Source: an uncultured Candidatus Obscuribacterales bacterium (lineage in GTDB: Bacteria; Cyanobacteriota; Vampirovibrionia; Obscuribacterales; Obscuribacteraceae). Taken from it: 35,808 nucleotides of DNA. A model generated the notes under the pieces. The model worked only from the letters and a program-made list of their open reading frames with translations. It ran no database searches and had not been told where the DNA came from. Shown here piece by piece: positions 1 to 35,808 of the stretch (the first letter of the stretch is position 1; the number at the start of each line of letters is the position of its first letter). The position numbers and the translations under genes were made by a program. The stretch spans positions 1-35,808 of the forward strand of contig CAZHEZ010000061.1 in NCBI GenBank assembly GCA_964531315.1, written 5' to 3'.

Positions 1-147
1 GCTCGCAGTACCAGCCGGGAGGGCGGGTGGCGAAGCGTTGTGTGCTCGACAGCGACTCCACCAACCCCAACTATGAGGAGGTGGTCGCTGCGGGGCAGTC
101 TGCCTTCGCCAGGATGAAACCGGCGGGCGACGTTGCGGAAGCCAAAT
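1..147 (+). CDS. 3' end of an unidentified protein-coding gene (partial, runs off the window start)
   Basis: Open frame from the window edge to TAG at 145-147 (…RCVLDSDSTNPNYEEVVAAGQSAFARMKPAGDVAEAK*). A hairpin plus T-tract terminator follows. Not in the ORF track because it is partial. Confidence 0.3.
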
Positions 148-187
148 AGCTGATCGCATTTGCGTTTCAGTTGTGAGAAAGATCCAT

Positions 188-253
188 GGAAGCGGGAGCG
201 GCCTAACAAGCCGCCCCGCTTTCCATGCCTTTTCTTTTGCATTTTTTGTTTTC
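188..253. terminator. Probable bidirectional intrinsic terminator between convergent genes
   Basis: Imperfect GC-rich hairpin ggaagcgggagcggc-ctaacaa-gccgccccgctttcc followed by a T-rich tract (cttttcttttgcattttttgtttt). It lies between the stop of the 1-147 (+) ORF and the stop of the 353-2782 (-) gene. Confidence 0.4.
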
Positions 254-352
254 AACATGTTTTATTATTGAATATAGTGAATATGGTGAAGCCGCACTCT
301 CGGCGCGTTTGAAGACTTCTGTGTCAGCGCCGTCCAGCAATATCTGTTGCGC

Positions 353-2782
353 TTATTTTTCTTGTTTGGCGCGTTCAATGCGTTGGAGAATTTGTTGTTT
401 CAGTTGTGCTGGTAAGGTGTCTAAATAGTTCTGGAGTTCTTGCTTAAAAGCTTCGTGTTGATCCTGCTCGTGCGGCGAAAGCTCTTGATTGTTGTTTCTC
501 TTGTTGAATTCACGGTCTTCTTTGGCAGCCATATCGCCGATGTTCTGCACCAACTCGCGATTGCTCATTTGCTTTTGGCCGTTCAGCTCGCCATAGAAGA
601 ACAATTTCTGTGAGGGCGTCAGATGTTCGAGCACCGGTTTGACCTTGGCGATGTCTCGTTCCAGGGCGGCCTTGTCCAGATCGTGCTGTTTTTGATGTTG
701 CCCATAGTATTTCCCAAGCTTGAGCATTTGGTCGGCTAAAGCGTTGCCATATTCCTTGTCGTTGATTTCACCGGCATCTCTCTGGCGACGCAGGAGTTCG
801 AATTCCTTTGAAAAATCAATCTTTCCGCTGGCTCGATTGGCTTCCACTTCGCGTTCGAGCTCTGTGTGATTTTCGGCGCCTTTTTGCATCACCTTCCAGA
901 GATCGCTCACCGGCACGTCCGTCTTGCGATTGTCTTTCATCGATCCCCAGGTGTTATCTATGGACACGACCGGCGGGGGGCCCGGCTTGTAGTCGGTGAT
1001 GGCAACCACGTGCGCTTCCCCGTTGTCTCCGGCTTCTGCGCCGCCGGATTGCGAGTAGTATGGTTCCATTTTGGGATTAATGCGAATCATCACCGGCAAT
1101 TTGCCGCTCTGCGCCAGGGTTTTTAATTGATCGTCCAGGGCTTGTTCTGTCTCGACTTTGGTCACCTTCGCTCCTGGACCGCTGTAATTGTCGGCGGCTG
1201 CGATCACCACTGGACTGGTCTGGTCACCGGTGATGCCGCGATAGGCTTCGACTATTTGATCTTCATTTATATCCGGCTCTTTCTTGTCTTTTAACTCTTT
1301 TCTCGGTGTTTCGGAAGTGTCATAAAGCCTTTCTCCGGTGTCTCCTGGCGAAGGTTTGTGTTGTTCATAACGCCGCTCGACGCCTTCGCGCTGATAGGCA
1401 AGATTGACGGCAGTGACGTTAAACAATTGAGTGGCAAAGCTTCTGTCACTATCAAGAGGTGGATGGTGTACGGCTTCTTTGTCCGGGGTCAAACTCTGGG
1501 CGTCCAGGCGAACTTGGTGACCTTGAGTGTCGGTGTATTCTCCTGACAATGCGACCTGAGCGACTAAATTAGCGGCTTTTGACGGTTCTTTGGCATAGAC
1601 CAGCGACTCCATTGATGTGACATTGCAGGTGTTATGGTTGCCCTGGTCGATGATGCGCGGATCGGCTGCCTGCGACATTACTTGCTGTGCCAGTTGCACG
1701 CGGCGCTCGGCATTGACTGCGCCCTGCTGTGCTTCCATCAGCTTGCCGATTTCGCCGTAGGTTTTTCTTACTTCCTCGTCGCTCAAGCCACGCTGTTTTG
1801 CGCGTGCTTCAAAATGAGCCATGTCTGCTTCGAACTTGGCGCGTTCTGTCGGACTTTTGATCTTCGCTTCGGCAAGGTCATGCAGTTTTGCATGTGCCAC
1901 TCGCACGTCTGTTTGCTCGTTGACGGCAATTGGCTTGTCACCAGCTTTATCGGTAATCGAATACTTGCCGTCAGCAGTTTTCTGCAGCACGAAATTATCT
2001 TCGGGGCGCGGTCCGGAGCTTTGCAGAGTGTAGAAACCATCGGGCCCGGGCGTGCGCATTGTTTTGCGGTTGTCCGGTTCTTTGTACTCAATCTGCTGTC
2101 TGCCGTCCGGCCAGTTGGTGGTTTTTATGTCATGGGTGGGGACGGTGAAGCCGCCGTCTTTTGTGTGTCCCGGCAATTGCAGAATGGTGCCGTCTTTGAT
2201 GACGTCGTTTTTAAGCTTGTTGACGTGCTCAATTTCTTTGATATATTTTTCGACTGTTTCTTTGTCGGCATGCGGTCCAAGCTGTTTTCTGGCCACGTTC
2301 TCCAGGGAGTCTCCTGGTTTGACGATGTGATACTTTGCTTCAACCTCACCTTTTACTCCCTCACCCAGGTAGGGTTTTGGTTTTTCGCTTGATGTCGGCT
2401 GTTCGCTCTTGCTCTCTGCCGAACGTTTGAAAGCCGCACTGGTTTTTTCCGAGTAGTCGGTTACAGCAGCCGATAATTTGAGCGTGTACGGACTGGCGAG
2501 CATGCCCGGGTATGCCGGCGAATCGTGCTTAGCCAGCGGATCTCCGATGCTGAAATCGAGAGGCGCGTCCACTTCCAGAGCAATAGTGCGGCCGTCATTA
2601 AACGGGCGATCTTTGCTTGGTTTGTAGGACAAAAGCTCTGAGCTGGGAGTCTTCCAATATTCCGAGGCGTCTATGTGCGGCTTAAGCGGAGCCTCTTTCG
2701 GCTCGTTGAATTGAGCGGCGTCATTAATTGCCATATGCAGACTGTTACCTGGTAAGGGAAAAACGGAGCGCGTGGGTTGCAC
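353..2782 (-). CDS. Large LysM-domain / papain-like (C1-type fold) cysteine peptidase, effector-like, no signal peptide
   Basis: 809-aa ORF whose first codon is GTG at 2782 (next in-frame ATG at 2734). LysM-like motif KYHIVKPGDSLENVARKQLG…ILQLPG. Papain-fold catalytic motifs appear in the canonical order: Q-x5-C (IDQGNHNTCNV), His (GEAHVVAITDY, cf. papain DHAVAAVGY) and N-x-W-G (SIDNTWGS, cf. papain NSWG). The C-terminal ~200 aa are highly charged and coiled-coil-like. No N-terminal hydrophobic signal. Confidence 0.65.
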   Translation of the reverse strand: MQPTRSVFPLPGNSLHMAINDAAQFNEPKEAPLKPHIDASEYWKTPSSELLSYKPSKDRPFNDGRTIALEVDAPLDFSIGDPLAKHDSPAYPGMLASPYTLKLSAAVTDYSEKTSAAFKRSAESKSEQPTSSEKPKPYLGEGVKGEVEAKYHIVKPGDSLENVARKQLGPHADKETVEKYIKEIEHVNKLKNDVIKDGTILQLPGHTKDGGFTVPTHDIKTTNWPDGRQQIEYKEPDNRKTMRTPGPDGFYTLQSSGPRPEDNFVLQKTADGKYSITDKAGDKPIAVNEQTDVRVAHAKLHDLAEAKIKSPTERAKFEADMAHFEARAKQRGLSDEEVRKTYGEIGKLMEAQQGAVNAERRVQLAQQVMSQAADPRIIDQGNHNTCNVTSMESLVYAKEPSKAANLVAQVALSGEYTDTQGHQVRLDAQSLTPDKEAVHHPPLDSDRSFATQLFNVTAVNLAYQREGVERRYEQHKPSPGDTGERLYDTSETPRKELKDKKEPDINEDQIVEAYRGITGDQTSPVVIAAADNYSGPGAKVTKVETEQALDDQLKTLAQSGKLPVMIRINPKMEPYYSQSGGAEAGDNGEAHVVAITDYKPGPPPVVSIDNTWGSMKDNRKTDVPVSDLWKVMQKGAENHTELEREVEANRASGKIDFSKEFELLRRQRDAGEINDKEYGNALADQMLKLGKYYGQHQKQHDLDKAALERDIAKVKPVLEHLTPSQKLFFYGELNGQKQMSNRELVQNIGDMAAKEDREFNKRNNNQELSPHEQDQHEAFKQELQNYLDTLPAQLKQQILQRIERAKQEK

Positions 2783-3002
2783 TGTAAAGCGAATCCGGCA
2801 TGCGTCTTTGGGGTTGGGTGGAAAGCATATTAGACAATTGCAGCTGAACTAATTCTGAACATTCGATCCAAACTGGAGCCGAGTGGCGCTTAACAATCGC
2901 TGCCATCTTCACGCTCGATTCACATGCTCGCTAATAAGCTGCGGTGAAATCAGGCGTCCTTTTAGACTTTTACTTCTGCGCTCTCCTCAATAACTATCTC
3001 TC

Positions 3003-3087
3003 GGTCATTGCGATGACTGATATGCCAAGCCGATCTCCTTGAGCAAACGCTCAGGCAGAGCGGCTTGTTTTGGTATCGTATATGGTG
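3003..3087 (+). promoter_or_regulatory. Conserved non-coding module, copy 1 (inverted repeat, long hairpin, 16-nt box)
   Basis: Inverted repeat gGTCATtgcgATGACtg (3003-3019); hairpin gccgatctccttgagc-aaac-gctcaggcagagcggc (3029-3064); box ggtatcgtatatggtg (3072-3087). The same architecture is at 10831-10913 and the same box is at 30701-30716. Confidence 0.5.
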
Positions 3088-3407
3088 TCACAGCTAGCGC
3101 ATGTGCATGAGCCGCGCCAGGTCAGAAAGGCGCGTGTATTCACGCGAAGGTTCTAGTGTTTTTGTTCTGTAACTATTAAAGCTCTTGATTCTTAAGCCAC
3201 GAAGAGGCGACTGTAAGAGTATCTTCCGAAACTTTCTTCTCAGCTTTCACAGCCAACTCCAAAAACTCCTTCTCTTCAACCAGCCGAAGTATTTTTCTTA
3301 GCAGCTCGCTGCTGCGGAGTTTGTTGGGTCGGAAGAATTTCAGCGGGCGGTGGATGCCCTCATAAGCGGGTAGCTCCGCCATCGAACTAACTTTCAAACC
3401 GAAAAGG

Positions 3408-3590
3408 ATGACTCAAATGAGAATCAGAGCTTCAACCACCGCACTTCTTCTTCTCTTTGCCGGCATTATTGGTGCCGTGCAATCGTATCGCATCGATCAC
3501 AACGGTATTCTCCACAGTGTTGTCGGTCTCTTGATCATCGCACTGGCTGTCTTTGTCGTTACCCGCGCCTTTCGTCGACGCCCTACCTGA
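3408..3590 (+). CDS. Small two-helix membrane protein (60 aa), hypothetical
   Basis: ORF with SD aaggatg upstream; two hydrophobic helices (TTALLLLFAGIIGAV, VVGLLIIALAVFVV); sits directly upstream of X1. Confidence 0.4.
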   Translation: MTQMRIRASTTALLLLFAGIIGAVQSYRIDHNGILHSVVGLLIIALAVFVVTRAFRRRPT

Positions 3591-3620
3591 TAAAAACGCA
3601 ATATTCGCGAAGGAAAGCAA

Positions 3621-4328
3621 ATGAGACCAGAATATTACTTGCTTATCATTCTTCTCGCCGCTGCCGTTGCCGGGTCCTTTCGCATGAAAGGTGTTCCTGT
3701 CGAGCACAGTGAAGAAGAGAAAGAAGCTCGCAAGCGCGAAGCTAAGATGAAGGCCGACCTGGCCGACTGGCGACGCATGGACGGCAATGTCATCGACTTC
3801 AGGTATCACCTGGCCAAAGACTTGAATGCGGCTTCACGCTGCTTGCACAGCACGCGCTCCAAGCGTGAAGCGGCGGAACACTGCATTCGTACAGTCGAAT
3901 CGGCGCTGGCCGAGCAAGACAAGCTCGGCTTTGTCACCGATGGATCGGAGATGAATGTCCTGCACGCCACTCAGCACCTGAACGGGTACGAGACCGAATT
4001 CATCAAGGCTCAGCAGGCTGTTCACGCGTATGTGGAGAAAGTCCGTGACCATGTCTTCGATTTGCTGGCTGAATCAGTAAAGATCAGCGAGTGGATGCCT
4101 GAGGTATCGGCTCGTTTGCAGGAGCAGGCACGTAAGCTTGTTGCCGAGATTGAGCCGGAAGCTAAGGCGATGTGGGCAGTCACCGACAGAATGCTGACCG
4201 ATGCAGACAGAGATCCCGCCGGCCTCGCCGACGAGTATGTTACCCCTGGCGTCACCAAGTGGCGAGAAGAAAGAGTGGGGGCGCGCAGAAAAATTCGCGA
4301 TAATCTTGCCTCGAAGATTGGATATTAG
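3621..4328 (+). CDS. Hypothetical membrane-anchored coiled-coil protein, family X (paralog of 14204-15013)
   Basis: SD aggaaag precedes the ATG. N-terminal TM helix (YYLLIILLAAAVAGSF). Shares a C-terminal motif with X2 (VTPGVTKWREERVGARRKI vs VTAGIIKWRQERLEARQLM) and has the same overall architecture. Confidence 0.6.
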   Translation: MRPEYYLLIILLAAAVAGSFRMKGVPVEHSEEEKEARKREAKMKADLADWRRMDGNVIDFRYHLAKDLNAASRCLHSTRSKREAAEHCIRTVESALAEQDKLGFVTDGSEMNVLHATQHLNGYETEFIKAQQAVHAYVEKVRDHVFDLLAESVKISEWMPEVSARLQEQARKLVAEIEPEAKAMWAVTDRMLTDADRDPAGLADEYVTPGVTKWREERVGARRKIRDNLASKIGY

Positions 4329-4503
4329 CGGCATTGCATTGGTGTTCTTGCCAGCGGATTGGGAACCATTGAAAGTGGTCGCCGGACCCGCTGGCTAGTT
4401 CACTGGTGCTTCTCAAATCACTGGTTTCGAAAGTTCAAGTGCATCTCAATCTGCGGAGATTTGAAGACAACTCTCCGCAAACAGAAAACTGAAAGGATAA
4501 GGA

Positions 4504-4905
4504 ATGAATCGCAAACACATTGCGTTGGCCTCAGCCATCGCCATAGTAGGCTCCTGCGCCGTAGCCTATGCATTTAGACCCAATGCCGACTTCATCGAAT
4601 CGCGTTTTGACAAGCTTGATCATATGCCGGATTCAAGTGGCAGCAAAGTCCGCTACAAGCGGGATGGAAGTTTCGTTTTTGTTTGCCTGCGCGTGCCCGG
4701 TCACTATGAAGTGCAGATCTTCCAGATCGACAACGGCATCATGCCGGTGATACCGACCACGATCGTCGACGTCACGGATAAGGAAATTCTGTGGGAGCAT
4801 GATAAGACCGTTGGATGGACGCTTTCTCACAACTCGATTCGCGTCGTCATCAAGAAGCTCGATGGAAACATCGGAGAGGAAAGCCAGGACTTTCATCGCG
4901 AATAG
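4504..4905 (+). CDS. Small secreted/lipoprotein-like hypothetical protein (133 aa)
   Basis: N-terminal signal-peptide-like segment MNRKHIALASAIAIVGSCAVAYA (possible lipobox VGSC); SD aaggataagga upstream. Confidence 0.55.
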   Translation: MNRKHIALASAIAIVGSCAVAYAFRPNADFIESRFDKLDHMPDSSGSKVRYKRDGSFVFVCLRVPGHYEVQIFQIDNGIMPVIPTTIVDVTDKEILWEHDKTVGWTLSHNSIRVVIKKLDGNIGEESQDFHRE

Positions 4906-5018
4906 GACAGCGGCGTAGCTCCAGAAGTGAGCGCGTTTCTGCTATCCGCGACCAGCTTCATCTGCTTTGAAAGTAAGTCAATCCCTGGCACGGAGTGCCA
5001 AAAATGAGGAGTGATACC

Positions 5019-5522
5019 ATGTTTGCACGAATTGCTTCGCTCTTTCCTTCCCGCTGGTCGAGCCGTTCTACAGGCGGTGCTGAGTCCGGCATCATGAGCT
5101 ATGACGTGGTGATCAACTACGTCGACGAGGATCGGGACCCGACCACGAAGACATTCTCCACGCCCGAGTCGCGTGAAGCGGGCGTTTCGAAAATCCTGGC
5201 GGCTGCCGCCGGCACCGGCGAGGATGACGAAAAAGCAATTGCCAGCGTTGTCTTGGAAGATTGCCTGATCTTCTGGAAGCGCAGCAAAGCTACGCCCTCC
5301 ATTCCGGACCGTGCTCCGGTCCTGAAGGGGCAGGGCGAAAAGGTGCTGAGAGTGCGCACCACCGGTAAAGGCACGATTGAAACTGCCGGCTACAGCATGC
5401 GCTCGACGTTGGAGTTACTGAACGTCAAAGGCATGACCAAAGGTCTGGAGCCTGTGGAGGCGTCCGTGATTCTGCGGCGGACCGCCTACGAGCGCCGTTC
5501 GGCGCTCGTGGCTTCTGCGTAA
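5019..5522 (+). CDS. Hypothetical protein (start set at the internal ATG that has an SD)
   Basis: The ORF track gives 4995-5522. The ATG at 5019 is preceded by aggagtg at the right spacing. No recognisable domain. Confidence 0.45.
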   Translation: MFARIASLFPSRWSSRSTGGAESGIMSYDVVINYVDEDRDPTTKTFSTPESREAGVSKILAAAAGTGEDDEKAIASVVLEDCLIFWKRSKATPSIPDRAPVLKGQGEKVLRVRTTGKGTIETAGYSMRSTLELLNVKGMTKGLEPVEASVILRRTAYERRSALVASA

Positions 5523-5747
5523 GTGCTTTTCGGCACAACGACATGAGTTCGGCTCGGAGCTGGTTGAAAAGCCAGCTTCGGGCTTCATTTGGAACTTTGG
5601 CGCTATTACAAGCCACGGTTTCGTATGCCAGTTACTTATTGCGTTTCGAAGATGCGCAATCGGTGCTGGACAAGGGTCATCCTACCGGACCCACATAAGT
5701 CGGCAGGATTTCTCACTGCTCAAAACGAGAGTGAGAGGAGAACGACA

Positions 5748-6239
5748 ATGAAAATTTCAAAGGAACTGATTGATGAAGTGAAATTGCACTTCCAATCCAT
5801 CAAGGCCGATTTCGACAGCAGGGCGATCAACGAAATCATCTTCCCTGAGGTCGCCGCTCAGCCTGTAATCGACCGCATTCCGTTGTTGATTGCTAAAGCT
5901 GTTGCCGCCGGAAGGGACTATGCTGAGATCTGTGAAGTGAGCGACTTCGAAAATGCAGCAGAGGCTGAGCTGTTTAGCGGAGAAAGGCTTTTCTTCATCA
6001 AGCAGAATACCTGGAAGTGGGCGCTGTTGGAGTGCGCTCCTCCTGAGCCGGAATGGCTCATCGGCGCCGCTCTGATGGTGTATAAGTTTTGCATCAGCAA
6101 CGATCTGCGCCCCAAGCTGATGCCTCATCGCAGCAGGTCGATTCAAAGCGGCGAAAAGTCTGCGGGATGGTATTACAGCAAGATGATTGTCCGCTGGCAG
6201 AAGGAGCATATCAACAAGCTGCTCGGCATCACGGGATAG
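5748..6239 (+). CDS. Hypothetical protein, family Y (paralog of 15306-15824)
   Basis: SD gagagg precedes the ATG at 5748. Blocks shared with Y2: RIPLLIAKAVAAGRDYAEICEVSDF…GERLFF…EPEWLIGAA…VYKFC…NDL…SGEKSAGW…IVRWQKEHINKLLG vs RIPELIARAVLSKRSYVDLCEVSDF…GERLFF…ESEWLVGAA…VYAFC…NDL…NGQRSASW…TIRWDREAIEKLLN. Confidence 0.65.
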   Translation: MKISKELIDEVKLHFQSIKADFDSRAINEIIFPEVAAQPVIDRIPLLIAKAVAAGRDYAEICEVSDFENAAEAELFSGERLFFIKQNTWKWALLECAPPEPEWLIGAALMVYKFCISNDLRPKLMPHRSRSIQSGEKSAGWYYSKMIVRWQKEHINKLLGITG

Positions 6240-6636
6240 TCGAACTTCGAAACTATAGTGACCGCTAGAGTCGCTGCTGGGAAATAGTTCCAGCCGGTTA
6301 AGTGATGGCATTCAGGAGAGGGATGGTTTTGCAAGTCGTCCTTCTCCTGTTTGCCGTTATTTTCAAAGTAGTTTCCTTCAACTGTAAACATTGAAAATTC
6401 GAGTGGGGTGACATTCGCAAATATTTGTCGGTCCCGATTTTTTTTGATCTCAGTATTACTATACAATATAAAAGGCTGAGCATAAGTGGATGATTTGCGA
6501 GGCTGTGTGCCGTTTTTGGAAACCCATAGGCTAAAAGTGATGGTGGCGATTTCTCTCACGTATCTCTCACGTTTCAGTTCGTATTGTCATTGAGTGGCCG
6601 TTCTGCGGCGCATCTAGGCAGTCAAACAATACAACT

Positions 6637-6676
6637 AAAGCGCGGCATTCAGAAGCAATTCTGAATACCGCGCTTT
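6637..6676. terminator. Strong bidirectional intrinsic terminator (18-bp stem, GCAA tetraloop)
   Basis: aaagcgcggcattcagaa-gcaa-ttctgaataccgcgcttt is a near-perfect palindrome with one mismatch. It is flanked by A's upstream and by TTTGTGTGTG downstream. Confidence 0.6.
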
Positions 6677-7106
6677 GTGTGTGCCACCGCAGGTAGTGGC
6701 ATTGCTTAGCGCGGTTTGCGCATGCAGATATAGCTGTGCGATAGCAACGAAAGCAATTCTCGTGCCGATTTGCCTCTGAACGCTTTTTTCTCCGCCATCG
6801 ATTTGCGATAGTTCCCTTGTTATTTCAACCACCAATGCCAGTTAGATATCTCCCGCCCTTTCCAATCGCCACCTATTATCTCGGCATCTAAGCAACGACT
6901 TTTTGTCGAGCCTCGCTGACCCTGCTGTTTTTCGGCATCACTGAGATGTCTGCAAAGCAGTCGAGGGGATGAAGGAGAGCTTAGTTTGAGGCACAGTTTC
7001 CTTGACGGGAGACTGTTTTGTCGATGGAAGAATTGTCGGTTTCCATCGAGAGAGCGCTTCAACCTGCCTTCCTGCTTACTGGGAAGGCGCAACAGAAAGC
7101 ATCACA

Positions 7107-8108
7107 ATGTTCAAACACACAAGCTTAATTCTGTCCACTGCCCTGGCAATCGGACTGGTCCTGTCGCCAGTCAATTCCATGGCCGGCCCACGTGACACGT
7201 TTACGGTCGCTCTGGCTGCGCGCGTGTTGCCTTCCACTGTGACCATCGACGCCACCGATTCTTTCGACAGAGAATCCATCGGTTCCGGATTCATCATCGA
7301 CAGATCCGGTTTGGTGCTCACCAACGAGCATGTCATCACCGGCGCCGAGACCATCAAGGTCAAAGTCTACGGCGACAAAGATTTCAACGAAGCCACGCTG
7401 ATTTTTGTCGACCCGGGAAATGACCTGGCGGTATTGAGGATCAAATCCAACGGCAAGACCTATCCGGAGTTGGAGCTGGGTCCCAGCTCCGACCTCAAGG
7501 TGGGAGAGCCGGCCATCGCCATCGGCTCGCCGTTCGGAGAAGAATTTACCGTTTCTCAGGGGATCATCTCTAAGCTGCACGTTCTTCTCCCTTGGGACGA
7601 GGGCGACGTCAATAGGGTGCGCAAGTACTTGATTCAGACCGATGCAGCCATCAACCCCGGCAACAGCGGCGGCCCTCTCTTCAATGCCGAAGGAGAGGTG
7701 GTCGGCATCAACGAACTGAAGAAAGGTGCAGCTGGAATAGGCTGGGAGATTACGGCCAATCGCGCCACGCGCGTTTTGTCCGTTGCTCTTAGTGCTTCCA
7801 ACGTGGCCGGCATTTTGCATGGTATCAAGTCCGTCGAATTGAAGGTGCTCGCACCTACCGGCGACGATCGCCAAGCTGTGATCGTCAAGGAATTGGAAGC
7901 AGCAGGACCGGCTTCGGAGGTGCTCCAAGTCGGCGACCGCATCTTCAAAATCGAGGACCGCTATATTCGCAACGCCTTCGATCTGGAGCGTTCTCTGTGG
8001 TCCCACAAAGCAGGCGATCAGGTGAAGGTGGTCATCATCCGGCTCGATCAAATGATGGAGGTGACTCTGACGGTTGCCGATGCAAAAGCGACTGAGAGCA
8101 AAGACTGA
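7107..8108 (+). CDS. HtrA/DegP-family trypsin-like serine protease with a C-terminal PDZ-like domain, secreted
   Basis: Signal peptide MFKHTSLILSTALAIGLVLSPVNSMA. Catalytic triad motifs TNEHV (His), GNDLAVL (Asp) and GNSGGP (Ser). C-terminal ~90 aa are PDZ-like. The ORF track starts at 7002; the signal-peptide Met is at 7107. A terminator follows. Confidence 0.85.
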   Translation: MFKHTSLILSTALAIGLVLSPVNSMAGPRDTFTVALAARVLPSTVTIDATDSFDRESIGSGFIIDRSGLVLTNEHVITGAETIKVKVYGDKDFNEATLIFVDPGNDLAVLRIKSNGKTYPELELGPSSDLKVGEPAIAIGSPFGEEFTVSQGIISKLHVLLPWDEGDVNRVRKYLIQTDAAINPGNSGGPLFNAEGEVVGINELKKGAAGIGWEITANRATRVLSVALSASNVAGILHGIKSVELKVLAPTGDDRQAVIVKELEAAGPASEVLQVGDRIFKIEDRYIRNAFDLERSLWSHKAGDQVKVVIIRLDQMMEVTLTVADAKATESKD

Positions 8109-8153
8109 TGCTGTCGGACTAAGGTCCCTGGCAGCCAGAGCCTAACAAGCTTC

Positions 8154-8206
8154 CAGAGGGGATGGTCAATCTTGGTCATCCCCTCTGTTGCCTAGCTTTT
8201 TTGTTC
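8154..8206. terminator. Intrinsic terminator after the HtrA gene (probably also serves the convergent 8334-9254 gene)
   Basis: Hairpin cagaggggatg-gtcaatcttggt-catcccctctg followed by gcctagcTTTTTTgttctg. Confidence 0.6.
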
Positions 8207-8333
8207 TGATTCAATGCTACAAAAGATAGTAGCGGCTCTTTCGAAAAAATATTCCCAAAAGGAAACAGGCAGTGTGAGAGCGAAGCTGAAGGCCGCTGAC
8301 CTCCGTCTTCGCTCTCTCACATTGTTTGTCTTT

Positions 8334-9254
8334 CTAGCTGCGGGCGTAGTTGACGTACCCGCAGCGATTGAAGAACCGCAGTCCAAGCTTCGAACAGGCG
8401 TGATAGGAATCGTCTTTCATTCTGGCCATGTCGAGGCAGGTATTCTGCAACAAGATAGCCATCTCCTTCATCTTGCTGCCGAATTTCTGGCTCGGATTGT
8501 CTCGCCACTTCTTCAGTTGAGCGCGGGCGCGGTAAAAGGCCCCTTCATTGTCGATGATGCGCTGCCAAAATCCCTCCGGCAGCGGTGCGTCTTGCAGCTC
8601 CCTGCGCATGGGGGCGATATATTCAAGGGCGCGCTCGACTTTGAGAATCAGCTCGCTTAGAACATATTGACGAGCCTGATAGGCGGTTTGCGGCAGTGCG
8701 AAGTCCCCGAGCATCCCTCGGAACGACTGCAGCATGGCTTCGTTTTCGGCGATGAATCGATTCAGGCGTCCTTCCACCTTCGCTTTGTGTGCAGGTCGAT
8801 AGACACCGCCGAGTCCGGCAGCAATCCTTTTGTTCTGTATGAGCACGCTCTCAAGAGCCCTGATAGACGAGAGCAGCTGAGTTGCTTCGAAGCTGCCTGT
8901 TTGCATGTTGTTTACGATTGTCCAGGTTTCCTCGTCGAGCACAGCATCATGTCGGGCGACGCCTGCCAGCGCGGCAATGACATTGCAGGTCTGTTCGGCT
9001 TGCAGCTTCATTTCATCCAGGAAGCCGTAGAACTGGTTGGCTCCGTACCAGACGGCGACAATAGCCTTAACTTCCGGCTGGTCGCCGATGAAGTCTCCGC
9101 CTACCGTCGTGAACTTCCTGTCGAGAAGTAATCCTAATGAATCATGCGGCTGACTTGCCGCGGTTTTGCTGAAGGCAACGGTGTGCTCGAAACGATTGAT
9201 GTCGCGCAGCCATTTATACGGCTGCAAATCGATACTTTGCGGATCAATGCTCAT
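8334..9254 (-). CDS. Hypothetical protein (306 aa)
   Basis: Long minus-strand ORF with SD ggaga 7 nt before the ATG at 9254. The plus-strand ORFs 8214-8660 and 8667-9131 are read as shadows. No recognised domain. Confidence 0.55.
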   Translation of the reverse strand: MSIDPQSIDLQPYKWLRDINRFEHTVAFSKTAASQPHDSLGLLLDRKFTTVGGDFIGDQPEVKAIVAVWYGANQFYGFLDEMKLQAEQTCNVIAALAGVARHDAVLDEETWTIVNNMQTGSFEATQLLSSIRALESVLIQNKRIAAGLGGVYRPAHKAKVEGRLNRFIAENEAMLQSFRGMLGDFALPQTAYQARQYVLSELILKVERALEYIAPMRRELQDAPLPEGFWQRIIDNEGAFYRARAQLKKWRDNPSQKFGSKMKEMAILLQNTCLDMARMKDDSYHACSKLGLRFFNRCGYVNYARS

Positions 9255-9407
9255 AGATGTTCTCCAAGCTGTTTGAGATCTAGAGGTGCATAGGCATCCA
9301 AAGTCAGCCAGTGGTCTGCATTGCGGGCCACTGGCTGACTTTGAATAAAACCAAAGGGCGAGCCCCGAGCCGTAGCCCAGCGCTCGCCCTCACTTCATTG
9401 GTTTCGA

Positions 9408-10142
9408 TTATTTACTTGCGAGCAGTCCCTTCCTCTTCTTTTCGGAAAGGAGTGTCTCGACTTCCTGATTGCCGAAGAGAGTGTCGTAACCCGCTCCGGG
9501 GCATTCAATCGCCCACTGGTACAGGGCCGCCATGCGAACAGGGTCGCTGACGAGCGGCTTTTCCTGGCGCACGGCGTCGAGATTCTCGACGATTGCCGCG
9601 GCCATTTTCTTGTAGAGCTTCTCGATGGTCTTGCCCAGTTGTCCGGGAGTCTTGGCTCCCTGATACTCAGCCATACCATGGAGTTTCACCACCTTCGTGC
9701 GCGGCCAGTTTGTCGCCATCAGGTTCCAGGGGTCCTGTTCCTGATTGCCTTCGCCGGCGGCGCGGAAGTCGGTGCGAAGAATGACGCTGGGGACGTCGAT
9801 CATTTTCGCGTAGATGAATTCGACCACCGTACCGGCGTCGAGATTCGATCCATCGAAATTGAAGATTGCCAGGTCGCAGGTCATCACGTGCTTGAGGTCG
9901 ACGTTGCGAATGTCGACCGTGCGATGCACCGGTTCTTCGAGGTCCTGCGGGAGGACGCATTGATAGCGCCCGCGAGAGACCGACTTGATGTACTTGGCCA
10001 GAAGGGCGTTGCCGATCAGATCTTTGTGCGTCCAGAGGTCGCCCGCGAGATAAATCGTGTAAGGACGTTTACCACGCGAACGGTTTTTGCGGTGGATGTC
10101 GGCAGTGCTGGAGGTCTTGTTAGCTTTGAAAAGCTTGGTCAT
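9408..10142 (-). CDS. Nucleoside 2-deoxyribosyltransferase-like (Rcl/DNPH1-like) family protein
   Basis: Motifs YTIYLAGDLW and CDLAIFNFDGSNLDAGTVVEFIYAKMIDVPSVILRTDFR match the YxAGP…D.GT.FE.GYA..GKP pattern of the family. SD aaaggtg precedes the ATG at 10142; the ORF track begins further upstream at 10190. Confidence 0.55.
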   Translation of the reverse strand: MTKLFKANKTSSTADIHRKNRSRGKRPYTIYLAGDLWTHKDLIGNALLAKYIKSVSRGRYQCVLPQDLEEPVHRTVDIRNVDLKHVMTCDLAIFNFDGSNLDAGTVVEFIYAKMIDVPSVILRTDFRAAGEGNQEQDPWNLMATNWPRTKVVKLHGMAEYQGAKTPGQLGKTIEKLYKKMAAAIVENLDAVRQEKPLVSDPVRMAALYQWAIECPGAGYDTLFGNQEVETLLSEKKRKGLLASK

Positions 10143-10830
10143 TGGGACACCTTTTGCGGTTTGCGCAGGAGTCCTCGAGTGGCCAAACAAGACCTGAAAT
10201 TGCCGAAGCTTCTGAATCAGTCCGATTGATGTTTTTCAGAGCTGTCATTGCAAATAGCCTTTTTTGGCGGCAGGATCATCCTGTGCCCTTATGCTATTTG
10301 CGCCAGGTATCCGTCATCGAGCAGGTCTTGTGCCTGGTCGTGCAGTCCTGACTCAACCAACAGTTCGCCGCGCCTGCTTCACACCCGGGCCGTCGAAGTC
10401 CTCCACCATAAGTGGTGAAAAGAATGCTTCGATGACGAGGTCAGGATGAGAAGACGAGGATTGTTCCAGAGAAACTACAGGGTGAAAAGTTGATACTTGA
10501 AATTACCAATTTCTCATCCTTAAGTCCACTGAAATCGGCTTCTACAGATAAATTTCCAATATTAAAATTCGCACAGCTGCGCCACCATATGCGGTGGCGG
10601 AAACACGAAAAGCCCGATACGCATGTATCGAGCGAAAGATAATATGAGGTCGAGAAGATGTTTTGTGTATGCACAGGATAGAGTCCAGTTTATGAACTTA
10701 TCGTGAACGCTGCGACATTTACGAAAATAGCTTTCACTCTGGATTCACACGTTGGAGGCTAAACTGCCTTAACTCATCAGCCATTCACAGCTCTTGAGCA
10801 TCTGCGACTTCTCTCAAACAATTATTCGTC

Positions 10831-10913
10831 AGTCACTGAGGTGACTGCTATATAAAGCCGATCTCCTTGAGCGAAAGCTCAGGCAGATCGGCTTTGTGGT
10901 ATTGTATATGGTG
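10831..10913 (+). promoter_or_regulatory. Conserved non-coding module, copy 2 (inverted repeat, TATA-like, GAAA-capped hairpin, 16-nt box)
   Basis: Perfect palindrome caGTCACtgagGTGACtg (10831-10848); ctatataaa; perfect hairpin gccgatctccttgagc-gaaa-gctcaggcagatcggc (10857-10892); box ggtattgtatatggtg (10898-10913), followed by the GCGCGGCCGCGC palindrome. Confidence 0.5.
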
Positions 10914-11200
10914 GCAAAGTTGGCGCGGCCGCGCGAATGCTTGGCGCGCTGAAATCGCCTATTAAAGAGGCTCTTTCATTAGACCGCGCGCTAACCGTAC
11001 TAAGTCGAATTGCAAGATCAAGTAATGTGTAAAATCCATGTCTATTGACTGAGAGTACGGCAAAATGGCACCGTTTAAATATCTTTCGTCTTCTCCATTC
11101 AAATCGCGCAATCTCTCTCTAAAGCATTCTTCTCTCTCGATTAGAGGCAGTAATCACAGCACTTCGGTGCTGCGCGCGACCCCGGATGAGGCGAAATCCA

Positions 11201-11485
11201 AGCCCAGCCATGAAGGAGCTGCACATGACCCCCGCCACCTATGCTGCAAACTTCTCGAAGGTTTGTGATACGGCATCTAAGTTTTTGTCTGATGAGCATC
11301 GCAAACATGTGATCGATCGCGCCGGCTTTTCCCTGACCTTCTTTCAGTCCGGAGCCAGCACGAGCGATGCAGCCTTGCGTACGGTTTGTATCGAAGCGGC
11401 ATATCGCGAACTGCGTGCTGCTGCTAAGGAGCTCAACTACTATGGCAACTTCGTCGTCACCGGCTGGATTCCCGTAACGTTTTAG
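11201..11485 (+). CDS. Small hypothetical protein, family Z (paralog of 16698-16970)
   Basis: SD aaggag lies 7 nt before the ATG at 11201; the ORF track starts at 11186. Shared with Z2: TPATYAANFSKVCDTA / PKLQAYTDAVTKISDAA, FFQS/FYQA, AAYRELRAAAKEL/AAVRELTAAAKYL. Confidence 0.55.
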   Translation, partial: SPAMKELHMTPATYAANFSKVCDTASKFLSDEHRKHVIDRAGFSLTFFQSGASTSDAALRTVCIEAAYRELRAAAKELNYYGNFVVTGWIPVTF

Positions 11486-11635
11486 TTACGTCGCAGTAGA
11501 CCTTACCTCGCAATTGTGAGCATGCAGTGGAAATACGTTTCCGCTGCGGACCTGTCGCCGGGCTTGAGAGCCTGAGTTTCAACATGAAATGCCCAACTGC
11601 AACCCGAATGATTACCGCCAAGATAGGAACATCAA

Positions 11636-12706
11636 ATGGCGAACAATTCCATCACGATTTCCGGACGAGTGTTCGTTTCGAGGAGCCTGGAGGAGATCTA
11701 TCCTGCGCGCCCCGTACCCAAGTTTCCGCAACCCGGTGACATCATGGTCTGGTGCCGGCTCGATAATGCCGGACGCGCTGCCGTTAAGCGTGGCAATCGC
11801 GACTATGGCTGCTCCGGCAACTTTCAGGCGTCTATATTTGACGGGCAAAAGTGGCGCAAATTTCACACGCGCAATTTTGTCAGAGAGAGCATCACCAAGT
11901 ATGCGACCCACTGCGAGAGGGGCTGGAAGATTGAACTGATGATCGAGGCGCTCGAAATGCATGCGGACGAAGTTGTTGCTCTGGTGGAGACAAACTACCA
12001 GTTGAGCGGTTCTCTCTCCGGGGCAATGAAGGCGCAAGACAGAGCGGCAGCAGCTCGAGCAAGAGAGGTTGCAGAGTCCAAACTGCTTGGGCAGGAAATC
12101 ATCCAATCGGTTGAACTGATCAAGCAACGGAAATTCAAGCTCGCATATAAGCTGTTGTGCAGCGCTGAAGTGGTCGAAGGCCGCGTTCGTTTGATGGCTT
12201 TCGAGAGTGTCTCCGGTCCTGTGTATCAGGTCGACTTGAAATGCGGGTTGCGCGGACTGCTCAGCTCAAAGTTCCTCAAGTGCGACGAGTCTGATCGCCG
12301 GCAACGGTGCGAAAGCATCAAGGCTGGTGATGTGCTGCGTGTCCGAATTTCCAGAATCCGAGACAACTTCGGCATGTGTGAGGTGGAGTTGGTCGAAGAT
12401 GGTGCCGATCTTCCGCGTGAGATTCGCCGTGCCTATCAATCCTGCGGCGAAGTGTTTCAAGTTACGGTAATCGACACAGCAACCAACAAAGACGGTTGCT
12501 TCGGTTTGTTTGTGCGCGTCATGGACCAATTTCGCGCACTGCTGCATGTGAATGCGATGGCAGGCAAGACTCGTGCAGAACGCCTCCGGCGCCTGCAGGA
12601 GCTTCGCGAAGTTGGCAGGTTTCCCGCCAAACTTCTTGCGGTCGACAACAATTGTGGCGTGCTCCGCATTAATGTGGGCCCGTTGCCTAGCATTGCAAGA
12701 CTCTAA
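11636..12706 (+). CDS. Hypothetical protein with two S1-like (OB-fold, RNA-binding-like) segments
   Basis: 356-aa ORF. S1-like patterns GDVLRVRISRIRDNFGMCEVELVEDGA and GEVFQVTVIDTATNKDGCFGLFVRVMDQFRALLHVNAM (cf. the G..V.G.V…GaFV.l..g..GLlHiSe motif of S1 domains). Confidence 0.5.
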   Translation: MANNSITISGRVFVSRSLEEIYPARPVPKFPQPGDIMVWCRLDNAGRAAVKRGNRDYGCSGNFQASIFDGQKWRKFHTRNFVRESITKYATHCERGWKIELMIEALEMHADEVVALVETNYQLSGSLSGAMKAQDRAAAARAREVAESKLLGQEIIQSVELIKQRKFKLAYKLLCSAEVVEGRVRLMAFESVSGPVYQVDLKCGLRGLLSSKFLKCDESDRRQRCESIKAGDVLRVRISRIRDNFGMCEVELVEDGADLPREIRRAYQSCGEVFQVTVIDTATNKDGCFGLFVRVMDQFRALLHVNAMAGKTRAERLRRLQELREVGRFPAKLLAVDNNCGVLRINVGPLPSIARL

Positions 12707-12878
12707 GACTTGGAATTTCTACCACGAAACCTTGTGAACATGCCGATGCGCAGATGGCAATCTTGTTGGCGGATCTGTTTCTCCTTGAGAAACGCGAAAG
12801 GACCCGCTTGCCAGGTTACCGGATATTGTCGGCATTTTCATAGGTTGTGCCAGACCCAGCCAACACAAGGAATCTCCA

Positions 12879-13277
12879 ATGATTGCCATCTCCAACGATG
12901 CCCTCTATCAGCGTTTTCTTTCTGCCTGCGAACTGCAAGCCGTCCTAGACTGCAATTTGCTCAATGCCTTGAGGACCGTTAATGCCTTCTGCTTTCACCT
13001 GGAGCACGGCGAAATGAAACCCTTTTACGAGCGTTTCGCTCTGGCCCGGAATCTGTCAACAGCGGCCACCGAAGCGATGAAGGCGGCGGCCTGGAGTTTG
13101 CTCGACCGCGACCATGTGGAGACCTTTTTCCGCCTGGTCGACCAGTCTTGTCGGGAAGCGGTAGGTGCTCTCGACTTCGCGATTGCGCAACGGGATGACG
13201 ACAGATTCCCGCCTTTTCGCGATCGGCTGAAGGCAGCCAGCGCGCGTGCCAATTCGGTCTCTGTCGGCACTCTCTAA
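12879..13277 (+). CDS. Hypothetical protein (132 aa)
   Basis: ORF with SD aaggaa 6 nt upstream of the ATG. No recognised domain. Confidence 0.45.
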   Translation: MIAISNDALYQRFLSACELQAVLDCNLLNALRTVNAFCFHLEHGEMKPFYERFALARNLSTAATEAMKAAAWSLLDRDHVETFFRLVDQSCREAVGALDFAIAQRDDDRFPPFRDRLKAASARANSVSVGTL

Positions 13278-13355
13278 TGGCGTAGCGACTGCGGTTTTCA
13301 GCTTTCGGACAGGACACTGTTTTCTGCGTGAAACTTCCTGGAAAGGAGAGACCAA

Positions 13356-13580
13356 ATGGGAAAAATATTCGATCACAAAGGGGGCGTGGCTTTTTTGATC
13401 ATGCCGGCACACCCGAGCGAACCGGTGCCGATGGGCTGGCTTGCTCGTGAACTGTTCAATCACGGTGCTGAGCGTCTTCTGGATGCAATTAAGGAGCACC
13501 AAATCGGCGACGCAATAGCAGCGATTGCTCTTATTTGCCGATCCCTGCGCTGGAAAATTCTTGGTATCAGGAGCAAGTGA
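13356..13580 (+). CDS. Hypothetical small protein (74 aa)
   Basis: Strong SD aaggagag 7 nt upstream of the ATG. Followed immediately by repeat R1. Confidence 0.45.
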   Translation: MGKIFDHKGGVAFLIMPAHPSEPVPMGWLARELFNHGAERLLDAIKEHQIGDAIAAIALICRSLRWKILGIRSK

Positions 13581-13592
13581 GCCGGACGGTGG

Positions 13593-13654
13593 TTTTCAAC
13601 GAGTGGTGACAAACAGCTGGGGGAGGGTTTATCCGAAGCATTCCTTCTTCTGAT
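13593..13654 (+). repeat. Intergenic repeat R (copy 1) found just 3' of plus-strand genes
   Basis: ttttcaacgagtggtgacaaacagctgggggagggtttatccgaagcattccttcttctgattgt matches 15041-15112 (ttttcaatgacaaggtgacaaacagcagggagagggtttccggcgaaacgttccgtcttctgtttgtt). Confidence 0.55.
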
Positions 13655-13752
13655 TGTCATTGTTTTCGAATGCGGAGCGATTCGCATTCCAGTCAGGCAA
13701 TATGTTTTAAGATCCCATCAAGGCGATGGATCGCAACTGAGGAGCAAAGAGC

Positions 13753-13923
13753 ATGGGTGTCAACGTTGTCCAGCTGCTTTTGGATTTCGTCCGGCTTTTG
13801 GCGGACTGCTGCAATCCCAACGGCAAGCTGCACCGCAAGTACGGCGGCAAATCGCGTCGTCCTCATCGTCCGCACCGTCCTCACGGACATCACCGGCCGC
13901 GCCGGCGTCGCCGCTTTCCTTAA
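13753..13923 (+). CDS. Small ORF (56 aa) with a His/Arg/Pro-rich C-terminal tail …RRPHRPHRPHGHHRPRRRRRFP*
   Basis: ATG at 13753 with SD gaggag upstream. The tail and the stop codon are encoded by a repeat that is also found at 14118-14155. Below the cut-off of the ORF track. Confidence 0.3.
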   Translation: MGVNVVQLLLDFVRLLADCCNPNGKLHRKYGGKSRRPHRPHRPHGHHRPRRRRRFP

Positions 13924-13960
13924 GCGGCGGCGTCAATTACGTACTGAAAGGAAAAGACTC

Positions 13961-14152
13961 ATGACCAAGAAAGAAAAGAAGCCAAAACATCTCGTCTTTG
14001 CCAATCAAGAACCTTGTCGGGCTGTTCTGGGTACTGTCGGTATGCTGGTTGCACTTGAAGCGATAAAGTCAGCTTCGCCAGCACCAACTGATTCGCCGCA
14101 AGAGGTAGCACATCGTCCGCACCGGCCGCGCCGGCGCCGCCGCTTGCCATAA
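13961..14152 (+). CDS. Small ORF (63 aa) with a His/Arg/Pro-rich C-terminal tail …HRPHRPRRRRRLP*
   Basis: ATG at 13961 with SD aaaggaaaag upstream. Ends with the same tail repeat as 13753-13923. Same frame and stop as the 160-aa track ORF 13670-14152, which has no SD. Confidence 0.4.
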   Translation: MTKKEKKPKHLVFANQEPCRAVLGTVGMLVALEAIKSASPAPTDSPQEVAHRPHRPRRRRRLP

Positions 14153-14203
14153 GCGGCGGCATCAATGCAGGAAGAAAATGAACCAGGCGAAAGGAAACAC
14201 TAG

Positions 14204-15013
14204 ATGCCGATATGGGTTCTCGGTTTGATTTGTTTTGTGATCGTGTACTTCGCACTCGGTCTTGGGCGCACGCAAAAGCCTGATACCGAAGGCGTCAGAG
14301 CCGCGATGGAGGCACAAAGAAAGCGCCTGGAAGCTCTGCGGCTCAAAGAGCTGCGCGCCAAAGATCATGAATTCCGTGCTGCAGACTCTGTGTTCGGTCC
14401 AAGAATCATCGATTTGCAACACGCGTTGGATCGGTCCATTGAGAGTGGTTCTGCGCTGAGGAATCAGTTGCAGGCCGACAGGGCTGAGCTGGAAAAGGGC
14501 ATCGTGGTAATTGAGACAGCAATCTCAGCCCGCGATGCAGGTGACGGCAACTCCACTTGCTCTGCGGAGGTGCTCGCATTCATGAAAGATGCGTGCGCGA
14601 AGCTGGAGAGGCAGTTCGTCAAGTCTGTCATCGCGCTGAATCGCTGCGCTGACAATGCTCGTTTTGCCGAGTCTAGCTTGCGTCGAGAAACGCTCAAATT
14701 GTCCGGCTGGATGAAGGAGCGCTCCGAAGCTGCACAAGCGAGAGCCGCCGAGCTCCTCTCTGAGGCGGAGCGAACTCTTTGCGAGCAGCAGCGGAGAATG
14801 GCGTCTATTTTCGCGGACGTCGAAACGCAACCGCAAGGGGTGACGGGCGAGAAAGTTACTGCCGGCATCATCAAATGGCGGCAGGAGAGGCTCGAGGCCC
14901 GTCAGTTGATGGCTCTTGAAGAGGGCGGCAATAGCGGGCTTGCCAGCGGATTGTACCTCTCGGACGATGTTGTCTGGAACCCGCTTGCAAGCAGACCTGG
15001 TGTCTTGGCGTAG
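14204..15013 (+). CDS. Hypothetical membrane-anchored coiled-coil protein, family X (paralog of 3621-4328)
   Basis: SD aaggaaa upstream of the ATG. N-terminal TM helix IWVLGLICFVIVYFALGLG. C-terminal motif VTAGIIKWRQERLEARQLM shared with X1. Followed by repeat R copy 2. Confidence 0.6.
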   Translation: MPIWVLGLICFVIVYFALGLGRTQKPDTEGVRAAMEAQRKRLEALRLKELRAKDHEFRAADSVFGPRIIDLQHALDRSIESGSALRNQLQADRAELEKGIVVIETAISARDAGDGNSTCSAEVLAFMKDACAKLERQFVKSVIALNRCADNARFAESSLRRETLKLSGWMKERSEAAQARAAELLSEAERTLCEQQRRMASIFADVETQPQGVTGEKVTAGIIKWRQERLEARQLMALEEGGNSGLASGLYLSDDVVWNPLASRPGVLA

Positions 15014-15040
15014 CTCAAATCTAGTTCTGGCAGTGAAGCG

Positions 15041-15112
15041 TTTTCAATGACAAGGTGACAAACAGCAGGGAGAGGGTTTCCGGCGAAACGTTCCGTCTTC
15101 TGTTTGTTCCGG
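15041..15112 (+). repeat. Intergenic repeat R (copy 2)
   Basis: See 13593-13654; this copy lies directly after the X2 stop codon. Confidence 0.55.
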
Positions 15113-15305
15113 CGCGATTTTGTGGACGAATCACCGGCTACTTCGGAAATAAGCACCACCGTCGGCGATAAGCGCAAGCTCTCAAGGAGATTGTGGTTAG
15201 TACAGGCAATCTTGTCAGCGGATTTGGCTTCTCGCGAAGAGGCTGTCTAGAACTCGCTTGCTAGATTACTTGTCCTGTTTCACAGCAAAAAAGAAAGGCG
15301 ATACC

Positions 15306-15824
15306 ATGAAGATTCAAGAGCAGTTGATTGGACAAGTGCAGTCACAAGTGGACGAAATCCACGTACGATATGCAACACTTCTTTGTGAGGAGGAGACATT
15401 TGCCCATGTGGCGGGCAATCTCGTCATCACCCGCATTCCGGAACTGATTGCGCGGGCCGTTTTGTCGAAACGGTCATACGTGGATCTTTGCGAGGTAAGC
15501 GATTTCGGTCCTGCGGCGACCGATCCGTTGTTCACCGGCGAGCGACTCTTTTTCGTACCGCCGGACATCACCCAGTACTTTGACTTTGAAGGCCGACCAG
15601 AATCGGAGTGGTTGGTCGGCGCAGCCAAGTATGTTTACGCCTTCTGCGAGGCAAATGACCTCTATCCGTATTTGGAACCTTCGCAAGTCAAATCGGTATC
15701 GAATGGCCAGCGCAGTGCGTCGTGGAGTTGCTCGCGTCTGACGATCCGCTGGGATCGGGAAGCCATCGAAAAACTCCTGAATCTCAGGACATTCGGTGAA
15801 TTTAACGTCCTGGGACATCGCTAA
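15306..15824 (+). CDS. Hypothetical protein, family Y (paralog of 5748-6239)
   Basis: ATG at 15306 (MKIQEQLIG…), aligned with the Y1 start MKISKELID. Conserved blocks are listed under the 5748-6239 feature. Confidence 0.65.
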   Translation: MKIQEQLIGQVQSQVDEIHVRYATLLCEEETFAHVAGNLVITRIPELIARAVLSKRSYVDLCEVSDFGPAATDPLFTGERLFFVPPDITQYFDFEGRPESEWLVGAAKYVYAFCEANDLYPYLEPSQVKSVSNGQRSASWSCSRLTIRWDREAIEKLLNLRTFGEFNVLGHR

Positions 15825-15851
15825 TCGACACAAGCGTCGCAACAAAAGGAC

Positions 15852-16658
15852 TTGCCGGAGGTCGTCGGCATGTTCGATCAACGAAAGAAGAAAGCAATGA
15901 AAAACCCACTGAGATTAACTGCTGTTTTGCTTGGACTGCTGCTCTTTTCTTACGCGTCCTATTTGGGCGCGTTTATAGTCAGTGCTCCGTCCATTCCACG
16001 GGATTACGAGAAATTCGTGGCTTTCGAATCACGTCTCGACACCATCGTCGATCAACACTGGAGCCGCCCTGATGCTGTTCCAACTGATGACGAGATTGCC
16101 GCATATCGAAAGCTGATCGACGAACTCAACACCTTCGATTATGCTCCGCTGATGCGGCAGCATGACCGAGCCCTGGCCCAGCTGCCATCCGCGCAAGAAC
16201 GGATGCTCAGTTCATCGCGGCCGTTCATGTCTATCTACCAGTCCCTCACTCCATACGTCGGCGAGAATGTCGCAATCGGCGCCGCTTATGCCGTTGTCGG
16301 CGCGAGCCTGTACACGCATCACTACTACTACGAGCATGTACAGATCAGCCGCCTTCTCACTGCGCGCATGGTCAACCTTCGCTCCGATGTTCGGTATCAC
16401 CTGGCAATGGCGCTGATTTTCGCCAATGACAATCAGGGAGCCGTCGATCAATTGTTGATGGTCTGGCGTGAAAACCCTGAATACGCGAAAATATACGGCA
16501 TGTACTCAATCGGCGCGCGTGCTCATGCTGAAAAGAATCTCGACTTTGTCTCGGCTGTTTTGCCTTCCCCCGCCAGCCAACAATGGTTTTCCGTCCTCGA
16601 TGAGGACGAGAAGAAAATGCGCCCCTGGCACGGCAACAAACTCTACGACCCTCGCTGA
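15852..16658 (+). CDS. Hypothetical secreted or membrane-anchored protein (268 aa; alternative starts at 15870 and 15897)
   Basis: N-terminal hydrophobic segment LRLTAVLLGLLLFSYASYLGAFIV after a basic stretch; SD ggagg 9 nt upstream of 15870. No recognised domain. Confidence 0.55.
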   Translation: MPEVVGMFDQRKKKAMKNPLRLTAVLLGLLLFSYASYLGAFIVSAPSIPRDYEKFVAFESRLDTIVDQHWSRPDAVPTDDEIAAYRKLIDELNTFDYAPLMRQHDRALAQLPSAQERMLSSSRPFMSIYQSLTPYVGENVAIGAAYAVVGASLYTHHYYYEHVQISRLLTARMVNLRSDVRYHLAMALIFANDNQGAVDQLLMVWRENPEYAKIYGMYSIGARAHAEKNLDFVSAVLPSPASQQWFSVLDEDEKKMRPWHGNKLYDPR

Positions 16659-16697
16659 CATGTTTGGAAACACCGCGGACCAAAGAAGGACATCTCC

Positions 16698-16970
16698 ATG
16701 ACCGGAATTATCATGCCAAAGCTGCAGGCGTATACGGACGCCGTCACCAAGATCTCCGACGCGGCCGACCGTTGTGCGGCGAACCATCATCGGGAACACG
16801 CGCGGGAGCGTATACGCACTTCGTTGTCGTTCTATCAGGCCGTCGTTACTACGTCGAACCCCATGATGTGCGCCGTCAGCTTCGAGGCTGCCGTCCGCGA
16901 GCTGACAGCAGCTGCTAAATACCTGAAACTGGAGTCCGCAGTCGGCTCACTTGCTTCTTCGGCTCTCTGA
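16698..16970 (+). CDS. Small hypothetical protein, family Z (paralog of 11201-11485)
   Basis: See Z1. The alignment suggests the Met at 16713 may be the true start. Confidence 0.5.
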   Translation: MTGIIMPKLQAYTDAVTKISDAADRCAANHHREHARERIRTSLSFYQAVVTTSNPMMCAVSFEAAVRELTAAAKYLKLESAVGSLASSAL

Positions 16971-17160
16971 GAAAGGCGTCAGCGAAAGCAGAGGGGAGCA
17001 CAGCGTTGCTCCCCCTGCTGTGAGTGACGGCCCAGCAGTCATATCAATTTAAAAAAATGGTTCAATATACTAGGTAATATAATAGAAATAATGCTAAGAG
17101 AAAACGCCATGGGAGCCTCGACCGAAGTCGAGAACCCAAGCGTTTTCTATCTCGGTTTTT

Positions 17161-17313
17161 TTACCCGAGGATGCGGCCGAAGCCTGAGAAGAATGAGCCT
17201 ATTGCCCAGATGAAGAGACCGAAAAACACCAGTGCTGTGATGGTTTCGGCTGGTCTATCTAACAGGCATGTCACGACGAGAGCGGCACAGAAGGCTAGAA
17301 ACAGCCATTCCAT
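17161..17313 (-). CDS. Very small membrane protein (~50 aa), hypothetical
   Basis: Two hydrophobic helices (MEWLFLAFCAALVVTCLL, ITALVFFGLFIWAIGSFF). The track ORF 17161-17403 is trimmed here to the internal Met so that it does not overlap the better-supported 17324-17596 ORF. Confidence 0.3.
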   Translation of the reverse strand: MEWLFLAFCAALVVTCLLDRPAETITALVFFGLFIWAIGSFFSGFGRILG

Positions 17314-17323
17314 TGACCGCCCC

Positions 17324-17596
17324 TTAAAACTCTTCGAAGAGCGACGAACCCACCATCTCGAAGTATGTGAGTTTGCCCGGGTGCTCTTTCGTCGCTTGCG
17401 CAAGAAGAGCCGTATGTGTGTCGGCGACGAGCATTTGCCCGTTCACATAACCGACGCATTTGCCTTTGTGGGTCGCCTCGATGGTTTCCCGATTGGCGTC
17501 GAATGCCGCTCTCTGAGCCAGCAGTTCATCCGCCTCGGACTGCTTTAGCTGTCCGTTGGCGACGTATTGTTTCATTGAATCTTCGTAGGCACTCAT
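17324..17596 (-). CDS. Hypothetical protein (90 aa)
   Basis: SD aaggaaaagg directly upstream of the ATG at 17596; soluble, helix-rich sequence. Confidence 0.5.
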   Translation of the reverse strand: MSAYEDSMKQYVANGQLKQSEADELLAQRAAFDANRETIEATHKGKCVGYVNGQMLVADTHTALLAQATKEHPGKLTYFEMVGSSLFEEF

Positions 17597-17710
17597 GCCT
17601 TTTCCTTTTCAAAACGCTTCCTGTTTTTCGGTGAAAAGACGACGGCGGGAGCCGATTTTGGTCGAAACTCCCGCCGCCGCTTTCCCGTTTAAGGACGACG
17701 CGCGTCGCCC

Positions 17711-18719
17711 CTACGAGACAAATCCCATTGCCGAGCAGGCTCTGGAAAGTGTTTCTTCAGCCACGACTCGGGCTCGCTCGCGCCCATCCCTTATCACCTC
17801 AAGCACGCGCTCGGGCTCTGCCATGAGCTCGTTGTAGCGCGCCTGAATCGGTGCCAGGTAATCGACGATAGTCTCTGCAAGCAGAGGCTTGAATGTGCCA
17901 TAGCCCATGTCGGCGCATTCGGCTGTCACTTCTTCCCGCGTCTTTCCTGAAAGGACTGCGTAAATCGTGAGCAGATTGTGCACCTCGGGTCGAGCCGGGT
18001 TGTCGAATTCAAGACCGCATTGGCTGTCGGTCTTGGCGCTCTTTATCTTCTTGCGAATCACCTCGGGCGGGTCCATCAAATTGATGCGACTGGCGTCTAA
18101 GGTGTCTGACTTGGACATCTTCTTGGTTCCGTCCGTCAAGCTCATTACCTTGGCGGTCTCTGTCACCAGATACGGTGCAGGCAGGGTGAGAATCTCCTTG
18201 CCCTTTGACCCGTAGATGCGGTTGAATCGCGTGGCGATGTCCCGCGTCAATTCCAGGTGCTGTTTCTGGTCGAGACCGACAGGAACAAGGTCGGCATCGT
18301 ACAAAAGGATGTCGGCAGCCATGAGGACCGGATAGTCGAGCAGGCTGAGACTGGCGTCTTCGCCGTCTTTCGACTTCTCGCGAAACTGAATCATGCGCTT
18401 GAGCTGTCCCACCGATGTGATGGAGCCCAGTAGCCGAGCCAGTTGCGAGTGGGCCGCTACGTGTGACTGCACAAACAGAACGGACTTTTGAGGGTCCAAT
18501 CCGCAGGCCAGGTATAACGCGGCGGTGGACAGCACGTGCTGTCCTAATGTCTTGGGGTTGTAGTCCTCGGTAACTGCGTGCAAGTCGGCAATGAAGAGAA
18601 AGACCTCATGCGCGTCTTGCAGTTCTATGGCGCTTTTAACGGCGCCAAAGATAGTTCCCGAGGTGAACGTTGCCGGTCGGGCGGACGCCCGAGAGGATGC
18701 GTGAGTGTGTCGTTTTCAT
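17711..18719 (-). pseudogene. trpS: Tryptophan--tRNA ligase (trpS) with an apparent 1-nt insertion/frameshift in the 5' region
   Basis: ATG at 18719 encodes MKTTHSRILSGVRPTGNVHLGNYL (class I HIGH-type motif) and then hits a stop after WRR. The rest of TrpRS (GAVKSAIELQDAHEVFLFIADLHAVTEDYNP … KMSKSD … ACSAMGFVS) continues in another frame (track ORF 17711-18583). An extra A in the AAA run at 18647-18649 (cttTggcgcc on the coding strand) accounts for the shift. This is either a real pseudogene or a homopolymer sequencing error. Confidence 0.8.
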
Positions 18720-18830
18720 GACGTTCTCCTTGTGGGATTGTTGATGGGCGCAGCGGCCTCGACGTGGTCGAAGCGCGCTGCGCCGTTTGTTGGTTTTGAT
18801 GTTCAAGCGTGAGCAGGCATTGCTTGCCGG

Positions 18831-19286
18831 CTACGTTTGCACCATGACTGTGCGGTTTTCGATTGCTCGAATCAGCGCCAGTCTGAAGTCGGCCAGGACG
18901 CCGTCAGTGGCAGCCTTTTCATTGCGCCGATAGCCATTGGTGGAAACTTGGTCGCGATACCTGTGCTGCTCCAGCACGTGAAGCTGAAGCTTCTGGTCTT
19001 CGCAATAAAGTCCCATCCATACGGCTACCGCCGATGCAGAGCAGCGCTCCATGCGCAGCGCCGCGGCCAGATTCAGATCTGAGAGCTCCGTGTTGCAGCA
19101 GTTTGCCGAGGATTGCGCCACGTTGAATTGCCGCATGAATGCGATCTTGCAGATCGCCTCGAGCCTCTCAAGATCTTCTTCCATGATTGCCGTGCAGATG
19201 GAGAGAAGAAGTCCATCTGTGATGTTGGAACTCAGCCACCACCAGGCCTGCTTGGTTGCGTGGTCCGCGTTGATAAAAGGTTTCAT
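18831..19286 (-). CDS. Hypothetical ~150-aa protein, family P, copy 1 of 3 in tandem
   Basis: N-terminus MKPFINADHATKQAWWWLSSNITDGLLLSICTAIMEEDLERLEAICKIAF aligns with P2 and P3. Confidence 0.55.
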   Translation of the reverse strand: MKPFINADHATKQAWWWLSSNITDGLLLSICTAIMEEDLERLEAICKIAFMRQFNVAQSSANCCNTELSDLNLAAALRMERCSASAVAVWMGLYCEDQKLQLHVLEQHRYRDQVSTNGYRRNEKAATDGVLADFRLALIRAIENRTVMVQT

Positions 19287-19397
19287 CGTTTGCTTTCAAA
19301 CGGTGTGTGGGCATCAGCCCACACGTGTTCGGCGCCCTCCGGATTGAGAACACCGTTGAAACATTTGGTGCGGTGCTCCTTGTGGTGCTGTTGTCGC

Positions 19398-19853
19398 TTA
19401 GCCCTCACTCAGCCGTGCTTCCACAGCCTGAATCAGAGCCTGACCGATAGTGTCGAGCGTGAAGGCAGCCAGCTGTTGCTCCTGCCTGACCTGACCCGTG
19501 AAGACGACAAAGCCTTTGTCGAAGTCCTTCATCACGTAGAGGATGGTCTTGCGCTCGTCGCAAATCAGGACGAATCCTGAGCGGTTTCTGTTGCCTCCGC
19601 GGCTGTGGGCATAGCCCATCCGCAGAGCCTCACTCAATTTCAGGGAAGCGAGTTCCCTGTTGCAGCCGAGTGATTGCACTTCGCTTTTGGCGTAGTCGCC
19701 GGCGAAATGCTGCGTGCAAACTGCTTCCAGTGCCGGCTCATTTCTTTCGAGAATGGCTTGGCAAATGGTGAGCAGAAGGCCGGGTTGTATGTTGGACTGC
19801 AACCACTGCAGAACGCGAGTGGTTTGTTCGTCCATGGTGTTTAGCGGTTTCAT
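19398..19853 (-). CDS. Hypothetical ~150-aa protein, family P, copy 2 of 3
   Basis: MKPLNTMDEQTTRVLQWLQSNIQPGLLLTICQAILERNEPALEAVCTQHF. SD agagagg 6 nt upstream. C-terminal TIGQALIQAVEARL resembles the P3 segment TIRQALIAAVEAKL. Confidence 0.6.
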   Translation of the reverse strand: MKPLNTMDEQTTRVLQWLQSNIQPGLLLTICQAILERNEPALEAVCTQHFAGDYAKSEVQSLGCNRELASLKLSEALRMGYAHSRGGNRNRSGFVLICDERKTILYVMKDFDKGFVVFTGQVRQEQQLAAFTLDTIGQALIQAVEARLSEG

Positions 19854-19995
19854 ATTGGCCTCTCTGGCAAGCCCTCCGAGCTTGCATTCTTCGTTTCAGA
19901 TCACCCCCTGAAAGTGGATTTCCGCTTCCAGTTGCAGGGGGCGTGCGATTTTGTGGTGTTTGCCCTGGCAGGCAAAACACTGGGCGCCGTCAAAC

Positions 19996-20448
19996 TCAGC
20001 AGCGGCTGAGCTTGGCTTCGACGGCGGCGATCAGCGCCTGCCTGATGGTGGACAGGACTGCCTCGGGCTGCACAGGAGCACCATGCAGAATGCCGTGGGT
20101 GAAGTCGAATCCTTCGCCCTTGCCTTTCAGGTTGAGCCGGGTCTTGGGAGATTCGCACATCAGTCCCATCGCCGAACTCTCGACGCTGCCGACCGACATT
20201 GAGCGAAAACCGACTTGCAACGCGGACACCAAGCCGAGGGCGCGGAGCGCCTGATTGCAGGCGATTGCCGAAACTTCGCCGACGCCGTAACGCCGCGCGA
20301 AATTGATCTTGGAGATGGTTTCCAGCGTCTCGAGATCTTCTTCCAGAACAGCCAGACAGATACTTAGGAGCAAACCGTCCTTGATATTGCCGCGCAGCCA
20401 CCACCATATTTTCATGATGGCGTCGTCATCGTCATTGAGCTGTTTCAT
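19996..20448 (-). CDS. Hypothetical ~150-aa protein, family P, copy 3 of 3 (start set at the internal Met with an SD)
   Basis: The track ORF extends to 20619. The Met at 20448 (MKQLNDDDDAIMKIWWWLRGNIKDGLLLSICLAVLEEDLETLETISKINF) is preceded by aagaggaaaa and aligns with the P1 and P2 starts. Confidence 0.55.
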   Translation of the reverse strand: MKQLNDDDDAIMKIWWWLRGNIKDGLLLSICLAVLEEDLETLETISKINFARRYGVGEVSAIACNQALRALGLVSALQVGFRSMSVGSVESSAMGLMCESPKTRLNLKGKGEGFDFTHGILHGAPVQPEAVLSTIRQALIAAVEAKLSRC

Positions 20449-20483
20449 TTTTCCTCTTTCTTGCAGGCGTCCTGCCTGCAGCG

Positions 20484-21458
20484 TCAGATCATCCCCAGAG
20501 AGCGGATTTGCGCTTCCACGTCCTTGGGAAGGGTGAAGAAGCGGCGCTTGCCCTGGCACGGAATTGGCTTGGACAGGCGGCGCGGGTTGGCGAATTTGAA
20601 TCCGACCGGCCCTTCCCACCAGGGTGAGTTGGACTCGGTGACGCAGTCGACGATGTCGACCAGACCGATGATGGCTCCCATAGGCAGCTTGTCTTCAGCC
20701 GGAATGCGCACGCCGAAGTGCCCGCGGCTCTGGAGAACCTTGCGGATATAGGCCTTGGAGCGCTGGTAGACGCCTTCGGGCTGTTCGTCGGCGGCGTGGA
20801 TGGCGATGGTGCCGCGGACCCGGGCGGGCCACTGGCGGTTTTCCATGTCCTTGCCGACGTTGAAGACGGTCCAGGCCCAGGGCTGACGCAAGGTCAGCCC
20901 CTTGAGACCGGCTTTGGGATCGTGGCGGTTCTCTCTCACCAGGCGCTCCGCTTCGATGATGAATTCCGGCATTTTTGCCGGCAGGTCTTCGAGCGCGCAG
21001 GTGAGAATCGCACCCATGCCGGCCAGTTCACTCAGGCATTTGCCACCGCGGCTGGTGCCGATGCAGACGACGCCGCGAGCGGTAAGTTCGCGCAAGATTT
21101 CGGAGGGGCGATCGCGTCCCTGGAAATCCAGTGAGCGATTGGCCGGTCCGTCTCCGCCGAAGCCGGGCACATTGGCAAACAGGCTGGGCGACTGGTCCTG
21201 GGTCATGTCGTGCGACTGGTCGATGATGGCGATATCGATGTCCGCAAGATCGAATTTCTGGCCGGGAGGCCAATCTTCGATCTTCTTCGGGTCCACCACT
21301 TCCAGATAGACGAAGTCCTTCTCCAGCCCTCTGTAGAGGTCGAAGGCGGTGCCCTGAGTCCAGGTCAGTCCCTTCAACTGCTTTTTGAGAGCGGTGAATG
21401 TGCGCAGGTTCTCCTCACGGTGAACCTTGCGCGCAGACAGTATCAGCAGAACTCTCAT
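20484..21458 (-). CDS. ASCH-domain protein with an N-terminal ~190-aa domain of unknown function
   Basis: C-terminal ASCH-like pattern LRQPWAWTVFNVGKDMENRQWPARVRGTIAIHAA…PMGAIIGLVDIVDCV…PWWEGPVGFKFANPRRLSKPIPCQGKRRFFTLP. SD ggagga 6 nt before the ATG at 21458; the track ORF begins at 21605. Confidence 0.6.
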   Translation of the reverse strand: MRVLLILSARKVHREENLRTFTALKKQLKGLTWTQGTAFDLYRGLEKDFVYLEVVDPKKIEDWPPGQKFDLADIDIAIIDQSHDMTQDQSPSLFANVPGFGGDGPANRSLDFQGRDRPSEILRELTARGVVCIGTSRGGKCLSELAGMGAILTCALEDLPAKMPEFIIEAERLVRENRHDPKAGLKGLTLRQPWAWTVFNVGKDMENRQWPARVRGTIAIHAADEQPEGVYQRSKAYIRKVLQSRGHFGVRIPAEDKLPMGAIIGLVDIVDCVTESNSPWWEGPVGFKFANPRRLSKPIPCQGKRRFFTLPKDVEAQIRSLGMI

Positions 21459-21475
21459 TTGAGTCCTCCGTTTTT

Positions 21476-21916
21476 TCAGTTGGCTGCGGTAGCAGCCGAG
21501 GACGGCCAGTTGGCGGCAGGCCGGGGCGGCGGCGGCGGCGCCGGCCAGATTGGAACGAAGTGGCTGCCCGTGTGCTGCTTGCCGCGCCAGGTGAAGCGAT
21601 ACCACTTATCCTGCACCCACTGCCAGGCAGTCAGTTCGGCGCTCCTTCCATCCAGGCGGAATTTGCAAAAGCCGTTGCTGGCGCCCAGCGGTTCGATGCG
21701 TTCACGCACGGCGCAACTCATCACCTGCATGATTGCCCCGATGCTGGCATCGGCCGGAACGACGAGAATCATGTTCTCGACATGCTTTTTGCCACCCGCC
21801 TCATACTCGAGGTTGGTGTTGAACAGTTTGGTCTGGGGCGATTTCCCGCATGAACACAGGCAGTGCGCAGAACAGGGGGGTTTGAACGTCGTAGTCGTAG
21901 TCATCGGATCCTCCAT
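21476..21916 (-). CDS. Hypothetical Cys-rich protein with a Pro-rich C-terminus
   Basis: MEDPMTTTTTFKPPCSAHCLCSCGK… ending …WPAPPPPPRPAANWPSSAATAAN. Stop lies 17 nt before the ASCH gene start; the track ORF starts at 21946. Confidence 0.45.
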   Translation of the reverse strand: MEDPMTTTTTFKPPCSAHCLCSCGKSPQTKLFNTNLEYEAGGKKHVENMILVVPADASIGAIMQVMSCAVRERIEPLGASNGFCKFRLDGRSAELTAWQWVQDKWYRFTWRGKQHTGSHFVPIWPAPPPPPRPAANWPSSAATAAN

Positions 21917-21969
21917 GGGAGCCGGGACAATTGTCCCGACTCCCATTCATTTTCGAGTTTCGGCGGATA

Positions 21970-23421
21970 TCAGGCCTTGGGCCGGACTCCCCAGGCGCAG
22001 CGCGCCGAGACGGCGAGCGTAGCGGGGTCTTGCTCGACCGCCACCATGCCGCCCAGGAATTCATAGTCGAAGCTCTCGCCCAGGTATTCCCAGATGAAGG
22101 GTACCTTGCTCACCGGGCTGAGCAGCCGGTCGTGCTTGATGGAAGCGTCGCGACGCTCCAGAAGCGGATTGACCATCAGCTTGGTGTTGTCGCGCCAGTC
22201 CTTGCAGAAGGGGAAGAGCTTGAGCAGCCAGCCGTTGATCTTCTCGCCGCCCGACTCGCTTTTCTGCTTGTAGATGTCTTCGAAGTAGCGCGTGTCGGCA
22301 TTGCCGGCAGCCGCGGCAGCGAGCTTATCGACGATCTCGATCACATGGCGCAGCCAGGGACTGAGGTCGCTATAACGCTCGTTGAGCTTGCGCACCTTGG
22401 CGGCGAGTTTCTGCCAGTCGGCGACCTCTCCCTTGAGGAAGATCTCGGGGATGCCGCAGAGCGTGCCGACGCGATACTCGAAGTAGGACTGCATCGAGTC
22501 CATGAGCACGATCTGCGAGACGGCCTTTTCGACGGGACCCGTCGTGCCGAAGTCGCTGACGATGAGCCCATGGGTTTCGTCACCGATGTAGCCGCGGATG
22601 GCATCCGAGAATTCGCCGAAGCAGCCGGCCCAGTCGTTGCTGGCAGAGCCCTTCACAAACTCGTTGCGGATGATGCGGATGAGTTCCTTGCCTTCATGCG
22701 AGACGAAGTGCTTGCGCCACTTCTCGGGGTCTTGCGCGATGTAGGCGGACAGCCCCTGCGTGACGGTCAGCCAGATGTGATCCGGCGTGAGCAGGAGCGG
22801 GAAGTGCTGGCGGAAAGCCAGATCGGCAGCCGCCACCAACCCATGGATGGGAAAGTGGTTGGCGACGGGAGCGTCAGGATCGCTGACTGCTTCCAGCGTT
22901 TTGGTGGCAGAGCCCTTGCCGACTCTTTGCCCGCTCAAGACGGCCTCGAACATGCTGGAGAGCGATGTGGTGGCATGCGGGGAATGGGCGGCACTGACGC
23001 GGCAGACGCGGAACTTGGTGACCGGAATCGGCTTGTCGACAAGGATTGGGGCGACCGGCTCGGTTGCAGCAACGGCAGCGGCCGCATCGTGCTGCTCGCC
23101 TGAGTTGGCATTGACTGCCACCACTGGCTCGGGCTCGCGTTCTGGTGTCGGCGTTTCCGCCGTGGCTGCGCGCGCCGAAACCTGCAGTTTTGCTTCGCCT
23201 TGCTTGCGGCTCACAGTCCAGTCGCTGCCGGCGAACCGGGCGATGGCTGCGTCGACGGCGGCATCAGCGATGCCGGCGATGCTCACTTCGATGGGCTTGC
23301 CCTCTTCACTCTCCGTGATCGCTGTCACCAGCGCATCGTGGAGCGTCTGAACAGCGGTGGCGCGTTGGGCGCGAAGAGCGGCGACTTCTTCTTTGCTGGG
23401 AATCGGTTTGTCTTGTTGCAC
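21970..23421 (-). CDS. Hypothetical protein (483 aa): Ala/Pro/Glu-rich N-terminal region plus a large conserved-looking domain (tentatively DUF4419-like)
   Basis: GTG start at 23421 with SD aaggaga 6 nt upstream. The N-terminal ~130 aa are low-complexity (…AATAETPTPEREPEPVVAVNA…). The core contains HFPLLLTPDHIWLTVTQGLSAYI. The domain assignment is from memory only. Confidence 0.55.
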   Translation of the reverse strand: MQQDKPIPSKEEVAALRAQRATAVQTLHDALVTAITESEEGKPIEVSIAGIADAAVDAAIARFAGSDWTVSRKQGEAKLQVSARAATAETPTPEREPEPVVAVNANSGEQHDAAAAVAATEPVAPILVDKPIPVTKFRVCRVSAAHSPHATTSLSSMFEAVLSGQRVGKGSATKTLEAVSDPDAPVANHFPIHGLVAAADLAFRQHFPLLLTPDHIWLTVTQGLSAYIAQDPEKWRKHFVSHEGKELIRIIRNEFVKGSASNDWAGCFGEFSDAIRGYIGDETHGLIVSDFGTTGPVEKAVSQIVLMDSMQSYFEYRVGTLCGIPEIFLKGEVADWQKLAAKVRKLNERYSDLSPWLRHVIEIVDKLAAAAAGNADTRYFEDIYKQKSESGGEKINGWLLKLFPFCKDWRDNTKLMVNPLLERRDASIKHDRLLSPVSKVPFIWEYLGESFDYEFLGGMVAVEQDPATLAVSARCAWGVRPKA

Positions 23422-23433
23422 TATTTCTCCTTA

Positions 23434-23532
23434 GTCCCTACAGGGACGGGGTGAGGAACAGCCTGATCGTCAGGCTGTTTTCGGACTCAGACTGGGAGAA
23501 GAACCCTCCCTGCAGACAGCCTGCAGGGAGGG
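23434..23532 (-). terminator. Three consecutive perfect palindromic hairpins between the 476-aa and 483-aa genes (attenuator/terminator-like)
   Basis: gtccct-ac-agggac (23434-23447); aacagcctga-tcg-tcaggctgtt (23457-23479); ccctccctgcag-acagc-ctgcagggaggg (23504-23532). On the minus-strand transcript the 12-bp-stem hairpin is followed by UUCUUCUCCC. Confidence 0.45.
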
Positions 23533-23555
23533 CTCCGTGGAGAATGCCGGGCAGC

Positions 23556-24986
23556 TTAGATCGGGTCGTTGACGACCTGGAGGTGCGGGAACGCGTCCTT
23601 GAAGAACAGTTCCATCTCCTCAGCCTGTTCGGCGGTCGGCTGGAAGGTGCCCGAGTTGCGGTTGAAGTGGATGACGCCCTTTTCGTCTTTCCAGATTTCT
23701 CCGGCGAAGTACGTGCGCAGGCTGTACGCCGCCATCAAGACGTGCTTGCTCAGGATCCAGTCCAGCAGTTTGGCACCGCCAGTGATGCGGGCCAGAATGA
23801 CCGTTGTGATGTTATTGCCGGCTTGGTCCTTCTCCTTCAGCACCACAAGGTTGTACTTGTTGGACTGACCTTCCGAGTGCGTGCGCATCGCGTTGTAGAT
23901 GTCACGCTCGCTGCGCAAACCCGGCACCACTGTGTAGCGCGGCACCAGAATTTTGCGCATGCACCAGATCACTGGGCGCGAAAAGAGAACCGCCTTCTTG
24001 GCGCGTGTGGCCAGGTTTGGCTTCTCTTGCGGGAAGGGCTTCAGTGGCACAGCCTGGTACTTCTCGACGTCCACTCGTGATTGCGAGCCCTCGAAAAGGT
24101 TGTGCGCGCCCCAGAAGAGCCGCATGATGGCGCCGACCTGGCTGGCGGACGACACTTTCATGTCGATTTCCCGCAGGTAATCGACATTGTCCGGCAGAGG
24201 CGGAGCGATCGGCGCAGCCGCAGTGCGGCTGGTTTTCTTCTTGCCGCCGCCGAGCAGGCGGGCAGGCAGTGAGGTTACGCCCAGCATGAACTTGGAGAAC
24301 TTGCTGCCGGCTTTCGCCTTCAGCTCCATGTTACGCTGCGAGTGACGGCAGATCGTGGTCAGTTCGGCGCCGATGATGCGCAGCGCGTACCGCTCGATGC
24401 GGTCGGGCGTGGTGCGAATCACCTCGAATTGGACGGGCTTGCCGTCGTAGGTGAGGCCGTCGTTGACCAGCGAGGTGAAGAGCGAATACGGCCAGTAGCG
24501 AACGGACAGAGGACGTTTACCGGACTTGAAGCCGGCCCGTTCCATGACGCGCATGCAGGCATTGACGCAGGTCCAGTACTTGTTGCCGTGGAAGTGCTGC
24601 ATCGATTCCCGGAGCTTCTCAGCCGCCTCAGGGGGAAGCCCTTTGAGACGAATGAGCAGGCCCGATTGCGCGAAGCCTTTGGTCGCTTCGATGACGGAAG
24701 GCGCCCTTTTGAGCGACTTGCCGGCGAACTTCTGGTAGCCGCCCTTGCCGTCGGGGCAGACCAGGTACGCGTTGGGGCGACCGAAGCCGATGAAGATTTC
24801 GTCCTGACCGGAGAAGACTTCGGCGATCTTGAACACCTTCAGGTCGGCGACGGCATGCTCACGCACGGTGGTGGCGTCGATGACCTCAGGGATAAGACCG
24901 CCCATCAAGTCGTTTTCCGGGCGACATTCGAAGTGATTAGCGTACCCGTCGGCTGTAGCGACGGATGTTTGGTGCTTTTGAGCCAT
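23556..24986 (-). CDS. Hypothetical protein (476 aa), first gene of the minus-strand cluster
   Basis: Strong SD aaggaga 6 nt upstream of the ATG at 24986. No recognised domain (HFHGNKYWTCVNACMRV region noted). The plus-strand ORFs inside it are shadows. Confidence 0.6.
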   Translation of the reverse strand: MAQKHQTSVATADGYANHFECRPENDLMGGLIPEVIDATTVREHAVADLKVFKIAEVFSGQDEIFIGFGRPNAYLVCPDGKGGYQKFAGKSLKRAPSVIEATKGFAQSGLLIRLKGLPPEAAEKLRESMQHFHGNKYWTCVNACMRVMERAGFKSGKRPLSVRYWPYSLFTSLVNDGLTYDGKPVQFEVIRTTPDRIERYALRIIGAELTTICRHSQRNMELKAKAGSKFSKFMLGVTSLPARLLGGGKKKTSRTAAAPIAPPLPDNVDYLREIDMKVSSASQVGAIMRLFWGAHNLFEGSQSRVDVEKYQAVPLKPFPQEKPNLATRAKKAVLFSRPVIWCMRKILVPRYTVVPGLRSERDIYNAMRTHSEGQSNKYNLVVLKEKDQAGNNITTVILARITGGAKLLDWILSKHVLMAAYSLRTYFAGEIWKDEKGVIHFNRNSGTFQPTAEQAEEMELFFKDAFPHLQVVNDPI

Positions 24987-25056
24987 CTGTGTCTCCTTCT
25001 GTACTTAAATGCGCTGGCCGGTGGTGAACCGAAAAGCGACAGAGTTTGAGAGAGGA

Positions 25057-25326
25057 CTACTGAACGGCGTTGCGGCGCGCGTATTTGCGCACACCGGAGC
25101 CGAGGGTAATCACGCCTGTGAGCACGACGAGCCAGCTCAAGGGCGTGTAGAGGGGAAGGCTTTCGTTGCCGGCCGGAGAGGCGATCAAGAAAGCGCCGAA
25201 GAAGAGCCACGCGAGACCACCGATGATGCGACCGGCGCCACGAATTCCTTCGTTTTTGGCGAACAGGGTGAGCGCATTGGCGAACGCGAGCAGCACCGCA
25301 ATCACGAACAAGCTAGTTGCGAGCAT
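25057..25326 (-). CDS. Small membrane protein (~89 aa), hypothetical
   Basis: SD aaggaga directly upstream of the Met at 25326 (MLATSLFVIAVLLAFANAL…); three hydrophobic helices. The track ORF extends to 25425. Confidence 0.5.
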   Translation of the reverse strand: MLATSLFVIAVLLAFANALTLFAKNEGIRGAGRIIGGLAWLFFGAFLIASPAGNESLPLYTPLSWLVVLTGVITLGSGVRKYARRNAVQ

Positions 25327-26248
25327 GTATGTTTCTCCTTTGGGACCAATGAGAGAAACGCAGACCTTTGCGGTGAGCGCCTCTTCATCAGTCGTGAAAA
25401 ACTGAAAACGCGAATCTGCGAACACACGGTGTTTAGACCGCAGGTTCCAATTGATTCGCAGTGATAAGACGGGACGCGAACTGTTGTGATCAGGCTCCAG
25501 ACAAACCGGACCGGGTCAACTCAACCGAATAAATTCGGTGTCTCTTACTCAAGAGAAAGCAAGAAAGTTAGAGTTGAAACGGGGTCCTTAGTGATTTGGG
25601 AGCAAATGAGATACAAGTCGAACCTACGCGACGCGCCTGTTTATCACCAAAGAATGTCAAGAAGTTTGAAAGACGAGAAATGATACTGAAATGCATACCA
25701 GGCCCATGATTCAAGGGATTTTCATGCGCAGGTGAAACAGATCTTTTCTAGTGATAGCTAAAACCAGGCTTTGAGCTAGCGAAGGAAACCTAGACTGCAA
25801 GCGGATTTAACCGATCTCAGGATTGTGCTTGACATCTGTTTCCAAGGACTGAATTAGCACCAGCAAATATTGTCGATTACTCTGGTTTCAAGCCAGTGCA
25901 AAAGTCCGAAAACCGGCTCGTGATTGCAGTCTTCGCGCGCTTGCGCGAGCTTGTGCTAGGGCGGCAGAAATGCAAACTGACATGGGTTCGCAAACAGTGA
26001 CATTGATTATGAGTCAAAAAACCTCACGTGAGTGTTGTTCGAGCCTCATCAAGACTGTTAAACCAAATTATCCATTTCCTTTCACACACTTCCGTTCTTT
26101 CAAGTCAGGTCCCAGCGCTCACTCAACTTCCATTGTTTGAACACCGCCTAAAAGGTGGTGAGCTGAACGCCGCTTGTTGAAACCAAAGTGTCTTCGGAAA
26201 TGTCATCTCAACTCTCCTGTCTAAATCTGAATTTAAGGAGGCAGACTC

Positions 26249-27622
26249 ATGATCAGCTTGATCTTGATTGGCGCCTTCATCGTCTTCACGATTGGCTTAA
26301 TCGCCAAATACGTGCTCGACAAGAAGGAGCATGAACTGAGAATCACGTGGCAAGAATTCGGGATTGCCGCTGCCGTTCTCATGATTATCGTGATTCCACT
26401 GACCGCCTGGGTCGGACTCAAAGTCGCCTTCAACAACACGGTGACTTACAACGAGTTCTGGAGCGGCTACGAAGTGGAAGCACAATGGTTGAAAATCCAG
26501 ACGTCACGCGACGGAGCAGGCGCCCACAAATGGGACTGCGACCCGTATGACGAGTGGGTTGTAGACCAAGAAGCGTACACCGACGACAAGGGCAATTACC
26601 ACGCCGAGCAGGGTCACTACGAGACTCGCTATCACAGCTGTCCGTACACGACTGAGGAGTGGACTTTCGTCGTCAAGACGACCCTGGGCGATTACTACAT
26701 CGCCGAAAACAACCTGCCCACAGACCCGGAGCAATACCGTTACTACAGTCCGGAAGGCCACTCCCATGGAGCACCTGCCAGCCTGGATCGCGGTGTGCCT
26801 CTGTTTTGGCAGCGCGTCAAAGAGCGCATCGACAGCAATCAGCCCGGTCCGGTCACAGCCAGAAAGCCTTACGACAACTACATTCTGGCTTCCGATCAGA
26901 CCATTCTGAAGAAGTACAGTGCCGACATCGACCGGTACAAGAAAGAGGGCCTTTTCCCGAAGCCCAACGCCACCGTCAGCGATGTCTATTTCGCTGACCG
27001 CGTGTACTTCGTCGGCGTTCAACCGCCGGGTGAATGGCAGAAGTCCGCCAACGCCTTCGATGCAGCACTCGGCATGGAGTTGACCGGAGACCTGCACCTG
27101 ATCATCGTCGACGCCAATAAAGTCAGTGACCCGGAGAATTACTCCGCGGCGCTTTTCGCTTACTGGCAGTCGCCGGAATTCGGCAAAGACGCCATCTCCA
27201 AGAACAGCATCATGGTCATCCTTGCTACCAAAGACGGCAAAACCGTTCAATGGGCACGAGCGGCGACCGGCATGCCTAGGGGCAACGAGCGTCTTCTCAT
27301 CGACATCCGCGATCAGCTGCCGGGCACGGCACTCGATCCTGTCTCCGTTCTCGGCACGCCCAGAGGCGAGCTGTACAACAACGGCGGCAAGACCTTTGTG
27401 CGCGTTGTGCACTCGCAGGGCAAGCTCGAGTCGATTATCTGGGGACCGGATAAATTCGAGCGTGTGCACATGAAGGACTACAGCTACCTGATCCACGAAA
27501 TCGAGCCCACAACCGGGCAGAAGGCGTGGATTATCTTCTTCATCACACTGTTGGGCTGCGTGGCCTGGGGCATTTGCATTGCCTACGGACCGCCTACCTA
27601 CAGGCGTTTCAGCGGTCGTTAA
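26249..27622 (+). CDS. Two-TM protein with a Cys-containing N-terminal domain and a TPM-like C-terminal domain (A1), paired with LemA
   Basis: SD aaggagg upstream. N-terminal TM (ISLILIGAFIVFTIGLIAKYVL) and C-terminal TM (AWIIFFITLLGCVAWGICIAY). Conserved Cys motifs WDCDPY and RYHSCPYTTEEWTF. TPM-like segment GDLHLIIVDANKVSDPENYSAALFAYWQSPEFGKDAISKNSIMVILATKDGKTVQWARAATGMPRGNE. Strong paralog of 28439-29824. Confidence 0.65.
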   Translation: MISLILIGAFIVFTIGLIAKYVLDKKEHELRITWQEFGIAAAVLMIIVIPLTAWVGLKVAFNNTVTYNEFWSGYEVEAQWLKIQTSRDGAGAHKWDCDPYDEWVVDQEAYTDDKGNYHAEQGHYETRYHSCPYTTEEWTFVVKTTLGDYYIAENNLPTDPEQYRYYSPEGHSHGAPASLDRGVPLFWQRVKERIDSNQPGPVTARKPYDNYILASDQTILKKYSADIDRYKKEGLFPKPNATVSDVYFADRVYFVGVQPPGEWQKSANAFDAALGMELTGDLHLIIVDANKVSDPENYSAALFAYWQSPEFGKDAISKNSIMVILATKDGKTVQWARAATGMPRGNERLLIDIRDQLPGTALDPVSVLGTPRGELYNNGGKTFVRVVHSQGKLESIIWGPDKFERVHMKDYSYLIHEIEPTTGQKAWIIFFITLLGCVAWGICIAYGPPTYRRFSGR

Positions 27623-27642
27623 TCGCTGGTAAGGAAAATTCC

Positions 27643-28311
27643 ATGAACTCTGACAAGATTCTCGAACTCCTCAAAAAGCCTGGTGTAATCATCGGCTTGA
27701 TCGTCGCTGCCGTTCTTCTGTTCGGCACTATCTCCGTGATCGGCACTTATACCAGCGTGCGCAACGAAGGTCGCACGCAAGAGTTGTCCATGAACGCGCA
27801 GTGGAAAAACACCCAGACGCGCTACGGGCAATTCCGCATGGGCATGGCCGACAAGCTGGCGATCGCGCGCGAAAAGCGTGACGCCATCAACAAGATCCTG
27901 GTCGATGCCGTCTCCGGACGCTACGACAAGCAGGGTCAACCCGGCACCGTCAATCAGGATGCGGTCTTCTCGGCTATCAAAGAAGCCTATCCCGACTTGA
28001 AGGGGCTCAACATCTTCGACCAGCTAATCGTCGACATCCAGGCGGGGCGTGAAGCCTTCGCCAAGGACCAGGAGACTATGGCTGACATGGTGCGCTCCTA
28101 CAACTCCTGGCGCGAGACGGGCAGCTTCCTGCACCCGACTTTCGTCAAGTGGGCTGGCTTCCCATCGGATGTCCTGGAAGCGCGCGTGGGCGACAAGGTC
28201 TATCACGGGCAAGCGGCTCTCGACAAAATGAACACCGTGATCGTGGGTCAGGGCACAAGCGAGATCTTCGACACCGGCAACGACAAACCTCTGGTCGTTC
28301 CCGGCAAGTAA
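27643..28311 (+). CDS. LemA-family protein (B1)
   Basis: SD aaggaaa upstream of the ATG at 27643. N-terminal TM. LemA-like blocks TYTSVRNEGRTQELSMNAQWKNTQTRYGQ, EAYPDLKGLNIFDQL and YNSWRETGSFLHPTFVKWAGFPSD (cf. the LemA consensus YNsLV..EN…aWsqVenqYQRR…eqYPdLKan…YN..v..yN..i..FP…fGf). Confidence 0.65.
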   Translation: MNSDKILELLKKPGVIIGLIVAAVLLFGTISVIGTYTSVRNEGRTQELSMNAQWKNTQTRYGQFRMGMADKLAIAREKRDAINKILVDAVSGRYDKQGQPGTVNQDAVFSAIKEAYPDLKGLNIFDQLIVDIQAGREAFAKDQETMADMVRSYNSWRETGSFLHPTFVKWAGFPSDVLEARVGDKVYHGQAALDKMNTVIVGQGTSEIFDTGNDKPLVVPGK

Positions 28312-28438
28312 GCCGCGCCCTCTCTTTCTGAGGCGCCACCATAGGCAGTGGCAGAGTGGTCGTCTGCTTTGCAGGTGACCTCTTTTGCCATTGCCGTTCG
28401 AGCGCCCAAATTAATAACAAAAAAGTGAGGTACTGCCT

Positions 28439-29824
28439 ATGATGAACATGATCATTGTGGGTGCTCTGATTGTCTTTGCGATTGGACTTGTTACCAAGTT
28501 CATCCTGGACAAGAAGGAGTCTCCATACAGAATCACTCTTGCCGAATTTGCGATTGCCGGAGCAGTGCTCCTGGCTCTCGTAATTCCTGGCACTACCTGG
28601 CTCGGATACAAGATGGCCTATGAAAACGCCGTCACGTACGAAGAGTTTTGGAACGGTCAGGAAGTAAAGGCCACGTGGGATAAGATTCAGTGCGACAGGG
28701 ACGGAGCTGCTGCCCATACCTTCCGCTGCGATCCCTACAAGGTGCTGGTCACGTACGATTGCTCGTATTACACCGGCTCAGGCAAGAATCGTCACCGTGT
28801 CTCCAAAACGTGCACACGTTGGGAGACGCGCTATCACAGCTGCCCTTACGTCACCGAGGAATGGACCTTCAAGGTCTACACAACGCTCGGCGAGTACACG
28901 ATTGCAGCCAACAATTTCCCGGACCATCCGGAGAATTACCGGTATACCAGTCCGAAAGGATACTCGCAGCCGGCTCCCTCTGATGTTCCGCGCGGCGTTC
29001 CCCAGTTCTGGCAGGACGCCAAAAACCGGCTGGACGCCAATAAGCCGGGGCCTGTAGCTGTGCGCAAGGAGTACGACAATCTCATCCTTGCCTCTCAGCA
29101 CACGATTCTGAAGAAGTACAGTCAGGACATCGAGCGCTACAAGAAAGACAACCTCTTTCCCAAGATTGCCTCGAGCGTTCACGATTTCTACCTGGCTGAC
29201 CGGGTCTACTTCGTTGGTGTGACGCCTGACCCCCGCTGGCAGTGGCACATCAATTACTTCAATGGCGCCCTTGGCTATGAATTGCAGGGCGACCTGCACG
29301 TGGTCATTATCGATGCCGACAAGGTAAACGACCCGGACAATTACGCGGCGGCCCTTTCCGCGTACTGGCAATCGCCCGAGATGGAGAAGAATGCGCTGTC
29401 GAAAAACGCCATTCTCGTCGTCCTGGGCGTCAAGGGCGAAACAGTCAGTTGGGCTCGGGCGACGACCGGCATGCCGCGTGGAAACGAGGCCATGCTGATA
29501 GAAATCCGCGACCAACTCAAAGGCGCTCCCTACGACCCCAGGTCCATCCTCGGGGTGCCGCATGGAGAACTGACTTCAGTCAACGGCGAGACAAAAGTGC
29601 ACATCGTGCATGGACCCGATCAGGGCGCTCTGGAAAGCATCATCTTTGGTGCCGACAAATTCCAGCGTGTGCATATGACGGACTACCAGTACCTGGCGCA
29701 CGAAATCGAGCCGACCGACGGGCAGAAGGGGTGGATCTACTTCTTCATCATCCTGTTCGGCATCATCGCCTGGGGCATCTGCGTCTACGTCGGACCCCAA
29801 ACCTATCACCGTGTTCGCCGGTAA
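28439..29824 (+). CDS. Two-TM Cys-containing TPM-like protein (A2), tandem paralog of A1
   Basis: Colinear with A1 over the full length, roughly 60-65% identical by eye. Same Cys motifs (FRCDPY, RYHSCPYVTEEWTF) and TPM-like segment GDLHVVIIDADKVNDPDNYAAALSAYWQSPEMEKNALSKNAILVVLGVKGETVSWARATTGMPRGNE. N- and C-terminal TM helices. Confidence 0.65.
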   Translation: MMNMIIVGALIVFAIGLVTKFILDKKESPYRITLAEFAIAGAVLLALVIPGTTWLGYKMAYENAVTYEEFWNGQEVKATWDKIQCDRDGAAAHTFRCDPYKVLVTYDCSYYTGSGKNRHRVSKTCTRWETRYHSCPYVTEEWTFKVYTTLGEYTIAANNFPDHPENYRYTSPKGYSQPAPSDVPRGVPQFWQDAKNRLDANKPGPVAVRKEYDNLILASQHTILKKYSQDIERYKKDNLFPKIASSVHDFYLADRVYFVGVTPDPRWQWHINYFNGALGYELQGDLHVVIIDADKVNDPDNYAAALSAYWQSPEMEKNALSKNAILVVLGVKGETVSWARATTGMPRGNEAMLIEIRDQLKGAPYDPRSILGVPHGELTSVNGETKVHIVHGPDQGALESIIFGADKFQRVHMTDYQYLAHEIEPTDGQKGWIYFFIILFGIIAWGICVYVGPQTYHRVRR

Positions 29825-29859
29825 ATCCGGCCACAAATTTCCGTAAGGAGAAAAAAGTC

Positions 29860-30486
29860 ATGAAGAAATTCATCGTAATCGGCGTCATCGCCGCGCTCGT
29901 GCTGGGAATCTTCTCGGTCATCAGCACGTACACATCGATCCGCAACGAGGGCACCCGCACGGAGCTCTCCATCACTGCCAAGTACAAGGCGATGCAGGCC
30001 AGCTACGGCCAGGACCGCCTCGCTTTCACCGACCAGCTGGGCATTTCCCGCGACAAGCGTGACGCCATGGACAAGATCCTGACGGACGCCGTCAGCGGTC
30101 GCTACAACAAGGCGGGCTCACCCCAGGTCGACAACGGCAAGCTCTTCTCGGCCATCACCGAGGCTTATCCCGACCTCTCCGGTCTGAACATCTATGACAA
30201 GATCATGGACTTCGTCACCAAGATGCGCAGCAAGTTTGCGCAGGACCAGGCCCAGGTCGCCGAGATGATCAAGGACTACAACACCTGGCGCGAGACGGGC
30301 AGCTTCCTGCACCCGACTCTGGTCAAGTGGGCTGGCTTCCCCTCGGATGCACTCGAGGTGCAGGCCAACGGCAACGTCTACCGCGGTCAGGCTGCGCTCG
30401 ACAAGATGTCGCGCCCGATCGTCGGCTCCGACACCGGTCAGATCTTCGACACGGGTGTGGACCAGCCGGCCATCCCTGGCAAGTAA
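29860..30486 (+). CDS. LemA-family protein (B2), paralog of B1
   Basis: SD aaggag upstream of the ATG at 29860. Blocks TYTSIRNEGTRTELSITAKYKAMQASYGQ, EAYPDLSGLNIYDKI and YNTWRETGSFLHPTLVKWAGFPSD. Confidence 0.65.
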   Translation: MKKFIVIGVIAALVLGIFSVISTYTSIRNEGTRTELSITAKYKAMQASYGQDRLAFTDQLGISRDKRDAMDKILTDAVSGRYNKAGSPQVDNGKLFSAITEAYPDLSGLNIYDKIMDFVTKMRSKFAQDQAQVAEMIKDYNTWRETGSFLHPTLVKWAGFPSDALEVQANGNVYRGQAALDKMSRPIVGSDTGQIFDTGVDQPAIPGK

Positions 30487-30507
30487 CTAACCCAATCAGC
30501 TGTGGTT

Positions 30508-30575
30508 CTGCAAGGAGGGGCAACCCTCCTTGCAGACTGTGGCGGCAAAAGCGCCCTGCGTTTTTGCTCTTTTCC
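30508..30575 (+). terminator. Intrinsic terminator after the duplicated A/B module
   Basis: Perfect 12-bp stem ctgcaaggaggg-gcaa-ccctccttgcag (GNRA loop), then ggcg-gcaaaa-gcgcc and cctgcgTTTTTgctcTTTTcc. Confidence 0.6.
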
Positions 30576-30700
30576 ACTTTTCTATTAGTCAATATAGTGA
30601 AAAATTTAACGTTGAAGCAACGCTTGATTGGTAATAGTGTCGCAAACAGCTTCAGGCAGTCCAGGCAGGTCAACATTGTTGGCTTTCCTGTATTTGGCTT

Positions 30701-30716
30701 GGTATTGTATATGGTA
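30701..30716 (+). promoter_or_regulatory. Conserved 16-nt box, copy 3 (ggtattgtatatggta), upstream of the 30972 gene
   Basis: Matches the boxes at 3072-3087 and 10898-10913 in 14 or 15 of 16 positions. Followed by the GC hairpin gcgcatatagcgc. Preceded by a degenerate form of the upstream hairpin sequence (…gcttcaggcag…). Confidence 0.45.
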
Positions 30717-30971
30717 TCAGACTTAGCGCATATAGCGCCTGCGAATTTTTAGCAAAATATACTAAATTCAAGCATCTTCAGTTAGATAACGTTGCTTTGC
30801 CAGTCCGATAAAAGACAGGTTGATTGTGCAATTTCAATCTATCTTCGTGTGGGGAAAAACCGACCAGATCCTCCAACCTCCTTCTTCTGGGCATTTTTGC
30901 ATTCAGCATGAGCTGAATTGCGTGCCCACCAACCCAACCCTTCTGTGCTCCCAGCGTGAAAGGAAATTCCC

Positions 30972-31253
30972 ATGAACAACGTCGCGATTGCCATCTGTGC
31001 ATTCGCCAAAGCCTTCCTCTGCCTGTTTCTGATTGTGGCATGCGGTGGTTTCGTCGGGCTGACCATCGCAATTGGCCTTGATGGGCTCTTTGGCGGCCCG
31101 GCCATGGAAGCTTTCAATGCAAAAATCATGACTCCGTCGTTTCTGCTTGGTTACCTGGCGTTTTCAGCTTGCTGGCTCCTTCTGATTCTGGTCATAGGAA
31201 TCATGCATTACTGGCCCTTGTGTGCGCAAAAACTGCAGGCGCGGCGAGGCTGA
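30972..31253 (+). CDS. Small multi-helix membrane protein (93 aa), hypothetical
   Basis: SD aaggaaa upstream; three hydrophobic helices (IAICAFAKAFLCLFLIVACGGFVGLTIAIGL, TPSFLLGYLAFSACWLLLILVIGIM). Confidence 0.5.
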   Translation: MNNVAIAICAFAKAFLCLFLIVACGGFVGLTIAIGLDGLFGGPAMEAFNAKIMTPSFLLGYLAFSACWLLLILVIGIMHYWPLCAQKLQARRG

Positions 31254-31392
31254 ACTTAAAGTGTGCTGCGGCTAAACATCAAGAGCATGTCGGCTGTCGA
31301 TGATTTGCAGTCCCGGCGCCAAATATAGGCGCTGGGACTGGCTGAGGAGAATAAATTTGGGCAGGTTTCTTCTATTTTTTTGCCTGAATGTT

Positions 31393-31572
31393 GCTATGAA
31401 ACTTTTGCAAGGTTCATAGCCAAAACGCAATCCGCAAGGTCCTTGCAGCGTCAGAGTTTTGGGCGATTTTGCTGATTTTCGCGTTGGATAAGGCTAGTTT
31501 CGCCACCGTAAACACTGGCTTTGCGGGTTCATAAAAGCGCGATCAGCTATGAAATTCCAAAAGTTTCATAGC
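31393..31572. promoter_or_regulatory. Pair of 28-bp near-identical palindromes (candidate operator sites) in a ~820-bp gene-free region upstream of the LOG-family gene
   Basis: GCTATGAAACttttgcaagGTTCATAGC (31393-31420) and GCTATGAAATtccaaaagTTTCATAGC (31546-31572). A consensus TTGACA hexamer at about 31756-31761 lies between them and the gene. Confidence 0.45.
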
Positions 31573-32076
31573 AATTCCTCATTGGTGTTTTGACAATACC
31601 GGCCTTTGTTTGAAATTGATGATTTCGGCTCTGTTTAGCTCAGACCGGCTGCTTCCAACCAAAGCCTGGTTCACGTGAGCGCGCATGAACTTTCAACACA
31701 GCTTGAGCAAATCAAAAAACCGCCAACCACTCAAAATGCGCCTTTTATATATCCACTTGACAAGTTCGCGCAGCTTGGCCAAGCTGGTCTTTCCAGATTT
31801 TAGGTAGATCTGTATCTTCCTCCTCGACCTTTCGCTAGGTTGAGATATCTACATTCTTTCTTTTGATCATCAGGTATTAACTCCAGGCTCATAACTCACA
31901 TTCCAGTTCCGCAGGAACACCGGCCACACGCGCCGAGAGAATGAGTACGGGTCTGGAGCTAATGCTTGGTCATCGGCAGAAAGAATTGGCAATTGAAACT
32001 GATCCAGAGGCGGCCGATTGGCTTGCTGTTTGGTGTTTTGCAGTTTCCAGAAAAGCAGCCTGACTGCTGCATAACA

Positions 32077-32880
32077 ATGAAATGGAGAACTAATGTGAAC
32101 ACTCAACTGAAATCGATCGAAGCCGCCCTGTCGCGGCTTGATCCCGAACGTCGAGAGCGGATTCTGCAACAGGCGGCCGAATGGGCCACTGCTGCCGCTG
32201 CGCTCGAAGACGTCAAACGCCGTGGGCTGACTTTGGTCGGCTTCATGGGTTCGGCTCGCGAACACGAGCACACCGAAGAGATCTGCCACCTGGTCGAAGA
32301 CATCGCGTCGCGGCTGGGACCCAAGTTTGCTGTCATCACTGGTGGTGGAGACGCCGTCATGGCTTTCGCCAATCGTGGTGCCAAGCGCGGCGGTTCTTTC
32401 TCAATCGGTCTCAACCTCCTGGCGCCCAACACGCCGGAGCAGCGCCCCAACGATTATCTCGACCTGGCTCTGCCGCACAGCGGTTTCGGGCACCGGTTGG
32501 ATAATTTCCTCTCCTACACCGACATCATGGTGTTGGGCATCGGCGGCTTCGGCACGGACCTGGAAGAAGTCTTCTACCGTCAGTGCATTCAAGTCGGCAC
32601 CCACAGCGAGATCCCGCTCGTCTACCTGAAGCCCAGCTTCTGGCGCGGCAAGCTCGATCTGGTGCGCTTGCAGTTGGAGCGCCGCCTGTTCAGCCCGGAA
32701 GACCTGAGGATGGTGCATATCGTCCCTGAAGATTCCGACCTGACCGGCAGCGGCTCACTCTCGCTGCACGACCGCCAGCTGTTCCAAATCGACCACGATG
32801 GAAACACCGAGGCCGACCGGGCCAGCAACCTGATCTTCCGTCTGGCTCAACAGCGCCAGAGGTCGGTGAAATATGCATAA
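32077..32880 (+). CDS. LOG-family (TIGR00730-type, Rossmann-fold nucleotide-binding) protein
   Basis: Motifs AVITGGGDAVMAFANRGAKRGGSFSIGLN and IMVLGIGGFGTDLEEVF match the GGGxGxMxA … PGGxGTxxE signature of the LOG/lysine-decarboxylase-like family. The start is uncertain (ATG at 32077, or GTG at 32095 with a GGAGA SD). Confidence 0.7.
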   Translation: MKWRTNVNTQLKSIEAALSRLDPERRERILQQAAEWATAAAALEDVKRRGLTLVGFMGSAREHEHTEEICHLVEDIASRLGPKFAVITGGGDAVMAFANRGAKRGGSFSIGLNLLAPNTPEQRPNDYLDLALPHSGFGHRLDNFLSYTDIMVLGIGGFGTDLEEVFYRQCIQVGTHSEIPLVYLKPSFWRGKLDLVRLQLERRLFSPEDLRMVHIVPEDSDLTGSGSLSLHDRQLFQIDHDGNTEADRASNLIFRLAQQRQRSVKYA

Positions 32881-33208
32881 CAGGGCGGTATTCGTGAATC
32901 GCCATGATCGACACAAGCAGCTCAACACGCGAGCCGAGCGTCATTGTCCCTGTCCGGGGCAATGGGGCTTGAGCTGGCGGGAGGGGCTGAAAACAAAGGA
33001 AAACGACGCTGTCATTGGTTTAACACCCTGATGACGGCGCCGTTTTTCTTATTTTCGGTTCTACGAGGAAATATAGTAATACAGCGATAAAAAGAAGAAG
33101 GTTGGGCCAAAGACCGCTTGTAAGCGGCTTCAACCCAACCTCCTCCTCACTCAATGAGCCGCTCGATTAGTAGGTGCCAGGCGAACCCGACATCATCCAA
33201 TCAAACGC

Positions 33209-35365
33209 TTACTTCTTGTCGGTCGCAGCCGGAGCCGGCGCGGACGCGTTGCCGCCCTTGCCTTCCTTCATCTGCGAGACGAGCAGACCGAGCAGCGCGC
33301 TGCCGATACCACCCGATTCGCCATTGCCGCCGGCAACGACGTCCGGAGTGATGCGGATGCCCTTCTCGGCGAGCGCAGTGATCGCGGTGACCAGAGCAAC
33401 GCCGCCCTGACCCATCGCTTCCACCTGCTCCTTGTAAGCCGCACCCTGCGCCTTACCCTTCAGCTCGGTGACCTTCGCTTCGGCTTCACCGGTCTGCTGG
33501 ATGTAGGCAGCTTCACCGGCTGCGGTCTTCTTGCGGGCGTCGGCCGTACGCTCGGCGATTTCCACGCCAACCGTCGCAGCCATCAGGTCCTTCTGCTTGT
33601 CCGCCTGCGCCGTGATCTTCTCCAGCTCGATGCGCTTCTGCTGCGCTTCCTGCTGGGCGCCGTACATGGACTGACGCTGCTCAGCGAGAATCTTCTCGGT
33701 CTGAGTGGTCATCAGCTCTTCGGGCAGATGGATGTGGCAGATGAGCACGTTGACGACGTCAACGTGGTACTTCAGCAGGTGCGCCCGAACCTTGGCTTCG
33801 GCCTTCTCCTGCTCGTCGTGACGATTCTGCAGGTATGCCATCGCCGACGATTCGGAGGCCTGGTTGCGGAAGATGCTGTCGATCGTCGGGTGCATCACGT
33901 TCTGCTTGAGGTTGTCGATGCCGCCGATCTTGGCGACCATGAACGGAGCGTCCTCAGGCTTCACGCGGAACACGACCCGAACTTCCAGCTTCATCTTGAA
34001 GCCGTCCTTCGAAATCACTTCGAAAGGATCGAAGCTGCTCTTGCTGTCGCCCTCGGTCCATTCCACCGTCTGGTTGGTGGTGGGGATGATGACAGGCGTC
34101 GCCGCCTTGGTGTTGACGTAGTACTTGCCGGGTCCGACCACCGCCTTCTGGATGCCGCGGAAGCCTTCCGGCACCACGTATCCTTCACGGTTGCCCGATT
34201 CCAGGCGCCGGTCGGCGGCGTCGTTGGCCAGGCCAACTTCCGCTTCCGCTTCGGCATCGGCTTCGCCGTTGTGCTCGTGCTTCAGGGCCTCGATGCGCTG
34301 TTGACGCTCGCGGTCCATCTGCACCTTGACCTCTTCGGTCGGGTCCTTGCCTTCGTTCGAAACGACGACGGCAACTTCACCCGGCTTCACTTCCTTGGCC
34401 GAGTCGCCCTCGACCTTGAAGAGCAGGGGATTGACGTAGTAAGTGCCGGGACGCAGCAGGTCCTTCTGGGGACCGCGTTGACCGCCGGCGTTCAGGAAGG
34501 CCTGGCCGTCCTGGAAGTTGTTGTGACCGGTGACGGCCTTGGCGACGAAGTCGTTGGCGGTCATCACCTCGCCGTCCAGCGCTTCGACCAGACCGACCTT
34601 GTCGTTCTCGATGACGGTAGCGGGATGCATCGTCACCGTGAAGAGACCGGGCTTCTGGCCTTCCGTGCCAGTGGACTCACGCAGAATGCGGTAGGTACCG
34701 GGGGTGAGAGCCTCGACCTGAGGACCCTTCTGACCGTGGCTCTGGATGAACCCTTCGGCGTCCTGGAAGTGGTTGTGGCCGTCGATCGCTTTGCCGAGCA
34801 GGCGACCGGGGTTGAGCGACTCACCGTCCGCCGCGGTAATCACGCCGACCTGTCCTTGCGGAACGACGGTCTGCTTGCAGATGCTGACGCGGAAGAGGTA
34901 GGGGTGGATGGGCCACAGACCAGGAGGCAGAGTGCGCATCTGGATGCCCTTGACGCCGCCCTGCGTGAGGAAGGCGATCGGGTTCTGGAAGTTGTCGTGC
35001 GCGTTGTTGGCCTCGTCCGGAGCGAAGATGCGGCCGGCAGGCAGAGGCTTGCCGTCGACGGCTTCGATGACGCCGACTTCGTCGGATGCGATGCTCACCA
35101 GAGAAACCTTCTGGACGATGCGCTCGATCGGGAACATGATGAAATGCAGACCCGGCTTCAGGACGTCCGCCTGGATGCCGACTTCACCGCTGGTGGCGAC
35201 GACGCGCCCGGAGGCCATCTTCTTACCGTAGTAACGGCGCTCCTTGATGGCGATTTCCTTGGCGCCGACGTTGACCAGGAAGCGAGTGACGAGCAAGAAC
35301 AAGAAGGCGATACCGACGACAATCGGTACGACCGTCCAAAGGATCGTTGAGATTTCTGGGGTCAT
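33209..35365 (-). CDS. SPFH/band-7 (flotillin-like, YqiK-type) membrane protein with internal tandem repeats
   Basis: Start set at the Met at 35365 (MTPEISTILWTVVPIVVGIAFLFLLV, TM helix) with SD aagagga upstream; the track ORF extends to 35629. Three to four repeats of a ~65-aa unit (…GHNNFQDGQAFLNAGGQRGPQKDLLRPGTYYVNP…). C-terminal SPFH core (KMKLEVRVVFRVKPEDAPF…VLICHIHLPEEL…) and a flotillin-type charged Glu/Ala/Gln/Lys-rich helical tail. Confidence 0.75.
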   Translation of the reverse strand: MTPEISTILWTVVPIVVGIAFLFLLVTRFLVNVGAKEIAIKERRYYGKKMASGRVVATSGEVGIQADVLKPGLHFIMFPIERIVQKVSLVSIASDEVGVIEAVDGKPLPAGRIFAPDEANNAHDNFQNPIAFLTQGGVKGIQMRTLPPGLWPIHPYLFRVSICKQTVVPQGQVGVITAADGESLNPGRLLGKAIDGHNHFQDAEGFIQSHGQKGPQVEALTPGTYRILRESTGTEGQKPGLFTVTMHPATVIENDKVGLVEALDGEVMTANDFVAKAVTGHNNFQDGQAFLNAGGQRGPQKDLLRPGTYYVNPLLFKVEGDSAKEVKPGEVAVVVSNEGKDPTEEVKVQMDRERQQRIEALKHEHNGEADAEAEAEVGLANDAADRRLESGNREGYVVPEGFRGIQKAVVGPGKYYVNTKAATPVIIPTTNQTVEWTEGDSKSSFDPFEVISKDGFKMKLEVRVVFRVKPEDAPFMVAKIGGIDNLKQNVMHPTIDSIFRNQASESSAMAYLQNRHDEQEKAEAKVRAHLLKYHVDVVNVLICHIHLPEELMTTQTEKILAEQRQSMYGAQQEAQQKRIELEKITAQADKQKDLMAATVGVEIAERTADARKKTAAGEAAYIQQTGEAEAKVTELKGKAQGAAYKEQVEAMGQGGVALVTAITALAEKGIRITPDVVAGGNGESGGIGSALLGLLVSQMKEGKGGNASAPAPAATDKK

Positions 35366-35808
35366 GTAGTGGTCCTCTTTCTCGAGAGTTTTGGTTGACG
35401 CTATTCGGAGCTCAACCTGGTTGCACGAGGCAAATCCACCGTCTCTGGTCCGAAACCCAAAGCGATGACTTTCAACAAAGATGCCGAACCTTAAATCCAA
35501 TTGGATTCTGAATGCGCCGAGTTTTGTGCGGTGAGCTTGGCGTTGTGGTTGGTTCGGGTCCTTGAGAAAGATTTGATAGGTAGACCCCCAATCTATGGAG
35601 GGAAGGCTGGAATTTACAACGATTGTCAAGAGGAGGCGGCGAATTGAATCATAACGGCTCTAGCGCGGCTCGCGCAGAGGCTGGCGAACTCCAAGAAGTG
35701 GCCGCTTCGCGCGATGCGCGCACTTCTTGCGGATTTCGCACTAGCTTTTATTCATCCTGGGTCTTTTAACTTTGCAGCACCGTGATTATTTCTTGGGGCT
35801 GGGCATAC

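Follow-up and report, generated by a model that had tools for sequence, protein, structure and literature searches.

A recurring hairpin-and-box module in intergenic regions ahead of orphan operons of an Obscuribacterales bacterium

Three short, similar stretches of non-coding DNA, the first at 3003-3087, had been noticed in a contig of an uncultured Candidatus Obscuribacterales bacterium (CAZHEZ010000061.1 of assembly GCA_964531315.1, positions 1 to 35,808; this stretch of 35,808 nucleotides is called the window hereafter). They raise the question of what such a module does: does it start transcription, shape the beginning of a transcript, act as an RNA in its own right, or merely move about? 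The analysis found a recurring non-coding unit in which a stem-loop and a T-run are followed by a box of 17 invariant bases and then by a small GC hairpin; the unit is intergenic and lies ahead of several orphan operons. The original prediction had offered an alternative-sigma or activator site, a structured 5' leader or sRNA, and a MITE-like element as possible functions. A leader or sRNA came out as best supported, on the grounds of hairpin-preserving substitutions, a strand bias of folding, -10-like hexamers and the presence of hairpins in divergent regions, while a promoter stays in contention and the MITE did not hold up.

Layout of the module and its surroundings

Pattern searches recovered the 16-nt box, GGTATYGTATATGGTG, three times and always on the plus strand, at 3072-3087, at 10898-10913 and, with one mismatch, at 30701-30716; three matches were never reached in 100 shuffles, and 0.07 are expected by chance. 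The predicted 36-nt hairpin pattern was found at 3029-3064 and 10857-10892 and nowhere else in the window (expectation 0.00), and the inverted repeats could be confirmed as GTCAT-TGCG-ATGAC in copy 1 and GTCAC-TGAG-GTGAC in copy 2, where they extend to 7-bp stems. Two details needed correction: the hairpin of copy 2 carries a GNRA cap (GAAA), as claimed, but is not perfect, having one C.C mismatch and one G.U pair, to which copy 1 adds an A.G mismatch. The module itself is real but longer than the ~85 nt first assigned to it, as the homology between the first two copies spans 126 nt (2975-3100 vs 10801-10926), at ~80% identity in a local alignment.

The core common to all copies measures 30-33 nt and consists of TGGTATYGTATATGGTR followed by NCANANNTNGCGC, i.e. 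the box plus RNCANANNTNGCGC, and this core is all that copy 3 has in common with the others at the level of alignment. Written as RNA, the box reads UGGUAUYGUAUAUGGUR, with variation at the one Y position. Full copies number four in two genomes, namely copies 1-3 of the window and one copy from another metagenome-assembled genome (MAG), and the spacing between hairpin and box varies among copies from 2 to 14 nt.

All parts of copies 1-3 lie on the plus strand. Copy 1 is preceded by the patch CTTCACGCTCGATTCACATG (2907-2926), a TTCAC-N6-TTCAC repeat with an 11-nt period that global and local alignment found in common with TTTCACTCTGGATTCACACG ahead of copy 2 (10732-10751); this more distant similarity is weaker, with a score reached by 1 of 500 shuffles. 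The conserved 5' flank of copy 1, defined by local alignment against copy 2 (2975-3001), holds the -10-like hexamer AACTAT (2992-2997), a putative promoter element that ends 4 nt before hairpin 1. Hairpin 1 (3002-3019; 7-bp stem, loop TGCG) has a folding energy of -7.0 on the plus strand vs -3.4 on the minus strand, and hairpin 2 (3027-3070; 18 pairs, loop AAAC, T-tract GTTT) looks like an intrinsic terminator. It is followed by the invariant 17-nt box TGGTATCGTATATGGTG and its extension TCACAGCTAGCGC (3071-3100), which were delimited by pattern match and alignment.

Copy 2 repeats this arrangement, with a conserved 5' flank (10801-10829, local alignment) that includes the hexamer AATTAT (10820-10825), a hairpin 1 of seven perfect pairs and loop TGAG (10830-10847, folding), a hairpin 2 with the GAAA loop and a short tail, TG (10855-10896, pattern and folding), and then the box TGGTATTGTATATGGTG, the extension GCAAAGTTGGCGC and the GC mini-hairpin GCGCGGCCGCGC (10923-10934), the last three spanning 10897-10934 according to pattern, alignment and inverted-repeat searches. 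Folding and a terminator scan placed a weaker hairpin with a T-rich tail in copy 3 (30661-30690, inner stem 30667-30685); it retains CAGGCAG as a remnant of hairpin 2. The box TGGTATTGTATATGGTA, the extension TCAGACTTAGCGC, a GC mini-hairpin and TGCGAATTTTTA follow at 30699-30750, as judged by alignment and direct reading.

The 3' half of the box, the 8-mer ATATGGTR, occurs six times in the window vs 0.43 expected, and 8-mer search and box comparison contributed to the recognition of two partial copies. The first, c2' (minus strand, 10561-10644), was also picked out independently through its hairpin by the terminator scan. It runs from a -10-like TATTAT (10644-10639) through a hairpin at 10633-10612 with TTTTCGTGTTTCC to the box-like GCCACCGCATATGGTG (10598-10583), which, once the C at 10599 just before it is included, agrees with the 17-nt box at 12 positions, and on to a CGCA/TGCG mini-hairpin with AATTTTAAT. 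Both TGCGAATTTT and TGCGAATTTTTA are shared by c2' and copy 3, and c2' points to the minus-strand gene at 10142-9408, 441 nt downstream. The second partial copy, c0 (plus strand, 189-290, supported additionally by folding), is degenerate and comprises a strong hairpin (189-222), a long T-rich tract, TATTATTGAATATAGTG (13 of 17 positions) and ATATGGTG (281-288); its four-mismatch box match is by itself within chance expectation. Partial copies keep ATATGGTG and are without the extended -10 half of the box; the -24 GG is lost as well. The ATATGGTR at 20402-20409 is coding sequence (IWWW) and was rejected, as was one more occurrence to the left of the window (L132, position 5168), within 9.5 kb of additional sequence from a same-strain JGI contig; at this site, a called ORF of 40 aa begins at the motif's ATG and has a GAGG ribosome-binding site of its own.

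Distances of 7.8 and 19.8 kb, in which genes occur on both strands, separate the copies, and a tRNA search of the window found none. From the end of the box to the next plus-strand gene, the distances are ~330, ~312 and ~256 nt for copies 1, 2 and 3. That these are small-protein genes holds loosely, in that the downstream genes are orphans without evident common function and unrelated to each other apart from two paralogous pairs in operons 1 and 2. Copy 1 does precede a plus-strand gene, at 3417, but a minus-strand 68-aa ORF (3176-3382) is called in between. As predicted, copies 1 and 2 sit in divergent intergenic regions, and so does c2'; none of these three has a same-strand gene upstream of its hairpins. 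Copy 2 and c2' form a pair that diverges from a 190-nt centre holding -10-like hexamers. An upstream plus-strand gene, which the hairpin could terminate, is present at copy 3, at the MAG copy and at c0, the last between convergent genes. Each of the full copies is intergenic and oriented toward the next same-strand genes, a count of 4/4 that is not significant.

Selection on the stems and occurrence in other genomes

Copies 1 and 2 differ at 4 of 50 paired positions and at 7 of 15 unpaired positions (Fisher p=0.0018). Three of the four differences in stems maintain or improve pairing: C-G to T-A and A-T to G.T, both in hairpin 1 of copy 1 relative to copy 2, and A.G to A-T. The operons that follow these copies have two paralogous gene pairs in common, one of 235/269 aa with 26% identity in a BLASTP alignment and 27% in a codon alignment, and the other of 164/172 aa with 44% identity, and third codon positions of both pairs are only 27-34% identical, i.e. 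saturated. Judged by these sequences, the module has evidently been kept by selection while the downstream paralogues diverged. The RNA of the box strand also folds more stably than its complement in six of six hairpins (hairpins 1 and 2 of copies 1 and 2, and the hairpins of copy 3 and the MAG copy; c2' was left out of this comparison), with folding energies of -22 to -29 kcal/mol for copies 1, 2 and the MAG copy, while the c0 hairpin showed no such bias. Taken together, stem-preserving changes and the strand bias of folding indicate that the stems are under selection, most simply as RNA of the box strand.

A genome collection was scanned with the bare 16-mer, which gave at least 120 loci. 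Most of these were noise, and many matches were coding sequence for the peptide GIVYG. Among the 120 loci listed, five came from Obscuribacterales/Melainabacteria MAGs (L092, L045, L070, L102 and L007), and L092, which is the same locus as L127-L130, is the one clear homologue among the matches listed. This Obscuribacterales MAG copy reads ...GGGAGAAGATCGAGAC-ACAA-GTCTCGATCTTCTCC-TTTTGTG-TGGTATTGTATATGGTG-CCAAAGGTGGCGT... Its hairpin has a perfect stem of at least 15 bp according to an inverted-repeat search and 16-17 pairs in RNAfold, and although its sequence is unrelated to the hairpins of the window, the order of hairpin, T-run, box, extension and GC hairpin is preserved; MAFFT could not align module hairpins of unrelated sequence. 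The MAG copy is located 153 nt past a 90-aa gene and 572 nt before an operon of rhomboid and RseP genes, and the leader before the rhomboid gene is also conserved in a relative, in which the rhomboid protein is 82% identical. As a side observation, histidine kinases of the window are 33% identical to those of the MAG contig.

Locus L045 is intergenic and plausibly related to the module. The other three were not counted as members: in L070 and L102, the box lies inside long antisense ORFs, and in L007, it abuts the stop codon of a convergent gene. The 17-mer was also encountered in a multi-copy repeat of ~330 nt in Bacteroidales MAGs, and this is best treated as a coincidence on the strength of the sequences, since the flanks are unrelated and the repeat lies in either orientation beside unrelated genes.

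Further searches did not add to the family. A metagenome scan with box and extension found the window's own strain only, and essentially identical versions of the window turn up in assemblies from JGI, ENA and Logan (two of five contigs differ from it by one mismatch each), which therefore provide no comparative information. Viral scans showed nothing module-like, BLAST of the module against phage and plasmid sequences returned nothing related, and homologue searches with the protein families of the window, which are nearly orphan, yielded no orthologous loci beyond L126-L131. Text searches gave nothing, either on the box sequence or on sigma factors of these taxa.

Leader, promoter, small RNA or DNA element

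Two explanations, a transcribed leader and a promoter, fit most of these facts and differ only in where transcription would start. I prefer the leader: on sequence grounds, and tentatively, the module could be the promoter-proximal transcribed leader of a few lineage-specific transcription units. Here, a weak sigma-70-type -10 element located 4-7 nt before the first hairpin would start plus-strand transcription at the base of that hairpin. In the nascent RNA, a U-rich tract would come after one or two stable stem-loops, and these parts may serve as a 5' stabiliser and/or as a promoter-proximal intrinsic terminator, i.e. an attenuator. Polymerases that read through would transcribe the box, the semi-conserved 13 nt and the small GC hairpin, then a leader of 190-570 nt, and then the genes. 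The box would act as a common recognition site for one putative trans-acting partner, either protein or RNA, and this partner would decide on continued expression.

The start site proposed in this scheme is suggested by -10-like hexamers in copy 1 (AACTAT), copy 2 (AATTAT), c2' (TATTAT) and the MAG copy (GACAAT). In the MAG, a -35 element, TTGCCA, lies 18 nt upstream of GACAAT, and the resulting sigma-70-like candidate promoter (L127, 7852-7881) is the sole one that the scan detected in a region of 860 nt, so that the start would fall at the base of the hairpin. A scan-level promoter was also found for copy 3, at 30571-30598, 60 nt before the hairpin. The hairpins have the form of a terminator, a GC stem-loop with a T/U tract, and the terminator scan flagged copy 1 (inner stems), copy 3 and c2', while the tail of copy 2 is weak (TTTGTGG). 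A leader explains why U-tract hairpins with a bias towards the box strand stand in divergent regions with no upstream gene to terminate, and why copy 2 and c2' point outwards as a pair.

Several observations speak against it. The -10-like hexamers are weak, with 3-5 of 6 positions matching, and scan-level promoters are found at two loci only, near chance frequency. A strong hairpin with a U-tract right after the start would abort most transcripts, and the search for an antiterminator structure in the module found none. The box is not consistently predicted to be unpaired, the called ORF convergent to copy 1 stands between its box and the plus-strand gene, and the box itself contains -10-like hexamers, such that it could be the promoter.

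The last point leads to the main competitor, a possible though less favoured one, in which the box would be a core promoter without a -35 element, placed behind an insulating terminator. Either TGGTATYGT would serve as an extended -10, fitting TGnTAnnnT, or TATGGT within ATATGGTG, which fits TAnnnT, would be used instead; perhaps an alternative sigma factor or an activator would be involved, and the extension with the GC mini-hairpin would form the 5' end of the transcript as a stabiliser at about +5. Such a promoter explains the co-orientation of the intergenic full copies with the genes they face, as well as the decay of c0, which sits where there is no downstream gene for a promoter to serve. 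An upstream same-strand gene that the hairpin could terminate is present for copy 3 and the MAG copy, and the palindrome and the TTCAC direct repeats of copies 1 and 2, with their 11-nt period, resemble operator or activator sites.

Against a promoter in the box stands the finding, in accordance with the original prediction, that the box does not fit a sigma-70 -35/-10 arrangement: no -35 was found, hexamers 16-18 nt apart were absent at all boxes, and the promoter scan was silent at each of them. The partial copies retain ATATGGTG rather than the extended -10 half, and the supposedly insulating terminators of copies 1, 2 and c2' lack any upstream same-strand gene to terminate. A T-run hairpin would follow within 35 nt of the presumed start in copy 3 and c2', the leaders of 190-570 nt would be unusually long in all cases, and 17 invariant bases exceed what a -10 element needs.

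A sigma-54 promoter was rejected as a special case. All copies read GG-N10-GG, with the -12 GC replaced by GG, and the number of canonical sigma-54 sites observed, 22, does not exceed the expected 22.1. Neither rpoN nor an AAA+ enhancer-binding protein was found in ~45 kb of the source genome or in the ~75 kb examined in total. Cyanobacteria are not known to have sigma-54.

By analogy with cyanobacterial Yfr1/Yfr2 and Qrr1-5 of Vibrio, the copies might instead be sibling sRNA genes in which variable stem-loops surround a shared core that pairs with target mRNAs in trans, which I consider unlikely. That several paralogous copies and a second genome carry one identical core with divergent flanking hairpins would suit this explanation, as would the hairpins on either side of the core, the U-run that comes after the 3' mini-hairpin of copy 3 and of c2', terminator-like sites 130-200 nt downstream in the MAG, the long gaps between module and next genes, and the fact that c0 and the L007 match face no gene. 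Of the layout of an sRNA gene, the flanking stem-loops are present, and a promoter and terminator of its own are only weakly predicted. On the other hand, the internal hairpin with its U-tract would end the RNA ahead of the core, and the full copies share the orientation of their downstream genes, if not significantly so. The core is not predicted to be accessible either, with a mean pairing probability of 0.41-0.76 that is not below that of its flanks, and its best complementarity to translation starts of the window (-22.1 kcal/mol) was no better than that of shuffled cores (mean -20.2, sd 1.7).

Still less probable is a tiny ORF that would begin in or at the box and encode a leader peptide or micropeptide. 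Frames can be read from ATG (MVSQLAH.., MVAKLAR.., MVSDLAH.., MVPKVAW..) or from TTG/GTG (WYCIW(C/W/Y)Q..). Every third position is invariant in the 15 nt past the box (p ~0.02 for one phase, 0.06 when corrected for three), and several differences are synonymous in either frame. However, either frame fits about as well as the other, which points to chance, and neither the ATG nor the TTG/GTG has a Shine-Dalgarno sequence before it, unlike real genes here with their AAGGAG-type sites. The peptides, of 8-25 aa, diverge after 6-7 residues, the Tyr and Ile codons of the box show no synonymous change, and the pattern is based on four or five sequences only. A different small plus-strand ORF over hairpin 1 (NNYxSV...) was rejected, as copy 2 has no start codon in frame.

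Least probable of all is an element that acts at the level of DNA, be it a MITE or other mobile repeat, an attC-like site, or a promoter of sigma-54 type (TGGYAY-N5-ATGG, i.e. GG-N10-GG): what recommends it are repeats of ~126 nt in direct orientation, a hairpin beside conserved sequence as recognised by single-strand DNA enzymes, a box length and GG spacing with the -24/-12 geometry of sigma-54 together with palindromic and direct-repeat sites upstream of copies 1 and 2, and the unrelated multi-copy Bacteroidales repeat with the same 17-mer, and what counts against it are the hairpin sequence that differs between genomes, the variable spacing of hairpin and box, the lack of a recognisable transposase, integrase, relaxase or reverse transcriptase in the window, and, for sigma-54, the GG at -12 in all copies, the sites not being enriched and the partial copies losing the -24 GG. 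The MITE failed specifically because terminal inverted repeats or target duplications common to the copies are absent, the inverted-repeat search having returned internal hairpins and unshared short pairs; the copy number amounts to two long copies and one short copy in ~45 kb. An integron attC was dismissed as there is no conserved GTTRRRY (GTTGGCG in copy 2, none in copy 1) and genes lie on both strands between copies. A hairpin beside conserved sequence, together with a partial resemblance to a nick-site sequence, also suggested an HUH-enzyme or oriT-like site, and this candidate was rejected on account of the varying spacing, the hairpin sequence not conserved between genomes and the lack of a recognisable relaxase in the window.

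Significance and comparison with known systems

How Obscuribacterales and other uncultured relatives of Cyanobacteria regulate their genes is, to my knowledge, almost unstudied. An element that is kept invariant at paralogous loci and in two genomes, despite divergence of the neighbouring protein genes beyond recognition, offers a concrete handle on a regulatory circuit there, and the module is a testable link between uncharacterised orphan operons. It is conceivable, if rather doubtful on the present sequences, that box and hairpins belong to an undescribed regulatory RNA system of Obscuribacterales/Vampirovibrionia, the sister lineage of Cyanobacteria that does not photosynthesise, made up either of sibling sRNAs of the Yfr1/Qrr kind or of a promoter-proximal attenuator whose read-through depends on a factor, specific to this lineage, for which the box is the recognition site. 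If true, this system would co-ordinate orphan and envelope-protease operons; the MAG copy precedes rhomboid and RseP genes. If the module is merely a lineage-specific promoter-leader cassette, this would be ordinary biology, yet it would mark the starts of transcription units in these MAGs and thereby help annotation. The significance would be higher if the box were the handle of a regulon in this almost unstudied lineage.

Known RNA families were searched with the covariance models of Rfam 15, which gave no match at gathering score in the window. At E values up to 10, seven weak matches were obtained in the window, none of which overlaps the module and none of which is Yfr1 or Yfr2. Over the hairpin of the MAG copy, Rfam gave chance-level matches to unrelated families (best E 0.17), again without Yfr1/Yfr2.

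Among regulatory leaders, promoter-proximal attenuators are similar in that a stable stem-loop and U-tract come soon after the putative start, the leader is long, and the stems are kept by compensatory or conservative change. In contrast to attenuators, no alternative fold, ligand-binding domain, or leader peptide with a ribosome-binding site is identifiable, and the most conserved part of the module comes after the terminator, not before it. Extended -10 promoters (TGnTATAAT) share with TGGTATYGT the TG at -15/-14, T-12, A-11 and T-7 and do without a -35, but they differ from the 17 invariant and 13 semi-conserved contiguous bases seen here, and from the partial copies, which keep the ATATGGTG half. 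Likewise, a block of 16-17 nt with GG and G spaced as -24/-13, and a palindrome and direct repeats 55-160 nt upstream in copies 1 and 2, recall sigma-54 promoters, while TGGTAT in place of TGGCAC and GG instead of GC at -12 set the box apart from them.

The sRNAs Yfr1/Yfr2 and Qrr1-5 each have an ultraconserved linear sequence flanked by stem-loops and occur in several paralogous copies with divergent flanks that are kept across related genera. The module resembles them in its core flanked by stem-loops, its paralogous copies and its divergent flanks, and the Yfr likeness extends to the one homologue among the matches listed, which belongs to a sister lineage of Cyanobacteria. The differences are that the core has an unrelated sequence and is not predicted to be unpaired, that a terminator-like hairpin precedes the core, and that the copies are co-oriented with genes. 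More speculatively, a rare, orientation-specific invariant motif with long leaders ahead of operons of accessory or envelope type brings to mind the ops/JUMPStart element of RfaH; unlike ops, the box is unrelated to GGCGGTAGnnTG and has a terminator-like hairpin upstream of the motif, and no NusG paralogue was identified. The module is of a known general kind (leader, attenuator, promoter or sRNA) but matches no described RNA or promoter family; it is new and lineage-restricted.

Gene-free regions and a short ORF near the module copies

The stretch between the copy 1 box (3071-3087) and the plus-strand operon downstream of it contained a called minus-strand ORF of 68 aa (3176-3382), and a gap of just 34 nt separated this ORF from the divergent start (3417). 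It had no Pfam family, and a search among 1.8 billion representatives returned virtually no homologues, with a single match at E=8e-4. This ORF may be either spurious or a true orphan.

Gene-free intergenic regions of unusual length (0.86-1.26 kb) were found at 10143-11224, 24987-26248, and 6240-7100. The first of these carried copy 2 of the module together with c2', the partial copy on the opposite strand. Region 24987-26248 held one small called gene (~25057-25326).

Duplicated genes

A two-gene unit was tandemly duplicated at 26249-28311 and 28439-30486, and copy 3 of the module followed shortly after the second unit. Each unit comprised a membrane protein gene (457 or 461 aa, 62% identity between the two proteins) and a partner gene of ~210-220 aa to which no family was assigned in this analysis; at the DNA level, the repeats were 73-77% identical. 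Separately, three paralogous genes of ~150 aa, all without a Pfam family, were arranged in tandem on the minus strand at 18831-20448, and an 80-nt direct repeat was present at 19896-19975 and 20484-20563.

Inverted and direct repeats

Between the minus-strand genes at 8334-9254 and 9408-10142 lay an inverted repeat (9296-9346) with 25-nt arms, ATCCAAAGTCAGCCAGTGGTCTGCA and TGCGGGCCACTGGCTGACTTTGAAT, which were 88% complementary and separated by a 1-nt spacer. Another inverted repeat of 20 nt (31391-31410 and 31555-31574; 95% complementary, separation 144 nt) was found within an 823-nt gene-free region 5' of the LOG-family gene. GC-rich direct repeats of 47 nt (13891-13937 and 14120-14166; 91% identical, separation 229 nt) were placed around the end of the ORF at 13670-14152, shortly before the gene for the 269-aa member of the paralogous pair, and both copies contained a CGCCGCTT..AAGCGGCG palindrome. 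Finally, the AT-rich 25-nt sequence TTTTTTTGATCTCAGTATTACTATA occurred at two intergenic sites far apart from each other (6439-6463 and 33072-33096), in inverted orientation (84%); the GTATTACTATA within it bears a loose likeness to the centre of the module box, GTATTGTATA.

A Bacteroidales repeat with the same 17-mer

Among the matches listed from the genome-collection scan, loci L009, L010, L037, L052, L068, L086, L115, L119, and L120 represented a multi-copy non-coding repeat in Bacteroidales MAGs. Its size was ~330 nt where the upstream boundary was visible (L068 and L009), and its terminal sequence reads ...GCTACTGAGCC. The repeat was frequently located at contig ends and adjoined unrelated genes in both orientations. 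Comparison with Rfam gave no credible match, the three sub-threshold hits (best E 0.014) all falling outside the 17-mer region. That 17-mer, which sits in the 20-mer TTTGGTATCGTATATGGTG of the Bacteroidales repeat, is the same as that of the module box.

What the first reader, a model, noticed from the sequence alone, without database searches (positions are those of the whole stretch)
3408..16970. Three unrelated uncharacterised protein families (X, Y, Z) recur together in two loci on the same strand
Family X is a TM-anchored coiled-coil protein with the C-terminal motif VT(P/A)G(V/I)(T/I)KWR(E/Q)ER(V/L). Its copies are 3621-4328 and 14204-15013. Family Y has conserved blocks RIP.LIA.AV…CEVSDF…GERLFF…EW(L)(I/V)GAA…VY.FC..NDL…RW..E.I.KLL. 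Its copies are 5748-6239 and 15306-15824. In both loci Y lies downstream of X: adjacent in locus 2, with two small genes between them in locus 1. Family Z is ~90 aa with (F)(F/Y)Q(S/A)…AA(Y/V)REL(R/T)AAAK(E/Y)L. Its copies at 11201-11485 and 16698-16970 bracket locus 2. Repeat R (13593-13654 and 15041-15112) follows genes in locus 2. The conserved upstream box/hairpin module precedes both loci (copy 1 at 3003-3087, copy 2 at 10831-10913). Repeated co-occurrence of unrelated families is a classic signature of a multi-component system or an expanded effector/immunity-like set. None of the families matched a domain I recognise.
Basis: seen in the sequence. Interest (0 to 1): 0.75.

Follow-up and report, generated by a model that had tools for sequence, protein, structure and literature searches.

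The report
Orphan three-family gene cluster in Obscuribacterales
Three unrelated protein families with no known relatives recur together in a changeable chromosome region of a non-photosynthetic cyanobacterium (Obscuribacterales). The same linkage appears in related genomes, so they probably act together, but their function is unknown.

Summary

The window is a whole contig from an Obscuribacterales MAG. The families are very rare: an exhaustive HMM search of 1.84 billion representatives found 14 Y hits, and X and Z have only a handful of relatives.

The linkage recurs elsewhere:
- One ENA contig carries X-Y-Z in the same order as locus 2.
- A syntenic NCBI MAG contig carries four X and two Y copies behind the same upstream module.
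- A third contig carries X-X-Z.
- The Y1 subfamily occurs without X in three other loci, so the conserved adjacency is specific to the Y2 type.

Y genes carry two types of conserved structured 5' leader that Rfam does not contain.

My best reading is a lineage-restricted, fast-evolving membrane-associated module whose role is unknown. The effector/immunity label is not supported.

The parts
2982..3100 (+). Upstream module, copy 1. It consists of a GGTCA-N4-TGACC-like palindrome, an 18-bp hairpin (AAGCCGATCT...AGAGCGGCTT) and the box TGGTATCGTATATGGTG. It sits at the head of locus 1, about 300 nt before the first gene.
   Evidence: Direct repeats D4 and D8, alignment, folding. A third copy at L092 2493-2618 is 80% identical and sits at the head of the X/Y cluster there. 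Conservation is in sequence rather than by covariation, which points to DNA-level operator/promoter sites, possibly with a terminator hairpin. This is inference.
3408..3590 (+). g3408: a 60-aa protein with two hydrophobic helices and an Arg-rich C-terminal tail (RAFRRRPT). It ends 31 nt before X1.
   Evidence: ORF list; only weak sub-threshold Pfam membrane hits. The tail resembles those of the small proteins S1 and S2 upstream of X2. No homology was shown.
3621..4328 (+). X1, family X: an N-terminal TM helix followed by a roughly 200-aa helical bundle, with the C-terminal motif VTPGVTKWREERV.
4504..4905 (+). g4504: a 133-aa protein with a signal or lipoprotein-like N-terminus (IVGSC).
   Evidence: ORF list and hydrophobic N-terminus. 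No family hit. No homolog in the related loci.
4995..5522 (+). g4995: a protein of up to 175 aa, a fourth family seen near Y.
   Evidence: Its C-terminal 83 aa are 42% identical (E 7e-16) to a partial gene two genes upstream of a Y2-type gene in L005.
5585..5747 (+). Y1-type structured 5' leader. It has a long-range helix, two mutually exclusive or pseudoknotted stems (GGGTC/GACCC and ATCCTNCCG/CGGNAGGAT), and a covarying hairpin that ends at the Shine-Dalgarno sequence.
   Evidence: Conserved upstream of Y1-type genes in L002, L006 and L008. Across the structure, 88.7% of cells are paired versus 36-47% when partners are slid. Covariance model R1 hits only these sites. The 95-nt core is 76-83% identical where the coding sequences are 52-54%. 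L093 has a fully compensated stem. No Rfam match.
5748..6239 (+). Y1, family Y (Y1 subtype): a soluble 163-aa protein with an N-terminal helical hairpin and an alpha/beta domain.
6637..6676 (.). An 18-bp GC-rich palindromic hairpin downstream of Y1, probably the end of the locus 1 transcription unit.
   Evidence: Terminator scan.
10810..10926 (+). Upstream module, copy 2, at the head of locus 2.
   Evidence: (folding z-score -5.0).
11225..11485 (+). [not shown]
11636..12706 (+). g11636: a 356-aa basic protein (pI 9.4, 11 Cys) with a weak S1-like match.
   Evidence: Pfam S1 at E 0.033, below threshold. Its C-terminal half is 56% identical to the first gene of L090. Charge calculation.
12879..13277 (+). 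g12879: a 132-aa hypothetical protein.
   Evidence: ORF list; called as a gene on metagenome contig L001; no family hit.
13356..13580 (+). g13356: a 74-aa hypothetical protein.
   Evidence: ORF list; called on L001.
13593..13654 (+). Repeat R, copy 1: a long imperfect hairpin after g13356.
   Evidence: Repeat D16; fold -24.3 kcal/mol, z-score only -1.8. Not found in other loci.
13753..13923 (+). S1: a 56-aa protein with a hydrophobic N-terminal helix, a CC pair and an extremely basic His/Pro/Arg tail ending RRRRRFP.
   Evidence: 57% identical to the 60-aa gene directly upstream of X in L090; pI 12.
13961..14152 (+). S2: a 63-aa protein with the same HRPHRPRRRRRLP tail. A GC hairpin overlaps its stop codon, and it ends 51 nt before X2.
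   Evidence: DNA repeats D3 and D11; sequence; called as a gene on L001.
14204..15013 (+). X2, family X.
   Evidence: 49% identical to L092 5334-6119.
15041..15112 (+). Repeat R, copy 2: a hairpin after X2.
15196..15305 (+). Y2-type 5' leader: a long-range helix (GGCAATCTTGTYAGCGG with CYCGCTTGCYAGRTTAC) that encloses a hairpin of variable length.
   Evidence: Conserved in the X-to-Y spacers of L007 and L092.
15306..15824 (+). Y2, family Y (Y2 subtype).
   Evidence: 35-40% identical to the Y genes that follow X in L007 and L092, and to the Y gene of L005, where no X is within the 980 bp upstream. Metagenome contig L001 carries an amber codon at Ser54.
15852..16658 (+). g15852: a protein of about 250-268 aa with an N-terminal signal or TM segment, probably periplasmic.
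   Evidence: ORF list; homolog (35-45% identity, in fragments) inside the L092 cluster at 4478-5233; hydrophobic segment.
16698..16970 (+). [not shown]
   Evidence: 72% identical to the Z gene that follows X-X in L090, just before the same convergent neighbours: the g17324 homolog and TrpRS.

Best explanation
X, Y and, more loosely, Z are three unrelated orphan protein families. As far as the databases show, they are confined to Obscuribacterales, a group of non-photosynthetic cyanobacteria. They travel together in one changeable chromosomal neighbourhood that begins with a conserved palindrome/hairpin/promoter-like module.

- X is a small protein held in the inner membrane by one N-terminal helix. 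Its roughly 200-residue antiparallel helical bundle is predicted to face the cytoplasm.
- Y is a soluble, mildly acidic cytoplasmic protein made of a helical hairpin and an alpha/beta domain. It resembles no solved structure convincingly.

I think the most likely arrangement is that X and Y2-type proteins work as a membrane-associated pair, with X as anchor, scaffold or sensor and Y as its soluble partner. Z and the small Arg-tailed proteins upstream of X would be accessory parts. Y production would be gated separately by conserved structured 5' leaders.

The families diverge much faster than their neighbours, and their copy number differs between close relatives. This pattern is typical of conflict-type or environment-facing functions, such as defence or stress response at the membrane.

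Shown: paralogy, lack of relationship between the families, rarity, conserved linkage, and the conserved leaders.
Inferred: topology, physical interaction, regulation and biological role.
For: Paralogy and independence of the families.

Rarity and lineage:
- 14 Y hits among 1.84 billion representatives.
- X and Z searches return essentially only the window's own proteins plus one extra Z.
- The one named Y homolog is from an Obscuribacterales MAG.
- The window's TrpRS is 89-92% identical to the copies in the named Obscuribacterales MAG (L010) and in the syntenic contigs L090 and L092.

Linkage elsewhere:
- L007 carries X-Y-Z.
- L092, in the syntenic slot between the nucleoside deoxyribosyltransferase gene and TrpRS, carries the module, four X copies, a g15852 homolog and two Y copies.
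- L090 carries the small S protein, then X, X and Z.

Fast divergence: X and Y counterparts are 40-49% identical where neighbouring proteins are 65-92%.

Structure and topology:
- X model: a TM helix plus a helical bundle. Lys/Arg residues cluster after the TM helix in all six X copies that carry the N-terminal TM helix (sequences).
- Y model: pLDDT 90. Y has no signal peptide and pI 5-7.

Separate regulation: conserved Y1-type and Y2-type leaders.

Shared head module at both loci and in L092.
Against: - No experiment or multimer prediction links X to Y physically.
- Y1-type genes occur without X in L002, L008 and L006, so Y does not strictly need X.
- L090 has X and Z but no intact Y.
- The related loci are syntenic, so the shared adjacency may be inherited rather than selected. 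The number of independent observations is small: four contigs carry X.
- Genes are separated by 150-300-nt spacers with hairpins, so a single operon is not evident.
- The only evidence of gene decay is one amber SNP and broken copies in L092. That assembly has many broken genes and may simply be error-prone.
- No defence or toxin signature was found.
Confidence: 0.4

Rival explanations
1. Passive paralogy. The region is a duplication-prone, fast-evolving stretch of lineage-specific genes. X, Y and Z recur near one another only because tandem and segmental duplications copy whatever lies there. Related genomes share the arrangement by descent, and the families do not work together.
For: - The contig holds several other tandem paralog sets: W in three copies, and a duplicated unit of a 457-aa gene plus a LemA-like gene.
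- In L092 the order is X, X, Y, Y rather than repeated X-Y units.
- Y1-type genes stand alone in other genomes.
- The gene content between the same flanking genes differs among the window, L090 and L092.
- All contigs that carry X are syntenic or too short to judge.
Against: - X-Y adjacency survives divergence to 35-50% protein identity, and the genes around it are reshuffled.
- The X1/X2 and Y1/Y2 splits predate the divergence of these genomes, yet both types stay in the same cluster in L092.
- The X-to-Y spacer is itself a conserved leader in three genomes.
- X-Y-Z keep the same order in L007.
Confidence: 0.3
2. A polymorphic effector/immunity or toxin/antitoxin-like set. One family would be a toxic or membrane-active effector and another its cognate protector, diversifying in arrays.
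For: - Multi-copy, rapidly diverging small genes with variable copy number.
- A membrane-anchored helical protein next to a small soluble protein.
- Small, extremely basic peptides (S1, S2) beside X.
- A population-level nonsense variant in Y2.
Against: - No toxin, nuclease, peptidase, secretion-system, Rhs, LXG, WXG or immunity domain in Pfam, NCBIfam or PADLOC.
- Neither Y nor Z has a signal peptide, and X has no exported toxin-like C-terminus.
- No secretion machinery on the contig.
- X copies outnumber Y copies and Y can occur alone, which does not fit strict cognate pairs.
Confidence: 0.1
3. An envelope-spanning or lysis-like cassette. g3408 or S would be a holin-like small membrane protein with a basic tail, X an i-spanin-like type II membrane protein with a periplasmic coiled coil, and g4504 an outer-membrane lipoprotein partner.
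For: The architectures in locus 1 resemble, from general knowledge of phage lysis genes, holin (small, two TM helices, charged C-terminus), i-spanin (N-terminal TM helix plus coiled coil) and o-spanin (lipoprotein). g15852 is probably periplasmic.
Against: - No PHROG hit was found for the ten cluster proteins tested (X, Y, Z, g4504, g4995, g11636, g15852; g3408 and S were not scanned), and no relatives were found in viral contigs.
- There is no endolysin in the cluster and no prophage context.
- Four tandem X copies in a conserved chromosomal slot do not fit a lysis cassette.
- Most X N-termini lack any positive residue before the TM helix and have 3-5 Lys/Arg after it, which favours a cytoplasmic bundle.
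- Cytoplasmic Y and Z have no place in this scheme.
Confidence: 0.05
4. A housekeeping-type membrane scaffold pair. X would be a miniature EzrA- or spectrin-like membrane-anchored bundle and Y an Alba/SepF-like alpha/beta adaptor, acting in cell-envelope or division organisation.
Against: - Housekeeping scaffolds are not normally multi-copy, hypervariable, restricted to one order, and 40-49% diverged between genomes whose TrpRS is 91% identical.
Confidence: 0.05

Closest known systems
Alba / Pop7 (Rpp20) / Smr / R3H small alpha/beta nucleic-acid-binding folds (closest to Y)
   Different: - Foldseek finds nothing below E 0.08, and no sequence profile matches.
- Y adds a 50-residue N-terminal helical hairpin.
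- Y is acidic to neutral (pI 5-7) rather than basic.
- The Smr catalytic motifs, recalled from memory, are not evident in Y.
Generic membrane-anchored helical-bundle proteins: EzrA/spectrin-like repeats, the ClyA-type bundle, the STAT coiled-coil domain, the MIC60 bundle (closest to X)
   Different: - There is no sequence similarity to any family.
- X is much shorter than EzrA.
- X carries its own conserved C-terminal K(W/F)R(E/Q)ER helix.
Variable gene arrays in defence islands or polymorphic toxin-immunity loci
   Same: Multi-copy, quickly diverging small genes sit in a slot flanked by conserved genes, and copy number differs between close relatives.
   Different: None of the proteins matches a defence, toxin or immunity model. 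No mobile-element or secretion genes are present.
Cis-regulatory 5' leaders such as riboswitches and ribosomal-protein or other protein-binding leaders (closest to the Y leaders)
   Same: The leaders are 110-170 nt long, lie directly upstream of the Shine-Dalgarno sequence, are more conserved than the coding sequence, and show compensatory changes and variable-length hairpins.
   Different: - No Rfam family matches, even at E up to 1.
- Only 3-5 examples of each type are known.
- The ligand or binding partner is unknown, and no expression data exist.

Membership tests
Any curated protein family (Pfam-A, NCBIfam) | A profile match for X, Y or Z at or above the curated cut-off | tested here: not met
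   Pfam gives no hit for Y or Z. X has only sub-threshold hits: E 0.006-0.18, at most 17 bits against cut-offs of 22-90. NCBIfam gives nothing near its cut-offs.
Known anti-phage defence systems (PADLOC-DB v2) | At least one component matches a defence-system model | tested here: not met
   None of the ten cluster proteins matches any family at E up to 1.
Phage-derived cassette (holin/spanin or another PHROG family) | Similarity to phage protein families, or presence on viral contigs | tested here: not met
   PHROGs gives one meaningless X hit at E 0.049 and nothing else. No relatives of X or Y were found in two IMG/VR scans.
Phage-derived cassette (holin/spanin or another PHROG family) | The coiled-coil domain of the i-spanin is periplasmic (N-in, C-out topology) | tested here: inconclusive
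   Judged only from charge distribution. X N-termini carry 0-1 positive residues and the 15 residues after the TM helix carry 3-5, which favours a cytoplasmic bundle. No topology predictor or experiment was available.
Polymorphic toxin / immunity (effector-immunity) loci | A recognisable toxin or delivery domain (Rhs, LXG, WXG100, CDI, a T6SS marker, a nuclease or a deaminase) with an adjacent cognate immunity gene | tested here: not met
   None of the 30 window proteins scanned against Pfam contains such a domain. Z has no WXG100 match at E up to 1.
Polymorphic toxin / immunity (effector-immunity) loci | One component is toxic and its neighbour neutralises it | not testable with these tools
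   This needs expression experiments.
[not shown]
   [not shown]
Known RNA families (Rfam 15) for the Y leaders, Repeat R and the upstream module | A covariance-model match at gathering score, or at least E up to 1 | tested here: not met
   No match at gathering score across the whole window. In 2800-17100 at E up to 1 there are only two chance-level hits, neither in these elements.
Conserved gene neighbourhood (functional linkage of X, Y and Z) | The adjacency recurs in other genomes | tested here: met
   - L007 carries X-Y-Z(partial).
- L092 carries X,X,X,X...Y,Y.
- L090 carries X,X,Z.

Caveats: the loci are syntenic or short, and Y1-type genes lack X in L002, L006 and L008.

The most novel reading that the evidence does not exclude
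X-Y(-Z) is a previously unrecognised membrane-associated system specific to non-photosynthetic cyanobacteria. It is built from proteins with no known relatives, and Y may have a new fold. Its soluble component would be controlled by two new classes of structured 5' leader RNA, either riboswitch-like or bound by Y itself for autoregulation. The system would be diversifying in a hypervariable island because it mediates conflict, such as anti-phage or anti-competitor defence, or predation-related functions.
Probability: 0.15. Interest if true: 0.75.

Novelty: categorically new. Interest (0 to 1): 0.5.

Why it matters
Obscuribacterales and other Vampirovibrionia are uncultured sister lineages of the photosynthetic cyanobacteria, and most of their lineage-specific genes are unannotated. 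This cluster offers:
- a concrete, conserved gene linkage among three orphan families;
- a confidently modelled protein (Y) with no convincing structural match;
- two candidate cis-regulatory RNA motifs absent from Rfam.

If X and Y prove to act together, they would define a new membrane-associated module and give these genomes a handle for experiments. If they do not, the locus is still a clear example of how duplication-prone islands can mimic 'systems'. The practical value is limited by how few genomes carry it and by the lack of any functional clue.

Tried and rejected
- **Curated libraries.** Pfam, NCBIfam, PADLOC and PHROGs scans of X, Y, Z and their neighbours gave nothing usable.
- **PDB sequences.** A profile search with the Y alignment gave nothing.
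- **Protein database searches.** Word-indexed searches with Y2, the X alignment and the Z alignment returned essentially only the window's own proteins plus one Z. The exhaustive profile search was needed to find Y relatives.
- **Collection scans.**
  - The genome-contig scan with the Y alignment found nothing because the automatic patterns were poor. I spent the second scan on TrpRS to identify the organism.
  - A hand-made degenerate DNA pattern for the Y1 leader found only a sibling contig of the window itself.
  - Viral contig scans for X and Y were negative.
- **Structure tools.**
  - The AFDB Foldseek library was unavailable.
  - No multimer prediction was possible.
- **Remote homology.** hhalign of X, Y and Z against every neighbouring protein in the related loci found nothing except a distant fourth X in L092. 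The four 257-282-aa genes upstream of the L008 Y homolog, the L005 177-aa protein and the L002 neighbours all gave nothing.
- **Promoter reading of the module.** A sigma-70 consensus scan gave no more hits than shuffled sequence, and no convincing promoter in the module.
- **Y leader as coding sequence.** I considered that the conserved region upstream of Y1 might be an N-terminal coding extension. I rejected this because in L006 the similarity falls in a different reading frame from Y.
- **Literature.** A search for Obscuribacterales returned only ecological and 16S surveys.

Full report
**1. Observation**

The three paralog pairs exist at the stated coordinates and are significant:
- X1 vs X2: 26% identity over 167 aa, E 2e-15.
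- Y1 vs Y2: 44% over 161 aa, E 3e-47.

An all-vs-all BLASTP of every ORF of at least 40 aa in the window recovers these pairs and no further copies. HMM searches and tblastn agree. Profile-profile comparison shows X, Y and Z are unrelated to each other, with probabilities at or below 0.9%.

Repeat R and the upstream module are also real. In Repeat R, 13605-13630 and 15054-15079 are 92% identical and both copies fold as long hairpins. The module copies at 2982-3100 and 10810-10926 are 78-82% identical.

The same all-vs-all search shows that this contig holds other paralog sets. There are three tandem W genes at 18831-20448 on the minus strand, and a duplicated two-gene unit at 26249-30486 consisting of a 457-aa protein and a weakly LemA-like protein. 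Paralog recurrence alone is therefore not unusual here.

**2. Source organism**

The window is an entire 35,808-bp contig held by NCBI, JGI and ENA. Its TrpRS is 89% identical to that of an 'uncultured Candidatus Obscuribacterales' MAG, and only 46-60% identical to the next-best bacteria, mostly photosynthetic cyanobacteria and alphaproteobacteria. The one Y homolog that carries a name is also from an Obscuribacterales MAG. Two JGI metagenome contigs match parts of the window with a single mismatch each: L001 covers 12871-16436 and L094 covers 4731-6648.

**3. Rarity and lack of known relatives**

- X, Y, Z and their neighbours have no match in Pfam, NCBIfam, PADLOC or PHROGs.
- The Y profile finds nothing among PDB sequences.
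- An exhaustive HMM search of 1.84 billion representative proteins with the Y1+Y2 profile returns 14 hits (E up to 0.001). Four of these are fragments of proteins already counted: two of the window's own Y genes and two of the broken Y copy in L092.
- The X and Z profile searches of the 5.8-billion-protein index return the window's own proteins and a single extra Z. Further X copies came to light only in the loci fetched through Y and Z.
- No relatives are on viral contigs.

**4. Linkage in other genomes**

Contigs encoding the Y and Z homologs were fetched and searched with BLASTP, HMMs and tblastn.

| Contig | Source | Arrangement |
|---|---|---|
| L092 | NCBI GCA_024708845.1, 15.5 kb | Syntenic with the window from the 8334-9254 homolog and the nucleoside deoxyribosyltransferase gene to TrpRS and beyond. 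Between them: an 80%-identical copy of the upstream module, then a distant X, an X, a g15852 homolog, an X2-like X (49%), an X1-like X (48%), a broken Y, an 81-aa gene, a Y2-type Y (40%) and two unrelated genes. |
| L005 | Logan, 1.8 kb | A g4995 homolog, an unrelated membrane protein, then a Y2-type Y. |
| L006 | 4 kb | Y1-type homolog; no X on the contig. |

Four conclusions follow.
- X next to Y is conserved for the Y2 subfamily. It holds in three of the four loci with at least 1 kb of upstream sequence.
- Z joins X in two further contigs but is missing from L092.
- Y1-type genes are usually independent of X.
- L092 holds both X1-like and X2-like genes in one cluster. The window's two 'loci' are therefore parts of one variable neighbourhood, split by three conserved genes, and not two independent assemblies of the same parts.

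X and Y counterparts are 40-49% identical between genomes whose flanking proteins are 65-92% identical. Either they evolve quickly or they turn over among paralogs.

**5. What the proteins look like**

- very basic small proteins with hydrophobic heads and poly-Arg tails directly upstream of X (S1 and S2 here, one in L090, and perhaps g3408 upstream of X1);
- a basic, Cys-rich protein with a sub-threshold S1 match (g11636);
- a probably periplasmic protein (g15852).

**6. Non-coding elements**

Genes in the cluster are separated by spacers of 150-300 nt, and several of these spacers are conserved.

*Y1-type leader.* The roughly 165 nt upstream of Y1 align with the regions upstream of the Y1-type genes in L002, L006 and L008. 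The 95-nt core is 76-83% identical among the window, L002 and L006, where the coding sequences are 52-54% identical. The proposed structure has four parts:
- a long-range helix;
- a GGGTC/GACCC stem;
- a competing or pseudoknotted ATCCTNCCG/CGGNAGGAT stem;
- a hairpin ending at the Shine-Dalgarno sequence.

In this structure 88.7% of cells are paired, against 36-47% when partners are slid, and six pairs change on both sides. With four sequences this is suggestive only. A covariance model finds the element only upstream of Y1-type genes. The weak fifth hit, upstream of the distant Y homolog P0013 in L093, has a fully compensated stem (TTCGCCTG/CAGGCGAA) around the same ACCCA loop.

*Y2-type leader.* This is a different leader, shared by the X-to-Y spacers of the window, L007 and L092. 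A long-range helix encloses a hairpin of about 16 to 70 nt.

*Z leader.* The leader in front of Z in L007 is 89% identical to the sequence in front of the Z remnant in L090, while the adjacent X genes are 61% identical at the DNA level.

None of these elements matches Rfam.

*Head module.* It is conserved in sequence rather than by covariation and contains palindromes. This fits operator/promoter DNA, possibly with a terminator hairpin. A sigma-70 consensus scan was uninformative.

**7. Interpretation**

The evidence establishes a lineage-restricted, conserved but flexible gene neighbourhood in which X and Y2-type genes, often with Z and small basic proteins, stay together. It does not establish what they do.

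My preferred reading (confidence 0.4) is a membrane-associated module: X as the anchored scaffold or sensor, Y as a soluble partner whose synthesis is separately controlled by its leader, and Z and S as accessories. Fast divergence and copy-number variation hint at a conflict or stress role.

The main rival (0.3) is passive paralogy in a duplication-prone island, with the shared arrangement inherited by descent.

Lysis-cassette and cytoskeletal-scaffold analogies (0.05 each) rest only on architecture or on weak fold resemblance.

Signs of gene decay should be read with care. The amber codon in Y2 on metagenome contig L001 is a single SNP. The broken Y in L092 lies in an assembly where many conserved genes are also fragmented.

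**8. Novelty and score**

No known family or system fits, so by distance from known kinds the cluster is new. What is new, though, is a set of uncharacterised families in a poorly sampled lineage, with no mechanism in hand. I score interest at 0.5. The linkage is real and the leader RNAs are an unexpected bonus, but the sample is small and no functional clue exists.

Noticed in passing
window 5585-5747; L002 9836-10003; L006 640-800; L008 9850-10003; L093 1-71: A conserved structured 5' leader lies upstream of Y1-type genes and is more conserved than the coding sequence (76-83% vs 52-54% nt identity). It shows compensatory changes and possible alternative or pseudoknotted stems next to the Shine-Dalgarno sequence. 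It is absent from Rfam and is a candidate new cis-regulatory RNA.
   Followed up: yes
window 15196-15305; L007 543-705; L092 6893-7012: A second, different leader lies in the X-to-Y spacer of Y2-type genes. A conserved long-range helix (GGCAATCTTGTYAGCGG with CYCGCTTGCYAGRTTAC) encloses a hairpin whose length varies from about 16 to 70 nt.
   Followed up: partly
L007 1290-1427 and L090 3278-3424: The leader in front of a Z gene is 89% identical between two contigs whose adjacent X genes are only 61% identical at the DNA level. In L090 it precedes just a short remnant of a second Z (MVDFKAYTV...).
   Followed up: partly
window 15466 (Y2 codon 54): JGI metagenome contig L001 is identical to the window over 3566 bp except for one C-to-A change. 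That change turns Ser54 of Y2 (TCG) into an amber stop, so the gene caller split Y2 there into 53-aa and 114-aa products.
   Followed up: yes
window 18583-18640, minus strand: The tryptophanyl-tRNA synthetase gene is split by a frameshift. The N-terminal 27 codons (MKTTHSRILSGVRPTGNVHLGNYL...) are in a different frame from the remaining 290 codons. This is either an assembly indel or a real disruption of an essential gene. The homolog in L092 is intact at 337 aa.
   Followed up: partly
window 18831-19286, 19398-19853, 19996-20448, minus strand: A fourth orphan family (W, about 150 aa, 34-42% identical) is present as three tandem copies next to TrpRS. L090 and L010 have one copy at the same place. 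L092 has two broken copies.
   Followed up: partly
window 26249-28311 and 28439-30486: A tandem duplication of a two-gene unit. One gene encodes a 457/461-aa membrane protein (61% identical, no Pfam hit). The other encodes a protein of about 220 aa with a weak LemA match (53% identical).
   Followed up: partly
window 10190-10750 vs L092 1834-2388: About 560 nt of apparently non-coding sequence lies between the nucleoside deoxyribosyltransferase gene and the module. It is 74% identical between the two genomes and contains a strong minus-strand terminator-like hairpin at 10612-10633. It could be an unannotated gene or an RNA.
   Followed up: no
window 13753-13923 and 13961-14152; L090 881-1063; compare window 3408-3590: Small, extremely basic proteins (pI about 12) with a hydrophobic head and a His/Pro/Arg tail ending RRRRR(F/L)P sit directly upstream of X genes. 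In the window a GC hairpin overlaps their stop codons. g3408, upstream of X1, has a similar RRRPT tail but shows no demonstrable homology.
   Followed up: partly
window 30697-30729: A third, partial copy of the module's box (TTGGTATTGTATATGGTATCAGACTTAGCGC) lies about 240 nt upstream of a 93-aa membrane-protein ORF at 30972-31253. This suggests the box is a reusable promoter-like element.
   Followed up: no
L092, whole locus: Many conserved genes in this NCBI MAG contig are broken into pieces, including homologs of the window's 476-aa protein, g15852 and W. The assembly is probably error-prone, so its 'frameshifted Y' should not be taken as a pseudogene.
   Followed up: partly
window 27-149 and L092 9725-9973: A short ORF at the very start of the window is 58% identical over 31 aa to an 82-aa gene at the far end of the L092 cluster. 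This hints at further shared small genes around these islands.
   Followed up: no

Follow-up and report, generated by a model that had tools for sequence, protein, structure and literature searches.

A tandemly duplicated, very divergent LemA/TPM-like membrane module in an Obscuribacterales genome, with relatives in CPR bacteria and large phages

Four consecutive genes (A1, B1, A2, and B2) on a 35,808-nucleotide stretch of DNA from an uncultured Candidatus Obscuribacterales bacterium (the window) raise the question of whether they encode a form of the LemA/TPM gene pair and, if so, what such a pair does at the membrane. LemA (PF04011) and TPM (PF04536) proteins form a known conserved gene pair, as in the Bizionia argentinensis BA41/BA42 neighbourhood and among YgcG-like proteins. 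All four ORFs were recovered where the first-pass annotation had placed them (Table 1), and A1-B1 and A2-B2 are collinear paralog pairs. A1 and A2, estimated by eye at 60–65% identity, are 60.8% identical (blastp, 459 columns, E 0), and B1 and B2, judged to be similarly close, are 57.3% identical (blastp, 211 columns, E 4e-87); in DNA, the two modules share ~66% identity across 1.7 kb. Each gene does have its own SD-like sequence upstream (AAGGAGG, TAAGGA, GTGAGGT, and TAAGGAG, respectively), and the GC content of the genes is 0.56–0.58 compared to 0.46 for the leader. Many ORFs elsewhere in the window lack a family match.

Table 1. Positions of genes, predicted protein segments, and candidate RNA features of the two modules (nucleotides counted from the first letter of the window; segments in residues)
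Feature	Position	Strand	Description
Leader upstream of A1	25426-26248	+	823 bp, low-GC intergenic (GC 0.46)
Leader island	25605-25671	+	68 nt; ~80% identity in loci L013, L019, and L021 of close relatives
Small leader hairpin	26142-26160	+	CCACCG-N4-GGTGG; stem kept, loop variable in relatives
A1	26249-27622	+	457 aa; predicted TM1, cytoplasmic loop, TM2, beta-rich domain, TPM-fold domain, TM3, basic tail
A1 segments (predicted)	TM1 1-19; TM2 39-57; beta-rich ~66-245; TPM-fold ~250-418; TM3 426-444		
B1	27643-28311	+	222 aa; N-terminal TM (residues 15-33), divergent LemA-like helical domain, ~50-aa C-terminal extension
B1-A2 spacer hairpin	28358-28380	+	terminator-like, 10 pairs, then TCTTTTG; called by terminator scan
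A2	28439-29824	+	461 aa; A1 paralog, architecture as A1
B2	29860-30486	+	208 aa; B1 paralog; TM (residues 4-22), then LemA-like domain
Hairpin after B2	30507-30536	+	GCAA-capped, 13 pairs, 21 nt 3' of the B2 stop codon

The assignment of B to the LemA family was upheld as a remote homology. Against the Pfam LemA model, B1 (17.2 bits, E 0.0046) and B2 (14.3 bits, E 0.038) both fall under the gathering threshold of 26.2 bits, and none of 65 B family members passes it (7 of the 65 are sub-threshold matches). Using a profile of the B family, the top match among PDB sequences was LemA structure 2ETD (E 9.3e-6, profile positions 34–165 to chain positions 12–152), an improvement over a narrower version of the profile (E 8.8e-4), and hhalign paired the family with 2ETD at 91.4% probability (E 8.9e-7) over 126 columns that include the E-x-YP-x-L motif. 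The layout of both proteins is that of LemA, with one N-terminal TM helix and the homologous domain after it. Profile comparison thus identifies B as a remote LemA relative.

For the TPM-like segment claimed in A, the predicted fold is positive and the Pfam model is not. With the E cutoff relaxed to 1, Pfam TPM still matched neither A1 nor A2, and it had no match above its curated threshold among 56 A family members (one of which reached E 0.021), and profiles of the A family had no matches among PDB sequences. The AF2 model of A (pLDDT 91.6), in contrast, contains an alpha-beta-alpha sandwich, with a four-stranded central sheet and amphipathic helices, that is superposable as modelled on solved TPM structures. 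When the model was compared to 48,164 structure chains, the top eight matches were eight different TPM structures, to which sequence identity is 7–14%, and a phage protein named 'TPM domain-containing' in UniProt matches the whole model (E 4.5e-13). At the level of predicted structure, A carries a TPM fold. The single N-terminal TM helix first ascribed to A proved to be two, and a third, C-terminal TM helix (residues 433–451 in A2) tethers the TPM-like domain in both A1 and A2; a tether in this position is common among bacterial and plant TPM members. An extra domain between the N-terminal TM helices and the TPM part, also proposed previously, is real; it is confidently modelled without a convincing solved counterpart, and is predicted to be an elongated beta-sheet domain with one to four cysteine pairs at its tip.

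The first-pass annotation had made its reading depend on significant TPM or LemA profile hits and on the alignment of A1 with A2. Taken literally, Pfam provides no significant hit, while A1 and A2 align significantly over their full length; a Pfam hit is too strict a measure here, as the LemA/TPM identity of A and B is visible by deep methods only, and the earlier interpretation was largely right. A and B constitute a small, very divergent LemA/TPM branch that is unnamed in current profile libraries. Compared to canonical LemA and TPM pairs, both proteins lie below the Pfam models, A is extended at its N-terminus by two TM helices and, before the TPM fold, by a ~180-aa paired-cysteine beta domain without a solved counterpart, B has a ~50-aa extra C-terminal segment, and the gene order in the window is TPM-like followed by LemA-like.

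The family has members in Obscuribacterales, in CPR bacteria, and among large phages. Of 77 genome loci in the first two groups, 75 place B directly after A in the same orientation, and single A-B copies are widespread over many CPR phyla with tiny genomes. On one contig the two are joined in the only fusion found (P0118; A, residues 1–450; B, residues 478–672). Neither a third gene nor a stress-response partner is conserved beside the pair in the neighbourhoods of the 77 loci. The suggestion in the first-pass annotation that the duplicates are sub-functionalised machinery for envelope stress or repair is speculative. Arrangements in the Obscuribacterales include ABB, ABBB, ABBBB, and ABAB. 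A2 falls within a separate, long-branch A2 clade, and B2 orthologs occur in genomes without A2. The old tandem duplication that had been proposed is retained as a duplication, but not as one single old event, the history being more complex. The lineage of the window has two diverged A/B sets compared to one A and two or more B copies in relatives, which points to a variable A:B composition and not to two independent machines.

Cysteines in the WDCDPY and RYHSCPY motifs, previously described as invariant, are common to A1 and A2 but present in only 64 of 93 relatives. The two residues (C97 and C131 in the beta domain of A1) occur together in those 64 sequences, neither ever alone, and for a second pair both members are present together in 29 of 30 cases; A2 keeps five ectodomain cysteines, including the second pair missing from A1. 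Such strictly pairwise occurrence and loss suggests disulfides. In one genome, DsbA and VKOR are encoded directly downstream of A-B. Mean K+R counts in A are 3.07 for the TM1–TM2 loop and 2.69 for the C-terminal tail, compared to 1.19 and 1.57 for the flanks of the large domain, while in B the N-terminal flank exceeds the C-terminal flank in 37 members and the reverse holds in 14, a moderate positive-inside signal. Three features (where the charges lie, the loss of cysteines in pairs, and how the A-B fusion is laid out) lead to the prediction that the globular parts of both proteins are exposed on the outside of the cytoplasmic membrane.

As a whole, A and B are best explained as a divergent, outward-facing LemA/TPM module that forms a scaffold complex, an interpretation we consider moderately probable. 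A would pass the membrane three times, with its beta-sheet and TPM-fold parts between TM2 and TM3, and B would pass it once, with a LemA-like helical domain after the TM helix; through their TM helices and ectodomains the two may assemble into one complex, most likely a scaffold or chaperone-like factor that is anchored in the membrane, is not an enzyme, and serves some process of the envelope or of membrane proteins. A scaffold is preferred over an enzyme because not one acidic or His residue in the TPM part of A is kept in cellular and phage members alike: D281 is replaced by N, E347 is variable, and only G73, N210, and N319 are invariant. In the literature, TPM domains figure either as assembly factors of a chaperone-like kind or as weak phosphatases whose metal sites are not conserved (PMC11237479, PMC13456599, bioRxiv 10.1101/2024.10.28.620569), and divalent-metal sites are unconserved even among solved TPMs (PMC13456599).

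The scaffold role matches those proposed for TPM proteins in PSII repair, in a respiratory supercomplex, and as a receptor auxiliary subunit. The thylakoid-lumen TPM proteins TLP18.3, Psb32, and LMTP1, which act in PSII repair and assembly, share only 9–14% identity with A and are without its beta domain and N-terminal TM hairpin; the Obscuribacterales are non-photosynthetic, ruling out PSII repair as the role of A-B. AscF/AscG (DUF5130) is a TPM-fold subunit of the mycobacterial CIII-CIV supercomplex, but AscF is cytoplasmic, has its sheet completed by a strand that another small protein contributes, and has neither a LemA partner nor a beta domain. MamQ, a magnetosome membrane protein of the LemA family, resembles B2 in being a single-pass LemA-type membrane protein and gives a weak NCBIfam match (E 5e-5); with 22.9 bits against a cutoff of 250 and no magnetosome gene context, B2 was rejected as a MamQ ortholog.

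Both proteins also match phage protein families: phrog_2087, of unknown function, for A1 (E 8e-25, profile positions 4–347 of 360) and A2 (E 4e-25), and phrog_1383, labelled 'virion structural protein' by annotation only, for B1 (E 5e-25, profile positions 6–183 of 187) and B2 (E 1.5e-23). Of nine large-phage lineages, eight have an A-like gene next to a B-like one (six by profile; Kaldavass and FLC9 as judged from gene size and position), and in pVp-1 only B was confirmed, the upstream gene being without a match. Phage pairs, including Atu_ph07 gp669/gp668, Moabite gp060/gp061, P46FS4 gp181/gp180, and pVp-1 gp107/gp108, resemble those of the window in A-then-B adjacency, in the arrangement of TM helices, and in having a beta region rich in cysteines, and the model of A1 has a full-length structural match to gp669 (E 2e-22, TM-score 0.74 on the target). 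The phage A proteins differ in length (320–395 aa) and in a compacted cysteine knot with up to eight Cys, and phage and cellular proteins are only 19–25% identical.

Phage pairs often adjoin NAD+ salvage genes, whereas cellular pairs do not. PnuC and a NadR-like NMNAT lie 1–3 kb upstream of A-B in Phosso, and an NMNAT lies 2.8 kb downstream in Ahp1; in BUDD and X1 the order is NAD synthase, A, B, NMNAT, one gene, NAMPT; and a macro-domain ADP-ribose 1''-phosphate phosphatase is immediately upstream in Atu_ph07 and Moabite. This neighbourhood is a possible lead on function and is easier to reconcile with a metabolic role than with a scaffold. The best-surviving alternative, though an unlikely one, is a membrane-anchored ecto-phosphohydrolase, in which the TPM domain would dephosphorylate extracellular or periplasmic nucleotides (NMN, NAD-derived, ATP/ADP) to nucleosides for import, such as nicotinamide riboside, serving NAD+ reconstitution in phages and nucleotide or cofactor scavenging in CPR bacteria and Obscuribacterales. 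CPR bacteria rely on scavenging, as this role would have it. Of the nine phage lineages inspected, five have A-B within or next to NAD+ salvage genes (a raw count), PnuC and NadR constitute the experimentally defined NARP3 pathway that requires external NR (PMC13464706), and in vitro, phosphatase or ATPase/ADPase activity is seen for certain TPM proteins (reviewed in PMC13456599). However, four phage lineages have no NAD-related neighbours, auxiliary genes in large phages cluster anyway, an NAD-related gene is conserved near 0 of the 77 cellular loci, with none near the window copy, and the TPM part offers no family-wide acidic or His residue.

The PHROG matches (E ~1e-25), the homologous pairs in many large lytic phages, the amplified and diversified arrangements in the Obscuribacterales, and the unmatched ORFs that abound in the surrounding window could also be explained by a phage-derived cassette (moron, superinfection-exclusion, or defence/counter-defence membrane system) that the Obscuribacterales genome acquired and that would act in phage-host conflict instead of envelope housekeeping. 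This appears quite improbable, as homologs occur on contigs of chromosome scale, the largest of 6.7 Mb, genes flanking the window copy keep their synteny in relatives, and the single copy spans many CPR phyla. The large ORFs of the window include no phage structural or integration genes, no tRNA was found in the window, and PADLOC on the four proteins and two upstream ORFs returned one spurious Cas2c match (E 0.016). The low identity between cellular and phage proteins rules out a recent transfer. That the LemA/TPM likeness is convergent or spurious, and the four ORFs an unrelated lineage-specific membrane family, is very improbable: although no curated Pfam or NCBIfam profile exceeds its threshold and identity to solved TPM domains is low, two independent profile methods rank LemA 2ETD top over the full domain, TPM structures fill the top eight places, and coincidence is unlikely to reproduce the LemA-plus-TPM pairing.

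The leader of A1, described earlier as ~900 bp and ORF-free, is indeed low in GC but contains short ORFs only, one of which was examined in relatives and is not conserved. Its conserved island is not an ORF, because the ATG is unconserved in relatives; the SD AAGGAGGCA is conserved among relatives, and the leader had no matches in Rfam. The B1-A2 spacer is strongly structured (−52.8 kcal/mol, z −4.74), and its hairpin may be a partial terminator or processing site between the modules. A terminator had been ascribed to the second module alone; the hairpin after B2 is real, but the terminator-like spacer hairpin removes its exclusivity. The 74-nt stretch that includes the GCAA hairpin (30487–30560) folds at −37.1 kcal/mol (z −4.65), and the hairpin is kept at ~78% in relatives (loci L013, L020, and L021). 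It has no T-run directly 3' and was not called by the terminator scan, and is a candidate, on sequence grounds, for the point where the transcription unit ends; further downstream come another small hairpin and T-runs.

The locus carries two divergent paralogous sets of strictly paired LemA-like (B) and TPM-fold (A) membrane proteins, arranged as module A1-B1 followed by module A2-B2 (see table). A1 is 60.8% identical to A2 over the full length, B1 is 57.3% identical to B2, and the two modules share ~66% identity at the DNA level, confirming the tandem duplication proposed in the first-pass annotation. SD-like motifs occur ahead of all four genes, as had also been proposed, with the start codons of B1 and B2 set at the first ATG preceded by such a motif. 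Antisense ORFs inside A1 (330 aa) and A2 (261 aa) were rejected as genes because they are conserved solely through the conservation of the sense genes.

Coordinates of features in the window, in loci of relatives (L-numbers), and in phages
Feature	Sequence	Coordinates	Strand	Size	Remark
A1	window	26249-27622	same as B1, A2, B2	457 aa	TPM-like
B1	window	27643-28311	same as A1, A2, B2	222 aa	LemA-like
A2	window	28439-29824	same as A1, B1, B2	461 aa	TPM-like
B2	window	29860-30486	same as A1, B1, A2	208 aa	LemA-like
Leader island	window	25605-25671		68 nt	
Hairpin 5' of A1	window	26142-26160			CCACCG, 4-5 nt loop, GGTGG
Inter-module hairpin	window	28358-28380			terminator-like
Hairpin 3' of B2	window	30507-30536		13 pairs	GCAA cap
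Trp/Tyr tRNA-synthetase-like ORF	window	17711-18583	-	290 aa	class I
phrog_3193-like ORF	window	20484-21605	-	373 aa	
DUF4419 protein	window	21970-23421			
LOG/SLOG-type gene	window	31966-32880	+		Lysine_decarbox / LDcluster4
LOG/SLOG-type gene	L007	4605-5321			Lysine_decarbox / LDcluster4
DsbA-like thioredoxin and VKOR	L006/L027	10238-11345			
A-B fusion P0118	L093	774-2816		680 aa	
A-B near NAD+ salvage/ADP-ribose genes	L001, Sinorhizobium phage Phosso	1196-5727			
A-B near NAD+ salvage/ADP-ribose genes	L003, Xanthomonas phage BUDD	1894-7647			
A-B near NAD+ salvage/ADP-ribose genes	L092, phage X1				
A-B near NAD+ salvage/ADP-ribose genes	L002, Aeromonas phage Ahp1				
A-B near NAD+ salvage/ADP-ribose genes	L011, Atu_ph07	2299-4531			
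A-B near NAD+ salvage/ADP-ribose genes	L012, Moabite	2363-4537			

Scans of A1, B1, A2, and B2 against Pfam, NCBIfam, and PADLOC returned nothing above threshold. The Pfam LemA model gave 17.2 and 14.3 bits for B (cutoff, 26.2), a threshold passed by none of 65 diverse B family members, and the NCBIfam model for MamQ, a LemA-family protein, gave 22.9 bits (cutoff, 250). Profiles built from the family reached further, with the solved LemA structure 2ETD as the top PDB hit for a 71-sequence B profile (E 8.8e-4) and again matched by a broader 65-sequence profile that included CPR and phage members (E 9.3e-6; profile positions 34-165, chain residues 12-152 of 171). An hhalign comparison of B with LemA (91.4% probability, 126 columns) recovered a common E-x-YP-x-L motif, and B possesses the N-terminal TM helix usual for LemA along with a C-terminal extension. 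The 2ETD matches and the hhalign result together identify B as a remote member of the LemA superfamily; the original LemA assignment therefore holds at the level of profiles, though not of the Pfam cutoff. Phage homologs of B are labeled ‘virion structural protein’ in RefSeq and PHROGs (NC_019529, NC_049509, NC_042013, NC_048792), and one phage record names its B-like copy ‘putative major capsid protein’. For single-pass LemA-like proteins the ‘virion structural protein’ label looks doubtful and may be a propagated annotation.

A has no Pfam or NCBIfam hit, and A family profiles had no sequence hit in the PDB. An AlphaFold2 model based on a 93-sequence alignment (pLDDT 91.6, pTM 0.80) consists of two N-terminal TM helices, where a single one had been annotated, followed by a beta part of five long antiparallel strands and helices (residues ~66-245), an alpha/beta domain (residues ~250-418), and a C-terminal TM helix. 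The alpha/beta domain has the TPM fold, so the TPM-like description was upheld by predicted structure despite the lack of a Pfam hit, with matches to AtTLP18.3 (3pw9; score, 9.7), BA41 (5anp; 9.5), Psb32 (8c7i; 8.8), a Rhodothermus TPM protein (7tbr; 8.5), PG_0361 (2kw7; 8.2), cg2496 (2kpt; 7.7), LMTP1 (9h70; 7.3), and DUF5130/AscF (6adq_J; 7.2). The absence of a TPM HMM hit is explained by the nature of the family, in which the fold is conserved while sequences are highly divergent (PMC13456599; bioRxiv 10.1101/2024.10.28.620569). Two phage proteins match the A1 model over its whole length, Atu_ph07 gp669 (E 2e-22) and one that UniProt names ‘TPM domain-containing’.

The A family is small: its profile retrieved 574 clusters (50% identity, E ≤1e-3) from 1.84 billion representatives. 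Sampling one genome per species recovered 77 genome loci, from Obscuribacterales/Melainabacteria, many CPR phyla (Parcubacteria groups, Saccharibacteria, WWE3, Woesebacteria, and others), one cultured Aeromicrobium, and a few other MAGs, and B lies immediately 3' of A in 75 of these. Both proteins also match PHROG families of large phages (phrog_2087 for A, phrog_1383 for B; E ~1e-25), and A-like and B-like genes are adjacent in phages of Sinorhizobium, Agrobacterium, Aeromonas, Xanthomonas, Salmonella, Serratia, Erwinia, and Burkholderia; among eight phage lineages, six are profile-confirmed and two (Kaldavass and FLC9) were assigned from gene size and position. In Vibrio phage pVp-1, a profile hit was obtained for the B-like gene only; gp107 (320 aa), directly 5' of it and of the expected size and position, has no match to the A profile even at E 10. 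A natural A-B fusion, P0118, occurs on a single metagenomic contig, where it is followed 3' by a 224-aa gene and then an RND efflux pair. A second long protein, P0264 (607 aa), was rejected as a fusion, as its extra length is a low-complexity insertion within an A protein. All-against-all clustering of neighbors from 84 loci recovered only A, B, and antisense or alternative-frame shadows, with no third conserved gene.

Proteins of the LemA and TPM families occur very widely, are frequently paired, and to our knowledge have no agreed function. The A-B module is remotely homologous to this pair and would work like it, but differs from the canonical arrangement in the N-terminal TM hairpin of A, a beta domain with paired cysteines that has no solved counterpart, the TPM-like gene coming first, and an unusual phyletic range that combines Obscuribacterales, CPR bacteria, and large phages. 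Since both curated Pfam thresholds are failed, the module is better classed as a new LemA/TPM branch that has no name yet than as a plain member. The first-pass annotation is thus partly borne out: its identification by eye was good, its points on invariant cysteines, TM count, and terminator need correcting, and the function it proposed is putative. A search of the literature on LemA with TPM, and on LemA in phages, found nothing on the A-B pair. As a clean LemA/TPM version in which the partners are strictly paired and now and then fused, with a confident model, a domain unmatched among solved structures, and retention in tiny CPR genomes and unrelated phages, the family offers a good entry point to LemA/TPM complexes, and ~570 clusters (50% identity) that are unannotated or doubtfully called ‘virion structural protein’ could receive names.

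Gene arrangements were counted across 89 loci, including seven phage loci and five from encoding-contig look-ups, and were predominantly AB (n = 52) and ABB (n = 18), with BAB (n = 5), ABAB (n = 5), ABBB, and ABBBB also present. CPR loci are single AB pairs without exception, and the five ABAB loci are the closest relatives of the window. Neighbor-joining trees, which are indicative only, suggest that the B1/B2 split predates the immediate clade of the window: B1- and B2-type copies both occur in genomes that have a single A, as A-B1-B2 or B1-A-B2, among them L016, a close relative arranged A1-B1-B2 that lacks A2 and whose A is 85% identical to A1. The A2 clade sits on a long branch and is confined to the ABAB genomes and one contig-truncated locus. 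A simple reading would be an ancestral ABAB arrangement followed by loss of either A copy. In other Obscuribacterales clades (L024, L028/L035, L034, L043, L044, and L037) B was duplicated independently several times, the B copies within a genome being one another's closest relatives, in ABB, ABBB, or ABBBB arrangements with a single A. Because of these repeated duplications, B copy number appears labile while A is mostly single, a pattern that is easier to reconcile with a single complex whose B subunits vary than with two machines working autonomously.

The cysteines C97 and C131 (A1 numbering), in the motifs WDCDPY and YHSCPY, had been described as invariant; they are present in only 64 of 93 relatives, always together, and where lost are substituted jointly by G/E and I. 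Among the same relatives, the positions of a second pair, possessed by A2 and not by A1, are cysteine in 30 and 29 sequences (both in 29), and at a third pair of positions the two cysteines are joint in all 52 sequences with the rarer one. A1 is a cysteine-poor derivative, since CPR and phage members have up to eight cysteines in the beta region. Disulfides would be expected to leave just such a record of cysteines gained and lost strictly in pairs, which suggests that the cysteine pairs of A form them. Mean K+R counts for the A family were 0.09 at the N-terminus, 3.07 in the TM1-TM2 loop, 1.19 in the 15 aa after TM2, 1.57 in the 15 aa before TM3, and 2.69 in the C-terminal tail, a distribution that under the positive-inside rule would place the large A domain outside the membrane. 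For B, the N-flank exceeds the C-flank in K+R in 37 members, with the reverse in 14, which suggests that the LemA-like domain also lies outside. The order of elements in P0118 (A, basic linker, TM, B) likewise points outward, being consistent solely with a topology in which the two domains share the outer side. Directly 3' of the B-A-B locus of one Obscuribacterales genome are genes for a DsbA-like thioredoxin and for VKOR, which together constitute a disulfide-forming system; as support for the outward topology this is anecdotal.

These data suggest that A and B assemble into a heteromer whose globular parts would both sit on the external side of the membrane. The role favored for it, with moderate-to-low confidence, is that of a scaffold or chaperone-like factor without enzymatic activity, on the basis that the TPM part of A has no acidic or histidine residue conserved across cellular and phage members, together with the accessory roles of characterized TPM proteins. 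Only G73, N210, and N319 are invariant across cellular and phage A proteins. Most characterized TPM proteins serve membrane complexes in an accessory or assembly capacity, metal sites are not conserved among them, and one member has no metal or nucleotide binding at all (PMC11237479, PMC13456599).

The main alternative to a scaffold is an ecto-phosphohydrolase, suggested by gene neighborhoods in five of nine phage lineages, where A-B lies inside or beside NAD+ salvage or ADP-ribose genes. These are PnuC with a NadR-like NMNAT (NARP3 type), NMNAT with NAMPT (NARP2 type), NAD synthase, and a macro-domain ADP-ribose 1''-phosphate phosphatase. The pattern was not found in the other four phage lineages or at cellular loci, the window included; the only NAD gene found near a cellular locus was an NAD synthase ~4 kb from A in L031. 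NAD+ reconstitution by NARP2 and NARP3 defeats NAD-depleting immunity. An unlikely reading is that A-B is a hitherto unrecognized outward-facing membrane machine of CPR, Obscuribacterales, and large phages. Its TPM ectodomain, held out on a beta stalk stapled by disulfides and working with the LemA-like subunit, would act on pyridine or adenine nucleotides outside the cell or in the periplasm (e.g., NMN or NAD to nicotinamide riboside for uptake), supplying the missing periplasmic first step of NARP2/NARP3 in phages and a core scavenging device in ultra-small symbionts. If functional, the NAD+ link would add a membrane and periplasmic component to an active topic in phage-bacteria conflict. 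The pairing of PnuC with the NadR-like protein is experimentally defined as NARP3 in a paper that mentions neither TPM nor LemA proteins (PMC13464706).

The window is chromosomal and not viral: identical and near-identical proteins come from Candidatus Obscuribacterales/Melainabacteria MAGs, homolog-bearing contigs reach 6.7 Mb, and the synteny of genes flanking the modules is kept in relatives. A prophage was rejected, as 16 kb of window sequence had no megablast match among phage genomes, a tRNA search found none, and none of ten large window ORFs scanned against PHROGs hit a phage structural family. One window ORF without a Pfam hit matches phrog_3193, of unknown function (E 4e-38), and adjoins the DUF4419 protein and a 476-aa ORF without a family match. 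The tRNA-synthetase-like ORF, whose Pfam match starts at profile position 46, either has a mis-called start or encodes an N-terminally truncated protein. A LOG/SLOG-type gene occurs no more than a few kb away from A-B in both the window and L007, whose A is 70% identical, and is probably plain synteny.

The 823 bp 5' of A1 have a GC of 0.46 (vs ~0.57) and only short ORFs, the single one compared with relatives being unconserved, in agreement with the low-GC, ORF-free leader originally described. Scanned against Rfam, the leader and module gave no credible match, leaving a riboswitch or leader RNA unsupported. Predicted promoter and terminator counts were not above shuffled expectation, and therefore no promoter is claimed. 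A GCAA-capped hairpin follows B2, as had been seen, but the very stable fold of the spacer between the modules includes another hairpin, terminator-like and trailed by a T-rich stretch, so terminator-like hairpins are not restricted to the second module. Within the leader, an island with ~80% identity in three relatives has a variable core between two near-invariant blocks, while the rest is unconserved; its ATG is unconserved, so it is not a small ORF. It could serve as a regulatory site or encode a small RNA; the Rfam scan had no match for it. Closer to the gene, ~90 nt 5' of the A1 start, lies a hairpin with its stem kept and its loop variable in three of four aligned relatives (L019, L022, and L013, not L016), which may belong to the 5'-UTR or mark where a transcript from upstream ends.
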